Sequence record: NZ_AP023324.1 | Strand: one strand, 5' to 3' | DNA from: a plasmid | Length of the DNA stretch: 64,000 nt | In this document: piece by piece, positions 1-64,000 of the stretch | Numbering within the stretch: position 1 is the first letter of the stretch | Layout: every line of letters begins with the position of its first letter | Made by a program: the position numbers and the translations under genes | The notes under the pieces: model-generated | What the model was told of the DNA's origin: nothing | The model's input: only the letters and a program-made list of their open reading frames with translations | The model's database searches: none

Positions 1-612
1 ACAGGCCCGCTGATCGCGCCGATCATGCCGCCCGCGCGGTTGGTGATCGACGAGAAACCGGCATAAGAGGAATTGGTCGACAGCAATGCATAGCCGTTCG
101 TGCCGGTGCCCGTCCCGCTGATCGTGCCGCTATTGTCGATCGTCGCGGTCGCGGCCATAGCCGGTACCGGTCTGGCCGATGACGACGCCGTTCGCGCCGC
201 TGACGCTGCCGCCCGCCGCGACCGTCATGGTCAACTGGGCGGAGGAATAGTTGTTGTTGGATGACTGGCGGGTCAGCTGGACGCCCGCCTGGGTGCCGCC
301 ATCGACCTTGCCGCCGATGGTCAGCGTCGAATAGGCATAGCTGGAATTGGTGACGGGGATTTCGACCGCGATCGCCGGTGCGCCGCTGTTCGACACGACC
401 GCGCTCGCCGCCACATTGACCGTCGTGCCCGAGGTCGTGACCTTCAGGCCATTGCTGTCGGTACCGGTGCAGGTCGTGGTCGCATTGCTCTGCGTCGGAT
501 CGGGGGTGCACTGCGCGAAGGCCGGGCCGGCCACCATCACCGCCAGCAGAATCGCGCTCGTCTCCAGAGCGCGCGCCTTTACCTGCCGAACGCGCGGCAT
601 TGCCTTCATCAT
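1..612 (-). CDS. secreted Thr/Ser/Gly-rich repeat protein (signal peptide MMKAMPRVRQVKARALETSAILLAVMVAGPAFAQ), partial at window edge / frame change near 3' end
   Basis: ORF 130..627(-) has a clear N-terminal signal peptide followed by low-complexity T/S/G/N-rich sequence. Overlapping ORF 23..511(-) suggests a frame change. Adhesin-like composition. Confidence 0.4.
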
Positions 613-864
613 GTCTGAAACCCCCAATTGACCGACATTTCCTAGGATGAAGACGATGTCATGTCCACGTCAAAATCGCGTCTTTGCTATATGACCAAAT
701 AGAGACAATTGCCTGTAGTTTACCCATGAAGACAGATGCCTGCATTAACGATGTATTATCGCCGACAGGGCGTAGTTAAGGCATGGGTAATGGAAACGCC
801 CGGTTATTTGAGCGTGCAGAAGGATTTAATGGTGGCGTGAATGGAGACGGTTGAGAGAAGCATA

Positions 865-1382
865 TCAAAGGTGTGGGAGTAACCAACCATCCGGATCAAG
901 CAATTCGAGCTGCGCGCCCTCGCCTGCTGCGCCCATACGCCGCCAATGCCAAAGAACCAGAGCCGTGCCGCCCGGATTTTGTGCAGACGGAACCAGCGCA
1001 CCTTGGGCGCCATCCGCGATCAGCTTGGCGGCTAATGCCCAGCTTGGCGGTAGGACGCCTTCAACCTCAGCGATGCTTTTCCATGGGGCGGTCATGGCTT
1101 GGGCAACATCGTCGTCGCAAGCCCTGTCCCGCCCGTCGGTCAGGTCGGCGATCGCCGTGGCGTCCAGACGATAGGGGGCCAGCGTGCCGGGTCTGGCGAG
1201 GCCTTGATAGAATTCGGCGATCGCGGTCGCATGGTCGGTGCCCAAATACAGCGCCGCCACACCCGGCGGGTTCCAGCGCCCGCCATGAAGCCGCGCTCCC
1301 TCCCTGAAAAGGGTTCGCGCTGATAGCGGATGGTCAGCATTCGCCAGAGCGGGCAGCGAAGGGGGCGGATGGGATAGGTCAT
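865..1382 (-). CDS. RES-family type II toxin (frameshifted; two ORF fragments 1140..1382 and 865..1260)
   Basis: N-fragment LWRMLTIRYQREPFSGRERG and C-fragment MAALYLGTDHATAIAEFYQG...GALVPSAQNPGGTALVLWHW match the RES domain pattern (R-E-S residues, terminal GGTNLVLF-like motif). The frame switches near 1260-1290. Confidence 0.6.
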
Positions 1383-1455
1383 GGCAAAAGGCTAAGCCGG
1401 TGCCGATCCGGGTTGCGATAGCGTGTTCTTGTAGAAAGGCTTTCTACAAGAGCCG

Positions 1456-1812
1456 TCAGGAATACACCCCTTCGGCCATGCGATCGAGGTCGCGCAGGAC
1501 CAGTGCGGCATGGCCTTCCTCGACGAGCTGCTCGGGCGTCTTGCCGAAGCCGGGCAGCGGCTGGTGCCGGAACCAGATGATCGCACGACCCTCGTCTCCC
1601 GACAGCTCGGCCGCGCGCGTGATGATCTGTGCGATCTCCCCGAGGCGCGCTTGGACCGCGGGGCTGCCGGGCTTGGCCGCCATGGTGTTGCGGTTGATCT
1701 GCGCCAGCTTGGCCAGCCGGGTCAGCGGCAGACGCAGGCGCTCGGCCATGCGACGCGGGGCGATTATGTCGTGGTCGCGAATATCGTCCAGAAACGCGGC
1801 GAGCATGTGCAA
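1456..1812 (-). CDS. Xre-like DUF2384 antitoxin partnered with RES toxin (MbcA/ParS-like)
   Basis: 118 aa ending ...AIIWFRHQPLPGFGKTPEQLVEEGHAALVLRDLDRMAEGVYS, the typical DUF2384 C-terminus. Lies immediately upstream of and on the same strand as the RES gene. AAGGAG RBS 8 nt upstream of the ATG. Confidence 0.7.
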   Translation of the reverse strand: MHMLAAFLDDIRDHDIIAPRRMAERLRLPLTRLAKLAQINRNTMAAKPGSPAVQARLGEIAQIITRAAELSGDEGRAIIWFRHQPLPGFGKTPEQLVEEGHAALVLRDLDRMAEGVYS

Positions 1813-1930
1813 ACTCCTTGCCTATAATATGCTCGTCTTTCGCCTGCGCTTCAAGGGCGACACGGTGCGCGAAAGCCCCTAGTCTGCCCTGCCCCGTAGA
1901 GGGAACGGCAACAGGAGCGGGCACGCCAAG

Positions 1931-2917
1931 GTGAAGGAAACCATCGCTTTTTCCAGCGAGGGCATGGATGCGGAGACCGGCTTCGCCCGCTATCGCCAGC
2001 TTTACGCGCAGGGTGCCGATGTCGAGCGGCTGGACGGGCCGTTCCATGCGCGCGTCACCGGCTGGCGGTTTCGCCATATGCTGCTGTTCGACCGGCATTT
2101 GTCGGGCATGGCACATGCCCGGGAGGAGCGGGTGCAGGCCGATGGGTTCGACCATATCGTGCTCCACCATGTGCTGGCGGGCACGCTGATCGGCCATGCG
2201 CGCAGCGGGTTCGAGCAGGCGGGGCCGGGGGACATCGTCTTTCTCGACACGCGGCGCGGCCATCGGACCGAGACGCACGGCCTGCACATCATCACCGTCA
2301 GCATCGCGCGCGACATGATCCATGCCGCGCTCGGCAGCCTCGGCGCGCTGCACGGGCTGGTCGTGCGTGCGCCCGAGACGGGGATGCTAAGCGATTTCCT
2401 GCAATCGCTGGTCCGGAATGCGTCTACGCTCGACGACCGGCATGACGGGGCCTTTGCCCGCGCGCTGATCGAGCTCCTCCCCACGGCTCTGGGCGGCCCG
2501 CGCGACGTGGCGGTGGAGGCCCGGCGGCAGGATCATCTGCGGCGCGAGGCGGTCGAGCAGCTGATCGAGCGCGAGATCGACAATCCCAACCTGACCGGTG
2601 CGGTCATCGCCGAGCGGGTCGGCGTGTCGCGCGCGACGCTCTATCGCCTCTATCAGCGCACTGGCGGGATCGCGCAGCATGTCCGCCGGCGCCGGGTGGA
2701 TGCGGTGCGGCGCGCGCTGGAGGGCGAGGATATGGTCCCGCTGGACGAGCTGGCGCGCCGTTACGGGCTGGGCGATGCCGGGGCGCTGACCCGCGCCTTT
2801 CGCGCCGATCGCGGGGTCGATCCCGACAGCTATCGCCGGACCATGCGCCAGACGCAGGCCGATATGGTCGAGACGGGGACGCGGCGCTGGAACGGCTGGA
2901 TGCGCGAACTCGATTAA
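1931..2917 (+). CDS. AraC-family transcriptional regulator
   Basis: C-terminal HTH_AraC signature (ERVGVSRATLYRLYQRTGG... LDELARRYGLGDAGALTRAFRADRGVDPDSYRR). 328 aa. Confidence 0.8.
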   Translation: MKETIAFSSEGMDAETGFARYRQLYAQGADVERLDGPFHARVTGWRFRHMLLFDRHLSGMAHAREERVQADGFDHIVLHHVLAGTLIGHARSGFEQAGPGDIVFLDTRRGHRTETHGLHIITVSIARDMIHAALGSLGALHGLVVRAPETGMLSDFLQSLVRNASTLDDRHDGAFARALIELLPTALGGPRDVAVEARRQDHLRREAVEQLIEREIDNPNLTGAVIAERVGVSRATLYRLYQRTGGIAQHVRRRRVDAVRRALEGEDMVPLDELARRYGLGDAGALTRAFRADRGVDPDSYRRTMRQTQADMVETGTRRWNGWMRELD

Positions 2918-4220
2918 CGTGCCCGGCGGACCGCAATCCCTGCGGCCGCGCAGCCCAGCACACAGGTCGCGCCCAAGACCATGCCGACCGCATCGGCCAG
3001 CCCCGCCAGCGCCTGGCTGGCCAGCCCGACCGCCCATGGGCCGAGCGCGGTGCCCAGCAGCGTGACGATCGTCAGGAAGATCGCCGTCGCCTCGACCCGC
3101 AGACCAGCGTCGGTCCGCGCCTGAAGCCCGATCATGGCATTGGCCAGCGCCATCGACAGGCCGACGACCGCGAGCGTCAGCGCGGCCAGCGCCATCGCGA
3201 CCGAGGGGCTGCGCGTCAGCGGCCAGAGCGTAAGGCCGCACAGGCCAAGCCCCAGCAGCATCAACCCCGGCGCGACGCGCGCGCCCTGCCCCAGCCGATC
3301 GGACAGCCATCCGCCCAGTCCGTGCCCCGCCATCCCGGCCAGCATGATCGCTAGCCCCACTTGCAGGCCGGCAGGGGGCGGCGTCAGGCCATGCTGACGG
3401 ATCAACAGACTGGCCGACCAGCTGGTCAGCGATTGTAGTGCGAGGACACCGCACAGGGCGGCGAGGATATGCGGGGCGAGCGCGGCCCGGTCGGCGATCA
3501 TCCCTCGCAGCGCCGGTCCCATCCGGGCGGTTGCGGGACGGGCGTGGCGGACCGGTTCCCGCCAGAGATACAAGGTCAGGATGAAGGGCAGCGCCAGCAG
3601 CGCCGCGACGATCAGCACCAGTCGCCACGGCGCGATCCCGGTCTGCGGGGCCAGCGCTGCCAACAGCGCAAGCAGCCCCGCCCCCAATCATCGCCACCCC
3701 GCCCGGGGAGGCGCCGGCGGTGAAGAAGGCGATGCCCCGCCCGCGATGCGCCGGGATCATGGTCAGGACGATCAGGCCGATCGCAGCCGGGCCGATCGCC
3801 GCCTGCGCCAGGCCCATCAGCATCCGGGCGGCAATCAGCGCCTCGACCGACCCCGCCCATCCGCAGGCCAGCGTCGCCAGGCTCGACCCCAGCAACGCCA
3901 GGGCGAGCAGCCGGGCAAGCGGCCAGCGGCGTGCGGCCATGATCATCGGGATCACCGCCAGCCCGTTGATCAGTGCGAAGGCCGGCCTGGACAAAGCCGA
4001 TCGCACCGTCACCCAGATGCAGCGCGGTCTTGATCGGCTCGATCAGGATCGACAGCAGGAAACGGTCGCCCACCGCCAGCATATGGACCAGCGCCATCAG
4101 CAGCGCGACGCCATAGCCTTTGCGTGGCGCCGATCGGGTCAAATCCGTTTCCGTCCTGTTGTCAGCGTGCTCCCATGGCGCGATCCTGTTGCCAGGCGCC
4201 GATAGGATCGGTCCCGTCAT
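2914..4220 (-). CDS. MFS transporter (at least two frameshifts; fragments in three frames)
   Basis: N-terminal fragment GYGVALLMALVHMLAVGDRFLLSILIEPIKTALHL. Middle fragment LMGLAQAAIGPAAIGLIVLTMIPAHRGRGIAFFTAGASPGG sits in the frame of ORF 2387..4012. C-terminal ~257 aa (ORF 2914..3687) has six predicted TM helices typical of an MFS C-domain. Confidence 0.6.
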
Positions 4221-4872
4221 AGGGCGCGGACGGCGCATCCGAAAGCCCGATGCGAACCTGCTCGGGGGGCCAGGCGGCCTGCAAAGTCGATATGTCGTCC
4301 CAGTCGCCGTCCAGCCACCGCGCGCGGTCCTCAGGGGCAACGATCATCGGCAGGCTGGACCAGGGTGTATGGCCGCTTACACAGCCCAGCATCGCGAAAC
4401 AGCGCGCACCGCCATGATCGCGCCACAGCCCCGCCACGGTGAACAACACTTCGTCCGCCAGCGTGAACCATGCCGCGCGCCCGCCCCGCGCGCCCGAGGG
4501 CGACAGCGCGACACAGGCGGCGGTCAGCGGATCAGGCAGCGCTGCGCGGGATGCTTGGCCAGCCGGCGCCACCAGGGCAGCGACAGGCTGAGGATCTGGG
4601 TGGTCGGCCAGCACGCCTCACCCCGCTGATGTCCCATCGCTGGGTATCCAGGATGAGGCCACCCCGCCCCGCCGCAGGACGAAGGCGGGATCGCCGGCGC
4701 GCAAATCCTGCAACCGCGACCAGGCGCCCCGACCCCTGCCCACTTTGGGCCATGGCGAAGTCGCGGCACAGCTCGCTCGCCGTCCGGTCCAGCGTCGCGT
4801 GGTCCGTCGACGGAGCCGCCATGCCGGCCATCGGATGGGGCCGATGATCACGGGACGCTGGCCCAGAGCCAT
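4162..4872 (-). CDS. SOS-response-associated peptidase (SRAP/YedK, DUF159), frameshifted
   Basis: C-terminal fragment FTVAGLWRDHGGARCFAMLGCVSGHTPWSSLPMIVAPEDRARWLDGDW matches the SRAP pattern (F-AGLWE...ILT...PVIL.PEDW..WLD). N-terminal pieces lie in other frames. Confidence 0.5.
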
Positions 4873-5261
4873 TTCCGGCGCGTCACCGAATAGCGGCGCC
4901 GAACCGACTGGCAGAGCAGGACATGACGGCGATGATCATCCTGTAGGGTTACGACCCGAAACAGGACGAAAACCGTCCGCCAGCTGCGCGTCCGCACGAA
5001 CGGAAGCGCCAGCGACACCTTGGGGAAGCGCAGCATCACGATAAGGAACTTTGATCGAGGAATGGCGCGGGACGAAGGGGACGTGGTTGGGCACAACCCC
5101 ATCGCCCCGACGAAGCCAATTTAGATCAAGGGGTTCCGTCTGCCCATCTTGGACACATCACCGTCTCACGAATGAGACGACGGTGGCGGAGAACGTCTAA
5201 ACGGACGGTATGTCCGCACCGATCGCGGCTGCGGCCAGCCCGCGCACATCGACCCGGGCCT

Positions 5262-6548
5262 TCAATCGCGCGCAGAGCAGCGCGCTGCCGCTGATCTTGC
5301 GCTGGACGAACAGCGTCTCGACATGCGGGACATGCCGGTGTCGCGGTCGGCAATCATCGGACGCGTCTCTTCGCGGACCACCGGCACGAAGGCGCGATCG
5401 CCAAAGTCGAAGGGGCCCGGCCGCGCCATCGTATCGTCGATCGCGGCGATGATCCGGTCGACCGCCGGGCGGTGCGCGGCGACCGCCGCCTCGCCCAGAA
5501 AACCCGTCTCCACCGCGATCTCGCGGATGCGGTCGCGGTCATGCGCCAGCCCTGCCTCGATCAGCCGGCGATAGGAGGCGACCGTCTCGGGCGGCACGTC
5601 GCGCGCGGCACCGAAATCGAGCAGGACGAGGCGCTGGGTATCGGGCTGCCAGCGGTAATTGGCGAAATTGGGATCGGTCTGCATCATGCCGAAATCGAAC
5701 AGTTCATGCAGGACCAGATCGATCAGCGCGGTCATCGCGCCATCGCGGGTCACCTGATCGGCCTCGGCCAGCGTCTCGATCGGCTGGCCGGGGATATAGT
5801 CCATCGCCAGCACCAGCGGCGTGGTCAGCGACTTCTCTGGCCTGGGCACGACATAGCGCGGATCGTCCGCCAGTCGCTCGGCGAAGCGACGCATGCGGTC
5901 GGCCTCGCGGATATAATCGGCTTCCTCGGCGAGCTGGGTCTTGGCTTCCGCCAGTAGTGGCTTGAGGTCAATCGCGGGCGGGATCAGGTTGGACACGCGC
6001 AGCAACGTCGCGACATTGTCGACGTCCGAGCCGATGCTGTCGCGCACGCCGGGATATTGGACCTTGATCGCGAGCACCCGTCCATCGGGCAGGGTCGCGC
6101 GGTGGACCTGCCCGATCGAGGCGGCCGCCATCGGCGCGGCCTCGAAATGGCGGAAGCGGCGACGCCAGTCGGCGCCCCATTCGACGCGCAGCACCTTGTC
6201 GAGTTGCGCGGGCGGCATCCGGTAGGCCTGGTCACGGAGCCGTGCGAGGATGGTCTGGAGTTCGGGCGGCAACAGGTCGCCCGCATCCATCGAAATCATC
6301 TGCCCCAGCTTCATCGCCGCGCCGCGCAAATGCGACAGCCGGTCGGCGACGCGCGCGGCATTGCCGGGGGTCAGGACCAGATCGCCCAGCCTCGGCCGCT
6401 CGCCTTGCGCCAGACGCCGCGCGCCCTCGGCCAGCATGCCGCCGGCGACCCCACCCGCGAGCCGGCCGAACGCGCCGGCACGGGCGAAGCGGCCGCTGGG
6501 CACGGCGCGGTGGGTCGGCTTGTCATTGTCATTGGCCATGCCCGGCAT
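5262..6548 (-). CDS. ABC1/UbiB-family atypical kinase (AarF-like)
   Basis: Long match to the ABC1 kinase domain (…AASIGQVHRATLPDGRVLAIKVQYPGV…VLAMDYIPG…LVLHELFDFGMMQTDPNFANY…LLDFGA). The C-terminal ~25 aa may be frameshifted. Likely start MPGMANDND. Confidence 0.75.
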   Translation of the reverse strand: MPGMANDNDKPTHRAVPSGRFARAGAFGRLAGGVAGGMLAEGARRLAQGERPRLGDLVLTPGNAARVADRLSHLRGAAMKLGQMISMDAGDLLPPELQTILARLRDQAYRMPPAQLDKVLRVEWGADWRRRFRHFEAAPMAAASIGQVHRATLPDGRVLAIKVQYPGVRDSIGSDVDNVATLLRVSNLIPPAIDLKPLLAEAKTQLAEEADYIREADRMRRFAERLADDPRYVVPRPEKSLTTPLVLAMDYIPGQPIETLAEADQVTRDGAMTALIDLVLHELFDFGMMQTDPNFANYRWQPDTQRLVLLDFGAARDVPPETVASYRRLIEAGLAHDRDRIREIAVETGFLGEAAVAAHRPAVDRIIAAIDDTMARPGPFDFGDRAFVPVVREETRPMIADRDTGMSRMSRRCSSSARSAAARCSARD

Positions 6549-6780
6549 AGCGGCGGGGATAGGGGTTGGTTCCCTCGGTGCCGTGCAGGAGCCAACAGTC
6601 CGACCTGTCAGAAGGAAAACATGTCGACATGTCTTCAAGTGGGTGAGGCGACAACCGGGGATGGCTCCCGTCTTGACGATAGCAGGCAGGGAGTGAGGCG
6701 CGTCCCAATGTTCGCTACACGCCTCCGTCCATGCCGGCGGCTTGAACCTTTATTTCAATCCCCGGGCCGTGCTCCGATGG

Positions 6781-7332
6781 TCAGCGCAGGATGATGTCGG
6801 CGCCATGTTTGTGCGCCCGGATTTCTTCCTCGGTCAGGCCATTGATCTCGTGTGGGAAGATGAGCCAGTCATTCGTCTCGTGGACGAAAAAGTCGGGCTT
6901 GAGATCGGTCACGTTGCGCGACGGCTTGTAATAGACGGTCGCGACCTTCACCTCGTCCGGCAGGTTGTTCCGGCACCGCTGTTTCAGTTCCTTCAGGAGG
7001 GCGCGGATCGACCGCCCGGAATCGAAGACATCGTCGATCAGGAGCAGGCGATCCTCGGGGTTGAGGACATCCACGAGATGGCCCAGGCCATAGATGCGGA
7101 CCTGCGGCTCCTGCTGGTCGATGCCCGTATAGGAGGCAGTACGGATCGCGATATGGTCGCTCTGGATGCCGCGATATTCGAGCAGCTCCTGAACCGCGAT
7201 GCCGACCGGCGCACCGCCGCGCCAGATGCCGACGATATGGGTCGGCCGAAAGCCGGAGTCGAAGACCAGATTGGCCAGGCGGAAGGAATCCTCCAGCAGG
7301 CGGTCGGCGGACAGATAGATTTTGGTGGTCAA
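6781..7332 (-). CDS. phosphoribosyltransferase-domain protein (purine PRT-like)
   Basis: 183 aa with a PRTase fold motif (RLLLIDDVFDSGRSI) and a purine-PRT-like N-terminus. Confidence 0.65.
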   Translation of the reverse strand: MTTKIYLSADRLLEDSFRLANLVFDSGFRPTHIVGIWRGGAPVGIAVQELLEYRGIQSDHIAIRTASYTGIDQQEPQVRIYGLGHLVDVLNPEDRLLLIDDVFDSGRSIRALLKELKQRCRNNLPDEVKVATVYYKPSRNVTDLKPDFFVHETNDWLIFPHEINGLTEEEIRAHKHGADIILR

Positions 7333-7612
7333 GGATCGTCAATCATTGTTGCGGAGCGGGGCACGAAGCCATCGGCCCCTGATAGGCGCTCCATTTTGGC
7401 GGGCTCCTGCGGGAAGAGCAACCATGGTGTGACCAGACGGAGCCATGGCGAGCGCGTGGGTCGGAAACGTAACGAGGGGCTGTGCCGAGAAAAGTGCCCC
7501 GTTATCGTCTCTTTGTTTCGTCATGCGCTACCAGCTAACGCGTACAATCGTGTCAAATAATCGACGTGTCGAATTGTCTACATGTCGATTAGTAGTAAGC
7601 TCTCCTTTCTGA

Positions 7613-8048
7613 TCATCGGGAAAGCGGCCTCGGGCAGGTCTCCGCCTCATGCTCGAAAGACAGCAGGATCGGGCATGGTCCTGCCGCCCCGTTTCCGCAT
7701 TCGCGGACCAGATGGTCGAGCGCGGCCCGCGCCTTTTGCAACCCCGCGATCTGCACATCCAGCGCCGCGATCCGTTCCTGCGCCAGATCGCGCACCCGCG
7801 CCCGATCATCGGTCGCATCCAGCGCCAGCAACGCGCCGATCTGCGCCAGTGTGAAGCCCGCCTGCTGCGCCGAGCGAATGAAGCGAAGCCGCCGCGCATC
7901 CTCCTCGCCATAACGCCGGATGCGGCCCGCCCTGCCCGGCCCGGGGACGCTCGGGCGTGGCAAGCAGGCCGCGCCGCTGATAATAGCGGATCGTCTCCAC
8001 CCCCACCCCGCCCTCACGCGCCAGCCCCGCGATCGTCCAGTCGGCCAT
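7613..8048 (-). CDS. MerR-family transcriptional regulator, metal-sensor type (frameshifted near 7930-7960)
   Basis: N-terminal HTH MADWTIAGLAREGGVGVETIRYYQRRGLL in one frame. The rest (RRYGEEDARRLRFIRSAQQAGFTLAQIGALL…C..C) is in another frame. Cys-containing C-terminus (CGNGAAGPC) as in CueR/ZntR/CadR. Confidence 0.6.
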
Positions 8049-8181
8049 GATGCCACTCCAACCTGCCAATGACCTTGTGCGGATAAATGCTAGAGAGTTT
8101 GTCAGCATATTATCGCTGGACGCCAAGCGCGGCGAGATAAGGGGCTGGATCACCGGCCCCGTGATCTAGCGCTTCATGGCC

Positions 8182-9206
8182 TCAATCAGCTTCTTGACGT
8201 CGGCTACGTCCACGTGGCAGGATCAGAATGTCTTCGCCGCTTGCTACCACGATCAGGTCCTGTACGCCGACCGCCGCAACACGTACGCCGTCAGTGCGGA
8301 TCAGGCAATTCGTGGTATCGATGGCCAGCACCTCGCCGCGATGGGCATTGCCGAAGCCGTCCAGCTCACTGATGGCGTGCAGGGCATCCCAGCTGCCGAC
8401 ATCGTTCCAGCCCATGGCGACAGGGACTACCGCAACACGGTCGGCACGTTCCATCACGGCATAATCGATCGAGTCTGACGGGCATGCGGCGAAGGCGGCC
8501 TCATCGGGGCAGATGCGCTTGCCGTCGTGCTTGGCTGTACGAACCGCCTCTTCGGCTGCGGCGAGCATTTCCGGCGCATGTCGGCCGAGCTCTTCCAGAT
8601 AACGATCGGCACGGAACAGGAAGATACCGCCGTTCCAAGCGTAGTCGCCCCGCGCGAGCATGGCTTCCGCCCGTTCCAGCTGAGGCTTTTCGACAAAGCG
8701 CGCGACCTGATGCACACCCTTGGCGATCTCGCGACCGACACGGATCCAGCCATAGCCTGTTTCGGGCTTGTCGGCCGCAATGCCAAAAGTGGCGAGCCAG
8801 CCTTGGGATACCATGGGCAGCGCTGCTCGAATGGCGCTGTGGAATGCATCGAGATTTTCGATGACGTGATCCGATGGCATGACGAGCAGCACATCCTCGG
8901 GCTGGGCGACAAGAGCCGCCAGCGCGATGGCGGGTGCGGTGTTGCGGGCAACCGGTTCGGGATCAGCGCACGGGGCGGGGTGCCTGCTTGGGTCAGCTGG
9001 CTTTCGACCAGATCAGTATGGCGTTGTCCCGCCACGACAATCGGGGCTGCAAAACCATCGGTGTTGGTCCGCTGCGCGGTCAATTGCAGCATCGTCTCGT
9101 CCGATGTCAGCGCTAGCAACTGCTTGGGCATTTCCGGCCGTGACATTGGCCATAAACGCGTGCCGGACCCGCCGGACAGGATTACCGGCACGATCAAATG
9201 GTTCAT
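8182..9206 (-). CDS. manC: mannose-1-phosphate guanylyltransferase, NTP-transferase domain (frameshift near 8895-8905 in a C run)
   Basis: N-terminus MNHLIVPVILSGGSGTRLWPMSRPEMPKQLL (G-x-G-T-R-L). The frame-corrected middle reads EPVARNTAPAIALAAL…LVMPSDHV. The C-terminal part matches ManC/XanB up to the end of the nucleotidyl-transferase domain. No cupin domain follows. Confidence 0.7.
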
Positions 9207-9526
9207 GAAGACTTCCTTGCGTCGTCGCGCCATTTGCAAAAATGGGCAATCAGTATCAGTGTTGAAGACGTCATGCGACGCCCGGTTCGCAGGCGCAACA
9301 AGAACGCAAATATCTATGCGTCGCGCTGCCCCAATCTTGCTCGCAGCGGGCATCTCCGCTGCGATAGAGAGTCTACATGTCGACGTATCGGATTGTCGGC
9401 ACTAATGGGACTGGCAAAATGGGACACCATTGACTCCGTACCATGGTACGTCCCCCATATGGGATGCGCACCCTCGATGGAGAAGGACGATGGCCAGCGC
9501 CGCCCCGGACCGCAACCCTGTACCGC

Positions 9527-10237
9527 ATGGTAATGGACACGCATGTCTGTCCCTATGGCCTGAAGGCCAGAGACCTACTGCGGCGCCAGGGCTATCGGAT
9601 CAAGGATCATGCCTTGCGCACCCGTGAGGAAACCGACGCCTTCAAGGCCGAGCATGGCGTGAAGACCACGCCGCAGGTCTTTATCGGGGGCGAGCGGGTG
9701 GGTGGCTATGACGATCTATGTCGCTTCTTCGGCAAGCGCGTCGCCGACCCCAAGGCCACGACCTATCGCCCGGTCGCGGCGCTGTTCGCCATGACCGCGC
9801 TGATGGCGCTGGCCGCGTCGCAGGCGGTCTATGCGACGCCCCTGACCCTCCGTGCTGTCGAATGGTTCGTCGCGTTCAGCATGGCGGTGCTGGCGCTGCT
9901 GAAGCTCCAGAATGTCGAGAGCTTTGCGACCATGTTCCTGAATTACGACCTGCTCGCCAAGCGTTGGGTCCCCTATTCCTATGTCTATCCCTTTGCCGAA
10001 GGGTTGGCCGGTGTCCTGATGCTCGCCGGCGTGGCGGTCTGGGCCTCGGTGCCGATCGCGCTGGTCATCGGTGGCATCGGCGCGGTGTCGGTCGTCAAGG
10101 CGGTCTATATCGACCGGCGCGAGCTTAAATGCGCCTGTGTCGGCGGATCGAGCAACGTGCCGTTGGGCTTCCTATCGCTGACCGAAAATCTGATGATGAT
10201 CGGCATGGCGCTATGGATGCTTATCCGACATGTATGA
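9527..10237 (+). CDS. glutaredoxin fused to MauE/DoxX-like membrane domain
   Basis: N-terminus has a CPYG redox motif and TPQVFIGGERVGGYDDL (glutaredoxin). C-terminal ~150 aa has four TM helices resembling methylamine-utilisation MauE. Confidence 0.6.
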   Translation: MVMDTHVCPYGLKARDLLRRQGYRIKDHALRTREETDAFKAEHGVKTTPQVFIGGERVGGYDDLCRFFGKRVADPKATTYRPVAALFAMTALMALAASQAVYATPLTLRAVEWFVAFSMAVLALLKLQNVESFATMFLNYDLLAKRWVPYSYVYPFAEGLAGVLMLAGVAVWASVPIALVIGGIGAVSVVKAVYIDRRELKCACVGGSSNVPLGFLSLTENLMMIGMALWMLIRHV

Positions 10238-10302
10238 TTGTCGACACGGGGACACGTAGACTTGTGAGAGGGTTATGGGGCTGCTAGCATCGGTGTCGTC
10301 CC

Positions 10303-11263
10303 ATGGCCCGGCTGTCCCCCCTCCCCTCGCCCACGCTGCAATTGCCCGCGATCGTTGCTGCGGCGGATGAGCGGGCGCAGAAGCATTTCCTCGAATTTTT
10401 CGTCGCCACCATCCGCAATGCCCATACCCGGCGCTCCTATGCGCGTGGCGTGTCCGACTTCCTCGCCTGGTGCGCCGAGCGCGGTGTCGTCGCCCTCCCC
10501 AGATCGAACCGATCCATGTCGCGGCTGGATCGAGGAACTGGGCCGCGAACTGTCGGTGCCGACGGTCAAGCAGCGACTGGCGGGGATACGGCATCTGTTC
10601 GACTGGCTGGTGCGCTGTCATGTCGTGCCGACCAATCCGGCGATCTCGGTACGCGGGCCGGCCTATAGCGTTCGGCGTGGCAAGACGCCGGTGCTCGATC
10701 CCATCGAGGCGCGCGAACTGCTCGACAGTATCGACGTGTCGACATGTATAGGGCTTCGTGATCGCGCATTGATCGGGTTGATGGTCTACAGCTTCGCGCG
10801 GGTCGGGGCGGCGCTGGCGTGCCGGGTCGAGGATGTGTTCGTCCAGAACCGCCGCCTTTGGGTGCGGCTGCACGAAAAGGGTGGCAAGCGGCATGAGATG
10901 CCGTGCCACCACAATCTCGACGAATATCTCCATGCCTATATCGACGGCTGCGGGCTGGCTGAGGATCGCAAGGGCTATCTGTTCCGTACCATCGCGCGCG
11001 GCACCGGCCGGCTGTCCCAGACCCCGCTGCCCCAAGCCAATGCCTATCAGATGGTCCGCCGGCGCGCGCTGGCGGCCGGGATCGGCACCGCGATCAACAA
11101 CCATTGTTTCCGTGCGACGGGGATCACCGCCTATCTGAAGAATGGCGGCACCCTCGAGCGCGCGGCCGCGATGGCCAACCATGCCTCCACCCGCACAACC
11201 CAGCTCTATGACCGGCGCTCGGATACGGTGACGCTGGACGAGGTAGAGCGGGTGATCATCTGA
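10303..11263 (+). CDS. tyrosine site-specific recombinase/integrase (frameshifted twice near 10490-10520)
   Basis: N-terminal SAM-like domain (HTRRSYARGVSDFLAWC). C-terminal catalytic domain carries R…HCFRATGITAYL…HASTRTTQLY (R-H-R-Y active-site residues). Confidence 0.75.
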
Positions 11264-11302
11264 CATGTCGGATTGTCGACATGTCGTCAGAAAGGGTGGG
11301 GC

Positions 11303-11779
11303 ATGGAGAATATCACGGCGAACCGACTGGCGGCCGGATCGGTGCTGCGCTTCGCCTATCTCGCGCACCTTGCGCTGGTCTTTCCAATCTGCCTGCTATT
11401 CGGGCTGATCGGCATGATGAGCGGCGGCACGGTCTATCATAACGGCCAGACGGTTCATGGCTTGCCGGCGCTGTTCATCGCGCTGGCGCTGGGGGCCATC
11501 CTTCCCTTGCTGCCGGCCTTGTGGTTCTGGCTGGGTGTCCTGGTCCTGCGGCTCTTGCGGGGCAGGGGGCGGCCTGAGCGTCCGGCAGGACTGAAGCCTC
11601 GCTCTACCGGGCCTTTCCTTCCGCTGGTCGCAGCCGGATGGCGCCCGGCGACCCCGTCGATAGAAGCACCGCGCGCCCGGCCCAATTCATACTCGAAAGC
11701 ACGAATTCAATCGTCCGCGAGGTGGTTTCCCCAAGGGGCAGGGCGCTGGCCCTCCCAAAGTTCGTGCTTTCGAGTATGA
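11303..11779 (+). CDS. hypothetical small membrane protein (3' part runs into iteron DNA and is probably not coding)
   Basis: MENITANRLAAGSVLRFAYLAHLALVFPICLLFGLIGMM… has two or three TM helices. The ORF tail translates the iteron repeat (NSYSKARI). Confidence 0.25.
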   Translation: MENITANRLAAGSVLRFAYLAHLALVFPICLLFGLIGMMSGGTVYHNGQTVHGLPALFIALALGAILPLLPALWFWLGVLVLRLLRGRGRPERPAGLKPRSTGPFLPLVAAGWRPATPSIEAPRARPNSYSKARIQSSARWFPQGAGRWPSQSSCFRV

Positions 11780-11781
11780 AA
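11676..11781. repeat. iteron-type repeats upstream of repA (one direct and one inverted copy of GAATTCATACTCGAAAGCACGAAT)
   Basis: AATTCATACTCGAAAGCACGAAT at ~11681-11703 and its reverse complement at ~11757-11780. The same ~22-24-bp unit occurs four more times downstream of repA. Confidence 0.8.
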
Positions 11782-11787
11782 TCCAAC

Positions 11788-12737
11788 ATGACCCGTACGC
11801 CCACCCCGCGCGCAAAAGGACGCCAGTCCCCGATCGCCGGCCCGCCCACAGGGCGACCTGTTCCACCTCGACAGTCCGCTGACCAGCGAGATCCGGGGCG
11901 AGCGCTCGCTGATGGCCTTTCCCTTCTTCGCGCTCAGCAAGACCGCGTGGATGAAGCCGCTGACCTATCATCACGCCAATGTCTCGATCGAGGTCCGCCC
12001 CTCGGCGCGGGGGGTGGCGACCATCTATGACAAGGAGATCGTCCTCTATATCGCCAGCCTGATGGCGGGAAAGATCGAGCGCGGCGAGGAGGTGGGGCAG
12101 GACTTCGTCTTCACCGCGCATGACCTGTTCTCGGTGACGAGCTCCAACCATTCGGCGCGCTCCTATCAGCGGCTGTCCGAGGCGTTGGAGCGGCTGCAGG
12201 GCACGCAGATCAAGACCAATATCGAGGCGGGCGGCGAGGGCGAAGAGGGCTTCTTCTCGGCTGTCCGAGGCGCGGCTGCATTATTCCAAGACGCGCACCG
12301 GCGAACGGCGGCTGAAGGCGGTCAAGGTGCGGCTGTGCGACTGGCTCCACCGCGCCATCCTGCGCGATCGGCAGGTGCTGGCCTATGCGCGGCCTATTTC
12401 CAGCTCGGCCCGGTCGAACGGCGCATCTATGAGGTGGCGCGCGCGACTGCCGAGGAGGGGCGGCTGGAGATCGACGGCGACCTTCCGGCTCCAGATCGGC
12501 TATCAGAACCCACTCGCCAATTTCCGCGCCGCGATGAAGGCGATCGCGCAGGCCGACGCCATTCCCGATTACCAGGTCGAAGTCATCGAGGATGCCGAGC
12601 CCGAGGAACCCGCTGAGGGCAGGGGGCGGGGGCGGCGCGCGCCCTCCGCCCGGGTGATCGTAACCGCGCGCCCGCCAGCACTTCCGGATGAGGTTTCAGA
12701 GACACCCCGAATCACATCGGCACCCATCGAGACGTGA
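11788..12737 (+). CDS. repA: plasmid replication initiator protein A (RPA/RepA family), multiple frameshifts
   Basis: LMAFPFFALSKTAWMKPLTYHHANVSIEVRPSARGVATIYDKEIVLYIASLMAG…YQRLSEALERLQGTQIKTNIEAGGEGEEGFFS is the hallmark N-terminus of the alphaproteobacterial RPA family. Downstream pieces (RLCDWLHRAILRDRQVLAYA, YFQLGPVERRIYEVARAT, FRAAMKAIAQADAIPDYQVEVIED) are spread over three frames. Probable start MTRTPTPRAKG at 11788, with a frame change before QGDLFHLDSPL. Confidence 0.7.
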
Positions 12738-12752
12738 TTCGCGGGGCGCGAC

Positions 12753-12905
12753 CCAATTCATACTTGATAGCACGAATTATCGGCGTGAATTCATACTCGA
12801 AAGCACGAATGCTTCGCCGAATTCCTATCCGATAGCACGAATGACGCGCCCGAATTTTGTAATTCGGGCGGTGTTTTTGAATTCATACTCGAAAGCACGA
12901 ATCGT
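12753..12905. repeat. iteron array downstream of repA (four copies/variants of GAATTCATACTCGAAAGCACGAAT)
   Basis: Copies at ~12753-12776 (variant AATTCATACTTGATAGCACGAAT), ~12786-12808, ~12818-12842 (variant) and ~12881-12904. Confidence 0.8.
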
Positions 12906-13374
12906 CACGGCTTACTTTGTTGGAGATTTACTGCAAGGTTAACCCATATCGCGGGTCGAGACCTGTGAAGGCAGCATATGGGAGCGGTCGTGACCACATA
13001 AAGGAAAGCCCGGCACGAAGGCCGGGCATCCAGTACTACAGGAGCGACGTCGCCAAACGTCGATCCGGGGCATCACACACCCCCTCCTGATACGCCTGTC
13101 GCCCCTGCGGTTCAAGGATGCGCGCTTCGCGCCACGCCCTTTCTCGTCCTTTTTTGGTCCGGCCCCGGAAATAAGGGGAAGGAAGATGACGGCGTTCACC
13201 TTTGGTGAAGCGACGACGCGCGCTTGCGCAGGCCGCGGCCACGCGATCGGGGACATCCGTGCGCGTAGGCCATCGCACCGGCGCGCGTGTCCGCCGTGAC
13301 AGCATCGAGGCGGGGACGTTCGAGGACATGTTCTTCGCCACGCCGGCCAAGGGGAGTGTGACCGGCTGATCCGC

Positions 13375-14034
13375 ATGGCCCGCACCGCGCTCGATGCCGG
13401 TCGGCGGATCAAACGCGAGGCACGGGGGCAGGGCAGGGCGCTGACCGGCCCCGAACACGCGCTGGCCAGCCTGACGGCGGGGGCGGTGCGGGTCTATGAG
13501 GAGCTGTGCACGCTCGCCCGGCTCAATGCGGGCCGTGTCTATCCCAGCTATGACCGCCGGCCGCCGCGACCGCGCTCGGCCGCGCCACCGTCGCGCGCGC
13601 GCTCAGATCTGGAGGAAGCTGGCTTCCTCGTCCGCCAGCGCCGGTTCCGCCGGGTGGAAGGCGAGGGGCCGGGGCCGCGCTGGGAACAGACCTCCAACGC
13701 CTATCGGCCGGTCGTGCCCAAGCAGCTGTTATCGCTATTACCCCGCTGGCTCCGCCCCGCCCCGGTTCCCGACGATGCCCTTCAGCATGTGGCGGAGCAG
13801 GCCGAGGAACAGGAACGGCTCAAGGCGCAACTGACCTGTCGCGAACTGGCGCAGTTCACCGTGGGGGGAGCGCTAGGCCGCGTACTGGCCCGGCTGGGCA
13901 TTGCGATTGATCGACAGATGCCCGTGCGAGAGTCTCATGCCGATCCTGAACCCCTCCCCAGTTTATTTGAGAAGGAGAATAAAGCCTCCCCCTTGCCAGG
14001 TGAGACGCCCCTTAGTGGCCATGAGACCACGTAG
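13375..14034 (+). CDS. hypothetical helix-turn-helix (winged-helix-like) protein, frameshifted
   Basis: …VYEELCTLARLNAGRVYPSYDR… and, in the alternate frame, LGRATVARALRSLEEAGFLVRQRRF are typical of plasmid-borne wHTH proteins. The 3' half has no recognisable domain. Confidence 0.35.
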   Translation: MARTALDAGRRIKREARGQGRALTGPEHALASLTAGAVRVYEELCTLARLNAGRVYPSYDRRPPRPRSAAPPSRARSDLEEAGFLVRQRRFRRVEGEGPGPRWEQTSNAYRPVVPKQLLSLLPRWLRPAPVPDDALQHVAEQAEEQERLKAQLTCRELAQFTVGGALGRVLARLGIAIDRQMPVRESHADPEPLPSLFEKENKASPLPGETPLSGHETT

Positions 14035-14246
14035 AACGCCCACCGCAAACGACATAACTAGGGGAAATGACGGGAAGCGCCGGCTTCGCCGACGCCATGC
14101 TCCCTAGAAGGAGCAAGCGGATCCGTCAGCCTGTCTTTCGGCCTGTTTGGTGATGTGGAGGAGGAGAGTGGAAATAAGCCTGATCCGGCCATCATGTGCC
14201 GTTTCCTACTCGACACGTCGGCCTGTCGACATGTAGTCTATATGAC

Positions 14247-14897
14247 ATGCCGACAATCGCGATCATCAGCCAAAAGGGCGGTGCGGGAAAAACGACCTTG
14301 GCCATCCATCTTGCCGCCGCAGGACAGGAAGTGGGACAGGTGTCGCTCATCATCGACACCGATCCCAGGGCGACCGCCAGCCAATGGGCGTCGGCGCGAG
14401 GACGCGCCCCCCGAAGTCATCGACAGCCCACCTCCACGCCTCGCCGCCAAGGTCGAACAGGCCAGGGGGCAGGGGGCCAAGCTGATCGTCATCGACACGC
14501 CGCCCCATGCCGATAGCGCCGCCCGCGCCGCAGTCGAGGCGGCCGACTGGTACTGATCCCCTGCCGTCCGAGCGCCTTCGACCTCTCGGCGATCCAGACG
14601 ACCGCCAAACTGGTCCAGCTGCTGCGCAAACCAGCCTTCGTCGTGTTCACCGCCGGCAACCCCAACGCGCCGCGCGTCTATGCCGAGGCGGGCGAACTGG
14701 TCGAAAGCTATGGCACCCCGCCATGCCCCGTCCTGATCCCCGACCGGGCCGCGTACCGCCACGCCTCGGCGGAGGGGCGCACCGTCATGGAAACCGAACC
14801 GGCGGGCAAGGCGGCCGAAGAAATTCGTGAACTCTACAAGTGGACATGTCGACAACTAGACCTGCCCGTCGCTCGTTTTAAGAAGGTCCCTGCATGA
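14247..14897 (+). CDS. parA: ParA-family partition ATPase (two frameshifts)
   Basis: MPTIAIISQKGGAGKTTLAIHLAAA (deviant Walker A) …LIVIDTPPHAD…VLIPCRPSAFDL…VFTAGNPNAPR. The pieces lie in three frames. Confidence 0.75.
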
Positions 14898-15168
14898 GCC
14901 GCAAACCCAGCTTCGCCAATCTGCGCGATCGTACCGCGCCAGTCGCGGCGCAAGCCCATCAAACTCCGTTACTAATAGCGATGATGGAAGAGCCAGTCGT
15001 CCTGCTAGTCGAGAGGGCCGCAAACAGATCGCTGGCTTCTTCACGCCTGAAATGTCTTTAGCAATGCATATGATGGCACGACGGCAGGGGCGAAGCCTTC
15101 AGGCGCTAATGGCAGAGGCGTTTGACGATGTGCTGCGCAAATATGGGGAAAGCCCGGTGGGGGGATGA
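14894..15168 (+). CDS. ribbon-helix-helix partition/centromere-binding protein (ParG/CopG-like), one frameshift
   Basis: ATG overlaps the parA stop (ATGA). MSRKPSFANLRDRTAP… then, in the +2 frame, …KQIAGFFTPEMSLAMHMMARRQGRSLQALMAEAFDDVLRKYGE, an RHH-type fold. Not in the supplied ORF track because of the frameshift. Confidence 0.5.
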
Positions 15169-15190
15169 GACTGTGCCTTTTGAGACAGGC

Positions 15191-16243
15191 TAGAGCAGAT
15201 TCCGATCAGTATGCATCGTATCCGGCAGCGGCGAAGTAGTTGGCGCATTCGGCGGGCGTGAAGGTGTCGATGGCGGCACCTATGGCGCGGGACAGATCGT
15301 CGACGGTTTGTGCAGCGGCTTTGCGCAGGAGTGCTTTCAGCTTGGCGAAGGCGTTTTCGATCGGATTGAAGTCGGGCGAGTAAGGCGGAAGGAAGAGCAG
15401 CCGGCGCCCCTTGCCTCGACCGCCTCCCGCGCCGCGACGCTTTTGTGGGCGGGCAGGTTGTCCAGGATCACAACGTCGCCCCGTTTCAGCGTTGGAGCGA
15501 GTACCCGGGCAACCAGGCCTCGAACCACGCCCCGGTCATCGGTCCGTCGATGACGAGCGGTGCGGTCATGCCCGAGAGCCGCAAGCCACCGACGAACGTG
15601 GTCGTCATCCAGTGTCCGTGCGGTACAGCCATGCGCAGCCGTTCGCCACGTGGAGCGCGTCCATAGCGGCGTGCCATCTTCGTACTGGCACCCGTCTCAT
15701 CGACGAAGACCAGCGTTTCCGGATCGAGGTCGAGCTGGCCATCGAACTAGGCCTCGCGCGCGCTCAGGACGTCGGGGCGGTCCTGTTCCTGCGCGTGGCC
15801 AGTCTTTTTTTGCGCGTATGCCCGTGACGGGCGAAGAAGCGCCACAGCGTCGATACCGCGACCGCGATCCCCTCGGCGGCCAGGCCCTCGCGCAGCTCGG
15901 CAAGAGTGATGTCGGGAGCCGCCTCGCACAGCGCCCAGATGCGCGCCGCCTTGGCCTCGGTCGTGGCCGAGCGCGTGTCACCGTCCTGCGGCTTGGCCGC
16001 TGGCTTTCCCTGATCGCGCTGAAGGGCCACCCACCTCACGGCACTGGCTGCGCTGACCCCGAACCGTGCGCGGCCGCCCGGCGTGACATGCCTCCCGAAA
16101 TGGCACCAACAACCCGCTCGCGCAGGTCCATCGATAACGGCTTGCCCATCTGACCGGCCTCCCCTCGCCGGGGACGAGCATGAATCAGACTTCACTCCCT
16201 TTGGGAATCCCTCAACGATTCACACTGATCGGATTTTGCTCTA
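15191..16243 (-). mobile_element. IS630-family insertion sequence (~1.05 kb) with ~20-bp terminal inverted repeats and TA ends
   Basis: Left end TAGAGCAGATTCCGATCAGT (15191-15210). Right end ACTGATCGGATTTTGCTCTA (16224-16243), i.e. 18/20 inverted identity. Both ends begin/end with TA, the IS630 target dinucleotide. The internal gene encodes an IS630 transposase. Confidence 0.8.
15208..16195 (-). CDS. IS630-family transposase (OrfA HTH part plus DDE OrfB part; frameshifts, one possibly programmed)
   Basis: N-terminus …RFGVSAASAVRWVALQRDQGKPAAKPQDGDTRS…DITLAELREGLAAEGIAVAVSTLWRFF. C-terminal pieces VILDNLPAHKS and …YSPDFNPIENAFAKLKALLRKAAAQTVDDL are the conserved IS630 DDE-domain motifs. Confidence 0.75.
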
Positions 16244-16389
16244 ACCTATCAGCGGCCTGAAAATGGGGAGCACGTCAACCTGCTATGACTACCGCATAAT
16301 CCATTTCACTGCCTTTGCCTATTTCACCGCTCTCGCAATCTATCTACATCGAATGGTGATTGACTTTAAATCAAGTCTTACTACCTCAA

Positions 16390-17579
16390 TCAGGTCGTAG
16401 CAATCGCATACCGAGGAAGTTCACTTTGATTATTAACAATAACTTCAGCGCGGGCAACTTCATATGCAAAATTACGCAGAAAATGACCTCGAGCAAAACG
16501 CTGTGCATTAGTGATCGCAGCCTCTGGGTCAAAGCTTGGGAGCCAAGTATCAAAGCGATTTAGTGCGTCGATCAGCGATTCTGCGGTCTGTTCATAAAAG
16601 TGAATGCCTGTCACGCCATCGATCACTGTTTCCGTGCCGCCTCCGCGGCCGAAGACGACGACCGGACGACCAGCTGCCTGAGACTCGACCGGAATGATGC
16701 CGAAGTCTTCTTCGGCAGTGAAAATCAGTGCGGAGGCTCGAGCATAGGCAGCCCGTAGGTCGTCGAAGCGCATCCGCGTGGTAAAGCGCACGTTTGGACC
16801 AGCTCGTGCCTTCAGCATTTTTAACATTGGGCCATCGCCGATGACGTGCAGTTTGCGGCCGGTTCAGTGAAGGCATCAACTGCTATATCAGGGCGCTTAT
16901 AGGGAACGAGTTGGCTGATCCAGACGCACTCGTCGCTGACATCGTCCGTTCGTTGGAACAGGTCGACATCGACTGGCGGATAGACGACGCTGGCATCACG
17001 CCCCCAGAATTTGCCGATGCGACGCCGGACAAACTGGCTATTGGCAATGATGAGGTCGGGTCGTGAGGCGCTTGAGCGGTCCCAGGCACGCATACGCGGC
17101 GCAATCAATTTCAAGTACAGCCCGGCCAGACGCCCGCTGGCAGCTCGATAGGCATGATACTGATCCCACAGATACCGCATAGGCGAATGGCAATAAGTGA
17201 CGTGAATCGCGTCGGGTCGGGTGATCACGCCTTTAGCCGGGCCAGCCTCACAGCTAATGACCAAGTCGTAGGCGCTGAGGTCGAGCGCCTCAAGCGCACC
17301 AGGCATTAGTGGGAGGTATTTCTGATATTGTCTCCGGGCGAAGGGTAGCTTGGCAATCGCTGTCGTAAAGATACGGTGTCGCTTAATAGTCTGCGACAAG
17401 GCGGAATGATCGACAACATGGGTGAAAATGTCGGCATCCGGGTACAAGTCACAGATTCGCTCCAGTACGCGTTCACCACCGCGCATTACCACCAGCCAGT
17501 AATGGATGATGGCGACCTTGCGAGGCCTGACTGGAGCAGGAGCAGGGACGTCAGGCATCGGGGGCAGGGCGGAGGTCAT
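16390..17579 (-). CDS. glycosyltransferase family 1 (GT4-like), frameshift near 16830-16860
   Basis: C-terminus has the GT1 motif (…FTAEEDFGIIPVESQAAGRPVVVFGRGGGTETVIDGVTG). The N-terminal half (ORF 16821..17579) is the GT-B N-domain. Lower GC than the flanks. Confidence 0.65.
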
Positions 17580-17648
17580 TTATGGATATCCTGTCGAAAT
17601 GAAAGCGGTAGCGGCGTCAGGAAAAGGGCGAGCTACGATCTGATAGTA

Positions 17649-18661
17649 TTACAGGCGGGGCGGCGTTTCCTGCTGGTCTAGCAGGGTCGCCTGCGCCACC
17701 CATCGCCGTCCACCTTGCCCAAGCGCGAGGCCGAAGGCCGGCAACAGGCCGAGCTGTTTCATGACGAGATAGGCTATAACCGGCGCGCCCATGCCGATCG
17801 CCGTGCACAGGACGAGATACAGCCAACTGATGGGCGGCACGTGCAAGATTTTCATCAAAATGATTCGCGCACCAGCGCCGGCAAGAATATGCATGACGTA
17901 GATTGCCATCGACATGGTACCGATCGCCACCAGCGCGGCCACATGTTCCAGCCGCTGCGAAATCCATAGCATCACCACGATCCCACCGATAGCGGCAGGC
18001 AGCATGAGTACGGAGTTGTAGTTGCTGAAGCCATGATGATGGGCGACGGCGATGGCGGCGGCGCCCAGCAGCGTTAAGCCCGCCGCAACCCCGCCACCTA
18101 TGCGTAGCAGGTCACGCAGCTTCGGACGACCCATCGCCATTCCCGCAACGAAGAAGATCGGAAAATGTAGTAATTGATGGCCAAAATTGTCTTTCGGTAG
18201 CCATTCTCCGATCAGGAAGGCAGCCAAGGCGGGACGAAGAATAGCGGCAGTGGCAGGACGCTGGCCAGCATCATGAACAGGAATAGCGCATATAAGAACC
18301 AGAAAGGTGAAATAGGTGCCCAGGCGATGTAAAGCATTTGACGGGGGTCAAAGGCATTGTTGGTGACATGGCTGAGTACGGTCATGATGGTGCCCGACAA
18401 TAGAGACCAGAGCACATAGGGATACAGCACGGAGGCGATTTTGCTGCGTCGAAAATAGGTCATCCCTTTGCCAAGGCTGTTTGGCACGTTGAGACCGGCC
18501 AAAAACATGAACAGTGGCATATGGAATGTGTACAGCGCGAAATCGAATAACTGCCAGCGGACATCCCGAAGCGTCCCCGCCGACACCAACCCACGCTCCA
18601 TGTGGCCGAGCACGACCAGGAATATTCCTATACCCTTCGAGGCATCCTGGGGGCACCTCAA
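17649..18661 (-). CDS. acyltransferase family 3 membrane protein (OatA/OafA-like O-acyltransferase), frameshift near 18215
   Basis: …GIGIFLVVLGHMERG…FHMPLFMFLAGL… plus ~8 further TM helices in the second fragment, consistent with Pfam Acyl_transf_3. Confidence 0.6.
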
Positions 18662-18795
18662 GGTTTGTCATATGGACAGCGGCAGTCGGAACAAATGGTC
18701 AACAAAAGCCTGAGCGTTGCCGCAAAGTATATTAAGTTTCGTGGGTTTGTGAGGTTGGACGAGTTGGAAGTTACCGGATCACCTCTCGTGATGTT

Positions 18796-19619
18796 TCACC
18801 CGCGGAGCTCGTAGTAGACGATCTGCCATCCATTCTTGGGACCGCGCCACTGGGTGATCTGAAAGCTATGGGCTTGTGCAGACCCGTCGAGGACGCGGCT
18901 ACTCCACCGTAGCGTTTCATCGTAACTGCTTCCGGACGATAACGCACCCGCTATGCGCCGAATGGGCAGCTTGGCGGGGAGCCTGCGGATGCGTCGGCCA
19001 TCGTTGCCGACAAAGATAACGTCTTCGGCCACGCTTCGTCTTGGAACAGCCAACCAGTCGACCTGTTTGCCGGCCTGCTCCTGTCGCAAAACAGACGCGA
19101 TCTCTTTCGCATCGCTAACGGCTTGGATTTGGAGCTGTTCATTGGTGAGTTTTGCCGAGCACTCAGGTTCGATCGCTTGTAAACTTTCTGCCGCTAATGC
19201 CTTCGATCCATCCCGACGATAGTCGTCGATTTCCAGCGCCACCCCTCAGCACTGTTCCGCCAAAGCGTCTTATATGATCCAACTCGATTTCCGCCATCGT
19301 ACAGCCCGCCGATAACAACTGCCGACCCGCTCGGATCACAGGACGGAAAGACAAGTTCGGGTCTGCGCTCGGCATGGCTCTCGACACTCATCATTGTGAG
19401 CCACCACCTTCGGCTACTCTCGGCTGCTTGCAACATGCTGGCCACAGATGGAGAGCGCGCGGTTTCGGGCGCATGTTGTATTGGCCAGGGGTCGCTTTGT
19501 GGACCGAAACTGCGTGCCGCTGCCTGACGGCCACTGGCAAGTACAGCTTCCGAGTAGGCCCGCTCCGCCTCCAGCGCGGAATTCGGCGAACTTGCCGCTA
19601 GTAGAAGCGCGAAGATCAT
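18796..19619 (-). CDS. secreted hypothetical protein (signal peptide MIFALLLAASSPNSALEA), two ORF fragments
   Basis: ORFs 19194..19619 and 18796..19242 overlap in different frames. No recognisable domain. Confidence 0.35.
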
Positions 19620-19639
19620 GGCGAAATCCTACTCCTCAA

Positions 19640-20219
19640 TCAACGTGTCGAGCGATGTACGGGCATCTGCGCCGGATGGTTGAGCGCCCGATAGAGCGTG
19701 GCATGATGACACTTCAGCAGCTTCGCCGCTTCGCGCACCGATGTGCCTTCGCCGACGAGACGCTGTCCGAGCGCGATCTGGTCCGGAGTGAGCTTGGGCT
19801 TACGCCCGAACTTCACGCCGCGCGCCATGGCTGCCGCGCGGCCGGAACTGGTACGCTGGTGGATCAGCTCGCGCTCGAACTCCGCGATGCCGGCGAACAC
19901 GGTGAGCACCATGCGTCCCGCAGGCGTGGTCGTGTCGGCCCGGGCTCGGCGAGCGAGCGCAGCCCGCTCCCGCCTCGTTCAGCTTCTCGGCGATGTCGAG
20001 CAGGTCGCGCGTCGACCGCGCTAGGCGATCGAGCCGGGTGACCACAACCACGTCGTCGTCGCGCAGCTGCTCCAGCATCCGGTCGAGTTCCGGTCGGGCG
20101 CGCTTGGCGCCGGACACCTTCTCCTCGAATGTCCGCCGGCATCCGGCCGCCTTCAGTGCCGTCTTTTGAAGCGTGAGATCCTGATCGTCGGTAGATACGC
20201 GCGCATAGCCGAGGAGCAT
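19640..20219 (-). CDS. tnpR: serine recombinase/resolvase (Tn3-family TnpR-like), frameshift near 19915
   Basis: MLLGYARVSTDDQDLTLQ…VVTRLDRLARSTRDLL…FAGIAEFERELI…C-terminal HTH (TSVREAAKLLKCHHATLYRAL). Confidence 0.75.
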
Positions 20220-20289
20220 GTCGCAGATGTGCATTGGAACACGGCTGATTAGCAACAGACATTTGCGACAGCGTCCGCCCTCGTGGCGT

Positions 20290-20343
20290 GACCGGTTGTA
20301 AACGCTCGCGCTAAGTGGCGGCATTCTGATCGCGCTATTTGTC
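20290..20343. repeat. left terminal inverted repeat of nested Tn552-like element
   Basis: 52/54 identical to the reverse complement of 23317-23370. Confidence 0.8.
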
Positions 20344-20923
20344 GGCGAGCGTCGCTACGCGGCTACCGGCTTGGTCTCGGCCGATCGCACATAGGCGTAG
20401 AGTGTTGGCTTGGAGATGCCGAGCATCGAGCAAATCTTGGCGATCGGCATCGTGTTCTCGTGGTAGAGCCTGACGGCGGTCGCGCTTGTCCTTGCCGAGT
20501 GCGGCCGGCCGGCCACCCTTCTTGCCGCGAGCGCGGGCTGCGGTGAGACCGGCACGGGTCCGCTCGCGGATCAGGTTGCGCTCGAACTCCGCCAATGCCC
20601 CGAACAGGTGGAAGGTAAGCTTGCCCGACGTGGTGGTCGTGTCGATCGCCTCGTGCAGGCTCAGCAGCCCGACCTTTTCCTCGTCGAGGTAGGTCATCCA
20701 TCCGATCAGATCACGGAGCGAGCGGCCGAGCCTGTCGAGGCGCCAGACCACCAGTGTGTCGCCGGCGCGAAGCAGCTCCTTCACCTTTTCCAATCCAGGG
20801 CGAGCGGCAGTCGCCCCGGAGGCCTTGTCGGTGATGACCTTCTCGCAGCCGGCAGCCTTCAGCGCATCACGCTGGAGGTCCGGTTCTGCTCGGCGGTCGA
20901 TACGCGGGCGTAACCGATTTTCA
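20335..20923 (-). CDS. serine recombinase/resolvase of the nested element (TniR/BinL-like), frameshifted
   Basis: MKIGYARVSTAEQ…LQRDALKAAGCEKV…VVWRLDRLGRSLRDL…FGALAEFERNLI. C-terminal HTH fragment (…LYHENTMPIAKICSMLGISKPTLYAYVR) in ORF 20355..20555. Confidence 0.7.
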
Positions 20924-21036
20924 TGCGTAGGGCCGGTGGCGCCCGATCGGGCGCGGTTTGGGAAGAAAGTCGTCATCGGCAGGTCTATGTTGCCCTAGTT
21001 TTCTTTACCGGGTAGATTTACGTCGAACAGGCCGGT

Positions 21037-22510
21037 TTGGCAACGCGAGCGGACTCGCATGGCGATGGGCAGGCAAATCTCCGTTTTCCTTACCTGCGAC
21101 ACGGACCGTCGGCGGTGACGCATCCGGCGCTTGTCCCGCCGCTGGCGATCGAGCGCTACCGCGTCCTTGAACCGCACCTCGCCGATGGCATCCCGCTCGC
21201 GGACCTCGCCCGCACCGGCACGCTGAGCGAGCGGACGTTGCAGCGCTGGCTCGGGCGCTACCGTGCCGAAGGACTTGCCGGTCTCGCGCGTCTGCCGCGC
21301 AACGATCGGGGCAGGCTGCACCTGCCGGAACATCTGGTCGAACTGACCCGCACTCTCGCCACCAAGCGCCCGCGACCCCCGGTCGCCGCCATTCACCGAA
21401 AGGTGCAGGAACTCGCCATCGCGCATGGACACCGAACCCCCAGCTATGCGGCCGTCGCGCGTGTCGTCAGGGCGATACCGGCAAGCCAGATCGCCGCAGC
21501 CTCCGATCCGGCCGTCTACCGCGACCAGCACGAGCTAGTGCATCGGCGCGAAGCCGCGACCTCGAACGAGATGTGGCAGGCCGATCATACCGTTCTCGAC
21601 ATTCTCGTGCTCGATGATGCCGGAACCCCGGTGCGTCCTTGGCTGACCGTCATCGTTGACGATCACAGCCGAGCCATCGCCGGTTACTTCCTCAGCCTCG
21701 ATGCCCCCAGTGCCCTCAACACGGCGCTCGCCTTGCGGCAGGCGATCTGGCGCAAGCCCAATCCCGAATGGATCGTCAGCGGCATTCCCGAACAGCTTTA
21801 CGTCGACAACGGCTCGGATTTCATCTCCGAGCATATCGAGCAGGCGTGCATCGCCCTCAAAATCCGCCTCATCCATTCGCTGCCGGGGCGTCCTCGCGGG
21901 CGCGGCAAGATCGAGCGGCTGTTCCGCACCATCAACGACATGTTCCTGCCCGACCTGCCCGGCCACCTGATCGCGGGCAAGCCGCTGTCGGCGCCAGTGC
22001 TCACGCTCGACGAGCTGCGCGCCCGCTTCGAGGCGTTCGTGTGCGGCGTCTATCATCGTCGCCCGCATGGCAGCACCGGCGAACCGCCGATCACGCGCTG
22101 GCAGAAGGGCGGGTTCCTGCCCGCAATGCCCGACAGCCTTGAACAGCTCGACATGCTGCTCGTGCACGTGCCCAAGCCCCGTAAAGTGCTGCGCGACGGC
22201 ATCCGTCTGATGGGCAGGCGCTATGTCGAACCCACGCTCGCGGCCTTCGTCGGCGAGCAGGTCGAGGCGGTCTATGACCCCGCGACCTGACCGAGATCCA
22301 CGTCTACCACCAGGGGCCGGTTCGTCTGCCGTGCGCTCAGCTCCGAGCACGCTGGGCACCCGTCGTTGCGCGCGATCCAGCGCGCCCGGCGCGGCGCGAA
22401 GGAGCGCGACAAGCAGGTGCCTGCCCCCACGGAGACCTTCGATGGCGACCAAGAGGATACGGCTTCCCGGCCCACCACCTACCGAGGGCTCCGGCTCTAC
22501 GCCGCTGACG
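21037..22510 (+). CDS. tniA: TniA/Tn552-p480-like DDE transposase (Mu-type integrase core), frameshift at ~22290
   Basis: N-terminal HTH domains (GTLSERTLQRWLGRYRAEG). Integrase core (MWQADHTVLDILVLD…VIVDDHSRAIAGYF…YVDNGSDFIS) contains the D,D,E residues. The C-terminal tail continues in another frame (DLTEIHVYHQGRFVCRA…). Confidence 0.7.
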
Positions 22511-23318
22511 ATTGAGTTCCTGGTCGAGCAGCCGTTCACGGCGACCCGCGAACATGCCCGGTTCGTCGAGTTTGCCGAAGCCTGCGCGCACTACCGCTAT
22601 ATCGGCGTGTGTCATGGCCGGCCGGGCGTCGGAAAGACGCGATCGGCGCGCGAGTTTTCCAGCTTCCCCGACCGGGGAATATGCCGCGCTCCGTCCCATT
22701 GCCGCGCTCCTTGGCGAAAAGGTCGCTCGCTGCCGCGCCGTCTTCTACACCGTGTCGGTCAGCAACACGCCCAAGACGATCGACGCGGTGTTGGGCCTCA
22801 ACCTCATTAAGCTGGGCTATGCCCGGCTGACGGTCGCGGGCGGCTCGCAGGACGAAATCACCCATGACGCCGCCCGCATCGCCTGCCCCCTCGTCATCGT
22901 CGACGAGGCCGACCGCCTGACCATAAAGTCGCTCGAACATCTCCGCGACATGGCCGATCGCCACGGCTTCGGGCTGATCCTGATGGGTATGCCGGGCTTG
23001 GAGAAGCGCCTCGCCCGCTATGCCCAGCTCTACTCGCGGATCGGCTTCGTCCACGAGTTCAAACCGCTTACCGAGACCGAAATGCGGCTGCTGCTCGCGA
23101 CCCACGCCGGCGATTTCGGGATCAGCTTCGACCCGGCCCAACTCGACGCGATCGAAGCGCAGGCAGCCGTGATCCGCATCACGCGCGGCAACTTCCGGCT
23201 CATGGAGCGCCTGTTCGCGCAGATGCGGCGGATCATGACCCTCAACCGCGTCGAGGAGGTCACCGCTGACATCGTTCAGGCCGCGCGCGATTGCCTCGTC
23301 ATCGGACCCGGCAACTGA
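22442..23318 (+). CDS. tniB: TniB/Tn552-p271-like AAA+ ATP-binding transposition protein, frameshift near 22670
   Basis: …YIGVCHGRPGVGKTRSAREF (Walker A) …LVIVDEADRLTIKSLEHLRD (Walker B/DEAD-like) …GLILMGMPGLEKRL. About 270 aa. Confidence 0.7.
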
Positions 23319-23370
23319 CAAATAGCGCGATCAGAACGCCGCCATTTAGCGCGAGCGTTTACAACCGGTC
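23317..23370. repeat. right terminal inverted repeat of nested Tn552-like element
   Basis: Reverse complement of 20290-20343 with two mismatches. Confidence 0.8.
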
Positions 23371-23455
23371 AGGGCCGCTGTCACGAAACTTGAGAGTTAC
23401 GCGACACCTCGCACGTGTCGGCCATAAACTATACGCTCCCGGACAGGGGTGATCG

Positions 23456-26414
23456 ATGGCCAGACGCGATCTGTTAACGGGCGACGAACGCCGCGCGTTG
23501 TTCGGCGTGCCCCTCGACCATGCCTCGCTCGCCAAGCATTACACGGTTGCCGATGAGGACCGGCCACTGATCGAAGCGAAGCGCGGCGACGCCAACCGGC
23601 TCGGCTTCGCGCTGCACCTCGCCCTGCTGCGTCATCCCGGCTTCGGCATACGCCACGACGATGTCGTCCCCGATTTTCTGATCCGGCACCCGCGCAACTC
23701 GACATCGCGCCCACAGCGTTCGAGGGCTACGCGCATCGCGCCCAGACCCGGCTCGAACACGCACGGGAGGCGATGGAGCGTTTGCGCCTGCGCGCGTTCG
23801 AGGCGGCCGACGTCCCCGGCGCGCTCGGCGCAGCCACCCGCGCGGCGGAAGCGACCGAACGGGGCAAGCCGATCGCCGCGGCAGTGCTGGGCCATTTGCG
23901 TGCTGCCCGGATCGTTCTGCCCGCGCCCGCCCGTATCGAGCGGATCGGGGTGGCGGGGCGCGCCATGGCGCGCCGCCTCGCGGCCGACACGCTGGTCGAT
24001 GCGCTTGCTCCGGAGCAGGTGACGGGGCTGGATGCGTTGCTGATCGTGGACCAGGATCGCAGCACGACGCCGCTCGCGTGGCTGCGCGACACGTCGGACA
24101 GCCCGACCGCGCGCAATCTCGCCGGCATTCTCGCCCGGCTCGCGCACGTGCGCCGGCTCGGGCTCGACCCGGGCATGGCCGGCCGCATCCACGAGCACCG
24201 CTTCGAGCAGCTCGTGCGCGAAGGCCACGTCGCGCCCGCGTTCCTCCTGTCCGACTACTCGCTCCGCAGAAGGCGCGCGACACTCGCCGCAGCCGTCATC
24301 GACACGGAAGCGCGGCTCGCGGACGCCGCGATCGAGATGTTCGGCAAGCAGACCGGCCTCCTGTTCGCCAGGGCGGGGCCGCGCAGAAGCGCGGCATCGA
24401 GGCGACCACACGCGACGTGAACCGGCTCATGCGGCTGCTGGGCGCCACGGTCGGCGCACTCCGGGTCGCGCGCGAGGACGGGTTGGACGTCTGGGCGGCG
24501 CTCGACGACGGGGTGGGCTGGACGAGGCTTCTGGACGCCGAGAGCGAGGCGACCGCGATCGCCGACCTGACTCGCGACGAGCCGCTGATCCGCGCGGCGG
24601 GGCGCTACATGACGATGCGGCGCTACGCGCCCGCGTTTTTTGACGCGTTCCGGTTCAAGGCGGCAGGCTCGCGCGACGGCGTGCTCGGCGCGATCAAGGT
24701 CGTGCGCGCGCTGAACGCGACCGGGCGGCGAGACGTACCGGCCGATGCGCCCATGCCGTTTTCCAGAAAATGGAAGGCGGCGATCACCGAGGGCGGCGTC
24801 ATCGACCGCCGTCGCTACGAAACCGCCACGGTCGCGACCGTGCGCGAGCGGCTCCAATCGGGCGACCTGTGGGTGGAGGGTACGCGCGAACACCTGCGCT
24901 TCGACAGCTATATGCTCCCGCCCGGCAAAGCGGCCGAGATCGCGCTCACGCTGCCGTTCGACACCGACGTCGGCCGCTACTTGGAGGGGCGCGCCAGGCT
25001 GCTCGACTGGCGGTTGCGCCGGTTCGCAGGCTCGCTGAAGCGCGGCACGCTCGACGGCGTGGAGCTGCGGGGCGGTAACCTCAGGGTCAGCCCGCTCGCG
25101 GCCGTAACGCCCGCTGCGGCCGACAGGCTGGACGCGGCCGTCGACCGGCTCATGCCCCGCGTGCGCATCACCGAGCTGCTCGCCGAGGTGGAAGCCCGCA
25201 CCGGGTTCCTGTGCGCATTTCCGGAACTGCGCTCGGGCCGCGCCCACTCCAACCCGCAGGCCGTGCTCGCCGCGATCGGCAGACGCGACGAACCTCGGCA
25301 TCGAGCGCATGGCCAACGCCAGCCGGGCGTCACCTACGCCCAGCTCGCCTGGACGCATGGCTGGTACGTATCGGAAGAGAATTACGCGGCAGGGCTGCGC
25401 CATCTGGTGGACGCGCAAGCCGCGCTGCCGCTCACGCGCGTGTGGGGCGACGGCACCGCGTCGAGCTCGGACGGGCAGTTCTTCCGCTCGGGCAGGCGGG
25501 GCGCGGCCGGCAGCACCAACGCGCGCTACGACCGGGAGCCGGGGCAGAAGATCTACGCCCATGTCGCCGATACCTACGCGCCCTACCATGTCCGGCTGAT
25601 CTCGGCGACCGCGGCGGAGGCGCCCTATGTGCTGGACGGGCTGGTCGCGCACGGCTGCGGCATCGAACCCGCGACCCACTATGCCGATACGGGCGGCGCG
25701 TCCGACCACGTGTTCGCGCTCGCGCACCTACTCGGCTTCCGGTTCGTGCCCCGCCTGCGCGATCTAGCCGATCGCCGGCTCGGCCTGTTCCCGGGCACGG
25801 CCCGCCCCGAGGCGCTCGCGAAGCTGATCGGGCGCCCGTTCAACATCGCTGCCATCCGCGAAAGCTGGGACGAGATCGTCCGGCTCGCCGCGTCCGTGAA
25901 GGCCGGCGTGGTGCTACCGTCGGTCATGCTGAAGAAGCTGGCCGCGTACCGTCGCCAGAACCGGCTCGACTTCGCGCTCCAGGAGCTGGGCCGGATCGAG
26001 CGCACCCTGTTCACGCTCGACTGGCTAGAATCCAGGGCGCTCCGCCAGCAGTGTCAGGCTGGGCTCAACAAGGGCGAGGCGCGTCACACGCTCGCCCAAG
26101 CCGTGTTCGTCCACAAACAGGGCCGCCTGCGCGATCCGCAGTTCGAGAACCAGGCGCTGAAAGCGTCCGGGCTGACGCTGGTCACCGCCGCGATCGTGTA
26201 CTGGAACACGCTTTACATGGGCCGCGCCGTCGAGCATCTGCGCGCCAGCGGCGAGCCCGCGCCCGACGAGCTGCTCGCCCATGTAGCCCCGCTAGGCTGG
26301 CGACACATCAGCCTGACCGGCGATTACCTCTGGCAAAACGCCGCTGCCGAGCTCGATCAAGACGGCTACCGCGCACTCAACATCGCCGGCGGACCCGGAG
26401 CCAAGGTGGCCTGA
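23456..26414 (+). CDS. tnpA: Tn3-family transposase TnpA (~985 aa; frameshift(s) in first third)
   Basis: N-terminus MARRDLLTGDERRALFGVPLDHASLAKHYTVADEDRPLIEAKRGDANRLGFALHLALLRHPG is the canonical Tn3 TnpA start. The 778-aa ORF 24078..26414 carries the Tn3 DDE region (…YHVRLISATAAEAPYVLDGL…HYADTGGASDHVFALAHLLGFRFVPRLRD…). Confidence 0.85.
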
Positions 26415-26439
26415 GCCGCCCTGTTCGCTACCTGTTCAG

Positions 26440-26477
26440 CTTACCGCTGTCCGTGTCACAAACCTTGAGGTGCTCCC
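26440..26477. repeat. 38-bp Tn3-family terminal inverted repeat (IR-R)
   Basis: Reverse complement is GGGAGCACCTCAAGGTTTGTGACACGGACAGCGGTAAG, with GGG at positions 1-3 and TAAG at 35-38 as in Tn3/Tn21 IRs. Located 26 bp after the tnpA stop. Confidence 0.75.
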
Positions 26478-26699
26478 ATCCTGCCATATGTAGCGGGCCG
26501 ACGATCGGCTGAGTTTGTTGGTTGCTGTTTCGTATACCTGCGGTGAGGTTGTTGGCCACCTCTGCGGCGAGGGGGCTGGTTCGTCAATCATCTAGAAATC
26601 TTTCTGACATTCGCACGATGCTAGCCCGGCTTTGATGCGGGGGATAGACGAAGGCCAGTCTGCCCGCCCATTCCTGATGATAGCGTGTCACCCGCAGGC

Positions 26700-27760
26700 T
26701 TAGCGACGATCCCCGGTATTTTCCAATGGGCTTTGGGGAAGATGGGATGTACTGCAGGCAATAGCCTCAATCGCGTCGGCTAACGTATCAGCCGATGTTA
26801 TCCAACTGAACCGGGTCAGTTGAGCATGTCCCACAGCGATCCGCTGCGCGCGCCATGCCTCGTCCTCCGCCGCACGCTGCATCCATCGTGCCAGCGCTCG
26901 ATCGTCATGCGGATCAAAATATTCGGCTGCATCGCCACAGGTTTCCCTGGACGGCCTGCGCCGTACTAGCCAGTACCGGGCAATCGTTCGCCATTGCCTC
27001 CAAGGGAGGAATACCAAATCCTTCGTACAGGCTAGGAAAGATGAGCGCGCGGGCCGAACGCATCAACCCGGCAACTTCGGCATCGTCCAGTCTGCCCGGC
27101 AGAATGAGTCCTGGCCCCTTGGGTGGAAGATGGCCGTGTCCGAACACCGACCCGTCTAACCGTCCGACCGCGACGAGCCGGATGGGTGAGGGCTGCAACC
27201 GCGCCAGGGCGCGAATGGCGACGGCTAGATTTTTGTTAGGGGCAATATTGCCAAGGATCAGGAAATAGGGGGTGTTTTCCAAATGAAGACGATCGACGAT
27301 CTTCATATCAGGTGTGATGGAAAGGTGTTCCGCGCCGTTCTTGGCAACTATGATCTGTTGACTAGGCACGCGGAGCACTTCGGCCAGCTCGCGCTGTGAA
27401 AATTGCGATACCGTCGCCAAGTGCGCGCGCCGGGCCAGCAGACGATCGATCGTATTATGCACCCAAGCATAGGTCTTTCCGAAATTCTCCGGGTGCCGCT
27501 GTACCGCAGCGTCGTGTATCACCACAAGCTGGCGGCGCAACGTAACCGGCCCGGTCGCACCCAAGCACAAAGCGGCCCCCCTGCGCGCTGCCCAAGCAAA
27601 TTCCAGCTGATCCCAGACATGCCCGCCGCGTCTCCCGACGACCCGTTGTTCGATATGCCGCAATCCGGCATCGCGCGCACCGTGCGGGGTAAGTATGACG
27701 TAAGGGTTGGCCGCCCGGCCTGCGCCTACGCGCTGGTCGAGGCGCGGACGATCTCGTTGG
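26700..27760 (-). CDS. glycosyltransferase family 1, frameshift near 26930-26960
   Basis: …ALIFPSLYEGFGIPPLEAMANDCPVLAS… (GT1 C-domain motif). N-terminal GT-B half in ORF 26914..27663. Confidence 0.6.
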
Positions 27761-27979
27761 CATAGCGTTGCACGCCGCTCAACGTCTGGGTCAGGAAACG
27801 GCCGTTAATATAGATGGTGCGCCCGGTCGTCATCCCGTCCCCTGTGCATTGAAAGCTGGCGATATACCCGTCCGCATACCTTGGCGATGCCGCTCACCGC
27901 CGCATAGTCCGGTGGTGCGGCGGGTCAACCCATCAGGATTCCGTGCGCACCCGTAGCAGGGCCACGCACGCGGACGTAA

Positions 27980-29397
27980 TTATCGCGGTCGTGCCGGCGA
28001 GGGGAGGTTCTGACCGTTAAAGTGAAACTGCCTCCAGGACGTCCGCTTGAGGTCAATGTCGCCGCCCAAGGCCTCTCCCGGCGCGTCCGTCAGTCCCACC
28101 AGATCAATATGCAACCAAGCAAAGTGCCGCGCGCCGTCGCCATGTATATTGTCGGTCAGGCGTGGGCGCGCCATCCGGGTGTCGGTTGCCGTCAGGCGTT
28201 CGTAGCTGTGCGTACCAGTCATGCGTGCTGACAGGATGAAGGGAACGCCGTCGCATTCCTGAATGTCGATGAACCCCGAACAGTCGCGCCCACCCAAAAG
28301 CGTAGCATAGCCAGCGGCATGGGGCCCGCGAATATGATCGAGCTTTAGGGCATAGCGAATGCGGTTGAGCTGCGCGCTGTTGCTGTCGAGTGCGCAAGCC
28401 GCCCGATCACCCATGCCGATCACGTGTCCGGCGATCTCGCCGTCAGAGACATCCTGCACGCTGCTGGAGATTCCCAAGCGGGCGGGGCGGTCACGGCCGC
28501 TCAGCAGGATGATCGGCTGGGCGAAGTCGCGGGCCAACCCAATGCCTGTGACGCATTGCGAAGCAGTAAAATCGCGAATCCACCAGTCGCGCACCCCGAA
28601 CGTATCAAAGGATCCTCGCTGCACACATAGATGGCAGCCGCTGAGGACCGCGAGATACGTGGGCGCAGATGGTGGATGGTTTGGCCGCCTACGATCGACA
28701 GGCCGCGCGCGTGGGCATCAGCGACCACTAGATCTTTGGTCGCGATGTTGCGGCACGTCCGACCGTCGCCAAAATAGCTGACGACCGCGAACCCGTCGTC
28801 ACCCGAGGTGAAGACGCTGCAGTTCGTGAAGGACAGGTCCTCAGACCCGTGGGTGACATGGATACCGTCGGCGCGCGTGTCTTCAACTCGCAGCCCGGCG
28901 ACGCTGCCGTCGTGTGCACCGAAGAACATTGCGCCCGATCCCGCAAACCCCTTGGCAGTCCCATCGGCATCGATGCGTACGTTAGAGATGCTGAAACCCG
29001 ATGCGGTGACGACCAGCCCGCAATGCGTCAATTGAGTGCCACGTTTTGTGCTAGTGCCCGTCAGCCTGACGTTGCGTAGCGCCGTCCCTTTTCCAGATAA
29101 GAACACCGTGCCCTGATCCGGCGAGGTCGCGCGCAGCGTGCACCCGCGCCCGTCGAACGCAATGCCGTCCAGCCGCAACGGACCCGTATGGGCATAGACC
29201 GCCGGGCTTCGCCCAGGATCGTACCGATCCCTTGCGCCTTGGCCTGTTCGACCGCCGCGTTGATCGCGCCGGTCTGGTCGCGAGTGCGATCCGATACGAT
29301 GCCGAAAGAGGCAAGCGTCCGGGTAGCCTGTGGCCGCCCCGGCCTGATCAGTCAGATCGCGGCCCGGGCTGGGATGGCCATCAGAAGGCGTTGTCAT
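27980..29397 (-). CDS. right-handed parallel beta-helix repeat protein (pectate-lyase/GH28-like; candidate polysaccharide depolymerase), at least three frameshifts
   Basis: Repeated beta-helix coils: …NVRLTGTSTKRGTQLTHCGLVVTASGFSISNVRIDADGTAKGFAGSGAMFFGAHDGSVAGLRVEDTRADGIHVTHGSEDLSFTNCSVFTSGDDGFAVVS… An N-terminal piece GIVSDRTRDQTGAINAAVEQAKAQGIGTIL sits in an alternate frame. Confidence 0.5.
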
Positions 29398-29442
29398 GCC
29401 GGATGACGAAGATCGTGCGGAAAATGATCCAGATATCGCGGT

Positions 29443-30770
29443 TCATCGACCAGTTGCGCAAATATTCGGGTCGGATGCTAGACGGTTGGATAGGTCACTG
29501 GCTAAGATCGTCGCCCCGCGAAAGCCACGAATCTGGGCTAGACCCGTCACACCGGGCTTGACCACGTGGCGGTGCCGATAACGATCGTCGATTTCCCAGT
29601 ACAGGCGTTCGGCGGCCTTGGCCGACAGGGCGTGCGGGCGCGGTCCAACGATGCTCATCTCGCCACGCAGCACGTTAAGCAACTGCGGAAGTTCGTCGAT
29701 ACTATTGCGCCGAATGAATTGTCCCACCCGCGTCACTCGGCTGTCATTGCGGGCGGTCAGAACGCTAGCCGACGGGTCGCACTTGTCGGTATGCATGCTG
29801 CGGAACTTGAACATCATGAACAGAACGTTGTCTCGGCCGATGCGCTGTTGCCGGAACATAACCGGGCCGGGCGATTCTAGCTTGATTGCGATGGCCACCG
29901 CCAGCAGCACCGGCCCGAGCAGGGTCAGCGCTAACAGCGAGACCACAATGTCGAACGCGCGCTTAATAATTCGAGCGCGCAGGTGCAGTGGGCCCGTTGA
30001 GACAACCAGCGTACGCAGGCCGCGATGTTCGCTGATCCCCAGAACGCCAATCTGATCCACCTCTGGTGCGATGATCTGCCCGTCGACCGCCATGCATTTC
30101 AAAACATGTGACCATGAGGGTACGCGATCGTCGTTACAGGCCACAAGTACCCGGTCGGCCTTACCGATCAGCTTCGCCAAGCGGTCATATTCCATCGGAT
30201 CGTCAGTGAGAGGGTCGAACCCGATTGAATTCGTATTGATCACCTTATCCTGTGGCGCGGCTTCCGGATATATTGTCGACGAGCACGATCTGGCTGAACA
30301 CCTGATCATTCAACCGGCGCAGGATCATGCGTCCGACGAATAGCCGTTCGACAATTAGTAAGGTTATTGAGCAAAAGGTGCCGCTCAAAAAATCACGCGC
30401 GAGAAATTCTCGCCTACCTTGAAAGAATAGGCAACGATCAGCGTCACCGCAGCTGCGAGACCAGAGCGCGTACGGCCTTGAACGCGCCGACGCGCGGGTC
30501 GCCGAGCGTGGGATTACTATAGGCGCCGTTAATACCAGCAAAGCCAGGAACGTCGGAATGATCACCGACATCATGGTTACGCCATGCGATGCAAGCCAGT
30601 CACCGATATAGAGCTTGTTGACGACGAAGAAGCTAGCCGCGACAGTGCATATATCGACGACGGTCAGCGCAAGGTAATAGCGGATCCTACGATATTCCAT
30701 GTTCTGGATGACGGGCATGTCAAAAATATCCGCGTTGGCCCGATCGTGCGTCCCACTGATGTGCGTGGTC
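29443..30770 (-). CDS. polyprenyl-phosphate hexose-1-phosphate transferase (bacterial sugar transferase, WbaP/ExoY-like initiating enzyme), frameshifted
   Basis: C-domain …VVSLLALTLLGPVLLAVAIAIKLESPGPVMFRQQRIGRDNVLFMMFKFRSM…SIDELPQLLNVLRGEMSIVGPRPH…PGVTGLAQ. N-terminal TM region (YYLALTVVDICTVAASFFVV…) in ORF 30245..31525. Confidence 0.7.
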
Positions 30771-30993
30771 ATTTCATAATCGGCAAGGATGCGCTGGTGT
30801 TGCGGGCGAAAGATGACGTCCGGGCAAGATGAATGTGAAGTTTCACCACATGGTCCGGGAAAGGCAGTGCTGTCTACGCCCCGGATCTCGGTATCTGTCG
30901 CGGCGTATGACAAAACGACAATGCTAATGGCCTGCTGGGCAGAATTTGGCAAGCGATATGCAGACATGAATGGGGCCGGGCCCGTCGATCGTT

Positions 30994-32199
30994 TCAGGTG
31001 GTGGCATGCAGTCGCTGACGGATCATCCGGCGGACTACCAGCGTGATCGTCACACTGAGGGCCGTGTTTTGAAAAAGCACCGCTAGCGCCACCGTTTCCA
31101 TCACCCCTAGCATCTGGGTGAGCGACAACGTTAGGCAGAAGGTCGCGAAACCGATGCCCCCCCCGATCACCCACCAGCGTTCCTGATGTAACGCGGTTAC
31201 AGCCAAACCGAAGGGTGAAGCGGCACAGGTCACCATTGCGCTGAGGAACAGCGGCGTTGCGGGCAACCGGGATCACCAGCGTCTTCCATCCCAGCATCCC
31301 CATCACCACTACCCCGACGATTGCAGAGGGGATGTAGATCAGGGCGAACAGGGCCGACAGGCGGCCGTTCTGGCGGATGATCTTTACTACCATGGGCATG
31401 TCATTGTTTGCTGCGGCAGTGATGATCCGCGGGGAGTAGGCAATCGCCAGCCCGTGCAGGAACACCGAAATCGCCGAGGACAGCTTGCGCACCACCTCGA
31501 ACGTTGCGACGCGCTGCGGCGCCAAGCAAGGTCAGCGCCAGCGTCGGCATATTTTCAGTCGCCGAGCTGATGATGCCGCTAAACAGGAAGGTACGGCTTT
31601 CCAGCCAGAGTAGGCGGATCTGTCGTCGGTCAATGGTCATCGCTCCCGCCGGCGCGACCCGCGCAGCATGAGCGAGAGCAGGGCGGGTGTCATATAAGCG
31701 AGCGCCATAATAATCGCGATCGCCTGCCAGCGCAGCGGCCATCGCATCAGGGCGCTGACGACAAAGCTGGCCGAGGTGATTGAGGGGGGCAGGATGTAGA
31801 ACAGCAGAACCGAGGTCATCTGCCGCTCGTGTGCGATCTGGCGGACCTCCTCCAGCTTGGTAAGCAGGATTGAAAGCACCGCTAGCGCGAAGATGAGCGC
31901 CCCGTTGGCGAGGCGAACCCTGTCCCAGCCAGCCCGGCCATGACCATGCCGACGATCGACATGAAGACCATAACGATATGCGACGCAGGTATCTGCGCAC
32001 GATCGGGAAGCAGCAGTGCACGCATATAGCCTTGGCTGGCATATTGCGCCACGGGCCCGACGATCATCATCGCGAGCGCAAAGGAGGTGGCGCCAAGGCC
32101 ATATTGCCGTGCGTCGAGGAAAATCGCGGCGGTCAGCGACGGGAAGAAGCCGACGCCCCCGGCGATCAGGCGCAGGAACAGCAGGCGGGACACCTTCAT
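30994..32199 (-). CDS. polysaccharide biosynthesis protein / Wzx-type flippase (MOP superfamily), at least three frameshifts
   Basis: Four overlapping ORF fragments (31882..32199, 31637..32212, 31401..32042, 30994..31266 plus the tail of 30245..31525). All are hydrophobic with ~12 TM segments. The N-terminus MKVSRLLFLRLIAGGVGF is typical. Confidence 0.5.
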
Positions 32200-32203
32200 C
32201 GCG

Positions 32204-33295
32204 CAGCATCATCCAGTGGGGCTACCATCTCGGCTGTGACCTGACGCCATGTCCGGGGATGGTCTGGCCAGCGGCGTTCGCATGCCAGTGCCCGCTCGAC
32301 CGCACGCAACAGCGATGCGTCATCGCCTACCGTATAGCCGAAGCGAAGCGGATGACCCCTTGCGCGAAGTCCGGGCAGATCGCGGGCAGGCCGATCGCGG
32401 CGAACTGCATTAGTTTCATCGAGGTGTCGACGAGATAGTCCGCCATGCTGGCCGACCGGTAGGGAGCGATCCCGAAGCGGGCATGCTGGATATAGGGGAT
32501 GGTGTCCTCAAATCCCATTTCCGAAATCCAGTGAAGATTTTCGCGGTCCTGCCCGTCATGGCCCGATCCAATGACGTGAAAATCAATATGCGGAAAGGCC
32601 TTGGCCGCGACGTCGAATACGCTTGGATCGAACAACATACTGCCCACCGAAACTGCCGAAGTGCGTCCGGCATAGGGATCGGGCCGCTCGGCAAAAAAGG
32701 TTTCGGCCAGCCCGTGGGGGATGATCCGGTGGTGGGCGATGCAAGTATGGTCGGCCGCCATGCGCGCGGAGGGCAGGCGCGCATAGTCGATCAACGGCGC
32801 CGCCTTCTCCAACGCGTGCTCGTAGAAGCGTGCCATGCCGATGGTGCGCAACGTGTCCGATGCGCTGTAGATGATCCGCGCGTCCGGATTGCGGCGCGCA
32901 ATCTCGGGGATTAGGGCGACGGCGCTCCCCGATTCCACGATGATGGTGCGCGCACGGCGGACCATGACGTTGACCCGGTGCGGCATGATGCGGGCATAGA
33001 GGGCACTGGCTACCGCGTTCCACGCGGCCAGTCCCGCCGGGCGCAGGTTCACGGGATGCAGCATCGAATACCATAAATGGCTTTCTACCGCACTACCCGC
33101 TGGCGAGGGGACGTTGCGCAATTCGTGGCGCTGGTCGCGCCCCCGCAATGTCGACAGTGCGCTGGAATGGGTGGCGAGGAACATCGTCTCGCCGAGGCGG
33201 CTAAGTTCATCGGCGATGAAGTGCAGGTCGACGCGCCTCTTCGTGCGATAATCGTGGGTGGCAGTGACGATTAGATAGGGGGGATCGAAGGTCAT
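32204..33295 (-). CDS. glycosyltransferase (GT-B fold, GumK/GT1-like)
   Basis: 322-aa ORF with GT-B topology (…IIYSASDTLRT…HVIGSGHDGQ…GIAPYRSASMADYLVDTSMKLMQFAAIGLPAICP). The short tail continues in an alternate frame. Confidence 0.5.
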
Positions 33296-33297
33296 CT

Positions 33298-34453
33298 TTA
33301 GTGCTGGGTCCCGAAGCCGGACAGATAGGCGGCGTGTTCGATAGCCACTGCCGACCGTGCAAATCCCGCCGCATGGGCGATGCGATCCTCCGGGGTGCCT
33401 AGGGGTGTGGTCGTCGACAAGTGCCGGATCATCGCATCAGCCAGCGCGACGGGGTCGCCGGGGGGGACCAAGGTGCCCAGCTCAGGCCGGGTTATGATGT
33501 CCTCCGGCCCGAAATCGCAGCGCGCGGCGATGACGGGCAGTCCGGCGCTCAGCGCCTCGACGATGGCTACGCCGAAGCCTTCCCAGCGCGAGGCGCTGAC
33601 GAAAGCGCTGGCGGCTGCCAGCTCTTGCGATGGGTCAGAGATCATCCCCTTGAGGATCACGTTGCGCGTTAAGTCCAGTGTCTCGACCAACGCGGCCAGC
33701 GCCTGATGCTCCGGCCCGCCGCCAACGATGGCGAAGGTCGCCTGGGGAAAGCGATCGACCACTGGCGGAACGCGCGGATCGCGATGTCATGCCCTTTCTG
33801 ATGAGCTAGGCGTCCAACGGTCACGAAATGCTGAGCCTGCGGCGCGTGTCCGCCGACTGGGGGAAGCTGGCGCACCGGATTGGGCAAATAGCGGACCGCG
33901 CCCTTTCCGCCCAACGCGCCCAAGGTCGATCGCGCTAGGCGGTGATACCGTGACGATCCCGGCAAACCATGTCGCGGTCGCACGGTATAGAGAGAAGACG
34001 AGACGCGACTTTACCGACATCACGCGTTCGATGTCGGGGTTGCCGTGCAGATGCAGGACGATCCGGTCGCGACGTCCGTGGAGTCGGTTGTAGATCAGGC
34101 TGAGCACTGCGTTTTCAAACTGTGGTATGACGATAACGTCGAAATCGTTCGTGGCCAACACGCGGTGCAGTCCGGCCGGGACGTCACGCACTCGATCGCC
34201 CGGCCCGAATGATCCGGTAGGGGGCGTCGCGAACCTCGGGATAGTCAGTGAAATAAATGACCGACACTGCGATCGATCCGGCATGGTGTTCGACCAGTTC
34301 GGATGCGAGCTCGTGGGTCACGCGCTCCATGCCCGCGAAATGCGGGGAGGGGGGAACGAGATAGGCGACCCGGACACGCGAATTTTCAGTGAAAACGGGG
34401 GCAGAGACGAGGTTTGCGTGAGGCAGGGTTGAAGGCGGCGAGGTCATGGTCAT
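33298..34453 (-). CDS. glycosyltransferase family 1 (GT4), about three frameshifts
   Basis: C-terminus …FVSASRWEGFGVAIVEALSAGLPVIAARCDFGPEDII… (E-x7-E motif). N-domain pieces in ORFs 33669..33983, 33787..34284 and 34184..34459. Confidence 0.6.
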
Positions 34454-34838
34454 CCACAAGAGGCTTATGTGCTGACCGCACCCGGTATGGGTACGGATCC
34501 TATCCGTGCGGCGGGCATGTTAATGAAGGTACTGTTTCGTTAATGGGGAACGTTGTCGACCGCGCGGTTCGTGGCGTTCCTCGCCTTGTCGGTATTAATG
34601 GTTGTTCGTCACTCTCAGACATCGTTGGAGGGCATATGTCTGCTGGCGCGGCCCTATGCCACCAAAACCGATGCGCATAAAGGTCAGATCCTCAAATGAT
34701 CCGCTTGCCTGTCTCTTTACCAGCCATTCCGCGTCTTATATTGGACGCCAAGATAAATGAACACGGTGCGGCGGTTCGTATCCCGGTTTGCTCGTGCCAC
34801 CCGGTATCGCCCCGGGCGTATGAAGGAAGCGATACCTG

Positions 34839-36142
34839 ATGTCTCCCGGCCTCTCTCCCAGACCGATTAAGGTGCAATGGTGGCATTCCCCCGCGCTGCT
34901 GATCCTCGGGTTTACGCTTCCCTTTTTCCTGCTGGTCGCTGCAATCACGCCCAGCGTCATCCGCAACGCGCCAGTCCTCGCTTCGCGCGAGATGTATCTG
35001 ACCCTGTTCCGGGTAATCCAAGCGATTAGCCTGCTTCTCGTATTCGCTGCGGGCGCCGCCTATGCGGGCAGGAAAACGTTCATCGGTAAGGTGCAGCTGT
35101 ACGACGGCTGTATGGACTTCCTATTCTACCTGACGTTCGCCGCTTATATCATTTGGTTCGGACCACTCGTCCTATCCAATCCTCGGCTGATTTTGGAAAC
35201 CTTTACCGGCACCGTCGGCGCGATTTATGACGTCCGTGACGAGGCACAGAATATTTCGGGTGTCACGACCGCTACGCAGTTCGGAATTTCCTATGCAATC
35301 ATCTATGCAATCAAGCGGTTTCAAGACGGTGAGATTGTGCCCCGCAAATATACCATTATGCTGGGGATCATCGGAGGGCTGGCCCTGTTCCGAGCTACCG
35401 TATACTCAGAGCGTATTGCAGTCGCAGAAATATTTATTGCAGCGTTTGTGATTTTTGTTGTTTCTTATCAATCCAGAAAACGCTATGTTAGATTAGGAAT
35501 AAAATATTTTCCATTTTTGCTCTATGCGGCAGCACCAATATTTTGCGGTGTTTGAATATCCGGAGCTGGCTCAATCACTATATTGATATTTATGACAATT
35601 TCTGGCATTTTGTCATGGATAGATTTTCATTGTATTATGTTACGTCACTCAATAATATATGTGCATTGCTAGATTATTCGCAGAATCCGACATATGATGG
35701 CGGCTGGACGTTGAACTGGTTGTATCGATTTCCCGTCATTGGTCCGCTGCTATCCGATGAAGGCGCCAATGGTGGGGGCGTTGGACATTCGTGGTTTCTA
35801 AAATTTTTGGCTGCTTATGCGTCGCCGGAATTTAACAACACCACTGGTGTTTTGACGGTTGTCTATGACTGGGGCTGGCCACTTGGGCTGGTGCTGATGG
35901 GAATATACGGAATATTGGCGGGGCTAACCTTTGCGTCTTTTAAGAGCGGCAATGGCGTGCTGCGCTACGTCTATCCTATATTCTTATACTCGATCCTCGA
36001 GCTTCTGCGTATCGGCTATATCTATGACGGCCGCGCCGTTGCCGCGATCATTGGGATCATTATCGCGATCGGATTCTGGAGGAAAGCTGCGGCAATGGCA
36101 CCACCAATGACGATGGCCCCGGGCGGTCTTCGGCCACGATAA
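34839..36142 (+). CDS. polytopic membrane protein, Wzy-like oligosaccharide repeat-unit polymerase candidate (two ORF fragments)
   Basis: Low-GC, highly hydrophobic ORFs 34839..35555 and 35543..36142 (≥10 TM helices, no soluble domain). Position in the EPS cluster fits a Wzy role. Confidence 0.35.
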
Positions 36143-36238
36143 GCAGCCGTAGCCGATAAGACGGTTTCGTTTCGGATTGGCATTGGCTACACGGTGCCCT
36201 AATGCGTTTTTAAATCTTTCACTTCCTCCATACGCTCG

Positions 36239-37570
36239 ATGCCATTGGCGATCCCCTTCCTCGTGTTCATTGGGGTTTTGTGGGTCGCGGGTGGCGCCTC
36301 CCGTGCGGATGTCGCAGGGCAGGTAGTCAGCCGCGCAGCGGCATGGGTCGCCTTGGTCACGCTCATTATATTGGGTGATCGGCGCAGCCTGATCGGAGAC
36401 CGCCAGGTCTTGGCGTTGTTAGTCGCCACGATTTTGCTGCCATTAGTTCAGATCATTCCGATTCCGCCATCATGGTGGTCGGGGCTGCCTGGGCGGGGCA
36501 TATTTTTAGAGGCAGCCACCGCGGCCGGGATGGCGCAACCCTGGCGACCATGGGCCATTGTACCGTCTGCCGCCTGGAATGCGCTTTTCTCGTTGGTCGT
36601 GCCGCTGGCCACCTATTTCCTCATTGCGGGTTTTGGTCGAGTTGGACATCTGCTGATGCTCGGACACTACTCATATTGATTGTAGTCTCCACTGTAGTCG
36701 GCCTGATGCAATTCTCCGGCGTCAATGTCGACAATCCGTTTGTTAACGGATCAGGCGAGGTGAACGGGATGTTCGCCAATCATAATCACTTCGCACTGTT
36801 TATTGCTATGGGCTGCCTGCTAGCTCCAATCTGGGCTTTTTGCGAATCCCGTAAGCCGGCTGGCAGCATCCGGTTGCGCTTGGATTGGTCTCGTTGTTTA
36901 TCCTCACCATCCTGTCCAGTGGTTCGCGTGCGGGTATGATCGCTGGGCTGATCGGGGTGAGTGGTGGCTTTTGGTGACACAGGGGGATGCCCGTAAGGCG
37001 CTTCGGCGTTACCCGCGCTGGGTATTCCCTGCTCTAATTGCCGCGACGCTGGTCAGTGTGACCGGACTGGTCCTTTTGAGTGTGATGTCAGACAGAGCCA
37101 TGTCGATTCACCGCGCGATGACCGTTGATGTGTCACAAGATATGCGTTCCCGCGCACTGCCCGTCGTATTGAAAATGATTCGGGAATATTTTCCCATGGG
37201 ATCGGGCTTTGGCGGCTTTGACCCGATATTTCGGTTACACGAACCATTTGCCCTACTTAAGCCAACCTATTTCAACCACGCGCATAACGACTTTCTAGAG
37301 ATTGTTCTTGATGCGGGACTGCCGGGGCTGATTTTGCTCATGCTGGCTATCGGATGGTGGATGTGGGGCAGCATCGATGCGTGGCGCAGTCGCGGCGAGG
37401 ACGCCGGACTGCGAAGGACTGGGTCCATCATGCTGTTGATGGTCTTTGCTGCCAGCGTCTTCGACTATCCGGCCCGCACCCCGATCATCATGGCGGTGAT
37501 TGTGATCGCGGCGATCTGGCTTAGCGGATATGCACGGCAATCCGCTGCATCGGCTTTACGTCAACCATAG
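36239..37570 (+). CDS. O-antigen ligase/Wzy_C-domain membrane protein (EPS polymerase/ligase family), frameshifted
   Basis: …YFNHAHNDFLEIVLDAGLPGLILLMLAIGWWMW… matches the Wzy_C (PF04932) signature. Three hydrophobic ORF fragments. Confidence 0.55.
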
Positions 37571-37635
37571 CCGCTCGTATAGACGCCATGATTTGCACTG
37601 CCTTGCGATCCATTACCGTGGAAGCTTCCGACCTT

Positions 37636-38346
37636 ATGCGTAAGACCTGCCTTATTCTGCCGGCTATCATAATGATGTCGGCATGCTCGCATCGGGAGCC
37701 GCTGGTTTCGACGCCACAGCTGACTGTGGTCGAAAGCAGTCATGCTCTGCCTCCTCCCAATCGCAGCGATCTCACTGCGGCGGATCGTCCGGCGTTGATC
37801 GGACCCCTCGATACCATTGAGGTAGACGTCTTCAATGTGCCCGACCTCAGCCGGGAAATGCAGGTGGATGCCAGCGGCCGGATTGTCATGCCGCTGGCGG
37901 GTGAAATCGCAGCAAGTGGGCGTACTGCCAGCGAACTGGCTTCCGCCGTCGCGGGAGCGTTACGAAAGCGCTATATTCGTGATCCCGAAGTAACGGTAAA
38001 TATCAAGAGCTCAGTGAGCCAAGTCGTGACTATTGACGGGCAGGTGGTTGAACCGGGACTTTATCCTGTAACCAACCAAATGACTTTGTTACGAGCAATC
38101 GCTTCTGCCAAGGGATTGTCCGAGTTTGCGCGGCAAGAGGATGTGGTTATTCTACGTACGGTCGAGGGGCGGCGCATGGCTGGCCTTTACAACATCGACC
38201 AAATTCGACGTGGTGCCTATGATGACCCGGCGATCTACGCCAATGACCTAGTAATTGTTGGTGACTCCCCGCAGCGTCGCCTGTTCCGTGATTTCGTGTC
38301 GTTGTCGCCGCTCCTTGCCGGGCCGTTGATCGCCATTTTGCAATAA
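37636..38346 (+). CDS. wza: polysaccharide export outer-membrane lipoprotein (Wza/GumB/ExoF family)
   Basis: Lipoprotein signal MRKTCLILPAIIMMSAC. Poly_export domain (…IEVDVFNVPDLSREMQVDASGRIVMPLAGEIAASGRTASELASAVAGALRKRYIRDPEVTVNI…) followed by a SLBB domain. Confidence 0.7.
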   Translation: MRKTCLILPAIIMMSACSHREPLVSTPQLTVVESSHALPPPNRSDLTAADRPALIGPLDTIEVDVFNVPDLSREMQVDASGRIVMPLAGEIAASGRTASELASAVAGALRKRYIRDPEVTVNIKSSVSQVVTIDGQVVEPGLYPVTNQMTLLRAIASAKGLSEFARQEDVVILRTVEGRRMAGLYNIDQIRRGAYDDPAIYANDLVIVGDSPQRRLFRDFVSLSPLLAGPLIAILQ

Positions 38347-38357
38347 GGCCGGATTTG

Positions 38358-40537
38358 ATGAACGCTGTTACCTCCGTCCCTCAGGACGGCATCGCCGGTC
38401 CTGAAACACGATTCCCCTTCCGAGAGGGGAGCAGACTTCAATAATTCGACACTATCTACATATCGCTCAACGGTGGCGTTACGTCATTATTGGCATAACT
38501 ACCGCCTGTATCTTGGTGGGATTGATTGTAACTTTGCTTATGACACCGCAATATACTGCGGTGTCGGCCATCGAAATTGCACGAGATTCGAGCAAGGTCA
38601 CTGATTTTCAAGGTGTCGAGCGCGAAACGAGCGCACTCGATCAAGAATTTTACCAAACCCAATATGGGTTGCTGCGTTCGCGGGCTTTATCTGAACGGAT
38701 CGCGAACCAATTGCGCCTAGTCGACGATGCTAAGTTTTTCGCAATGTTCGGCTATAAGAAGGATAGCCCGGCGTTTAAACTGACCAGGGGCGCTATCCGG
38801 CCAATGGCCGCGCTGAACGACTGCGGATCGCGGGCGAAATTCTGCTCGATCATCTATCCGTTAACCCTACGCGTATGTCGCGTCTAGTTGACGTTGGCTT
38901 TACCAGTCCAGACGCTGATTTCTCCGCACGCATTGCCAATGCGTGGGCCGATCAGTATATCCAAAGCAATCTTGAGCGTAAAGTTCAGGCGACATCCTAT
39001 GGACGTAATCTTTTACAGCGGCAGTTAGCCCTACAGAAAGAGCGTCTAGATGAATCTCAGCGCCAGCTCGTCGGCTATGCCTCCGCGCAGCAAATTATTA
39101 CCCTACCGTCCCAGACGAGCAACGGTACGACAACATCAGAACGTTCTATCGTTGCCGATGATCTTGCGGCGCTAAATTCTGCACTGTCGCAGGCAACCGC
39201 TGATCGTATTCAGGCTGAGGCGCGTTTCCAGCAGGCGGGACGTGCTGGGGCCTCAACCGAAGCGTTGCGCAACACCGCGATTAATAATCTACGCCAACGC
39301 CGTGCGGAACTGGCTGCAGAATACCAGCGGCTCATGGTGCAGTTTGAACCGGGCTATCCTGCTGCTAAAGCCGTCCAGTCCCAAATCGCTCAGCTTGATC
39401 AAGCGATCACGCGCGAAGAGGGGCGTGTGTCGGGGTCGCTCCAAGCTGACTATCGTGAAGCACAGGAGCGTGAACGTGCGCTTCAGGCTCAGGTTAATCA
39501 GCTTAAATCGCAGTATCTCGACCAGCGTCGGCGTAGCATCCAATACAATATCTACCAGCAGGAGGTTGATACCAACCGGGCTCTATACGACGGCCTGCTA
39601 CAGCGTTTTAAAGAAATTGGGATTGCTGGCAGTGTTGGCGTCAATAACATTTCAATTATTGACAATGCCGATGTGCCCCAGAAACCGTCCAGTCCTCGTC
39701 TGCTATTGAATATTGCCATTGCGTTCGCTGCGGGTTTGGTCTTGGGTGGTTTGGCCGCATTCGCGCTCGAGCAGATGGATGAGGCGATTGCAGATCCGGC
39801 CGAGATTGAGCGTCGGCTTGGTCTTCCACTCCTCGGGGCTGTTCCTAATCTAAAAGATATCCGTCCGGAAGATGCTCTACGAGATCGTAAGTCAGCGCTG
39901 GTTGATGCTTATCTCGCAGTACAAACGAACCTGTCGTTCACTACCGAACACGGCGTGCCACGGTCTTTTGCTGTTACCTCCACGCGCCCCGCTGAAGGCA
40001 AGTCTACTACCGCCTTTGCGCTAGCAACTATGTTGTCGCGCTCGCAAAGGCGGGTCGTACTGGTCGATGGCGATATGCGTTCTCCCTCAATCCACCACTT
40101 GGTCGGCATCGGGCACGACCTAGGTCTTAGTAATTTTCTGGCAGGCGAGGACAATCTGCCATCGTTGATCTTCCCAGTTGAAACCCTTGGCTTCGACGCA
40201 ATGACGGCTGGGCCAATTCCACCCAATGCTGCCGAACTTTTGACAGGCAACCGGCTTGCGATGCTGATCGAAGGTTTACTCGATCGCTATGATCACGTTG
40301 TTATCGATTCTCCCGGTCATGGGGTTGGCTGATGCGCCGCTGATTGCGTCACGCGTGGAAGGTGTCATTTACGCTGTAGAGTCGCATGGTATCAGCTCGG
40401 GTTTGGTGAAGACTGCACTGCGTCGTCTAGATAGCGCTAATGCTCGGATCTTCGGCAGCGTCTTGACTAAGTTCGAAGAGAAAAAGTCGCGCTATGGCTA
40501 TGACTATGGCTATGGCTATGGACGCCAAGAAACTTGA
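38358..40537 (+). CDS. wzc: polysaccharide co-polymerase tyrosine autokinase (Wzc/ExoP/GumC family) with C-terminal Tyr-rich tail, about two frameshifts
   Basis: Wzz-like N-domain (LVGLIVTLLMTPQYTAVSAIEI). Long coiled-coil periplasmic region. Cytoplasmic P-loop domain …AVTSTRPAEGKSTTAFALATMLSRSQRRVVLVDGDMRSPS… (Walker A), …VVIDSPP… and a terminal YGYDYGYGYG tyrosine cluster. The start is uncertain. Confidence 0.7.
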
Positions 40538-40540
40538 GTT

Positions 40541-41794
40541 GTGATAATGGCGAATAGTCAATCTGCCCTATCGGCTAAGGTCCGGCGCTCCCAGCGAGTA
40601 TGGCGATCGCCCCAAGAATGGGTTGTACGGGGGCTGGCTGCTGCGGTGACTGCCGGACTTGGCTATTATTGCGTGATCTTTTCCGTTGCTCAAGTTACTG
40701 TTCGCGGTAACCCGGCATCGGCATATAGGATGGTTCCTAATAGCGGAGCCATCGCGGGTGATTATGCTGCTGGGTTAATGCGTGAAAATCCCTCACTTGC
40801 TAACGTACTAGCCCGGCGTGCTCTAATGCATGATCCGACAGCAATCGGCGCGATCGTTACTTTAGGCATAAATGCTCAGTTACATGGTGATGTCGGTGCT
40901 GCACGGCGTTTGTTCGCCTATGGCCAACGCCTATCACGTCGCGACAACTCGACACAATTATGGGCGATCGAAGATGCGGTCGCTCGCAATGACATACCTG
41001 ACGTGCTGCGTCATTACGACGTCGCATTACGTACCTCTCCGAATTTGGCAGACATTTTGTATCCGGTACTGGCATCGGCGAGTGCCGACCCTGCGATCCG
41101 TTCGGCCCTGATCCGCACGCTTATTGCCAGGCCTCCATGGGGAGACGGCTTCCTTATATACATGTCGGGTAAAGGGCCTGACCCAGAAGCTAGTGCGCGC
41201 TTCCTACAGGGAATGGCGCAAGCTAAATTGCCTGTACCGGCCGAGGCCATAGCTAATACGGTCAATGCTTTGTTAGCCATTGGACATGGCGATGACGCGT
41301 GGGCTGTGTATCAGATGTGGCATCCGAAGGCGGATCGCCGTTATTCTCGCGATCCTCGCTTTACAGGTAGTCGCCAGGCTCTATCAGTCCTAGACTGGAT
41401 TCCTATAGACGGTGACGGGCTAACTGCATCGATCCAGGCGGGGCAGCGCGGCGGAATTTTAGATTTTGTGGCTTCATCCAGCGCCTCCGGTCCTGTTGCC
41501 CGGCAGATCCAGTTGCTACCGGCGGGTACCTATCGTTTGACGGGACACAGCACAGGACCAGCGCAGGCACAAGATGCTCAACCCTATTGGACAATCCGGT
41601 GCCAAAATAATCTAGAGATAGCACGAGTATCGCTTGCAAATGTCGATGGCGATGCTGGTAGTCATCAAGAAGTGATATTCAAGGTGCCTGCCGGATGCCC
41701 GTTGCAGATCACGGAATTAGTCGTTCGTCCGTCCGACAACGCTGCTGGGTCGAACGGACAAATTGATTATCTTAAAGTAGAGCCAATTCGATGA
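40541..41794 (+). CDS. hypothetical protein (N-terminal TM anchor, helical repeat region), unknown function, in EPS cluster
   Basis: 417-aa intact ORF, codon usage consistent with the low-GC block, no recognisable catalytic motif. A 4-bp overlap with the next ORF suggests co-translation. Confidence 0.4.
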   Translation: MIMANSQSALSAKVRRSQRVWRSPQEWVVRGLAAAVTAGLGYYCVIFSVAQVTVRGNPASAYRMVPNSGAIAGDYAAGLMRENPSLANVLARRALMHDPTAIGAIVTLGINAQLHGDVGAARRLFAYGQRLSRRDNSTQLWAIEDAVARNDIPDVLRHYDVALRTSPNLADILYPVLASASADPAIRSALIRTLIARPPWGDGFLIYMSGKGPDPEASARFLQGMAQAKLPVPAEAIANTVNALLAIGHGDDAWAVYQMWHPKADRRYSRDPRFTGSRQALSVLDWIPIDGDGLTASIQAGQRGGILDFVASSSASGPVARQIQLLPAGTYRLTGHSTGPAQAQDAQPYWTIRCQNNLEIARVSLANVDGDAGSHQEVIFKVPAGCPLQITELVVRPSDNAAGSNGQIDYLKVEPIR

Positions 41795-42222
41795 TACGGC
41801 CATTATCTTTGGCAATAATATGGGTCGTGGCTCTATTCACTGGCGTAGGCTGGGCAAATACCTCTGTAGCGCAACAGGGCACATCGATACGATCTCATTC
41901 TGAAAGAGGAGCGAGAGAGGGGAGCGAAGCCTCAGGATCGTTTTCACAATCAAACTCGCAAATTGCCCTGCCTACTAGGCCAGCGTCTGCCGGACATGTT
42001 GCGAGATCCACTGTTGGGGAAGTCGGTCATCGCGTAAACCGCGAAGATAGCTTTTTGCAATCCCAACCTTTGGCACGTATTGATAGTCGTATTCGTAACA
42101 GGGTTCAGTCGCGATTGAGGACACGAATTGATCGGATATATGATCCTCAAGAAACCTCCACATCGGCTTTCAATACAGCGGCAAACCAAGCGCGCATTGC
42201 CGTAGGTAAAATTCCAAGGTAA
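41791..42222 (+). CDS. secreted hypothetical protein (signal peptide MIRPLSLAIIWVVALFTGVGWANTSVA)
   Basis: 143 aa, Ser/Arg-rich, overlaps the upstream gene stop. Confidence 0.35.
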   Translation: MIRPLSLAIIWVVALFTGVGWANTSVAQQGTSIRSHSERGAREGSEASGSFSQSNSQIALPTRPASAGHVARSTVGEVGHRVNREDSFLQSQPLARIDSRIRNRVQSRLRTRIDRIYDPQETSTSAFNTAANQARIAVGKIPR

Positions 42223-42709
42223 AGTATTTGCAAAATCTAAGTTACAATTCAACATAAATGGCGCTGTTACTGTGATAAAAATTATTTTATAATGCGCTGT
42301 ACGTCTAATCTTACGCAGGTACGTTAATTCTAAGCGGTAGACCTGCAGACATCGGCATTGACTACGGATAACGTAAGAATAAAATAGGGCGTAGGATAAG
42401 GGGCGGCCACGGTTACTCCCTCATCGCATAAGTTTTTACTTAAAAGCACGCTATTGTTAAAATAGGCACGGGCAAGAGGCCTTGCCTGATCGATCTACGT
42501 GCATTTGTCGCGGTGCCAATGGTACAAAAGACATTTTTTCATTTGGTTATGTACAAGCAAGCCCTTTCCGCTGCGACTATCTGATAATGTCTTTTATCAA
42601 ATTAATGACGTATATGCTTGTATGTAATAAGGGCCGGGCTGAGGCAGATGGTGGTCGTTTTCTGACCAACAAAGCCAACGTGCCTGATAATCGTCTATTA
42701 GGTCGGCCA

Positions 42710-44386
42710 TCACATTTGATCGTACCGGTTGATGTCATCAGCGCGGCGTTGAATACGTCGAATGTCACTCAGCCGGGCGGCAGCCGCCCGCCTCGGAGCT
42801 GATTTCGTAAGCAAGCTTTCCGCACTCCGCGTCAAAGCTTCCCACTCCTCAACCGCCAGACCGGTATGACGATCCTTCGTGCCCGCGGCCTCGAGCACGG
42901 CGCGCAGATGGCGGGTGATGACGGGGCGGAAGCGGATCTCTTGGAACCCATCCACGCCAGCGTGATAGGTGCCCGCAATCCGCCGCCACCCTTTGTCCCA
43001 ATATTCCAGATGCCAGGCCGCTGGCGGGGCAATGCCCTCGTCCGAGCCGGCGGGGTGGTCGGCGAAGAAGCGGATGCGGCTGGCATTCAGGGTGACGGGG
43101 TGGGGCCAGCGATATTCGATCCAGGCGGTGGCGGGGTTCTGCCTGGTCCAGTTGCTCCACATGTCGGGCGGTAGCGGGTTCGCGCGCACCACGCCGTCGT
43201 TCAGCGCGGCGAGCCAATATTGCACCGGCACCGGCGCGTTGGAGGCGGTGGCCGAGGCGCTCGGGGCGACATTGCGCGTGGGGCGTGGCGGTGGACCGGG
43301 GGCTTTGGTCGGCTGTACCGGGCGGATGGCGGCGGGGGAGACGCTGTCGTCCCATGTCATCGGATCGAGCGCGACCGAGCGGCGGAAATGGCCGCCGCCT
43401 TTCGCGTCCGCCGTATGATAGGCGAGGTACCAGCGCCCCTTGAATTCGATCGCGCCGGCATGGGAGGTGGTGGAGGAGACGGGGCGCAGGATCACACCGC
43501 GATAGGTCCGGGGACCCATGGGTGATGGGGCCGAGGCATAGGCGGCACGCATGGTAGAGGGTCGGGGTGCAGGGGCTGTCGGGGCCGGCATTGTTCGCGG
43601 CGTAGAGCAGATAATAGGTGCCGCGCCGTTTCATCAGCCAGGGCGCTTCGAAGAAACCGGTCGCGCCGGTGACGATATGTTCGGGCCCTTTGGGGGTGAC
43701 CATGTCCGCCGCCAGTTCCATCGCACGCAGCCGGCCGAACGTGCCCCAATAGATATAGATGCGGCCGTCATCGTCGATCAGGACGGTGGGATCGATATTC
43801 TGGATGTCGTTGGCGACCGGCGTCTCCTGCGAGATGATCGGGCCGGTGGGATGCGCATCGCGCCGGGGCCGGTCGGCCGATCGGCGACCGCGACGCCGAT
43901 CGCGAAGCGGTCCTTGGCCTAGCTCTGGCTCTCGCGCTGCAGGACCGGGGCATAGAGATAGAAGCGGCCGTCGCGCCCCTTCACCATCTGCCCGGCATAG
44001 GCGCGGCCCGGCTCGGCCAGGGCGAAGACGGTCTCGGGCCGGGCGATGGCAGGATGGTGCTGCCATCGCCCGCTGGTGGGATCGTTGGTCGACAGCAGCT
44101 GCCACTCGTTCATGATGAAGTCGTTGACGCCGTCCGGGGCTTCGTCGCGACCCGCCAAGATCCAGAGCGTATCGCCATCGACCAGTGGCGCGGGGTCGGT
44201 CGAATAGAAGCGACCATCGCGAAGGATCGGATTGCCACGGCTATGGATTGTCTCGGGCGACGGCGTCGCGGCACCGGCGAGCAGGATCAGCAAGGGCAGG
44301 ATCGCATGACGCCCCCTCCTGCCGCGACGGGTCGGCGAGTGGAGTGGAGCGTCATCAGGGATTGTCATAGCGGCATGATATCGCAA
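42710..44386 (-). CDS. glycoside hydrolase family 43 protein (signal peptide; multiple frameshifts; 3' end abuts low-GC island boundary)
   Basis: N-terminus MRYHAAMTIPDD…LLILLAGAATP…PILRDGRFYSTDPAPLVDGDTLWILAGRDE (GH43 five-bladed-propeller start). Middle …RRGTYYLLYAANNAG… and …KGRWYLAYHTADAKGG… C-terminal beta-sandwich. Fragments in three frames. Confidence 0.5.
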
Positions 44387-45095
44387 TCACGCCACTATGA
44401 AAGACAATAGTATACAATCTTGATACTATGTAGACATGTCGATCAATCGACAGGTCTACGGAAAAAAAGCCTTGATCGTCAGGGATTTCGGCACTTGCGT
44501 CCTTCCCAGTATCCCCGTTCAGCACCCAGCGATCACCCTCGCGCGTGGCGGCCTGCTCGGCGCTATGCACCTCGTCCAGCTGGCGGGTGAGGAAGGGGAA
44601 GGCGGCACGGATGTCGGCGCGCTGGGTCCAGGCGGGGGGCTGGACGATGCGATAGTCGTAACGCAGCACCTCGCCCTTGACCGCCGGACCGGTCGCGGCG
44701 CCGACATCGCGGGCCTCGGGGCGGACCGCGACCACCTGTTTGCGGCCGTAGCAGAGCAGAGGCTCGGCCGGGCTGCCGGGGTCCAAGCGACGCAGCCACA
44801 GATCGCGCTTGCCCGCTTCGGTCGGCTCGATCCGGACGCGCGGACGATCGCCGGTGTCGGGCAAGGCCACGCGGCGGACCAGTCCGGCCGCGACCAGCGC
44901 GTCGACCTTGGGGCCGCTCAGCGCATCGGCGCTGAATTCGATCGGCCATGTACCCGACAGCAGCGGTGCGCATTGCCGCTGCCCCTCCACCTGCGCGCGG
45001 ATCTGGGCAAGCGCCTCGCCGCTGGGCTGGGGCTGGCTCGCACCTTCGCTGCACGCGGCGAGCAGCGCCAGCCCGGCGACCAGCGCGCGGGTCAC
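44355..45095 (-). CDS. hypothetical lipoprotein (MTRALVAGLALLAACSEG)
   Basis: Lipobox LAAC|S, 246-aa ORF. The last ~35 codons are AT-rich and may lie beyond the true stop. Confidence 0.4.
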   Translation of the reverse strand: MTRALVAGLALLAACSEGASQPQPSGEALAQIRAQVEGQRQCAPLLSGTWPIEFSADALSGPKVDALVAAGLVRRVALPDTGDRPRVRIEPTEAGKRDLWLRRLDPGSPAEPLLCYGRKQVVAVRPEARDVGAATGPAVKGEVLRYDYRIVQPPAWTQRADIRAAFPFLTRQLDEVHSAEQAATREGDRWVLNGDTGKDASAEIPDDQGFFSVDLSIDRHVYIVSRLYTIVFHSGVIAISCRYDNP

Positions 45096-45144
45096 GTCCG
45101 CAACCCCAGCGGCGCCAGCGGTTGCGTCATATCGGAGAGCCAGG

Positions 45145-46107
45145 TCAGGGTCCGCTCGGCGCGGCGACCTCCTTCAGCCGGGCCTGGCCGACATCGCTTT
45201 TGCCGAACCAGCCGCCGGGGGCGTAAAAGGCGTTGCCGCGCACATGCTTGTGCACCTTGTCGATCTGATCCTCGACATCGCCGCCCGGGCGGGTGACGCC
45301 GACCCATTGCACGGGGCCGCGTGACGGATCGGTATTGCCGCGCGGATAGTCGCGCGAACTGGGCAGCGCATCGATCGGCTTGCTGGTCAGGCTGTGCATA
45401 TTGCCCGGAATGGTCTGGGTCACCAGCTCGTCGGAATCGAGCACCCACACCATATAGAAGCCGAGTTCGATCTTGGGCGCCAGCCGGGCGGGATCGATCT
45501 TGCCCTTCGGCTTGTTGGCGATCGGCGCGGCGCGCAAGCTATCATAGGCGCGCGCCTTGTCACGCTCGCTCAGCGAGCGGCTGCGTTCGATCGCGTCGGC
45601 CGCCTCGAACGCCAGCAGCTTGTGATTGATCAGCCAGGAATTGAGCTGCTTGTCGCGGTTGAGCGGGTCGGTGGCCAGCAGGTCGCGGCTGTTGCTCATC
45701 GCCTTGACGATCGAGTCCTTGATCACCTTGCCCGTCTCGTCCTTGACGATGTCGAGCGCCTTGCCGATCGCGAAGGTGGCGGTCGCATTGGCGGCCACCG
45801 CATTATAGACGTTCAGCGCACGGGTGGTGCTGCGCCCCGCCAGCAGGCGCAGCGCGCCGCGATTGGCCAGCACCCGCAGCGAAGAGGTGGCGGCGGTCGC
45901 CATCAGAATCGATCCCGGCAGGATCGCCGCGGCGGTCACGAACAGCTCGGCGCGCGCCTTGTCGCTGTCATTCTGCTTCTTGAAGGTGTCGTTGTAGCTT
46001 TTGTACGCCGTATTATAGGCGATGATATAGGGGTTGCAGACATTGGCCTGCCACGCATCCACCGCATCGCTCACCTGGTTGCGATAGCTTTGTAGTCGAT
46101 CCGGCAT
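45145..46107 (-). CDS. hypothetical protein, no recognisable domain
   Basis: GGAGGG RBS 5 nt before ATG (MPDRLQSYRNQVSDAVDAWQ…). About 320 aa, lower-GC codon usage than neighbours, no signal peptide. Immediately upstream of the lipoprotein gene. Confidence 0.4.
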   Translation of the reverse strand: MPDRLQSYRNQVSDAVDAWQANVCNPYIIAYNTAYKSYNDTFKKQNDSDKARAELFVTAAAILPGSILMATAATSSLRVLANRGALRLLAGRSTTRALNVYNAVAANATATFAIGKALDIVKDETGKVIKDSIVKAMSNSRDLLATDPLNRDKQLNSWLINHKLLAFEAADAIERSRSLSERDKARAYDSLRAAPIANKPKGKIDPARLAPKIELGFYMVWVLDSDELVTQTIPGNMHSLTSKPIDALPSSRDYPRGNTDPSRGPVQWVGVTRPGGDVEDQIDKVHKHVRGNAFYAPGGWFGKSDVGQARLKEVAAPSGP

Positions 46108-46240
46108 TGTGCCCTCCATCGGTCGTCCGGGGGATGGGCCGCGCCATCGGGACGGTGGTCGAAAGTTGCTCAGTGCGAACGTGGGAGGGACCCTAGGGGG
46201 CAATATCGTGGGTCGACAAGGGGGTAGCCGCTTCGCCTGG

Positions 46241-47783
46241 TTAAGTCGGGCTGTCCAAATCGGCGCGCGACGGACAGTGCACGGGCGTCGTGCCCGGCCC
46301 CGGACGATAGACCAGCCGCATCCGGTGCGGCCCCGTCGGCACGCAGGCGGCCAGGTGATAGTCGCGCGCCAATACGCCGCGCAGCACCGCGCGGGTGGCG
46401 GCATTGCCAAAGGCAAAGCGCGGATAATCGTCGACGATCGCGCCAGGCCGCTGGGCGAGGATGCGGCGGATCTCGACAACGGGATCGGTGCCGATCGCGG
46501 CTGCGCTCGCCTCATCGCGGGTATTGAGATGGCCGGGAAAGACCCAGCGTGACGGCAGGCAGCTATGGGTCAGCATATAGAGCGCTGGATAGCCGTCATA
46601 GACATAGAGGCAGCCGCTGGCCGGTGTCGCCGCGCGCGCGACCGCCATCGCCTCGGCCGCACCGCCCTTGGTACGTTCGCTCAAGAAAAGCACGATCTGC
46701 CCGGCCAATGCGATCGCGAGGACGAAGGTGATGATCCATGTCCGCCGCCAGCGGTCGAATACGGGCGCCGCGACGATCACGGCGGGCAGGACGATCGGCA
46801 TGGCATAATGCGGGCTGCCGAACCGGCCATAGAGCAGCACCGCCGCGACCGTCACCGCCAGCCAGATCAGCAGCACGCCGAAGCCGCCCCGTGCCTCGCC
46901 CGGTACGCGACGCCAGGGCCGGCCGACCGCGATCACCAGCGCCAGCGGCGACAGGATGCCGAAACAGGCCGCCAGCCCTTCCAACTCATCGGCCAGCGGC
47001 CGCGCCGCCTGTCCGCCGACGGACAGGAAATTGCCGAACAGCCAGGGCGGGGCCATGCCCCATCGTGGCATAGACGCCGTAAGCGACCAGCGTCGGCAGC
47101 AGCGCCAGCGCGATCCACCCCAGCGCCATGCCGGCCAATCGCGCCATCGGCACCCGCGTGCGCCACCCGTGCCAGAGCAGGATACAGCCAAAGGCCACCC
47201 CTTCGGGCAGCACCGAATATTTGATCTGGAGCGCGATCCCGATCGCCGCCATCGCGACCGCGCCCTGAACGCACAGCCGCCCCGCCCTGGACCGCGCGCA
47301 ATACCGCGCCCGCCGCCACCAGCATCAGCGCATTGTAGAAGACGGGGACTGACCCCCTTCCCCTCCATCAGGTTCAGCCAGAGGATATAGAGGATCGCCG
47401 CCACGATCGCGCCGACCGAGCCCGCGAACCGCCGTGCCACCCGGTGCACGCCATAAGCGGTAGCGATGACGAAACCGGTCGCGACCAGCTTATAGGCCAG
47501 AACCCGTCGCCCCGAGCGACCGCGCACCGGCATAGAGCAGGAACAGCCCGATCGGCTTGCGGTCGAAAATGTCGACATAGGGCAGCGCGCCGTGCAGCAC
47601 CCGGTCGCCGACCAGCAGATAGAATTGCTCGTCGAACCCGATTACCGGATTGCCGAAGGTCCGCGCGCGGGCGACCAGCGCGACCAGCGTCAGGAGCAGC
47701 AGCACGGTCCCCTGCCCGCCCCAGCCCTGCCCGTTCCGGCTGCGCCGCGCCGTCCATCCCCGCTGACCCTGCCCGTCCTTCAT
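46241..47783 (-). CDS. ArnT/PMT-like membrane glycosyltransferase (GT39/GT83 family), several frameshifts
   Basis: N-terminus …RTFGNPVIGFDEQFYLLVGDRVLHGALPYVDIFDRKPIGLFLLYAGA… is the conserved first periplasmic loop of GT-C ArnT-like enzymes (FDE…Y, DRKP…). The rest is polytopic membrane sequence spread over ≥3 frames. Confidence 0.55.
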
Positions 47784-47966
47784 ACGACCAGCGGGTGGGT
47801 CGCTTTGCGCGCGAAGGCAAGCGGCAATGCGTCGGGGCCGCGATGACAGTCCCTTATGACGCCTGTGTCATGGGGGGCTGTCTATGGACGGGGCGGTCAT
47901 GCTATCCGGGCGACCTATGAGCGGGATCATGGGCCATATCGATAAGGATCGGGGCGGGCGGATGAC

Positions 47967-49138
47967 GTGCGCGTCCTGACCTTCCTGCACAGTTTCGAAC
48001 CGGGTGGGGTGGAGCGGATCGCGCTGCGCCTCGTCCATCGCTGGCGCGCGACCGGCGTCGATGCGCCGCTGTTCCTGGGGCGGACCGATGGCGCGATGGC
48101 GCGAGATGTCGGCGCCGACCTCGACTTCGTGACGCCGCGACGTCGCTGGCCGGGCATCGTGCATTGGGAAACGCTGTGGATGGTTGCCACGCTGCCGCGC
48201 GCGGTGCGGACGATCCGGCCGGACGTGCTGTTCTGCGCGGGCAATACCTATGCCTTTGTCGCGGTGATGCTGAAGCTGATCCTGGGTCGCGATTGCCCGC
48301 CGATCATCGCCAAGATCAGCAACAATCTCGATCGCACCGACGCGTCTGGGTCTACCGTGTCTTCTACCGCCTCTGGCTGCGTATCCAGGGGCTGGCGATC
48401 GACCATTTCGTCGGCATGGAAAAGCCGATGCGCGCCGAGATCGTGCAATGCATCGGCGTTTCGCCCGCCCGCGTCGCGATCATCCCCGACCCCGCCTTGT
48501 CCGAGGCGCAGATCGCCGCGTTACGCCAGGATGCGCCGGTCGCACAGCCGCACGACGACTGCGGCCACCGCTTCGTCACCGTCGCGCGGCTGGCGCCGCA
48601 GAAGAACCTGGCGCTGATGCTGCGCGGTTTCGCGCGCGGTGCCGCGCCCGCCGACACGCTCACCATCTTTGGTGAAGGCCCCGAACGTACGATGCTTGAG
48701 GCATTGGCGGTGGAACTGGGCGTGGCCGACCGGATCGCGTTCCGGGGTTATGTCGCCAACCCCGCCAGCCTCCTGTCGGGCTACGACACGCTGCTCCTGT
48801 CCTCGCATTATGAGGGGGTACCGGCGGTGATCCTCGAGGCGCTGGCCGCCAATATCGGCATCATCTCCACCGATTGCAGCCGATCGATGGCCGCTTTGCT
48901 GCAACAGGGTGCGCTGGGCACGCTGGTGCCGGTCGGCGACGAAGCAGGCTTCGCAGCCGCCATCCGCACCGCCCGCCCCAGGGCCCAGAACGCCCAGCGC
49001 ACGCTGCACCAAGCGCGCCGCTTCACCATCGAACATGGCGCGGACCATTATGCCCGCGTGATGCGCACCGTTCTGCACCGCCGGGCCATGCCGGCACCCG
49101 CCCCGCGTATCGAGGTCCCGGTCGCGCCGCAGCTTTGA
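47967..49138 (+). CDS. glycosyltransferase family 1, frameshift near 48350
   Basis: MRVLTFLHSFEPGGVERIALRL… (GT4 N-terminus). C-domain …LLLSSHYEGVPAVILEALAANIGIISTDCS…. Confidence 0.65.
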
Positions 49139-49162
49139 GCCCGGCGCACAGGGCCTGTCGCC

Positions 49163-49600
49163 CTATGTCAGCTGCAACGTTTCCAGCATGGCATGAAACT
49201 GGGGTTCGAGCGCGGCCATGTCGCCGCGCGGTGCGGTGGCCGCCGCGACCACGACCGTATCGGGGTCCGCCGGCAGGAAGGACAGCCACTGCGCCAGCGG
49301 CTCCACACCATCGGTCCAGACAAGCCGCATCTCGGCGGTCGGCAAATCGGGCGTGGCGTGGCGGCGCATCAGTTCCGCATAGCCCGGCTTGCCCTTCCAG
49401 CGTTTAATCTCACCCTCGACATGCGCCTCGATCCGCCGGGCGATGTCGGCAGGGGCCTGTCCGCCGCCCGCCAGCACGTCACGCGTCACCACCAGATTGG
49501 CCGCGATCCCCGATGCGCCGGGAGGTGCCGTCAGCACCAGCATCGATCGGTCGGCCCACCCCTCGGGACAAGCGATCTCCATGCCCTGCACCCAACTCAC
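49163..49600 (-). CDS. hypothetical protein, last gene of the toxin/ankyrin operon (overlaps 3' end of third ankyrin copy by 4 bp)
   Basis: 145 aa, no signal peptide and no clear motif. Co-oriented with and abutting the immunity array. Confidence 0.35.
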   Translation of the reverse strand: MSWVQGMEIACPEGWADRSMLVLTAPPGASGIAANLVVTRDVLAGGGQAPADIARRIEAHVEGEIKRWKGKPGYAELMRRHATPDLPTAEMRLVWTDGVEPLAQWLSFLPADPDTVVVAAATAPRGDMAALEPQFHAMLETLQLT

Positions 49601-50068
49601 GACTGGGCCCCCGCCGGTGGCCAGCGCCCTTCCTTGACCATTTCCAGCACCTCGTCGCTCTTGGGCGGCGGAAAGGGATAGCCGCGCGCCTTCAGCTTGG
49701 CGATCACTCGCAACCGCGCTTGATCCTCCTCTGATCCGGGAATGACGCGGCTGGTTTCAGCTATCTGAGCGGCCGTCATACCGAATTGATTATAGGCCCA
49801 GATGTCGGCCCCGTGATCGATGAGAATTTCGACCACGGTCCATTGGTTTGAGCCGCGGCAAAGATCATCGGCGTGTCATTGTTGGTGTAATAGCGTTCGT
49901 TCTGGCCGACGCCCTGATCCGCCAGGGCGACGCACCTCATCGGTCTTGGCATGCATGACGGCACCTAACATCGGCTGGATCGCCTGCTTGTTCGTCACCG
50001 TGTCTTCTCCCGAGCATCCTGCTGCCAGCAGGCACCCGATCACCACGGCATAAGTTCGAAGGGGTTTC
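49597..50068 (-). CDS. ankyrin-repeat lipoprotein, third paralogue (decayed, ≥3 frameshifts)
   Basis: Frame-corrected reading MKPLRTYAVVIGCLLAAGCSGEDTVTNKQAIQPMLGAVMHAKTDEVRR…LADQGVGQNERYYTNNDTPMIFAAAQTNGPW…VEILIDHGADIWAYNQFGMTAAQIAETSRVIPGSEEDQARLRVIAKLKARGYPFPPPKSDEVLEMVKEGRWPPAGAQS, about 80% identical to the two upstream copies. Confidence 0.5.
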
Positions 50069-50085
50069 CATACCCTGCACCCGGC

Positions 50086-50562
50086 TCACGATCGTGCCCC
50101 TGCTGGTAGCCAGCGCCCTTCCTTGACCATTTCCAGCACTTCGTCGCTCTTGGGCGGCGGAAAGGGATAGCCGCGCGCCTTCAGCTTGGCGATCACGCGC
50201 AACCGCGCCTGATCCTCTTCCGATCCGGGAATGACGCGGCTGGTTTGGGTGCGCTGGGCGGCGGTGATGCCGAACTGGTCATGCGCCCAGATATCGGCAC
50301 CATGATCGATCAAGGTTTCGACCATGCCCCACTGCATCGTTTCGGCCGCCGCAATCATCGGCGTGCTTTGATTGGCCGGATCGCGTTCGTTCAGGCTGAT
50401 GCCCTGTTCCGCTAGCTGGCGAACCCTTTCAGGCCGGGAATGCATTACAGCCCCCAACATCGGCTGTATTGCCGTATTGTTCGTCACCGTGCTCTTCCCC
50501 GAGCACCCAGCCGCCAATAGGCAGCCGATCGTCACGGCATAGACCTGCCAAATGATTTTCAT
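50086..50562 (-). CDS. ankyrin-repeat lipoprotein (putative periplasmic immunity protein), second paralogue
   Basis: Lipobox LAAGC|SG. Ankyrin repeats (…TPMIAAAETMQWGMVETLIDHGADIWAHDQFGITAAQ…). 158 aa, intact. Confidence 0.65.
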   Translation of the reverse strand: MKIIWQVYAVTIGCLLAAGCSGKSTVTNNTAIQPMLGAVMHSRPERVRQLAEQGISLNERDPANQSTPMIAAAETMQWGMVETLIDHGADIWAHDQFGITAAQRTQTSRVIPGSEEDQARLRVIAKLKARGYPFPPPKSDEVLEMVKEGRWLPAGARS

Positions 50563-50575
50563 ACCCTTCGCTCAC

Positions 50576-51058
50576 CTATGACTGCGCTCCCGTCGGTGGC
50601 CAGCGTCGTTCCTCGACCAGCTTCAGCACCTCGTCGCTCTTCGGTGGCGGAAAGGGATAGCCACGCGCCTTCAGCTTGGCGATCACGCGCAACCGCGCCT
50701 TGTCCTCATCTGATCCCGGCATGACGCGGCTGGTCTCGGCCTCTTGCGCAGCCGTCATGCCAAACTCGTCATATGCCCAGATGTCGGCGCCGTGGTCGAT
50801 CAGGATTTCTACCATATTCCATTGCATCGTTTGCGCTGCCGCAATCATTGGCGTACTTTGATCAGCGGAATAACGCTCGTTCAGGCCGATGCCTTTATCT
50901 GCCAGCCGACGCACTTCGTCTATTTTCGAGTGCATTACTGCACCGAGCATCGGCTGAATCGCGGCCTCGTTTGTCACTGTGTTCTCTCCCGAACATCCTG
51001 CGGCTAGTAGATAAGTAATCACCGTCAGATGACGCCACATAACATGCCCCTTATCCAC
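50576..51058 (-). CDS. ankyrin-repeat lipoprotein (putative periplasmic immunity protein), first paralogue
   Basis: Lipobox LAAGC|SG, same architecture, 160 aa. Starts 8 bp inside the 3' end of the toxin gene. Confidence 0.65.
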   Translation of the reverse strand: MDKGHVMWRHLTVITYLLAAGCSGENTVTNEAAIQPMLGAVMHSKIDEVRRLADKGIGLNERYSADQSTPMIAAAQTMQWNMVEILIDHGADIWAYDEFGMTAAQEAETSRVMPGSDEDKARLRVIAKLKARGYPFPPPKSDEVLKLVEERRWPPTGAQS

Positions 51059-52279
51059 ATCCGTTGGTGATCAAATCCAGCGCGATTGAGCGCTGTTTCA
51101 AATGAATTGCGGGGATGACCTCGTCCATGAGATGCAAATTGACGGAGCGCATGGCTGCATATTTGCCTGCGGCCAAGATACCATCGCGTTCATAGGCTTG
51201 GCGTATCCCTTCACTCATTTCAGGCTCGTCAGGGGGCAACCGCCATGCGCGGGTTTCAGCTGTCCTGGGCATTCCTGGAATTTCCTGGCTGGCACGTAAA
51301 ATCTCGCCGTCCAGATAAACACCGTCTATTTCTGATGGTAAGGCGTTGGACACGGTGTTGCTGCGCAGGCCAGCCGCATTGAATGTCGTTGCCGGCAAGC
51401 CAGAAGAGCGCGCCGCAGCAGAGGCCATGCCGCCCCCCAAAGAATGACCAACAAATCGAGTTTTGGTGCCCGCCCCACCGGCGGCATTGATAACCTTTCT
51501 GCCAATTCGCTGGGAATGGTTATAATAGAACGCATCCATCCCCAGGCCTTGGGCAAAGTTCTGCCCCCAATCCGAAGCACTAGTCATGGTCGTCCCCTTG
51601 AAAGCCACCAGCGGCGCGCCCGTCGCATTGTTGACGAACACGCCGGCGCGGAACTCACTGGGCTCGCCGGATGACGGATCGATGGGATGCTCCAGCATCG
51701 CTTCCGTCAGGTTCAACCGGCGCAGATCCTCGGGCGTGGCGTTGCGATAGCCGGGCGGCGGGGTGCGTTCGCCGGGGGGATCATAGACCGCCTGCGCGGC
51801 CTGCGCCTCGACGAGGAATTGCGCGATTTTCGCGGCGTCCGCGCGCAGCAGATCGCAGGTCGAGGGCGGTGGTCCCTGACCGATCCGGACATCGGGCGAT
51901 CCCTCCAGGATGAGAGCACCGCAATCGAGCGTGTCGGAAACCCGCGCCGCCTCGCGCTGGTTGATGGAGACCGTACGAGACCCGCTGACGACCGTGCGCA
52001 GGCCGCTATGCTGGCGGCATTGGCCGGTCGACCGGATCGTCATGGTGGCGGGGCGGCCATTGATAAAGACGTCGCGCGATCCGAGCGTCAGCTGGCCATC
52101 GGCCGGCGCCCAGCGTCCGCCGCTCAGCCCACGCGCGATCAGCCGGCCGAGATTGCCCGCGCGCATGTCCACCTCGCTGCGACGGGCAAAGAACAAACCG
52201 TCCAGTGCCTCGCCGAACAGGCCCCGCTAAAGCTGTGGCCGATCGGATCGCCCACTCTGGCGGCGGCATTCATGCTCAT
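51051..52279 (-). CDS. PAAR-domain toxin with C-terminal class-3 lipase/alpha-beta-hydrolase domain (T6SS Tle-like phospholipase effector candidate), one frameshift near 52140-52200
   Basis: N-terminus MSMNAAARVGDPIGHSFSG and, after the frameshift, …GSRDVFINGRPATMTIRSTGQC… are the two halves of a PAAR motif. C-terminal …TRFVGHSLGGGMASAAARSSG… is a GHSLGG lipase nucleophile elbow with upstream oxyanion-hole region. Confidence 0.65.
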
Positions 52280-52531
52280 CGCGGGCGCTTCTCCTGCATG
52301 TCGTCGCGATCGTTTGACCTTATTCGACAATCGTCGGACGGGTAAACAAGCCATATCTTCACGTCAGTTATGAAAACCACGACAGGGTTGCGCTGCGATA
52401 TTCATCGATATGGCGAACCATGAGCCTTAATTGTGACATGATTGCCACACTAAACATCGCCATCACGTCGGCGATGGGAGTGGCTGGGCGATGGGGTACA
52501 GGGAGCGCGCGCGGCCGAGGGGCGGCGTGGG

Positions 52532-55044
52532 ATGGTCGGCGGTTGTCCGGGACTGGCGATACCAACAGGGGCGATGGCGCAGGCCGATCCCGGCGAACAG
52601 GCACCCTCTGCGGAAGTCACCGTCACCGGCAAGCGCATTCCCGGCTCCATCATCGGCGCGGTCGAGCCGGTCGCGGTGCTCGATGCCGAGGCGATTGCGG
52701 CGCTGGGCGCGCCCAGTCTGGCCGAGTTGCTCAAGCGCGTGAAATCGCTGACCAGTTCGGCGAGCGGGGGCGAGCCGGTGATGCTGCTCAACGGGCGGCG
52801 CATATCGGGCTTCGCCGAGTTCCAGAACCTGCCCTATGAGGCGATGGAGCGGATCGAGGTGCTGCCCGAGCAGGAGGCGGCGCGCTTCGGCTATCCACCG
52901 ACGGTGCGGGTGATGAACTTCATCACCAAGAAGAAATTCCGCGCGGTCACGCTCGGGTCCTGCCCGGCATCGCGACGGACGGAGGCGGTGAGACCAATTA
53001 TGCCGAGTTGACCTCGGCCCGGATCGACGGCCCCGCCGCCTGACCTTCAACCTGTCGCACTTCCGACAGAACCCCGTCCTTCAAAGCGAGCCCGCTGTCG
53101 TGCCCGATCCCGAGACGCTGTTCGCGACGACGGGCAATGTGACGGGCGTGAACGGTGTCAGCCGGACCCCGCGCTCGACCGGCTGGCGGGGCGGGCGGTG
53201 ATCCTATCGGGGGTGCCGGTCGATCCGGCCGCGCGGGCGTCGCTGGCGGCCTATGCGACGACCCCGGTCGCGGTCACCGATCTGGGACCCTATCGCACCC
53301 TGATCCCGCGCACCGACACCATCCATGCCGAAACCGGTATCGCCAGCCCGCTCGGCAAGTCCCTGTCGGGATCGCTGACCCTGTCGATGGAGGCGAGCCA
53401 GAATCGCGGGCTGAACGGACTGGCACCGGCCGTACTGGGGGTGCCCGGCGGGGCGGGGGCGCTGCCCTTCGCCAATGATGCGCTGCTCTATCGCTATCTG
53501 CCCGCAAGCGTGCTGCACCAGCGGACGACCAGCATGGCGCTGCATGCGGGCGGCACGCTTCTGGGTGATGTCCGCCGCTGGAGCTGGGCGGTGACGGGCA
53601 ATTACGACCGGCTGGTCTCGCGGAACAGTTCGGAGACGGGCGTGCCGTTGGGGGCGCTTCAGGCGGCGATCGATGCGGGCGGCGATCCCATGGCGCCGAT
53701 CGATCCGGCGATCGCGGCGCAGCGCCTTGTCAACCGCAGCCGTGCGACCTCCGACACGCTGGGGATCAAGGCGACCGCCAATGGCCCCATCGTCCGCCTG
53801 CCCGCCGGCGAGGCGCAACTGACCGTTACCACCGATTACAGCCGCATCGACAGCCAGGCACGCTCGAACCTCGCGCTCGCGGACCCCGGCGTCGGACGCA
53901 CCATGCGCGGGGCCAGCGTCAATGCGACGGTGCCGATCGCCTCGGCGCGCGAAGGCTCGCTGCCCTTTCTGGGCGAGATGCAGCTCAGCGGCATGGCGGG
54001 GGTGTCGCAGGTGTCCGACTTCGGCCGGCTCAGCACCTCCAATCTCGGGCTGACCTGGTCGCCCGTCCGCCCGGTCCAGCTCAACGCCTCGGTCAATGTC
54101 GCGCAGACCGCACCCGCCGTCACCCAGTTGGTCGCGCCGGTGCTGACCACGCCCAACACGCCCTTTTTCGACTATGTGACCGGGCGCAGCACACTGGTCA
54201 CCACCATCATGGGCGGTAATCCCGATCTGGCGCCCGAACGGCGTCGGATCACGACGCTCGGCATCGCGCTCCAGCCGATCCGGGACAAGGATATCCGGCT
54301 GAGCGTCGATTATCTCGACACGCGGATCGACAACCGGGCGGCCTCCTTGGGCGGGGCCACTCCGGCGTTTCAACGCGTTTTCCCCGACCTGTTCCGCCGC
54401 GACGCGCTCGGCCAGTTGATCAGCGTCGATCTGCGCCCGGTGAACCTGGCGTTCGAGCGTGAGCGCAAGCTGCGCATGACGGTCGATCTGCAGGCGACCC
54501 CAAGGCAAGGCCCCCCCCGGCCGCCCCCTCGCCCCCGATGCGGCCAAGACCGCGCCCCCGCCCCGCCCGCCCAAGCCGCGATTGCAGATGCGGATGTCGG
54601 CGACGACCAATTACCGGCTGGAGGATCGGCTGACCCTGCGCGAAGGCGGGGCGGTCCTCGATCTGCTCGACGGTGCGACGCTCAGCGGCACCGGCGGGCG
54701 ACCGCGCTGGGATGTCGAACTGAACGGCTCGGTCAATTACGGGATCGCCAATCTGGGAATGTATGGCCGGGTCCAAGGGCCGACCCGCATCCGCAGCGAC
54801 ATCGCCGCCTCCGACCTGCAGTTCTCGGGGCGGACCTGGCTGGTCCTCTACAGCTTTCTGGACACGCACAAGATCGTGGACAAGCCCGACCAAGGGCCTG
54901 ATGATCCATTTCACGATCGAGAACCTGCTCAACGATCGGATCAACGTCACCGATCGTAACGGCCAGACGCCGAACCGCTTCCAGCCGGCGCTGATCGACC
55001 CGGTGGGCCGATCGATCCGGATCGGGGTGCGCAAGCTGTTCTGA
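52532..55044 (+). CDS. TonB-dependent outer-membrane receptor, several frameshifts
   Basis: Signal peptide …AIPTGAMAQA. Plug domain (…EVTVTGKRIPGS…LAELLKRVKSLT…LLNGRRISGF…ERIEVL). Barrel fragments in three frames. C-terminus …RIGVRKLF (terminal Phe). Confidence 0.7.
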
Positions 55045-55161
55045 ATTGGGGTGGTAGGACGCCGATTCCTGCCGATCGCAACGGTTCGGACGCGCGCGAC
55101 AAGGGGGGTGGTGAGAGGATGGTCAAAATCGGACGTCCCAATGACTGCTATTCTATCACAC

Positions 55162-58053
55162 CTACATTTCCAGACCGAAGTCCCGCGACCGTCCCCGCCC
55201 CGATGGTCCATCAAGCGACAGATGTTTTTCTGGCACCTGTTTGACCACGTCGAGCGCTGAGGTCTTGTCGCCGGTATTGCGGGTGACATGCCTTTCGACC
55301 CTCCGCCCGTCGTCGACCACCAGCGCCACCTTGTCCGCCACGCGGGTGAGCGCGACGAGAAACGAGCGCTCGGTCAGCAGCTTTTGCTCCGACGAGCGCA
55401 TCGCCACGATGCCGTGCTCGGTCGTGACCCCCTGTGCGACATGGACGTTGATCGCATAGGCAAGGTCCAGCCGTTCGGCCATGCGGTCGCCGGACGCGAT
55501 CTCATGCACGGTGCCGTCGATGAGCGAGGACACGACCAGCCTGCCCCGCCCCACTTCCTCGACCCGCGCCATCGCACCGTTATCAAGCCCGCGGATCCGG
55601 TCGTTGTCGCTCCAGCGGATACGGTCGCCGACGTGCAGCTCGATCTGCTTCAATGCGAAGATCGACACGGCATCGCGGTCGAGGTTTTTGGCTAACCGAT
55701 CGGGCCGGAGTAGCTTCTCGGTCCCGTCCGCCATGCCGAGCCGAACCCGGTCGCCCTCCACGCCGGTCACGACCCCGCGTTCGCCACGGGTCAGGCCTTG
55801 GCTGGTCAGGTTGGTGCGGATCTCAACCACATGGCCAGGCCGGTAGGCGCGCATCAGCCGCGCGCCTTCCACGTGGCGTTGACCCGGTCGAGCACGGTAA
55901 ACGCCGTGCCCGTGGCAGCGATCTCGCCGCTCGCCTTCAACTCGGCCTGCACCGCCTGGTTGGCCTCGCTGCGCATGGCGCGGCCGGCGGTCAGCAGGAG
56001 GGTGGCGTCACGCTGGCTTTGCGGCAACGCGGCCCAGTGCTCCGCAGCCGTCGTCGCCACCGCGTTCCCCGGCACCTCGGTCGTGGCCGCCCTGAGTATC
56101 TCGAACGTACCCGACACATCGCCGCGGTCGAGCGCGGCGGTGACTGCCTTCATCTGATCCGACCGGGAACGCAGGTTCTCGATGATATGGGCCGTGGCGA
56201 CGCCAGCCTGCTGGCTCGCCTCGAACGGCTTGCCGGCCGCGATCGCGGTCAGCTGACGGGTGTCGCCGGTCTGCACGACACGCGCGACGCCGGTGATGTT
56301 GGCAAGCCGCACGATCCGCTCCATGTCGCGCGTCCCGAGCTGTCCGGCCTCCTCGACCATGACGATCGCACCCGACAGCTCCGCCTTCACGCGCGCGACC
56401 TGTTCCAGTCGGGCCGTGCCGTCGATCACGCGGGCATGACGCGCCAGGAAGCGGGCCACCGTGCTCACGTCCGCGCCGGTGTCGCGCCCGAACTCGCTCG
56501 CCTTCACGCTGGCGATGGCGAGCCCGATTACCGCCCGTCCTTCTGCCCTCGTTACCGCCGTCACCGGCGCCATCGCGGTCGACTTGCCGCGTCCCGAGCC
56601 GCCCTGCACGTTGACCACACGGTCGGACGAGGACAGCATCAGCACGGCCGCGGCCTCCTGACCCGGGTTGAGGCGATGCAGCCCCAGCTCGCGTGCCGCC
56701 TCCTGCGCCCGGATCGCGGCATCGACCGGCGGAACAATCGGGGCGGACTGCCCCTTTCCCGCCTCGACACTGGCAAGGTACGCCTGCTCCAACCGCACCG
56801 ACCCTTGCGTCGTCACCATGCGATCGCCGTCGCCGAGCAACAGGCCTTTTGCCTCCAGCAGCGCCAGCCGGGCTTCGACATCGGCGACCGTTACCGGCCC
56901 GCCACGCGACAGGCTCTCGCGGATGAGCTCGAGCCGGTCGAACGCCGCCTCCCGCTCGCCGAGATCGCGCACCGCGGACGCGACCGCCTGCGCCGCAGCA
57001 TAGGCGCGCGGCTCCAGTCGTCCCAGTCGCTCAGGGACTAGCGGGTCGCCGTCGCGCGGGGTCAGCCCCATGCGTCCGGCGATGGCAAGACCGCGCTCGC
57101 CTATTCCGCGCACGCCCCGCACCGTGCGCGTCCATACATCATGCCCCGTCCTGCCTCCGCCAGCGCACCCTTCACCAGTGCTGCCGGATCCAGCCCCTTC
57201 TCCGCGGCCAGCCGCCGCCACCCTTCCGCGCGCTGCTCCGGGGCGAGATCGGGCGACTTAGGGTCGCGGGTCGCCAGCGCCGCATATTCGCGCGTCTGCG
57301 GGGTGTTCTCCAATCCGCGCGCCTTGATGTACGTGTCGATCTCGGCCGAGCGGACGGAGAATGCTTCCACCACCGCGCGCGACACGCCGGCGATCTCGAA
57401 GGCGCCGTTGCGACCGTCGTGCCGGGGGATGGTGGCAAAGCCGAGCGTCTCGACCCGGCTGCGCAGCGCGGACAGGAACACCGCGTCCATGACGTGCTGG
57501 CGCTCGTACAGCTGGTCCGCGTGCAGCGCCCGCCACTGGCCGTCGGCGGTACGAGTCGCGTTGGCGATGACGTTATGGACGTGGAGCTGCGGCTCACCGC
57601 TGCGGTTCACGTCGTGAAGGAAAGTTGCGGCGACGAACCGGCCGGTCACCTCGGGCACGGCCCCTGCCGTTCCAGACCCGCCCTTCCGCAATGTTGCGCT
57701 CCGTCGGTGAGGGTCGCGGCTGCTGCCTCGCGCACCGCGGCCACCAGCCGTGCGTCCCCGCCCACGAGCGCCAGGATCGACACCGACTTGGGCACGGACA
57801 TGGTGATGTCCCAACCTGCCCGGTGTTCACCTCGTTTGGCGTCCAACACGACGCCGTTGGGGAGTTCGCCGGCCAGCACCTGTTCGAACCGCTCGGCATC
57901 GACCGGCCCGGACAGACCCAGCTCTGCGGCACCCTCGCCTGCCAGGGCACTGACCCCTTCTGCTTGATCGGCGGTATAATAATTGTCGCGAGCGTAATAG
58001 GTAGCTGCGTCGGAGGCCGAACCGACCGCCGCAACCGAGATCACTGTTTGCCC
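55162..58053 (-). CDS. traA: MobF-family conjugative relaxase/helicase (TrwC/TraA-like), frameshifted (four ORF fragments)
   Basis: N-terminal relaxase motifs …AVGSASDAATYYARDNYYT… and …HDVNRSGEPQLHVHNVIAN (HxDxxR…H-x-H). Central RecD-like helicase …VNVQGGSGRGKST… C-terminal domain in ORF 55162..55872. GTG start near 58053. Confidence 0.75.
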
Positions 58054-58835
58054 TGTGGCGTACCGGGTGTCGCCCGGACAGTGACCTTGCTTGCCTTCCC
58101 TTCGAACTGCGTCCGGCAGCTGTCGGTCGCCAGCCGGTAGTTCACCAGCGCGCAGACCGCTTGGTCTCCGCCGCCTAGCAGATAATTGGCCGAGCGAACG
58201 GCAAGCCACGATGGCGGCAGCGCCATCGCTGCGAAGAAGTAGCTGGAGACGGAGAGCATGCAGATGACTGCCAGCGCCGCACATACCTTGCGGCCTGACA
58301 ATTCCCTGTCCCAGATGATGTAGCTGACGTTTGTCCGGGGCTGTCGCTCGAGGCTTCTGATGGCGGCGGTATTCTCTCGTAATAGCTCGCTATGGTCGCG
58401 CTGCCGCTCGTCGATGGCGTCCAGACGGGGCTGCCTGTCGATCCGCTCGGCAAGCAGTAGCATCTCCGCCCTGATCGGATTCAAGCTTGCGGTGATACGT
58501 TCCGGCATGCCCTTGATGAATTCGGCTCGGACCCGCGTCAGCGCCAGCTGATCCTCACGCTCGAGCTTGTGCATGTCGCTCTCATGGGCTGCCCAGCTTT
58601 GGGCGATGCGGTCGATCTCCATGACCGCCTTGTCCAGCGGCGCCGAAGGCGACGACGTCACCGGGCCCCAGTTGCTCGGGCCGGTCGAATACGGCCCGCC
58701 CCTCCCGCCACCCATCGAGACATTCCCGAACGAACGATTTGGCGGGGTCGCGCGCTCGACGCCGCGCTCGTTCGCGCAACGGGTGAGATCCGCATCGTCG
58801 TCGTCCCCGAGCCGCACATTGACCTGACCGCCCAT
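58041..58835 (-). CDS. hypothetical coiled-coil/TM protein encoded immediately upstream of (overlapping) the relaxase gene
   Basis: 264 aa, central coiled coil (…LEREDQLALTRVRAEFIKG…LLAERIDRQPRLDAIDERQRDHSELLREN…), single C-terminal TM helix. Operonic with the relaxase. Confidence 0.4.
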   Translation of the reverse strand: MGGQVNVRLGDDDDADLTRCANERGVERATPPNRSFGNVSMGGGRGGPYSTGPSNWGPVTSSPSAPLDKAVMEIDRIAQSWAAHESDMHKLEREDQLALTRVRAEFIKGMPERITASLNPIRAEMLLLAERIDRQPRLDAIDERQRDHSELLRENTAAIRSLERQPRTNVSYIIWDRELSGRKVCAALAVICMLSVSSYFFAAMALPPSWLAVRSANYLLGGGDQAVCALVNYRLATDSCRTQFEGKASKVTVRATPGTPQGKQ

Positions 58836-58965
58836 GAAATCTTTGTCCCTCTGTTCGGCAAAATTCCGGCGAAATGCTGGTCGCTGGCACCACTATCGTG
58901 TCATGATAACATATTGGTATGATAGAGCCATAGCATGTAGGATTAAGCAAGTTGATGACGACGTG

Positions 58966-59387
58966 AGCGATCCATCTACCATCGGCGAGCGGATCAGGGC
59001 GGTACGGCTGAGAACCGGATTAGGACAGGAGGCGTTCGCCAAGGCGCTGGGCTATTCAAGCGCGCGCTGGTCAGCTGGGAACTGGGCGGGGCCGAGCCAC
59101 CAGTTGCCCTGATGGGGAAGCTCCGCCGCGATTATGACGTCGATCCCGAATGGGTGATCTTGGGCGAGGACACTGTGCCTCGGAGCTACTATGGCCCTGT
59201 CGACTGGGACCGGCTCGATCGCCTGCGCAGCGACGTGGACGCCGTTTGCAGGGATGTAGGGCTAAAGCTGCCTGACGAACGCAGTCAGGCGCTCGCACGC
59301 GTACTATACGACGGGGGGGCGGACGCGGGCGCCGCCAATCGCAAGCAGCTGCGCGGCACGTTGCTCGCCTTGTCGCTGGGGGACTGA
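58966..59387 (+). CDS. XRE-family HTH transcriptional regulator (frameshift near 59075), GTG start
   Basis: …IGERIRAVRLRTGLGQEAFAKALGYS… is a canonical XRE HTH. The rest reads …KRALVSWELGGAEPPVALMGKLRRDYDVDPEWVILGED… in the alternate frame. Confidence 0.55.
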
Positions 59388-59389
59388 AG

Positions 59390-59722
59390 ATGAGCGGACC
59401 TTCGAAGGAGCAGCTAGCGGCTTGGACGGCCGATACCAAACGCGTCGGGTTCGCGCGGCGCAACTGGCCCGTCGTGCGCCGATTGGCGGGGCTGACCGTC
59501 GCACTGTTGCTGGCAGGCGGGCGTCAGTCTGCTGGATTACCCCCCTGTCCTGACAGCGGCTTGCTGGGTGGCGGCGGCCATCGCCGGCATGGCCATGCTC
59601 GTCTGGTTCTTCGATCCCCGCCGCTTCAAACAACGGCCGCCCGGCACGTTCTGATCGCGCTGGCGCAAGCATACAGCAGGGTTCGATACCAGCCGGTTCT
59701 GGCGCCCCGGTCTTATCCATGA
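59390..59722 (+). CDS. small hypothetical membrane protein, start 3 bp after the XRE stop
   Basis: MSGPSKEQLAAWTADTKRVGFARRNWPVVRRLAGLTVALLLAGG… has one TM helix. The 3' part is probably frameshifted. Confidence 0.25.
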   Translation: MSGPSKEQLAAWTADTKRVGFARRNWPVVRRLAGLTVALLLAGGRQSAGLPPCPDSGLLGGGGHRRHGHARLVLRSPPLQTTAARHVLIALAQAYSRVRYQPVLAPRSYP

Positions 59723-59826
59723 CGCTTGCCGAGAGATGGGCCGTGTCTCCAAGGGGCGGTGCACGGGCCGCATGCCTGCGACCCTCAGGCGCCGTACAGC
59801 CCGATGAAGCATAGTCTCCGTAGCGC

Positions 59827-59896
59827 TGTAGCAGCCTTGTAGCACGTCAGAAGGCAGCTTTCGTGAAAGCTGTAGCACGATCGATATTCTGCTACA
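59827..59896. promoter_or_regulatory. repeat-rich intergenic region: three direct TGTAGCA repeats, one inverted TGCTACA, and a perfect hairpin CAGCTTTC-GT-GAAAGCTG
   Basis: TGTAGCA at 59827-33, 59838-44 and 59871-77. TGCTACA at 59890-96. Inverted repeat with 8-bp arms at 59854-59871. Candidate oriT or operator cluster about 1.8 kb from the relaxase gene. Confidence 0.4.
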
Positions 59897-60145
59897 GTCA
59901 TGATAAATCGTGGTTTTTCGATCCGTGCGCGACCGCTATCCATAGCGTGGTGTGTGCCCCTTCCCTGCACGATCCGGACGCTTGCCGTATCAATACCGTG
60001 ATGCTCCGGCATTCATTCCGGCTTCCGGCGGGGCACCCAGACCGGCTTGTCAGCCGGATAGTGGACTCGTGGTCATTCTACTTGGATTGCGCCATCCATG
60101 GCGCAGGACAGCAGGTTCAATGCGAGCTGCTGTAGATACTGCCCG

Positions 60146-60981
60146 TTACCGGTTCTGCTGCAACCAGTATCCTCTCGGCGGCACGACGCTGCCGCGCCGG
60201 GCGCGCTGCTCTTCGCCGATCCGAGAATCTCCGTCTCCGGGCTCTGAACCCAAGGCAGGTTCGGGTTTCTCCATCACCTGGACCCCTTCGGCACGTAGTG
60301 CCGCCTCCTTGCGTCTGGCACGCTCCTGCTGGACCGCAATGGTCATGTCGGACCTCACAAGGACGTAATCGGGCTCGTACCGATGCTGGCGCATCAGCTC
60401 AGCGAGCGCGCGGACGGCGAGGTCGTCACCGACCACGGCATGAACCGCGCGTAGCCAGCGGGGCGAGGCGTAACGGTGCTTCAGCGTCCAGAGTATCCGC
60501 CCTATCTCAGTGCCGAGCAGCATAATCCAGAGGATGACCATGCCTTGCCCGAGCACGAGCGGCCGGTCCCGATCACCTTGGCGATACCGATCGTCGCTAT
60601 CAGCATCGGTAGAACGGCCATGAGGCTGATCCCGTAGGGGATGATGCTTAGTTGGCTCACCTCCCATCGTGCGACCAATCGGTCAGCCACAGGGATATGC
60701 TTGGCCACGCAGGGACCATGGCTGCTCGCTGACCAGCTATCGTTATGCTGAAAATGGTTATGGGCCCCGCTGTCCCGGCGATCGTCGTGCTGCCAGTCAC
60801 ACTGGCAATCATTCGGCCGGGTGGAGCCATAGGGATTGCCGGCGACGTCGGGTGTCTCCGCCCCGGCGATCGTCGGCAATCCGGTCGCCGGATTGATGTC
60901 CATGCCGTCGCTGCCGATCCCCGGGTTATCCGGCATTGTCCTGTCTTCGAACCAGATGGCAATGCGCTCGAACAGTCTCAT
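60146..60981 (-). CDS. hypothetical membrane protein with His/Cys/Asp-rich N-terminal region (frameshift near 60545)
   Basis: N-terminus …NDCQCDWQHDDRRDSGAHNHFQHNDSWSASSHGPCVAKH… (potential metal ligands). Two central TM helices (…ISLMAVLPMLIATIGIAKVIG… / …MVILWIMLLGTEIGRILW…). The C-terminal ~120 aa is predicted cytoplasmic. Confidence 0.4.
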
Positions 60982-61008
60982 GTCAGCACTCCCGATCGGC
61001 TGTTCACA

Positions 61009-61031
61009 CGATATACGTTTTTCGTATATCG
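61009..61031. promoter_or_regulatory. perfect palindrome CGATATACG-TTTTT-CGTATATCG in divergent promoter region; candidate XRE operator
   Basis: 9-bp arms, 5-bp AT spacer. 28 bp upstream of the minus-strand gene start (60981) and ~37 bp upstream of the XRE GTG start (61068). Confidence 0.5.
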
Positions 61032-61067
61032 CTCAAGCCGGTCTAGACACTTCGGGGTGCCCATCTC

Positions 61068-61305
61068 CCATGCCCCATCTGACCTGCACGCCCGCATCGT
61101 TGCTGCGCTGACCGTGGCGCGGCGGGGCGCCGGGCTTCGTCAGGTCGACCTCGCGAAACGGCTCGGATGGCAGCAGGCTTATGTATCGCGCTACGAGACC
61201 GGCGAGCGTCAGTTGAGCGTCGACGATTATATCGCAGTTTCCTTGGCGATCGGGGTTGATCCGGTGGCATTGCTCGGCGAGCTTCTCTCCGAAAGCCGGT
61301 CGTGA
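61068..61305 (+). CDS. XRE-family HTH transcriptional regulator (short, GTG start)
   Basis: …LHARIVAALTVARRGAGLRQVDLAKRLGWQQAYVSRYETGERQLSVDDYIAVSLAIGVDPVALLGELL is a Cro/C1-type HTH. Confidence 0.6.
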
Positions 61306-61555
61306 TCTCTGTGTAGGCCGCTTGTCGATGCGATGTGCGGGCGGCTTGAACATATCCCGCCATCGTTTGGTAAACCAACAAACGCCTTCACTATGGCGGC
61401 GCGACGTTGCGGCTCTGGAGCAGGCAAGATAGGTGTTGTACCGGTACACGCGTTAGCGCGTCCCGGTACAACACGGTCCTTACTTGTCTCCGGCTCGACA
61501 GTATCTTCGCTCTGCGAGGCGGACGGCCGCTGCCCCCATGGGGAGCAGAAGGCGG

Positions 61556-62720
61556 TCAATCCGAGCCAAAAATGTCCCGCGTGAACAGCTTGTCCGCGAC
61601 ATCGGCCAGTTCGGGGTCGTTGCGGTTGGCGATGATGACGTCGCTTTCCTGCTTAAAGGCAGCGATGTCGCGATAGACCTTCGAGCCGAAGAAGCTGTCC
61701 TCGCCAGGCTGGGCTCGAAGACGACGACCTCGATCCCCTTGGCCTTGATCCGCTTCATGATGCCCTGGATCGAGGACTGGCGAAAATTGTCCGATCCCGC
61801 CTTCATCGTCAGGCGGAAGATGCCGACCTTTCTGGGGCGCTTGGCGATGATCTGGTCGGCCAGGAAATCCTTGCGGGTGCGGTTGGCGTCGACGATCGCG
61901 CGGATCAGGTTCTGGGGGACGTTGGTGTAGTTGGCGAGCAGCTGCTTGGTGTCCTTGGGCAGGCAATAGCCGCCATAGCCGAAGCTTGGATTGTTATAAT
62001 GGCTGCCGATACGCGGATCGAGGCCGACGCCCTCGATGATCTGGCGCGTGTCCATGTCGCCGGCGATGGCATAGCTGTCGAGTTCGTTGAAGAAGGCGAC
62101 GCGCATCGCGAGATAGGTGTTGGCGAACAGCTTGATCGCCTCGGCCTCGCGGCTGCCGGTGAACAGGACCGGGATGTCGGTCTTCTCGGCGCCTGGGCGA
62201 GCAGGTCGGCGAAGATGCGCGCGCGCTCCGACTGTTCGCCGACGATGATCCGTGAGGGATGGAGATTGTCGTGCAGCGCGCGGCCCTCGCGCAGGAATTC
62301 GGGGCTGAAGACGACCTGTTGCGTGCCCAGCCGCGCCCGGACATCGTCGATAAAGCCGACCGGGATGGTCGATTTGACGACCACGGTGGCGTCCGGCGCA
62401 TGGGTCTTGGCGAGGGTGATGACCGCCTCGACCGAGGCGGTGTTGAAGCTGTTGGTGTCGATGTCATAATTGGTCGGCGTCGCGACGATGACGTAATCGG
62501 CGCCGGCCAGCGCCGCAGCCGCGTCGGTCGTGGCGGACAGGTTCAGCGTGCGGCCGGTCAGGAAATCCTGCAGTTCGGCATCGATGATCGGCGAGGTCCG
62601 GGCATTGACCATCGTCACCCGCTCGGCCGAGATGTCGACCGCGACGACTTCGTTATGCTGCGCCAGCAAGACGGCGTTCGACAGGCCGACATAGCCAGTG
62701 CCAAAAACGGCAATCTTCAT
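61556..62720 (-). CDS. ugd: UDP-glucose 6-dehydrogenase, two or three frameshifts
   Basis: [20 protein letters not shown] (NAD-binding GxGxxG) …VVKSTIPVG… …GGYCLPKDT (catalytic Cys motif) … C-terminal UDP-binding domain. Confidence 0.8.
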
Positions 62721-62869
62721 TCGTCACATCCCACCAGTCAGGCGTGTCGGCCTTGTGCGGTCCGCATGCCTCAATGGGGGGCGCAGGGCAATTGCGGCTG
62801 CACCGGGACAGAGGGCCGGCATGCCATGCCCCTGTCCCGTTTCGTCACATTGTCGACCTGTCGACAGTC

Positions 62870-63890
62870 CTACAGGCCGAGTGCCTTCACGATCCACGGC
62901 CCAGCTGACATATTTGAAATTCTGGGTGTCCGGCGCATTGTCGCCGTCCTGCGCGACGAACAGGCCCTCGGGGTAATCGGGGCCGAAATCGCCCAGCGCC
63001 AGTTCGATCCCGTCGGTCTCGCTGGTCCCGTCGATCGCCCCTCCGCCGATGCGGAAGCGCCCGGCATAGGTCATGTCGGCCAAGCGATAGAGCGTATAGG
63101 CATTGTCGCCTTGACTGGAGACGACCAGATAGCCGCTGGTCTTCCCCTTGGGCGCCAGCGCCAGCCCTTCGGCATCGGCGACCAGCGTGCGGCCATCGAC
63201 CACGGCGATCGGGGTGGCGGTGGTCGGCGCGGCGGGATCGGCGGCAAAGCGCCACAGCCCGACATCCTCCTCGGCGACGTAGAGCGTGCCCGTACGGTCA
63301 TCGACCACGCAGCCCTCGGCACGGGTACCCAGCCTCATGCTGCGCACCGTCTCGACGCGCGGGGTGGCTCCGGAGACGTCGATGCGAACCTGATCGATCC
63401 GCCCGTCCTTTAGGACGACGAAGCCGAACAGCGCCTTGTCGCTGGCGCGGGTCCACAGGCACATGCCATAGGCCTCGCCCGCCCCCACCGGATAGCGGCC
63501 CATTGGCACCAGCCGGCGCGCCACGGTGTCGAGGTTGAACAGCGCGACATGCGCGTTCGCCGTGTCGGCACGGTCGCTGGCCGCGACGATCACGCGGCCC
63601 CCCGCCATCTCGCGCAGATCGACATTGTTGAGCCGCGCGGCGGGCGTGAAGGACAGGCGCTTGCCCTTCAGGTCATAGACATGGATGCCGACCTGCTTGT
63701 CGGTGCCGATGATCAGGCTGGCGGCGGGATCGGCCCGGTTGCGCCAGATGGCGGGATCGTCCGCCGCGTCCGATGTGCTGTCGACCGGATCGGTCTCGGC
63801 GCTGGCGGCGACGATTGGCGCTGTGACCGGTGTCGCGGCCGGCACGCTGGCGCACCCGGCGAGCAGCAGCGCGGGGAGCGCGGCCCTCAC
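62870..63890 (-). CDS. beta-propeller phytase-like lipoprotein (3-phytase family), frameshift near 3' end
   Basis: Lipoprotein signal MRAALPALLLAGCAS. Repeated …DDPAIW…, …LIIGTDK…, …LYVAEEDVGLWRF…, …VVSSQGDNAYTLYR… propeller blades typical of BPP phytases. Alternate-frame ending …WIVKALGL. Confidence 0.6.
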
Positions 63891-63895
63891 AGCTT

Positions 63896-64000
63896 CACCC
63901 GCAGGCCGCCGAACAGCGTGTAGCCGAATTTCTCATATTCATAGGTCCGAAAGCGCTCGCCGAAATAGCGCACGCCCGGCGTGTTGGTCAGGTTCTTGCC
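63896..64000 (-). CDS. C-terminal end of an outer-membrane beta-barrel protein (partial, continues beyond window)
   Basis: Reverse-strand translation …GKNLTNTPGVRYFGERFRTYEYEKFGYTLFGGLRVKL* has a TBDR/OMP-like C-terminal barrel strand pattern. Confidence 0.35.

Follow-up and report, generated by a model that had tools for sequence, protein, structure and literature searches.

The palindromic motif that recurs along the 64,000 nucleotides of plasmid DNA analysed here (NZ_AP023324.1, the window) is organized as ten head-to-tail arrays, each with 3-6 copies of a degenerate 8-bp unit, TGTCGACA, in register. From sequence comparison and by analogy with known systems, these arrays are most probably the operators and centromere of a type Ib ParA/RHH partition system, bound by its cognate 91-aa RHH protein.

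The exact unit occurs 10 times in the window, against 0.74 expected from dinucleotide shuffles (maximum, 4) and 2.2 from a third-order Markov model, and ACATGTCGACATGT with up to 2 mismatches is found 6 times against 0.07 expected. For the tandem form, (TGTCGACA)x3 with at least 17/24 matches is seen at 21 positions versus 0.27 in shuffles, and (TGTCGACA)x4 with at least 22/32 matches at 17 positions versus 0. Spacings between GACA copies, and those between TGTC copies, have maxima at 8, 16, and 24 bp; for GACA, z is about 9, 6, and 3. A sequence-only reading of this DNA had listed ten sites, and the motif is indeed present at every one of them, far above chance in shuffled sequence. That reading described a 14-bp palindrome with a partner, GATTGTCG. 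The motif is recurrent, as it held, but tandem 8-bp units fit the sites better than isolated palindromes do. The partner shows no enrichment of its own (9 copies over the two strands, about 3-6 expected) and is simply a variant unit (TGTCGGAT) adjoining the next unit. The unit itself is twofold symmetric over 8 bp, so that GACATGTC is an equally valid reading of it. Isolated exact copies at 33149, 36726, and 47570 are no excess over chance.

The arrays, to which no strand is assigned, are placed as follows. A1 (6606-6637; four units, TGTCAGAA GGAAAACA TGTCGACA TGTCTTCA) is in the PRTase-ubiB intergenic region, 67-98 bp upstream of a ubiB-like gene (minus strand, start 6539). A2 (7551-7590; five units) is located between the stop of a MerR-family gene (about 7613) and the start of a phosphoribosyltransferase gene (7332), both on the minus strand, and A3 (9370-9401; four units) in the divergent intergenic region of manC (minus strand, start 9206) and a MauE-DoxX gene (plus strand). 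A4 (10223-10262; five units) overlaps the MauE stop, with the start of a tyrosine recombinase gene (10303) 41 bp downstream. A5 (10721-10752; 3-4 units with one 1-bp register shift) is within the recombinase gene, and A6 (11258-11289; four units) overlaps its stop; a 97-aa ORF (11303) begins 14 bp downstream of A6, and repA about 500 bp downstream. The putative parA operator and centromere, A7 (14208-14255; six units), ends on the parA start codon (ATG, 14247-14249), with its last unit, TGCCGACA, at 14248-14255. A8 (14831-14862; four units) lies within parA itself, at the 3' end of the coding sequence, where it encodes ...LYKWTCRQL...; the RHH gene starts 32-63 bp downstream. A9 (44421-44460; five units) abuts the stop of a hypothetical gene and is 53 bp upstream of a GH43 glycosylhydrolase gene (minus strand, start 44368), and A10 (62843-62874; four units) overlaps a phytase stop codon 123 bp upstream of ugd (minus strand, start 62720). 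Two observations count against the proposed role: several of the arrays have only 3-4 recognisable units, and a sigma-70 consensus scan showed no promoter at any of the ten.

The parA gene (14247-14897, plus strand) encodes a small type Ib Walker ATPase, and the RHH gene (14894-15168, plus strand), directly downstream in the same operon as is typical of type Ib systems, encodes a putative centromere-binding protein. ParA scores 206 bits with the NCBIfam equivalog ParA_partition (NF041546), above the cut-off of 180, and also matches Pfam AAA_31/CbiA. Its length of 217 aa in relatives, including an intact one, is that of type Ib ParA proteins, which have about 200-220 aa and no HTH domain at the N-terminus. 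The start of the RHH gene overlaps with the stop of parA here, as it does in most of the homologues examined; two distant homologues, those of A. pomorum and Methylococcus, have a gap of 27-63 nt between the genes. By comparison with two related plasmids, small indels disrupt parA in the window, and the RHH gene has one 1-bp deletion; WP_082052576.1 is an example of an intact RHH copy. Indels occur throughout the window, at about 1 per 210 bp, and resemble sequence error. If the frameshifts are real, both proteins would be defective in this plasmid.

In the RHH protein, an invariant basic N-terminal peptide, MSRKPSFANLR, is joined by an Ala/Pro linker that varies to an RHH domain that does not. 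It matches Pfam PF20605 with E = 7.8e-22. Since a Pfam scan at E ≤ 0.1 gives this family only, it does not belong to the ParG family. No PDB relative was found by sequence or profile search. Structure prediction supports the fold weakly: in the AF2 monomer (mean pLDDT 63.5), the linker is of low confidence and two helices follow towards the C-terminus, and Foldseek matched it to Arc, CopG, and CdbA at E > 1, which is not significant. The family is presently labelled 'antitoxin-like' and is widespread in Alphaproteobacteria, reaching Gammaproteobacteria and Cyanobacteria. Our literature search found no binding, stability, or expression experiment for it.

Which protein might bind the arrays? 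The sequence-only reading had regarded some copies as chromosomal, and had suggested a host regulator site or an interspersed repeat family. However, the window is collinear over its entire length with a 76.5-kb plasmid of the Sphingomonas paucimobilis type, and therefore there are no chromosomal copies. Arrays upstream of cargo genes unrelated to plasmid maintenance (ubiB, manC, GH43, ugd) would suit sites for a host-encoded global regulator, or a chromosomal repeat. Nevertheless, where ugd and GH43 orthologues (about 81% gene identity) occur on replicons that lack this RHH, no arrays precede them. Furthermore, 133 kb of unlinked Sphingomonas DNA gives 1 borderline match, the chance rate, and the figure for 100 kb of an S. 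parapaucimobilis replicon with housekeeping genes is the same. Over the ugd and GH43 regions and the 133 kb covered, the arrays do not behave like a host transcription factor regulon, whose sites would be kept at orthologous promoters whatever the replicon and would occur on the chromosome. Since the array flanks have no sequence in common, the arrays are not a mobile repeat. We consider both a host regulator and a chromosomal repeat family highly unlikely.

The arrays are conserved in other Sphingomonas species. In homologous parA-RHH loci from 80 Sphingomonas species (1.45 Mb), there are 431 arrays, versus 11 in Markov-2 simulations. An array is found within 200 bp upstream of parA in 77 of the 80 loci, and all 80 have one inside the 3' end of parA, before the RHH gene. 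The motif is thus conserved among relatives at matching positions, and the earlier suggestion that the array before parA serves the ParA/RHH pair as centromere or operator gains support from this, as it does from the co-variation of the unit with the RHH β-strand described below.

These counts also bear on other plasmid-encoded proteins as the binder, namely the HTH_36 protein encoded by repA's neighbour, a MerR-family or Xre-family protein, or the tyrosine recombinase. Several such genes are interspersed with the arrays, and A4-A6 bracket the recombinase gene. However, the recombinase is present in only 3 of the 80 loci and HTH_36 in 56, as against arrays at parA in 77-80, and the regions upstream of the HTH_36 genes in the Sphingomonas loci have no arrays. 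Plasmids of other specificity groups lack these genes and keep the arrays. In addition, the 8-bp tandem geometry is one that suits RHH proteins and does not match HTH dimers or the core sites of a recombinase. Binding by one of these proteins is therefore improbable.

In annotated relatives, about 36 of 48 arrays are intergenic, and in the 80 loci, leaving out the parA 3' array, predicted coding DNA holds about 20% of arrays versus 57% of random positions. This argues against an artefact of composition or codon usage in a GC-rich genome. The GTCGAC (Val-Asp) hexamer is common in the window, with 43 copies, as such an artefact or a restriction-modification target might have it, but that is roughly the expected number; the excess is confined to in-register multi-unit arrays. 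Methylation at GTCGAC or CATG, raised in the sequence-only reading, is at odds with the units of homologous systems, which lack these sites. The chance that either the artefact or the methylation target accounts for the arrays is negligible. In relatives, some dispersed arrays lie between convergent genes or inside genes, and hence repression cannot be the function of every array.

Distant parA-RHH pairs also have arrays with an 8-bp period at the same three places, upstream of parA, at the parA 3' end, and directly after the RHH gene, with different unit sequences. In seven groups, the unit tracks the β-strand of the RHH: GRKQIAGFF goes with TGTCGACA, GKKAMTGYF with TG(C/T)AAACA, GKRAVVGYF with TGxTAACA, GKKAIAGHF with ACTTGTAA, GKKAVSAYF with GTGAAC/GTTCAC, GTKLIGGHF with GTATAC, and GKKAVTGFF with TTCATGA. 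A cross-scan was specific. RHH types named by unit include a TGTCGACA-type and a TGCAAACA-type. Repeat arrays that adjoin the operon and are cognate-specific by sequence, as in these seven groups and at the two parA positions above, are characteristic of type Ib systems. ParA and RHH always occur together, so co-occurrence alone cannot separate the two as binder; we assign the arrays to the RHH because of its predicted fold, the β-strand co-variation, and precedent.

The arrays could instead be iterons or origin repeats to which RepA, a replication initiator of the RPA family, binds, as six of the ten window arrays are within about 5 kb of repA, and 33 of 54 Sphingomonas loci (61%) have an array within 600 bp upstream of it. 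However, repA is flanked by a separate, typical iteron family of about 23 bp, AATTCATACTCGAAAGCACGAAT, with an inverted pair of copies upstream and four direct copies downstream. RepA iterons are direct repeats of about 17-23 bp that lie by rep and track Rep; contiguous 8-bp units are not iteron-like. In pSZ.B2R2_2, where repA is 15 kb away from parA, the arrays cluster around parA and its RHH gene. Moreover, plasmids with unrelated Rep proteins and similar RHHs have the same unit: the RPA Rep of pPDL2 and the Rep3 Rep of a Caulobacter plasmid compare at a BLASTP E of 2.6, yet the RHHs of the two plasmids are 70% identical, and both carry GTATAC arrays. By these sequence comparisons, the unit follows the RHH, not Rep, and there is very little likelihood that RepA is the binder.

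The partition mechanism that we propose is as follows. An RHH dimer would insert its two-stranded β-sheet into the major groove, one dimer per unit, and neighbouring dimers, 8 bp apart, would bind cooperatively and coat the array. The N-terminal peptide, on a presumably disordered linker, may touch ParA and stimulate its ATPase, and the coated arrays could thereby serve as the plasmid centromere. The array over the parA start, probably covering the parA promoter as well, would give autorepression. Those upstream of repA and of several cargo genes may be added loading sites, operators, or both, and thus the dispersed copies would act as extra centromeres or in global repression. The RHH would thereby be a plasmid-wide regulator, like ω of pSM19035.

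How does this system compare with known ones? In pB171 par2, centromere repeats (parC1 and parC2, of 6-bp repeats) are on either side of the par operon. RK2 KorB OB sites and the centromeres of the phage-plasmid N15 are scattered partition-protein sites that double as transcriptional operators, and KorB and N15 SopB are HTH ParB proteins of type Ia. None of these three is known to have the 8-bp palindromic unit or an array within parA. MetJ reportedly binds as RHH dimers to contiguous tandem palindromic 8-bp metboxes (AGACGTCT), in 2-5 units, with degenerate metboxes tolerated through cooperativity (Somers and Phillips, 1992). Unlike the RHH protein here, which has no sequence similarity to it, MetJ is a SAM-dependent metabolic repressor encoded on the chromosome and has no ParA partner.

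In TP228, the arrays upstream of the parF/parG operon are both the centromere (parH) and the autoregulatory operator (OF), and ParG binds ACTC boxes 8 bp apart, one dimer per box, in centromere and operator alike (PMC3130281). Our system likewise has a small Walker ParA and, after it, a small RHH protein, here with a putatively flexible N-terminal tail, and its short degenerate boxes also recur every 8 bp (in TP228, ACTC and a spacer of 4 bp). It differs in that the RHH is not related to ParG in sequence, the unit is a GC-containing 8-bp palindrome without AT-rich spacers, a conserved array lies inside the parA coding 3' end, and many extra arrays are scattered over tens of kb. In the Firmicute plasmid pSM19035, arrays of 7-bp repeats overlap three promoters and also serve as centromeres, at least 4 contiguous repeats are needed for ω to activate ParA, and arrays at partition and copy-control promoters couple partition with replication control (PMC9499535). 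Like δ/ω, the present system would have an RHH ParB on contiguous short repeats of mixed orientation in several separate arrays. The pSM19035 repeats, however, are non-palindromic WATCACW heptads, 7-10 per array, whereas here the unit is TGTCGACA with a period of 8 bp and 3-7 units per array, and arrays also accompany cargo genes (polysaccharide, ubiB) and occupy intergenic DNA outside promoters.

Plasmid-maintenance elements of this sort are already familiar, and the present arrays are a fresh, strongly conserved example. It is possible, and we offer this only tentatively, that on large Sphingomonas polysaccharide-gene plasmids the partition RHH is a plasmid-wide regulator with a distributed centromere, coupling segregation, repA, and cargo expression. 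If so, each plasmid would have 5-13 dispersed 8-bp arrays, one of them written into the ParA C-terminal coding sequence; ugd, manC, rfb, GH43, and ubiB would be cargo under RHH control; and an uncharacterised RHH family would operate a global circuit like those of ω and KorB.

Each of the ten sites in the window, read in register, consists of 3–6 contiguous degenerate copies of an 8-bp unit, TGTCGACA. The sequence-only reading had described these sites as a recurrent 14-bp palindrome; the motif is present at all ten coordinates reported there and is indeed enriched, but its real form is the tandem array. For example, the array at 11258–11289 is made up of the units ATCTGACA TGTCGGAT TGTCGACA TGTCGTCA, and that at 14208–14255 of ACTCGACA CGTCGGCC TGTCGACA TGTAGTCT ATATGACA TGCCGACA. 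The consensus of 46 units is T 59%, G 74%, T 80%, C 72%, G 72%, A 74%, C 74%, and A 57%. The window has 10 exact copies of TGTCGACA, compared with 0.74 in dinucleotide-preserving shuffles (maximum 4) and 2.2 predicted by a third-order Markov model, and the 14-mer ACATGTCGACATGT, with up to 2 mismatches, occurs 6 times (0.07 expected). A three-unit template (≥17/24) matches 21 window positions, compared with 0.27 in shuffles, and a four-unit template (≥22/32) matches 17, compared with 0. The distances between GACA and GACA and between TGTC and TGTC in the window peak at 8, 16, and 24 bp. Three isolated exact copies of TGTCGACA, at 33149, 36726, and 47570, are within chance expectation. The sequence GATTGTCG, previously taken for a separate partner motif, has no enrichment of its own and is simply the junction of the variant unit TGTCGGAT with the next unit. 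A methylation or codon artefact was rejected on the enrichment statistics, the array templates, and the comparison with a coding mask.

Gene positions in the window were obtained by tblastn of annotated proteins, and they place eight of the ten arrays in intergenic DNA. These lie upstream of ubiB, of a phosphoribosyltransferase gene, of the divergent manC/MauE pair, of the tyrosine recombinase gene, of a 97-aa ORF that precedes repA, of the GH43 gene, and of ugd, and on the start codon of parA, which is counted as intergenic. The two coding arrays are within the tyrosine recombinase gene and at 14831–14862, in the 3′ coding end of parA, 32–63 bp ahead of the RHH gene. The window is collinear, at 88–98% identity, with the 76.5-kb plasmid unnamed2 of Sphingomonas paucimobilis FDAARGOS_908, except for an approximately 8-kb gap (window about 18650–26476) and a short overlap near 50 kb; a second match is a 75-kb contig of S. 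paucimobilis NBRC 13935. Against two related plasmid sequences of S. paucimobilis, the window has about one small indel in every 210 bp over its full length, and these indels break the frames of many genes, including parA (14247–14897), RHH (14894–15168), ugd (61559–62720), manC (8169–9206), and GH43 (42818–44368). Because the indels span the whole window and affect so many genes, sequencing or assembly error appears more likely than pseudogenisation or decay. Compared with L001, the closest plasmid relative, window 15189–18649 and 26477–38446 show insertions, deletions, and rearranged IS elements and cargo; the DNA that directly follows the RHH gene is galU and IS5/IS630 in L001 and different in the window. 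Exopolysaccharide or O-antigen gene clusters are found in nearly all group-A plasmids examined.

Since the window is plasmid DNA throughout, it contains no chromosomal copies of the motif, as had been supposed. Orthologues of the ugd/TonB/GH43 cargo, about 81% identical, are present on two control replicons: pNP2-R2 of S. sanguinis, and an 880-kb replicon of S. parapaucimobilis, which is effectively chromosomal because it carries def, fmt, smpB, nuo, and gap. Neither is among the records with ≥60% identity to RHH. Their ugd/TonB/GH43 regions, including the sequences upstream of ugd and GH43, have no array, and 133 kb of control DNA (these cargo regions plus two 50-kb samples) gave one borderline match, inside a gene. 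This density, 0.075 per 10 kb, equals the simulated chance rate; that of the window is 1.6, and that of 80 parA-RHH loci (L024–L103) is 3.0. A host regulon or an interspersed repeat family was rejected on the plasmid synteny, the array-free orthologous promoters, and the 133-kb control.

The 80 loci came from a scan with the RHH alignment, one genome per species; they are nearly all Sphingomonas, on contigs mostly of 20–300 kb. The protein was used as the query because any 14–16-nt pattern matched by true arrays would give thousands of chance matches. The loci contain 431 arrays in 1.45 Mb, compared with 11 in second-order Markov simulations. An array is found within 200 bp upstream of parA in 77/80 loci, in the 3′ end of parA in all 80, directly after the RHH gene in 17/80, and, among the 54 loci with repA, within 600 bp upstream of that gene in 33. 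About 250 arrays, roughly three per 20-kb locus, are more than 1 kb from the parA-RHH operon. In annotated relatives, about 36/48 arrays are intergenic, and the parA 3′ array accounts for 7 of the 12 coding arrays. A crude GC3-based coding mask points in the same direction, with arrays favouring intergenic DNA, but its enrichment figure is approximate because the mask under-calls genes (57% coverage). A tblastn search of PLSDB with RHH found 113–137 plasmids, 11 of them with ≥60% identity and all of these Sphingomonas-type. Every one of the latter examined has TGTCGACA arrays upstream of parA as well as arrays elsewhere, and all but one have an array in the parA 3′ end; the exception is Sphingomonas sp. 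NY01, where this end has nothing above the array threshold. In S. desiccabilis (L071, 9309–15323), the parA-RHH locus and its arrays are on a 1.76-Mb contig; a chromid, plasmid integration, or an assembly error may explain this.

Which plasmid protein do the arrays follow? The initiators of pPDL2 (RPA) and of a Caulobacter plasmid (Rep3) are unrelated (BLASTP E = 2.6); the two RHHs share 70% identity, and the arrays have the same unit. In pSZ.B2R2_2, repA is 15 kb from parA; 7/8 arrays are within about 2.5 kb of parA-RHH, and none is near repA. Furthermore, repA in the window has a separate repeat family with the core AATTCATACTCGAAAGCACGAAT, unrelated to the 8-bp units: a perfect 20-nt inverted pair just upstream of the gene (11684–11706 and 11761–11783) and four direct copies just downstream (12752–12916, spacings 33, 32, and 60 bp). 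These are probably the RepA operator and iteron origin. The reading of the arrays as RepA iterons was rejected on the unrelated Reps and on this separate family. The tyrosine recombinase is present in only 3/80 loci, and no arrays are found upstream of the neighbouring HTH_36 gene in this set; recombinase sites and the HTH_36 protein as binder were rejected on co-occurrence across the 80 loci. The arrays therefore follow the ParA-RHH pair, in which only RHH has a sequence-specific DNA-binding fold.

ParA is a 217-aa Walker ATPase that scores above the cut-off of the NCBIfam ParA_partition equivalog. The RHH gene overlaps the parA stop codon and encodes 91 aa. The sole Pfam match of RHH is PF20605, ‘antitoxin-like ribbon-helix-helix’ (E = 7.8e-22); it matches no NCBIfam model, and no solved structure turned up as a relative when the PDB was searched by sequence and by profile. 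Across 24 aligned homologues, the basic N-terminal peptide MSRKPSFANLR and the RHH domain are invariant, and the Ala/Pro-rich linker that joins them varies. The AlphaFold2 monomer, of only moderate confidence, has two helices at 52–84 and a low-confidence linker, and Foldseek with this model retrieved mainly RHH proteins (CdbA, CopA antitoxin, Arc, and CopG), none significant. Some plasmids have a second PF20605 paralogue (L020 2734–2985 and L014 4878–5156): in Sphingomonas NBWT7, it adjoins the parA-RHH pair, and the solitary copy in Nostoc is preceded by 8-bp repeats of its own.

Distant homologues keep arrays of 8-bp period upstream of parA and in its 3′ end, with a changed unit, and in most specificity groups a further array directly follows the RHH gene. 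The unit varies according to the β-strand of RHH. The Sphingomonas group has GRKQIAGFF with TGTCGACA; G. oxydans pGOX3, Komagataeibacter pKNA09, and three sphingomonad plasmids have GKKAMTGYF with TG(C/T)AAACA; Acetobacter pomorum has GKRAVVGYF with TGxTAACA; Nostoc has GKKAIAGHF with ACTTGTAA; Sphingomonas sp. NBWT7 has GKKAVSAYF with GTGAAC/GTTCAC; pPDL2 and the Caulobacter plasmid have GTKLIGGHF with GTATAC; and Methylococcus has GKKAVTGFF with TTCATGA. A cross-scan with the units was specific. Small plasmids have essentially only these three core arrays, and it is the larger Sphingomonas plasmids that have dispersed extra ones.

The metboxes bound by MetJ are 8-bp palindromes in tandem. 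One ParG dimer binds each ACTC box, with boxes 8 bp apart that serve as both centromere and operator (PMC3130281). One omega dimer binds each 7-bp repeat, in arrays that overlap three promoters, and at least 4 contiguous repeats are needed for ParA activation (PMC9499535). By analogy with these proteins, one RHH dimer would bind each 8-bp unit, with cooperativity between adjacent dimers. Several groups keep the ACA|TG junction (TGTCGACA, TGCAAACA, and TGxTAACA, with CATG in the Methylococcus unit), which suggests that the dimer dyad is located there, i.e. GACA|TGTC. Across 75 distinct regions upstream of parA, the array runs from about −55 to +8 relative to the ATG. Within the 120 nt ahead of parA in L024–L103, the units at −39 (TGTTGCCA) and −15 (TGTAGGGG) depart from the consensus in a systematic way and are plausibly −35-like and −10-like elements. 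They may indicate a promoter inside the array, which RHH binding is therefore predicted to occlude. A strict sigma-70 scan around the arrays found nothing and is uninformative. There is no room upstream of the parA ATG for a Shine-Dalgarno sequence; the mRNA is possibly leaderless or has a very short leader. The parA 3′ array (14831–14862, and in the same place in L024–L103) encodes the residues ...LYKWTCRQL... of the C-terminal tail of ParA. Where other specificity groups have another repeat unit, the coding sequence of the tail has changed too, and the end of ParA thus appears to be shaped by a cis-site constraint.

The arrays upstream of repA and cargo genes would fit a global repressor similar to omega or KorB, and those between convergent genes, as between galU and rfbA in S. 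taxi STP1, fit extra loading sites of a distributed centromere. Several unrelated plasmids of the group have an array upstream of rfbB or beside it, at its 3′ end, in the rfbB-rfbD gap, or by the stop codon (relatives L003 10056–10087, L005 16485–16524, L018 14698–14832, and L019 164–195). There are hints of a recurrent tie between arrays and dTDP-rhamnose/polysaccharide operons.

As judged from sequence and analogy, the arrays and parA-RHH most likely add a new and uncharacterised member to the type Ib RHH-centromere class. Half of the earlier interpretation is retained, the putative centromere/operator, and the chromosomal regulon is not. The variant differs from the class in its palindromic, spacer-free 8-bp unit, in the array inside parA, and in the arrays dispersed across the plasmid. 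The literature searched contained no description of the motif or the parA-RHH family in sphingomonads. For annotation, the motif marks plasmid backbone, not a chromosomal regulon. A function as a centromere-binding protein with a defined DNA code is proposed for an RHH family of at least 1,197 sequence clusters, now labelled ‘antitoxin-like’ by Pfam and ‘ribbon-helix-helix domain-containing’ by genome annotators. The seven or more protein/site specificity pairs are a natural series that could be used to study how the RHH β-strand reads DNA and to predict incompatibility among sphingomonad and acetic-acid-bacterial plasmids. Finally, the dispersed arrays near repA and polysaccharide genes raise the possibility that these plasmids couple partition and copy control with cargo expression.

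Follow-up and report, generated by a model that had tools for sequence, protein, structure and literature searches.

Insertion of transposons into res sites upstream of resolvase genes is a known behaviour, which we describe here in a new bacterial group. Tn552 has been reported with 6-bp target repeats (PMC3276174). In the pMW2 copy, read here, the ends are TGT...ACA, the repeat is 7 bp long and one end is 67 bp upstream of sin; this copy sits between two inverted 16-bp repeats. The Tn5053/Tn402 (TniABQR) family contains the classical Gram-negative res-site hunters, and Tn5053-family elements are well known inside the res of Tn3-family carriers (PMC7765201). Elements of the Tn5053 type require TniQ, generate 5-bp duplications and have IRo next to the resolvase gene (PMC7765201). 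A TnsB-TnsC transposase-ATPase core is also found in type V-K CAST and Tn7-like elements.

The window, a 64,000-nucleotide stretch of the plasmid sequence NZ_AP023324.1, contains a comparable locus. Positions 18649–26477 are very probably a Tn3-family transposon with a cargo-free Tn552-family element of 3.07 kb (20297–23363) inserted in its res; the inserted element has a DDE transposase of the MuA/TnsB type, an AAA+ ATPase of the MuB/TnsC type and a resolvase of its own, and very probably lands by res architecture. The original prediction of nested transposons is supported: both elements have inverted repeats (IRs), target duplications and an empty-site counterpart, and the prediction came through both of the refuting checks set out with it.

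The outer Tn3-family transposon

The outer transposon (18649–26477) has 38-bp IRs and a 5-bp duplication, ATCCT. It contains a passenger ORF, tnpR, res and tnpA, and interrupts an acyltransferase gene in a plasmid polysaccharide cluster of Sphingomonas. The uninterrupted gene was found on the Sphingomonas paucimobilis plasmid NZ_CP065671.1, where the empty site reads ...GAGGCATCCTGCCATATG... and has one ATCCT. Its features are:

18644–18648: target duplication ATCCT, left copy (empty site in NZ_CP065671.1)
18649–18686, plus strand: true left IR (IR-L), 38 bp, GGGGGCACCTCAAGGTTTGTCATATGGACAGCGGCAGT (31/38 match to the right IR)
18796–19619, minus strand: passenger ORF, hypothetical protein, 274 aa in intact relatives (annotated WP_126014483.1 in L001 and L002)
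19640–20219, minus strand: tnpR, serine resolvase of the Tn3 element, 193 aa intact (Pfam Resolvase and HTH_7)
20220–20296: tnpR-proximal part of the Tn3 res region (TGTCGC/GCGACA half-sites at 20219–20230 and 20259–20270)
23379–23406: 28-bp dyad TGTC(A/G)CGAAACT-TGAG-AGTTACGCGACA (12-4-12, 11/12 symmetry in L001 and L002)
23456–26414, plus strand: tnpA, Tn3-family transposase, 988 aa intact (DUF4158 and DDE_Tnp_Tn3 domains)
26440–26477, minus strand: right IR, 38 bp, GGGAGCACC...GGTAAG (match to IR-L)
26478–26482: target duplication ATCCT, right copy (pairs with 18644–18648)

The Tn3-type tnpA, the divergent serine resolvase gene and the right IR are all present where they had been predicted; the left end had been wrongly placed at 16265–16300, 2.4 kb from the true boundary. 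That candidate was rejected: its ungapped match to the right IR is 14/38, which is chance level, and a plasmid without the transposon has identical DNA there. The 20-mer tip of the true IR-L is found in the window only there and at 26458–26477 (0.01 expected), and the alignment of the window to relatives L001 and L002 begins at 18649.

From their sequence, the two half-sites are presumed to be accessory resolvase sites and the dyad to be crossover site I of the Tn3 res. The dyad has one substitution in the window, at 23383, and is kept in a Tn3 relative whose TnpA is 77% identical, where the DNA on either side diverges. The intact tnpA orthologue matches NF033527 at 923 bits, and tnpR is 100% identical to WP_007406331.1 in two frames (tblastn). 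The passenger ORF product had no match in Pfam or NCBIfam.

The inner element

The inner element proper, 3073 bp when intact, occupies 20297–23363 of the window. It has TGT...ACA ends and 47-bp IRs (45/47 identical), and the following features:

20291–20296: target duplication ACCGGT, left copy (the empty site, L001 4646–4651, has ACCGGT once)
20297–20343, plus strand: IR, tniR end, 47 bp, begins TGT (inverted-repeat comparison)
20355–20924, minus strand: tniR, the element's own serine resolvase, 190 aa intact (Pfam Resolvase, 1e-46 for the intact copy)
20925–21114: tniR-tniA divergent intergenic region (aligned in seven copies, down to 80% protein identity)
21115–22515, plus strand: tniA-like DDE transposase, 466 aa intact, GTG start (HTH, rve and Mu-transpos_C domains)
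22442–23318, plus strand: tniB-like AAA+ ATPase, 292 aa intact (AAA_22, 8e-21)
23317–23363, minus strand: IR, tniB end, 47 bp, ends ACA (inverted-repeat comparison)
23364–23369: target duplication ACCGGT, right copy (pairs with 20291–20296)

No other inverted repeat in the region comes close to the apparent one at 20289–20343/23317–23371 (55 nt, 96% complementary), and the terminal 18-mer of the inner IR occurs in just these two places in the window (0.02 expected). The 54-bp repeat originally described is thus real, but the IR of the element is 47 bp; the palindromic 6-bp duplication ACCGGT and a chance T/A flank the IRs, so that the repeat looked 54–55 bp long. Two direct TCGCGCTAWNTG repeats, 24 bp apart, lie within 20297–20343 and are presumed transposase-binding sites. 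In the gentR plasmid NZ_CP144671.1 (Sphingomonas sp.) there is a Tn3 relative, 99.2–99.7% identical, without the 3.07-kb segment and with a single ACCGGT at the junction. The order of events claimed for the locus holds only to the extent that the Tn3 element is older than the insert, and does not extend to a later move of the composite as a unit into the acyltransferase gene.

The predicted gene set is present: the insert has genes for a resolvase, for a DDE transposase with rve/Mu-C domains and for an ATPase of the AAA_22 type. The sizes given for the latter two, ~490 and ~270 aa, are corrected to 466 and 292 aa. The tniB gene overlaps the 3' end of tniA and has its stop codon inside the IR. 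The 3073 bp have room for these three ORFs only, and no gene for a TniQ/TnsD-type target selector or for TnsA was found among them. The element carries no cargo. The tniR-tniA intergenic region, presumed to hold the internal res and promoters, has two invariant blocks, CTAGTTTTCTTTACCGGGTAGATTT (20995–21019) and AAATCTCCGTTTTCCTTACC (21075–21094); no dyads were made out in this presumed res (20925–21114).

Indels interrupt the passenger ORF and all five genes (tnpR, tniR, tniA, tniB and tnpA) in the window. There is a 1-nt deletion near 19233 in the passenger ORF, two in tnpR (19942 and 19963), three frame breaks in tniR (located by tblastn pieces), breaks near 22278 and 22313 in tniA and near 22674 in tniB, and several in tnpA. 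Is this copy then a dead, decaying nested relic, with real mutations in every gene? The interruption of all six would fit, yet we consider it unlikely. The surrounding DNA is 99.2–99.7% identical to intact copies, and six genes with independent frameshifts and almost no ordinary substitutions are unlike decay. In addition, the changes are stereotyped: in at least four places CCTGG has become CACGG, one or more bases are missing within CCWGG, and homopolymers are shortened. CCWGG motifs account for 22 of the 42 differences from near-identical references, and CCWGG or homopolymers for 18 of the 20 indel columns. Because the frameshifts fall at such places, they are most likely nanopore-type base-calling errors, and the inner element in the window is, on this reading of the sequence, probably intact.

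Insertion upstream of serine-resolvase genes

The inner element is present at ~99.5–100% identity in more than 40 sphingomonad plasmids and in ~60 sphingomonad genomes, with 23 distinct flank pairs. Most copies share a common context without a duplication, and the survey of independent events rests on ~10–15 junctions. All 10 duplication-flanked insertions with usable flanks lie 45–101 bp upstream of a serine-resolvase start codon. The window holds one such ~110-bp interval in ~61 kb (0.18%). This comparison supports the res-site targeting that had been proposed.

The insertions adjoin a 26–28-bp dyad resembling site I, where target res subsites are assigned from dyad symmetry only, and both orientations occur. 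The duplication is 6 or 7 bp long in 10 of 11 insertions; that of L064, GCCGTGTC, is 7 or 8 bp. No common motif is shared by the duplicated sequences (ACCGGT, CCTCGTG, GAGCCGC, ATCTGC, AGCAGC, GATCAC, GAACGG, CGACGT and GCCGTT). Four res regions that are homologous but have diverged each carry the insertion at an equivalent position, with differing duplications. Two related Tn3 res sites have at least six junction types (the CCTCGTG orientations counted apart) at five or more positions within ~15 bp, and three unrelated res families have the insertion at the same position relative to the 26–28-bp dyad. The geometric rule is inexact, since the spacing from dyad edge to duplication is usually 18–23 bp and in the window 9 bp, about one helical turn closer.

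Might the proximity to resolvase genes come instead from a short-sequence preference, from a promoter or AT-rich preference, or from survivorship bias? Targeting is read from surviving copies only, and several targets are homologous (the L011/L048/L051/L058 type) and so not fully independent samples. Nevertheless, such an origin is very unlikely given duplicated sequences without a common motif and three unrelated res families struck at one position relative to the dyad, and survivorship would not put insertions a few bp apart.

We therefore favour recognition of res architecture. The transposase would bind the two repeats in each 47-bp end, as the repeats themselves suggest, and the ATPase, by homology, would deliver it to target DNA. 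Strand transfer is staggered by 6–7 bp, as the duplications show. Transposition would be replicative, the cointegrate being resolved by TniR at the internal res; this is suggested by the lack of TnsA, by the element having a resolvase and by the hybrid flanks of many copies. The target would be chosen by architecture, not sequence: a res, on the resolvase-gene side of the crossover-type dyad of 26–28 bp, with the insertion point falling in the presumed spacer between site I and the accessory site. By analogy with Tn552/Sin and Tn5053, the element may sense the resolvase-bound, bent res.

Family placement and origin of the inner element

The original label, "Tn552/Tn5053-like", stands in its first half only. 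The TniA-like transposase is 41% identical to Tn552 p480 over 440 aa (94%, E 2e-124), the TniB-like ATPase 38% identical to p271 over 265 aa (E 3e-70) and TniR 52% identical to the Tn552 Bin-type recombinase (E 6e-67); identity of the transposase to Tn402/Tn5053-type TniA is ~29–30% over 60–70% of its length. By these comparisons the inner element belongs with Tn552, not with Tn5053/Tn402. Both it and Tn552 have homologous transposase, ATPase and resolvase, lack TniQ and TnsA, have TGT...ACA ends with repeated subterminal motifs and 6–7-bp duplications, are found in res sites upstream of resolvase genes, and show frequent rearrangements near inserted copies. They differ in host, the inner element being in Alphaproteobacteria (sphingomonads, with relatives in Mesorhizobium and Aureimonas) and Tn552 in Firmicutes. 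The 3073-bp consensus element is without cargo, whereas Tn552 carries blaI-blaR1-blaZ (Staphylococcus aureus), and its IRs are 47 bp compared with ~116–120 bp. Its resolvase and transposase genes are divergently oriented around the presumed res; in those copies of Tn552 that were examined, the resolvase gene is upstream and co-directional.

Membership of the Tn5053/Tn402 family is highly improbable, even though the inner element likewise targets res, does without TnsA and has a TniA/TniB-like pair with a serine resolvase. The nesting of a TnsB/TnsC-type transposon in a Tn3-family res is the same as in Tn6603::Tn502, the Tn1013-type carriers and Tn21::In2. As with Tn5053/Tn402 elements in Tn3 carriers, insertion is mostly in the resI-resII interval, one carrier has been struck independently at differing positions, and carrier and insert move together as one composite (PMC7765201). 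However, the inner element has three ORFs and no TniQ gene, its duplications are 6–7 bp rather than 5, it inserts in either orientation without a fixed preference, and its transposase is the closer to p480.

The nearest solved structure to the transposase is the type V-K CAST TnsB (ShCAST, 1.9e-43), and the ATPase has weak matches to MuB-type and TnsC structures. Unlike type V-K CAST, the inner element has no TniQ, Cas12k, guide RNA or TnsA, and its target is apparently read from a resolvase recombination site.

Duplication of res subsites as the source of the 54-bp repeats, or an ancestral presence of the TniAB-like module in this Tn3 transposon, can hardly be entertained: the module does lie exactly in the tnpR-tnpA intergenic region and the nested form is commoner than the empty form in databases, but the NZ_CP144671.1 relative has its single ACCGGT, the 3073-bp unit recurs at ~99.5% identity in dozens of unrelated contexts (the 23 flank pairs), and independent insertions into the same res, each with its own duplication, are present at different positions and in the opposite orientation, one being 11 bp away, reversed and flanked by CCTCGTG.

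Boundaries of the two transposons

The window contains one transposon inside another, and the outer of the two interrupts an acyltransferase gene in a polysaccharide cluster on the plasmid; plasmid unnamed2 of S. paucimobilis FDAARGOS_908 carries this cluster intact. The main features are as follows.

Features of the nested region
17649-18648 and 26483 onward, minus strand: acyltransferase gene (Acyl_transf_3), split by the outer transposon
16390-17579 and 26914-27663: glycosyltransferase genes, family 4 and group 1, flanking the acyltransferase gene
18649-26477: outer transposon, Tn3 family, with terminal inverted repeats (IRs) at 18649-18686 and 26440-26477
18796-19619, minus strand: passenger gene, 274 aa (WP_126014483.1 in relatives)
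20297-23363: inner element, with tniR, tniA and tniB

The outer boundaries come from comparison with the S. paucimobilis plasmid NZ_CP065671.1, in which the acyltransferase gene is uninterrupted and reads GAGGCATCCTGCCATATG. The corresponding junctions in the window are GAGGCATCCT|GGGGGCACC...GGTGCTCCC|ATCCTGCCATATG, which places the transposon at 18649-26477 with a 5 bp duplication, ATCCT. Its IRs match at 31 of 38 positions, the 20-mer at their tip is found only twice in the window, and both the length (~38 bp, GGGG...TAAG) and the 5 bp duplication are those of the Tn3 family. The tnpA gene and the serine resolvase gene tnpR divergent from it, as originally predicted, were recovered as ORFs with Pfam matches. 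The intact tnpA orthologue, to which the pieces in the window are 95–100% identical, matches PF01526 and PF13700, and NF033527 at 923.5 bits against a cut-off of 500. TGTCGC-type half-sites and a 28 bp dyad between the two genes are putative res subsites. A G-to-A difference at 23383 falls within the left half of this dyad, the presumed site I: the window reads TGTCACGAAACT where all other copies have TGTCGCGAAACT. The base may have been miscalled, or the crossover site may truly have changed in a res that was already interrupted. The only passenger of the transposon encodes a protein with an N-terminus resembling a signal peptide and no match in Pfam or NCBIfam.

The left IR had been predicted at 16265, which is ruled out as the outer boundary. 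The sequence there matches the right IR at 14 of 38 positions, which is chance level, and the same DNA is present in NZ_CP065671.1, which lacks the transposon. The prediction was probably misled by GGGAGCACGTCAA at 16266-16278, which agrees with the right IR tip in 12 of 13 positions but no further. Immediately to its left is an IS630-family element with IRs at 15184-15219 and 16215-16250.

The inner boundaries were determined in the same way. A plasmid of Sphingomonas sp. gentR, NZ_CP144671.1, carries the outer transposon at 99.2–99.7% identity without the 3.07 kb segment, so that the insertion of a separate element into the Tn3 res region is confirmed by an empty site. The empty junction is GCGTGACCGGTCAGGG and the filled junctions in the window are GCGTGACCGGT|TGTAAACG...CGTTTACA|ACCGGTCAGGG. 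The inner element is therefore 20297-23363, with ends TGT...ACA and a 6 bp target duplication, ACCGGT. A repeat finder reports arms of 55 nt (20289-20343 and 23317-23371, 96% complementary), and near-perfect 54 bp IRs had been predicted. The inverted repeat is present and near-perfect, but the true IRs are 47 bp (45/47 identical); the apparent length of 54–55 bp arises because the duplication ACCGGT is a palindrome. The 18-mer of the inner terminus, TGTAAACGCTCGCGCTAA, occurs in the window only at 20297 and, reversed, at 23363, with 0.02 occurrences expected by chance. Both terminal repeat pairs, inner and outer, are unique within the window.

The nested structure is thus real and the original prediction was essentially right. 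What is corrected is the left boundary, the IR length of 47 bp and the specific assignment to the Tn552 family.

In the window, tnpA, tnpR, tniR, tniA and tniB are each broken into at least two frames. Is this gene decay? There are 42 columns in which the window differs from near-identical references, and 22 of these fall in reference CCWGG motifs, which make up ~1.3% of reference positions (1.9–2.7 sites per kb). Four or more CCTGG motifs are read as CACGG, and both CCAGG and CCTGG have lost bases. CCWGG motifs account for 12 of the 20 indel columns and homopolymers for 6.

Differences at CCWGG motifs or homopolymers in the window
18889, 19942, 20554-20555, 20882, 22538-22539, 22674
23690, 23763-23764, 24304-24305, 24374-24375, 25278, 25325

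Given this concentration, the frameshifts are probably nanopore base-calling artefacts at a methylated motif and not gene decay, and the pattern suggests a nanopore-only assembly from a host with Dcm-like methylation. The pseudogenes of this assembly are probably artefacts, and apparent ones elsewhere in the window deserve distrust.

Relationship of the inner element to Tn552

The intact form of the inner element is 3073 bp, as at 248989-252061 of Sphingobium herbicidovorans pSHV1 (NZ_CP020540.1). Its predicted gene content, a second resolvase, an rve/Mu-C transposase and an AAA_22 ATPase, matches the ORFs and Pfam hits. Only three ORFs lie between the IRs, the tniB-like gene being directly downstream of tniA and overlapping its end, with no TnsA-type and no TniQ/TnsD-type gene. 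Since there is no fourth gene there is no TniQ, and the predicted lack of a tniQ-like gene is borne out. Each end carries two TCGCGCTAWNTG direct repeats, 24 bp apart, an arrayed layout of the kind described for the ends of Tn7, Tn5053 and Tn552 (PMC8649781). The tniR-tniA intergenic region has a conserved block, and a simple dyad search of this region for the element's own res found nothing convincing beyond conserved blocks.

Does the insert belong with Tn552 or with Tn5053/Tn402? It had been called Tn552/Tn5053-like, and only the first half of this holds. The Tn552 proteins used for comparison were those encoded by a copy of the transposon on NZ_CP062313.1, an S. aureus plasmid. With its HTH, rve and Mu-transpos_C domains, the transposase shares 41% identity with p480 over 440 aa (E 2e-124), and the WQADHT, D(N/H)GSDF and GKIER motifs are conserved. 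The ATPase aligns with p271 over 265 aa at 38% identity (E 3e-70), and the two have Walker A (GxPGVGKT) and Walker B (IVDE) motifs in common. Between the tniR resolvase and the Bin-type recombinase next to these genes in the Tn552 copy, identity is 52% (E 6e-67). Against Tn402/Tn5053-type TniA of enterobacterial plasmids the identity is ~29–30% over 60–70% of the length. The solved structure most similar to the transposase is TnsB of the type V-K CAST (1.9e-43); for the ATPase there are weak matches to ATPases of the MuB and TnsC types.

Tn552, which encodes p480, p271 and Bin and generates 6 bp repeats (PMC3276174), shares with the inner element these three homologues, the absence of TniQ and TnsA, duplications of 6–7 bp and, on comparative evidence, insertion at res sites. 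The two differ in that the inner element has no cargo, its resolvase gene is transcribed divergently and its IRs are 47 bp, compared with ~116–120 bp in Tn552, the repeated-motif layout being retained and the length not. This difference in IR length is quantitative and doubtful as a family-defining criterion. Members of the Tn5053/Tn402 group, in contrast, need TniQ for transposition, generate 5 bp repeats and have a fixed orientation with IRo adjoining the target resolvase gene (PMC7765201), whereas the inner element has no TniQ, generates duplications of 6–7 bp and inserts in either orientation. Membership of Tn5053/Tn402 is ruled out by these three properties and by the low identity.

Res hunters of the Tn5053 family are well documented in Tn3-family carriers, mostly between resI and resII (PMC7765201). 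Res sites beside the sin and res resolvase genes are Tn552 hotspots (PMC3276174); that Tn552 targets the Sin res is taken from this source and from our own reading of pMW2, where Sin sites I and II lack a confident mapping. In this reading, Tn552 of pMW2 has ends TGTCAC...GTGACA and a 7 bp repeat, TAATTGT, and its right end is 67 bp upstream of sin, between two inverted 16 bp repeats. The geometry matches that of the inner element. Rowland et al. 2002 reportedly connected this architecture with Tn552 targeting. The event in the window is therefore, by comparison with the literature, of a known kind, brought about by a Tn552-type and not a Tn5053-type element. The kind of event being known, the modest addition made here is a natural insertion map.

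Target choice at resolvase genes

The survey of targets took in every insertion with a target duplication. Duplications are 6 or 7 bp in the window and in ten further insertions, one of which may be 8 bp.

Target duplications, with the gap from the dyad edge to the duplication where mapped
Consensus element
Window: ACCGGT, 9 bp
L002 (Tn3 relative with the element reversed): CCTCGTG, 20 bp
L011: GAGCCGC, 19 bp
L029: ATCTGC, 18 bp
L048: AGCAGC, ~19–21 bp
L051: GATCAC, ~19–21 bp
L058: GAACGG, ~19–21 bp
Diverged relatives
L064: GCCGTGTC (7 or 8 bp)
L072: CGACGT
L077: GCCGTT
L076: GGGGAAT (flank cut by the contig end, so outside the ten with usable flanks)

In all 10 duplication-flanked insertions with usable flanks, one end of the element is 45–101 bp upstream of the start codon of a serine resolvase. 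The 64 kb window has exactly one resolvase gene that is not the element's own, so the qualifying interval is ~0.18% of the sequence and 10/10 by chance is out of the question. Further one-sided junctions are also within res regions. The comparison thus bears out the predicted targeting of res sites and argues for preferential insertion there.

At least three unrelated types of target are used. The first is the tnpR-tnpA intergenic region of Tn3-family transposons. The second comprises four diverged res members (L011, L048, L051 and L058) hit at the same relative position with differing duplications. The third is a Sin/beta-like type (L029, with one L055/L056 junction 1 bp away) in which a 26 bp dyad is followed by direct GATGCAAAA repeats. 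In all three the duplication is on the resolvase-gene side of a 26–28 bp dyad resembling site I. Centre to centre, dyad and duplication are ~34–37.5 bp apart, and 26 bp in the window, roughly one helical turn less. From their symmetry, size and conservation we infer that the dyads are site I and the gap is the spacer between site I and the accessory sites. A Tn3 relative with 77% TnpA identity conserves the dyad and adds a further three junctions, at distances of 24, 25 and 29 bp. The end facing the resolvase gene is the tniR end in four insertions and the tniB end in six.

A scan of metagenome contigs for element ends beside the dyad found CCTCGTG occupied in the opposite orientation (L091) and a junction displaced by 1 bp (L092 and L093). 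In L002 (4645-7717) and L091 (496-3567) the res position is identical and the element orientations are opposite. Two variable IR positions travel with the element interior; they allow either two independent hits on a hotspot or a flip in situ via the 47 bp IRs. The L051 element (5179-8251) lies between two divergent serine resolvase genes, whose starts are 69–72 and 94–100 bp from its ends; this intergenic region is a shared or double res.

With three unrelated res families, one preferred position on one side of the dyad and both orientations, the insertion map suggests targeting without a TniQ-type adaptor, and points to TniQ-independent recognition of res architecture. We tentatively propose, at somewhat less than even probability, that the element, with transposase and ATPase and no TniQ/TnsD, represents a minimal form of target selection within the Tn7/Mu superfamily, in which the three-dimensional architecture of resolvase-bound res is read and insertion takes place on one helical face. 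The feature sensed would be the bent spacer that separates crossover and accessory sites in the bound res. Insertion would then occur ~26 or 34–37.5 bp from the crossover centre, on one face, with any resolvase family and in either orientation. In that case, direct recognition of a protein-DNA complex or a DNA bend would fall to the TniB-like ATPase or to the transposase, and the sphingomonad element would be a compact Gram-negative model for Tn552-type target choice.

Composite mobility and spread of the inner element

The order of events had been predicted from the nesting, and one part of this stands: the outer transposon predates the insertion, since an empty relative exists. The composite may then have entered the acyltransferase gene as a whole, or the inner element may have followed once the Tn3 element was in place; the window fits both orders. 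The window-type junction had no match among metagenome contigs, and coverage of the nested region stays below 80% in every PLSDB record. Only the gentR plasmid showed the empty Tn3 form.

A sister composite, with the inner element in reverse orientation at CCTCGTG, has different outer flanks in L002 (3005-10852), L088 (1500-9336), L090 (right end 6464) and L094; in L088 it is inside a type IV coupling-protein gene (pKira_2). Related composites in L091 and L093 are at further sites, giving at least six different outer flanks in all. Interruption of its res therefore does not stop a Tn3 element from transposing, and the nested composite transposes as a unit. Such composites move as units and should accordingly be annotated as nested elements. 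Res-hunting transposons explain much of the nesting on resistance and catabolic plasmids.

The inner element itself is ~99.4–99.5% identical in more than 40 sphingomonad plasmids, with 23 distinct flank pairs. A transposase with 100% identity is encoded in ~60 species-representative genomes, from Sphingomonas, Sphingobium, Novosphingobium and relatives, where the element is often a collapsed contig of ~3.07 kb. The Tn552 lineage, mainly known from staphylococci and enterococci, thus includes among the sphingomonads a cargo-free relative that has been very successful and is nearly identical across dozens of species. Full-text searches retrieved no published description of the element, which may already be named in ISfinder or TnCentral.

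Among the candidates scored, more than 2500 belong to the wider transposase family at E ≤1e-5. Relatives with 75–92% protein identity are found in Sphingomonas, Mesorhizobium and Aureimonas, and some diverged ones have 0.6–3.6 kb of additional DNA between the IR and tniR (~3.6 kb in L072, 1565-8254; 0.6–0.8 kb in L064, 4557-8251, and L068, 3732-7620). Consensus copies in L004 and L021 are interrupted by insertions of 1.5–1.7 kb. The family therefore includes cargo-bearing and nested forms.

Most copies, among them L003, L005 and ~30 further loci (element 5179-8251), have one common left flank, GGACGCTGGGCCGATCGGGACCGCGAACGG, with no duplication and differing right flanks. The L058 copy (504-3576) retains the original GAACGG duplication and adjoins a resolvase gene; in L054 that flank is reversed, at the opposite end of the element. 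The common-flank pattern is consistent with one ancestral res insertion, followed by recombination between copies or by replicative transposition within a molecule.

Follow-up and report, generated by a model that had tools for sequence, protein, structure and literature searches.

The segment at positions 49163-52279 of the 64,000-nucleotide stretch of plasmid DNA analysed here (record NZ_AP023324.1; hereafter the window) comprises a gene of 409 codons for a prePAAR-PAAR-lipase protein, three genes for ankyrin-repeat lipoproteins of ~155 aa and a fourth, small open reading frame (ORF), and every gene lies on the minus strand. The gene set proposed in the initial annotation, a PAAR-lipase toxin with three ankyrin lipoprotein paralogues and a further ORF, is thus present in full. 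The tle6-like toxin gene (51051..52279, minus strand) was delimited from ORFs and sequence and by comparison with intact homologues, P0001 (99% identity) and P0002 (87%); it runs from an ATG at 52279 to a stop codon at 51053-51051 and, after frame correction, its 409 codons encode a prePAAR motif, a linker, a PAAR domain and a phospholipase domain, in that order. It is followed on the same strand by ank1 (50576..51040), the putative Tli-like cognate immunity gene; ank2 (50086..50562; 158 aa) and ank3 (49597..50071; with three indels), candidate orphan immunity genes of types 2 and 3; and eag (49163..49600), which encodes a predicted chaperone of 145 aa with a DUF1795 (Pfam 'DcrB') domain. These genes had been described as joined by overlapping stops and starts, which holds for the GTGA overlap at the junction of ank3 and the fourth ORF, whereas the others, also closely spaced, are separated by intergenic gaps of 10-13 nt when counted from their likely ATG starts; ank1 would overlap the toxin gene, by 8 nt, only if the upstream GTG at 51058 served as its start.

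The toxin opens with the sequence AARVGDPIGH (aa 6-15; 52235..52264, minus strand), read directly from the DNA. This had been taken for the first half of a PAAR motif, but it fits AARxxDxxxH and is instead a prePAAR motif (PMC7773334), the mark of Eag-dependent effectors. The same motif characterizes the prePAAR effectors of the Tse6-EagT6 (P. aeruginosa) and Rhs1-SciW (Salmonella) pairs (Ahmad et al., 2020), in which the PAAR domain likewise lies downstream of it, and those of class II resemble the window toxin in size (~410 aa). The PAAR domain itself (aa 62-124 by Pfam; 51909..52097, minus strand) is recognized in the frame-corrected toxin by PAAR_motif (PF05488) with a score of 39.9 bits (cut-off 27, E=5e-10), so that the N-terminal region passes the profile search that had been proposed as a check on it, and its matches in the PDB are 4jiv/4jiw and Tre23 (7pq5).

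Between the two motifs lies a charged, amphipathic linker (aa 16-66; 52083..52234, minus strand) that occupies the site of a Gly-rich transmembrane region in relatives. Its maximal mean Kyte-Doolittle hydropathy over 19 residues is 0.37 in the window toxin, with 11 of its 51 residues charged, and 0.26-0.52 with 9-11 charged residues across the window clade, against 2.0-2.4 for the corresponding linker of 27 more distant homologues; no transmembrane segment was predicted in the N-terminal 300 residues of the window clade by this simple hydropathy test, which is not TMHMM. Transmembrane regions are one of the three criteria that define prePAAR effectors, and the window clade lacks them, whereas its more distant relatives have them; these relatives differ from the prePAAR effectors in bearing a single transmembrane region before PAAR and none after it. 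Translocation across a membrane would be unneeded by the window toxin because the toxin is expected to act in the periplasm.

The remainder of the protein (aa 142-409; 51054..51857, minus strand) is a predicted phospholipase domain of the PF26363/Tle6 type. Comparison of the window lipase with Enterobacter cloacae Tle (7ubz_B) by phmmer gave E=9e-16, and the family profile reached E=5e-48 over chain residues 40-305 (266 residues), while PF26363 ('Phospholipase-like') is recorded on all close homologues. The AF2 model of the domain (pLDDT 90-98) found 9cys_A as its best PDB match by Foldseek (E=3e-13, TMt 0.68). Next in rank came fungal enzymes, class-3 lipases and feruloyl esterases (E=3e-5 to 3e-3); these structures, the lipases of Rhizomucor miehei and Thermomyces lanuginosus and the feruloyl esterase A of Aspergillus, are only 11-17% identical and, unlike the window toxin, are secreted eukaryotic enzymes with neither a delivery domain nor an immunity protein. 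The initial designation as a class-3 lipase is therefore valid only at the level of fold or superfamily, because Pfam Lipase_3 stayed below threshold (14.2 bits against a cut-off of 22, over 19 residues around the nucleophile elbow), and besides this weak match no lipase family was reported in the Pfam search of the toxin. The GHSLGG elbow noted earlier is present, with Ser280 at 51443-51441. Alignment to Tle places Ser341, Glu393 and His448 of that enzyme opposite Ser280, Glu326 (51305-51303) and His383 (51134-51132) on the minus strand, with the glutamate set in LDGEIL in the window against VEGELL, and all 29 homologues compared keep the G-H-S-L-G-G-G stretch and the catalytic His unchanged. 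Judged by sequence and by the model, the window lipase is a clear homologue of the E. cloacae T6SS lipase Tle (PDB 9CYS/7UBZ), on which the proposed Tle6 family is founded.

Among T6SS lipases, Tle1 carries DUF2235, Tle2 carries Lipase_3, Tle3 and Tle4 have DUFs of their own and Tle5 has the HxKxxxxD motif of the PLD type; these five families of phospholipases, Tle1-Tle5 with Tli1-5, were reportedly set out by Russell and co-workers in 2013. Pfam matched none of the Tle1-5 family domains in the window toxin, with Lipase_3 below its cut-off, and membership of Tle1-Tle5 was rejected both on this ground and by the placement of the homologous E. cloacae enzyme outside all five families by the proposers of Tle6 (PMC11470151). 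The resemblance to Tle1-5 is one of general design: these are antibacterial lipases that act in the periplasm and have a periplasmic or lipoprotein immunity gene directly downstream, as the window toxin would by analogy; Tle1-4 share its GxSxG nucleophile, and PldB is accompanied by three tandem Tli5 paralogues, also an immunity array, but the immunity fold in the window is ankyrin.

What defines Tle6/Tli (E. cloacae Tle-Tli, Serratia Slp) is that an ankyrin lipoprotein is paired with a lipase of this fold, and fusions of the lipase to PAAR, VgrG, DUF4150 and Rhs have already been tabulated (PMC11470151; bioRxiv 10.1101/2023.03.28.534661). Since the window lipase is a homologue of Tle6 (E=5e-48 against the E. 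cloacae structure) and the immunity proteins of that family are ankyrin-repeat lipoproteins, the pairing that the initial annotation could not match to a known family is a known one, and the cassette falls within a family of toxins that was described in 2023-24 and is largely explained already. It shares with E. cloacae Tle-Tli and Serratia marcescens Slp the lipase fold and sequence family (PF26363), with E. cloacae Tle the Ser-Glu-His triad, the GHSLGGG elbow and a TFNAAGL motif, with Tle-Tli an ankyrin lipoprotein gene directly downstream, and with relatives the tandem immunity copies. It differs from E. cloacae Tle-Tli in that the lipase there is stand-alone cargo and here is fused to prePAAR-PAAR, in that Tli has six repeats against three helix pairs in ~135 mature residues, in the Eag chaperone gene that follows the immunity genes, and in being plasmid-borne and distant from any T6SS cluster. 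Relatives of the lipase also occur fused to a bona fide VgrG.

The methylglyoxal-derived MODIC crosslink pair of E. cloacae Tle, Arg180-Lys461, is not recognizable in the alignment of the window lipase. For helix α1, which carries Arg180, the alignment offers no counterpart, as it begins only at Tle residue 199, and Gln396 occupies the Lys461 column, between a Lys at -1 and an Arg at +1. A conserved pair of cysteines, Cys142 (51857-51855) and Cys408 (51059-51057; minus strand), sits at the two ends of the lipase domain, the second of them within the terminal ...ITNGCG of the frame-corrected protein and one residue beyond the site of the engineered A472C of E. cloacae Tle. [quoted passage not shown] In the window lipase, Cys142 and Cys408 may take the place of the Arg-Lys crosslink that glycation forms in E. 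cloacae Tle. We give slightly under an even chance to the wider proposal that the window clade and most PF26363 lipases do without a Tli-dependent Arg-Lys crosslink and that a Cys bond formed in the periplasm leads to activation by the victim's Dsb system; such a bond could form only once the toxin had reached the oxidizing periplasm of the target, whose own Dsb system would then switch the enzyme on.

The fourth ORF, previously listed as a small unknown, is identified by profile matches as a DUF1795/Eag chaperone gene. Its product matches PF08786 at 33.9 bits (cut-off 27.2, E=4e-8), and the family profile matches EagT6 (6xrf/1tu1), its closest solved relative, at E=6e-7 over positions 8-141, nearly the full length; unlike DcrB proper, the protein has no signal peptide. 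An adjacent DUF1795 gene is also found beside the prePAAR effectors that use Eag chaperones. In the pairs of Ahmad et al. (2020) the chaperone has the lower locus tag, whereas eag in the window lies downstream of the immunity genes, and this position after an Ank gene is kept in Sphingomonas, Acetobacter and Ameyamaea loci. The window clade combines a miniaturized, three-repeat Tli with a prePAAR effector that has no transmembrane segment yet retains its Eag chaperone.

The three ankyrin genes have a mean DNA column identity of 85%, and each encodes a lipobox (...LLAAGC|SG) followed by ankyrin repeats, which Pfam recognizes as Ank_2/Ank_4/Ank at E=5e-8 to 2e-4, bearing out the earlier description of all three; the lipobox Cys is kept in at least 90% of 36 family members. 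The Ank1 protein is a 154-aa lipoprotein (LLAAGC|S) in which three ankyrin-like helix pairs are followed by a C-terminal helix; its AF2 model (pLDDT 87.5) has the ankyrin fold and matches three-repeat DARPins in Foldseek. Comparison of the window toxin with two close alleles, those of L001 and P0002, reveals a polymorphic-toxin locus, in which the first ~230 aa are near-invariant (aa 1-230 are 96-99% identical) and the catalytic C-terminal half exists as several alleles (aa 230-409, at 51054-51593, are 73-83% identical). Three immunity types accompany them, each directly after its own toxin allele. Ank1 has the same sequence as P0121 of S. paucimobilis (100% identity), and wherever it was found its gene lies directly 3' of the window's toxin allele, which identifies ank1 as the predicted cognate immunity gene. 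The mature part of Ank2 shares 96-97% identity with L001_B and L087_b and 86% with the sole Ank after toxin allele P0002 in the Logan contig L002. With its indels removed, ank3 encodes an intact 158-aa lipoprotein; the identity of this protein is 94% with the intact L087_c and 93% with L001_A, which comes immediately after the toxin allele of L001. Because they match immunity genes that follow sister toxin alleles, ank2 and ank3 are assigned, from these comparisons, as orphan immunities against alleles of other Sphingomonas strains. Tandem Ank arrays also occur in Dickeya (six copies), Pseudescherichia, Pectobacterium and Brenneria.

The ankyrin proteins might alternatively serve mainly to activate the lipase or to chaperone its folding, as cytosolic Tli does, and not for immunity alone, with the array supplying activators. 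The activity of E. cloacae Tle depends on cytosolic Tli made from internal start codons, and Met31 of Ank1 (154 aa), a candidate for such a start 15 residues past the lipobox Cys, is invariant in 36 of 36 family members, but no consistent ribosome-binding site precedes it, and its location inside the first ankyrin helix means that it may be structural. Moreover, the Arg-Lys pair that Tli helps to crosslink is not conserved in the window lipase, the conserved Cys pair suggests a different route of stabilization, and the match of ank2 and ank3 to other toxin alleles is a better fit to immunity. A primarily activating role is accordingly considered unlikely.

As sequenced, the toxin gene and ank3 are both broken. 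One frame of the toxin gives MSMNAAARVGDPIGHSFS, after which the reading passes into another frame that runs to ...ITNGCG. Comparison with P0001 (99% identical) and with L087, a metagenomic contig of 96% DNA identity, places the lesion at 52224-52226, where one base is lost (net -1) and codon 19 carries an A>G change, and not at 52140-52200 as first supposed. In ank3 the indels fall at ~50061 (-2), 49927 (+1) and 49855 (-1), with a stop codon between. Taken at face value, these lesions would make the cassette a genuinely decaying remnant, with a toxin killed by the codon-19 frameshift, ank3 a pseudogene, and ank1, ank2 and possibly eag persisting as an immunity island. Decay of this kind is real at the syntenic site of S. 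parapaucimobilis YK209, where the toxin and eag have decayed and Ank is intact, and ank3 has three indels over 477 bp, somewhat above the Poisson expectation of ~0.5-0.7 from the background. That background, however, is itself high: nearly all genes in the window (mobF, TonB receptors, EPS genes, repA) are frameshifted, at ~1-1.4 per kb (26 frame changes over 25.9 kb of coding DNA; 16 over 11.4 kb), and the pieces are still 92-100% identical in protein sequence to the reference plasmid. The locus, with four indels in 3.1 kb, stands against a window background of ~1 frameshift per kb. Neither the toxin gene nor ank3 has stops or deletions beyond the indels, both read cleanly once corrected, and in contig L087 the toxin and all three Ank genes are intact. 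The probable source assembly is also ONT-based: plasmid pKira_1, which holds a protein identical to Ank1, was assembled from ONT R9.4.1 reads with Pilon. Since the indels fit the window-wide rate and the 96%-identical contig is intact, the toxin frameshift and the ank3 indels are probably errors of a poorly polished long-read assembly and not biological decay; the earlier view of a decaying third copy is not supported, and true decay of the cassette is rated as improbable.

With considerable confidence, the locus is read as a mobile, plasmid-borne T6SS cargo module, consisting of a Tle6-type lipase toxin, ankyrin lipoprotein immunities and an Eag chaperone. The earlier proposal, in which a PAAR-lipase effector of T6SS type is paired with immunity genes for ankyrin lipoproteins directed to the periplasm, is supported. 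As that proposal also held, this is an orphan island: no T6SS core (tss) genes, vgrG or hcp were found in the 64-kb window or in a related 76-kb plasmid, and the annotation of the syntenic reference plasmid, which spans nearly the whole window, lists no T6SS core gene. By analogy with characterized homologues, the Eag (DUF1795) chaperone would bind and hold the N-terminal linker until the toxin is loaded, and PAAR, completed by the prePAAR motif, would cap a VgrG spike encoded elsewhere in the genome and so be secreted. The α/β-hydrolase, with its Ser280-Glu326-His383 triad, would then cleave membrane phospholipids from the periplasm of the target, while the exported ankyrin lipoproteins would shield the producer and its kin, possibly by sequestering the lipase lid as in E. 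cloacae Tli, a mechanism that is analogy only because the window proteins are half the size of Tli (three against six repeats).

Delivery by another contractile or contact-dependent machine (eCIS, T4SS), or a eukaryotic membrane target with the ankyrin proteins as co-effectors, could be read into the absence of T6SS genes from the window and the related plasmid, the PAAR-like tips also found on eCIS particles (SalCis10 match 9rce_c), the frequency of ankyrin repeats in eukaryote-directed effectors together with weak NCBIfam matches to Legionella Ank effectors, and a distant homologue that adjoins T3SS-like genes in Glacieibacterium, but it is very improbable, as prePAAR with an adjacent Eag is a T6SS-specific signature in the literature, the related plasmid has a second, Eag-Rhs cassette of T6SS type, the lipase has VgrG-fused relatives, the conserved lipobox keeps the Ank proteins in the producer's envelope, and these proteins vary from allele to allele together with the toxin C-terminus, as immunity genes would be expected to. 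The T6SS cargo module of toxin, Ank and DUF1795 genes is kept together in contig L002, in Acetobacter nitrogenifigens, Ameyamaea and S. faeni, and in Sphingomonas MAGs.

The five genes at 49163-52279 on the minus strand of the window form a real and coherent cassette of a predicted T6SS effector, its immunity proteins and a chaperone, which falls within two known kinds, the Tle6/Tli6 lipases and the prePAAR/Eag effectors. The toxin gene runs from an ATG at 52279, with the Shine-Dalgarno sequence GGAGAA ahead of it, to a stop codon at 51053-51051. It is followed by three paralogous genes, ank1 (50576-51040), ank2 (50086-50562) and ank3 (49597-50071), whose DNA has a mean column identity of 85%, and by a last ORF, eag (49163-49600). 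The G+C content falls to 55-62% at ~49500-52500, against 66-70% in the flanks, which fits an acquired cassette. A promoter and terminator scan of 48900-52700 returned sites at chance level only, so that operon boundaries are not claimed. The toxin-Ank-Eag order is kept in the Logan contig L002, Acetobacter nitrogenifigens, Ameyamaea chiangmaiensis, S. faeni and Sphingomonas MAGs, and no vgrG was found near any of these loci. In Sphingomonas faeni P300S2 (L009 7125-9282), the toxin is followed by a tandem duplicate Ank-Eag pair in which each Ank has its own Eag.

The toxin ORF is split over two frames, the first giving MSMNAAARVGDPIGHSFS and the second running GLFGEALDGLFFARR... to ...LITNGCG, while its intact database relatives P0001 (99% identity) and P0002 (87%) read ...GHSFSQGLFGEAL... 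across the break. In a base-by-base alignment with contig L087 the lesion falls at 52224-52226 (one base lost and an A>G change in codon 19) instead of at 52140-52200, where the initial annotation had put it, and the frame-corrected toxin has 409 residues. The proposed PAAR domain is confirmed by a Pfam match at residues 62-124 (39.9 bits, cut-off 27). Pfam Lipase_3 scores below threshold, at 14.2 bits against a cut-off of 22 and around the nucleophile elbow only; on this score, membership of the class-3 lipase family was rejected. PF26363 ('Phospholipase-like') is instead present in 120 of the 120 database homologues among the matches listed. The single sequence matches the Enterobacter cloacae 'T6SS lipase effector' (PDB 7UBZ/9CYS) with E=9e-16, and a 29-homologue profile does so with E=5e-48 over 266 residues; Ser280, Glu326 and His383 align to the published Ser341/Glu393/His448 triad of E. 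cloacae Tle. In the AlphaFold2 model the lipase domain has a pLDDT of 90-98, and the closest structure in the PDB is 9cys_A (E=3e-13, TMt 0.68), followed by fungal class-3 lipases and feruloyl esterases (E ~1e-4). The sub-threshold Lipase_3 score together with these structural matches means that the earlier description 'class-3-lipase-like' is right at the level of fold but not of family, the family being a specific one that is already characterised.

The pairing of this lipase with an ankyrin lipoprotein, initially thought to lie outside known families, has likewise been described for E. cloacae Tle-Tli in the 2023-24 literature. The ankyrin-repeat lipoprotein Tli neutralises E. cloacae Tle (Jensen et al., J Bacteriol 2023, preprint 10.1101/2023.03.28.534661; Nat Commun 2024, PMC11470151), and the name Tle6 was proposed by the same authors because the enzyme fits none of Tle1-5 (PMC11470151). 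A survey of lipase relatives at 80 genome loci agrees with the published picture of lipase fusions and downstream Ank genes. Fusions to VgrG were found in Burkholderia metallica (97% to an annotated TssI) and Chondromyces, and others to Rhs (Vibrio cincinnatiensis), DUF4150 (B. catarinensis) and PAAR (Dickeya); Ank genes lie directly 3' of the lipase genes, often in tandem, with up to six in Dickeya oryzae. The present cassette widens the range of the newly proposed Tle6/Tli6 family to Sphingomonas plasmids and Acetobacteraceae. At three distant Sphingomonadales loci (L014, L065, and L040), high GC produced too many spurious ORFs for informative calling. One of these, from Glacieibacterium frigidum (L040 346-3452, 8001-9578), carries a remote lipase-family member followed by a 272-aa Ank gene; within a few kb of this lipase there are SctJ-like and ATPase genes belonging to a T3SS/flagellar-type export apparatus, with no T6SS genes close by.

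The second known kind is indicated by the N-terminus of the toxin, where AARVGDPIGH fits the prePAAR motif AARxxDxxxH, a mark of effectors dependent on an Eag (DUF1795) chaperone (PMC7773334). The fourth ORF downstream of the toxin, previously listed as small and unknown, is a DUF1795/Eag protein: it matches Pfam PF08786 (DcrB; DUF1795 by NCBI product name) at 33.9 bits against a cut-off of 27.2, and a seven-orthologue profile matches EagT6 (6XRF/1TU1) with E=6e-7 over nearly its full length, the match to SciW being weaker. An identity as a DcrB orthologue was rejected, because the protein lacks both a signal peptide and a lipobox and its gene stands in synteny with a prePAAR effector. The toxin departs from the prePAAR class in its 51-residue prePAAR-PAAR linker, which is charged (11 charged residues; maximum 19-aa hydropathy 0.37) and has no predicted transmembrane region, whereas 27 more distant homologues have a Gly-rich transmembrane region (hydropathy 2.0-2.4) at this position.

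Each Ank protein carries the lipobox LLAAGC|S, whose Cys is kept in 90% or more of 36 members of the family; the family numbers 112 proteins (120-180 aa), found only in Sphingomonas and Acetobacteraceae. The AlphaFold2 model of Ank1 (pLDDT 87.5) has a disordered tether (residues 1-22) ahead of three ankyrin-like helix pairs, closes with a C-terminal helix, and superposes on 3-repeat DARPins; Ank1 is about half the size of E. cloacae Tli, which has six repeats. PDB fold and sequence searches showed no link between Ank1 and Tli beyond 'ankyrin' and were swamped, the fold search by designed DARPins. Internal Met31 could, speculatively, serve as the start of a cytosolic Ank isoform, and no consistent Shine-Dalgarno sequence was found ahead of it.

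Comparison of the window toxin with those of plasmid NZ_CP065671.1 (L001) and contig L002 (allele P0002) shows that residues 1-230 are 96-99% identical and residues 230-409 only 73-83%, a nearly invariant N-terminal part and variable remainder that, as judged from sequence, conform to the polymorphic-toxin pattern. Typing of the mature Ank proteins gives three types. Type 1 comprises window ank1 and the identical L087_a (100%), and is preceded by the window toxin allele; type 2 comprises window ank2, L087_b, L001_B (96-97%) and the L002 Ank (86%), which is the sole Ank behind the L002 allele; and type 3 comprises corrected window ank3, L087_c (94%) and L001_A (93%), which follows the L001 toxin allele. 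From these types and the toxin alleles that precede them, ank1 is predicted to be the cognate immunity gene, and ank2 and ank3 to be orphan immunities to sister alleles. With three toxin alleles and three immunity types over four loci, this would be a clear case of allele-matched orphan immunity arrays.

A copy of the 5' end of eag (encoding VQGME; GTGAG..GGGTGCAGGG[C/T]ATGGA) stands ahead of ank3 and, in a looser form, ahead of ank2, the sites lying at 49597-49625, 50071-50095, and 50562-50580, which suggests that recombination at the ank-eag junction may have brought in the immunity cassettes. On an 880-kb replicon of S. parapaucimobilis YK209 (L094 13389-14255), the corresponding site between the glycosyltransferase and TonB-receptor genes holds a toxin stump of 131 aa that lacks PAAR and the catalytic Ser and ends in NGFG; eag persists only as fragments, and one Ank gene is intact. 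In this sister species the antidote gene alone has survived the loss of the toxin.

The broken frames of the cassette have to be read against the rest of the replicon, a variant of the 76-kb S. paucimobilis plasmid NZ_CP065671.1 (RepA, ParA, MobF, EPS genes). Two comparisons with the proteins of that plasmid found 26 frame changes in 25.9 kb and 16 in 11.4 kb of coding sequence, a rate of ~1-1.4 per kb across the window. Frame changes occur in 25 of the 39 reference genes compared, among them a glycosyltransferase gene (47967-49138), a TonB receptor gene (52491-55041) and mobF (55165-58044), with the protein pieces still 92-100% identical. Such pervasive frameshifts in conserved proteins are what uncorrected indel errors of long reads leave behind. 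Ank1 has an identical counterpart, SPKIRA_37630, on plasmid pKira_1 (79,575 bp; S. paucimobilis Kira), from a genome assembled from ONT R9.4.1 reads and polished (Pilon) with 75-bp Illumina reads, and the authors of that assembly described pKira_1 as 'repA absent' with 98 CDS; this is probably the plasmid from which the window comes. The four coding indels in the 3.1 kb of the cassette are in line with the window background; in contig L087 (96% DNA identity) the toxin and three Ank genes are all intact, and the ank3 of the window becomes a normal 158-aa lipoprotein once its three indels are removed. Real decay of ank3, as the initial annotation had it, is the less likely reading, with some support in the three indels within 477 bp, slightly more than expected; on the evidence of L087 and the background rate, the toxin frameshift and the ank3 indels are probably assembly or sequencing errors, a reading of apparent pseudogenes that matters for mining of this replicon.

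A further feature of the toxin bears on the question, raised by the E. cloacae enzyme, of whether AGE crosslinking activates all Tle6 lipases. E. cloacae Tle is active only with a methylglyoxal-derived crosslink that joins Arg180 (helix alpha1) to Lys461 (alpha13) and ties the domain termini together; an engineered K186C-A472C disulfide replaces it in vitro, and the related R. miehei lipase has a natural N-to-C disulfide. The window toxin has Gln at the Lys461 column, and no counterpart of Arg180 or Lys186 could be placed because the N-terminal helix, alpha1, does not align. By AlphaFold2 secondary structure, Cys142 opens the first lipase helix and Cys408 lies just after the last (C-terminal block pLDDT 89-94), at His383+25, where E. 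cloacae A472 is at His448+24. Among 117 homologues both Cys occur in 99, neither in 8 and only one in 10, these 10 being truncated gene calls. A stricter position-based count (+/-4 residues) finds both in 93 and neither in 5, and scores 6 as having the C-terminal one only, at least five of these six carrying an N-terminal Cys outside that range. No full-length homologue with only one Cys was found, the pair occurring in 93-99 of ~105-117. In the 'RW.CR' subfamily (DUF4150/VgrG-linked), the N-terminal Cys lies next to the E. cloacae Arg180 position and is confined to proteins whose C-terminal end likewise has a Cys (GCG, TCG, KKC), those lacking one lacking both (lipase ORFs at ~8001 of L019, L021, and L024 vs L018, L035, and L030). 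These counts support a coupled pair, and lead to the hypothesis that a Cys142-Cys408 disulfide, which would form in the target periplasm, could serve as a staple in place of the crosslink. The co-occurrence of the terminal Cys further suggests that most Tle6 lipases may not be activated by AGE crosslinking.

As for delivery, the reported lack of T6SS structural genes in the window was borne out, and the core genes are also absent from NZ_CP065671.1; nothing was found in the literature on a T6SS of the host. A tblastn search of all plasmids with a verified VgrG domain returned 650 VgrG-bearing plasmids, in a genus summary that does not resolve Sphingomonas. Within 15.4 kb that the window leaves uncovered, NZ_CP065671.1 carries a second T6SS-type cassette (L006 11027-16334; record positions 51026-56333) of a DUF1795 (Eag) gene, a 1524-aa RHS core protein gene and a 92-aa ORF. 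This second cassette adjoins a 2474-aa autotransporter, and the 15.6 kb of pKira_1 outside the window is just the size of the block that contains it. Relative to NZ_CP065671.1, the window also has an inserted Tn3-family or Mu-type transposon block at ~18650-26480 (transposase, AAA ATPase, recombinase), 99% identical copies of which occur on many Sphingomonas and Sphingobium plasmids.
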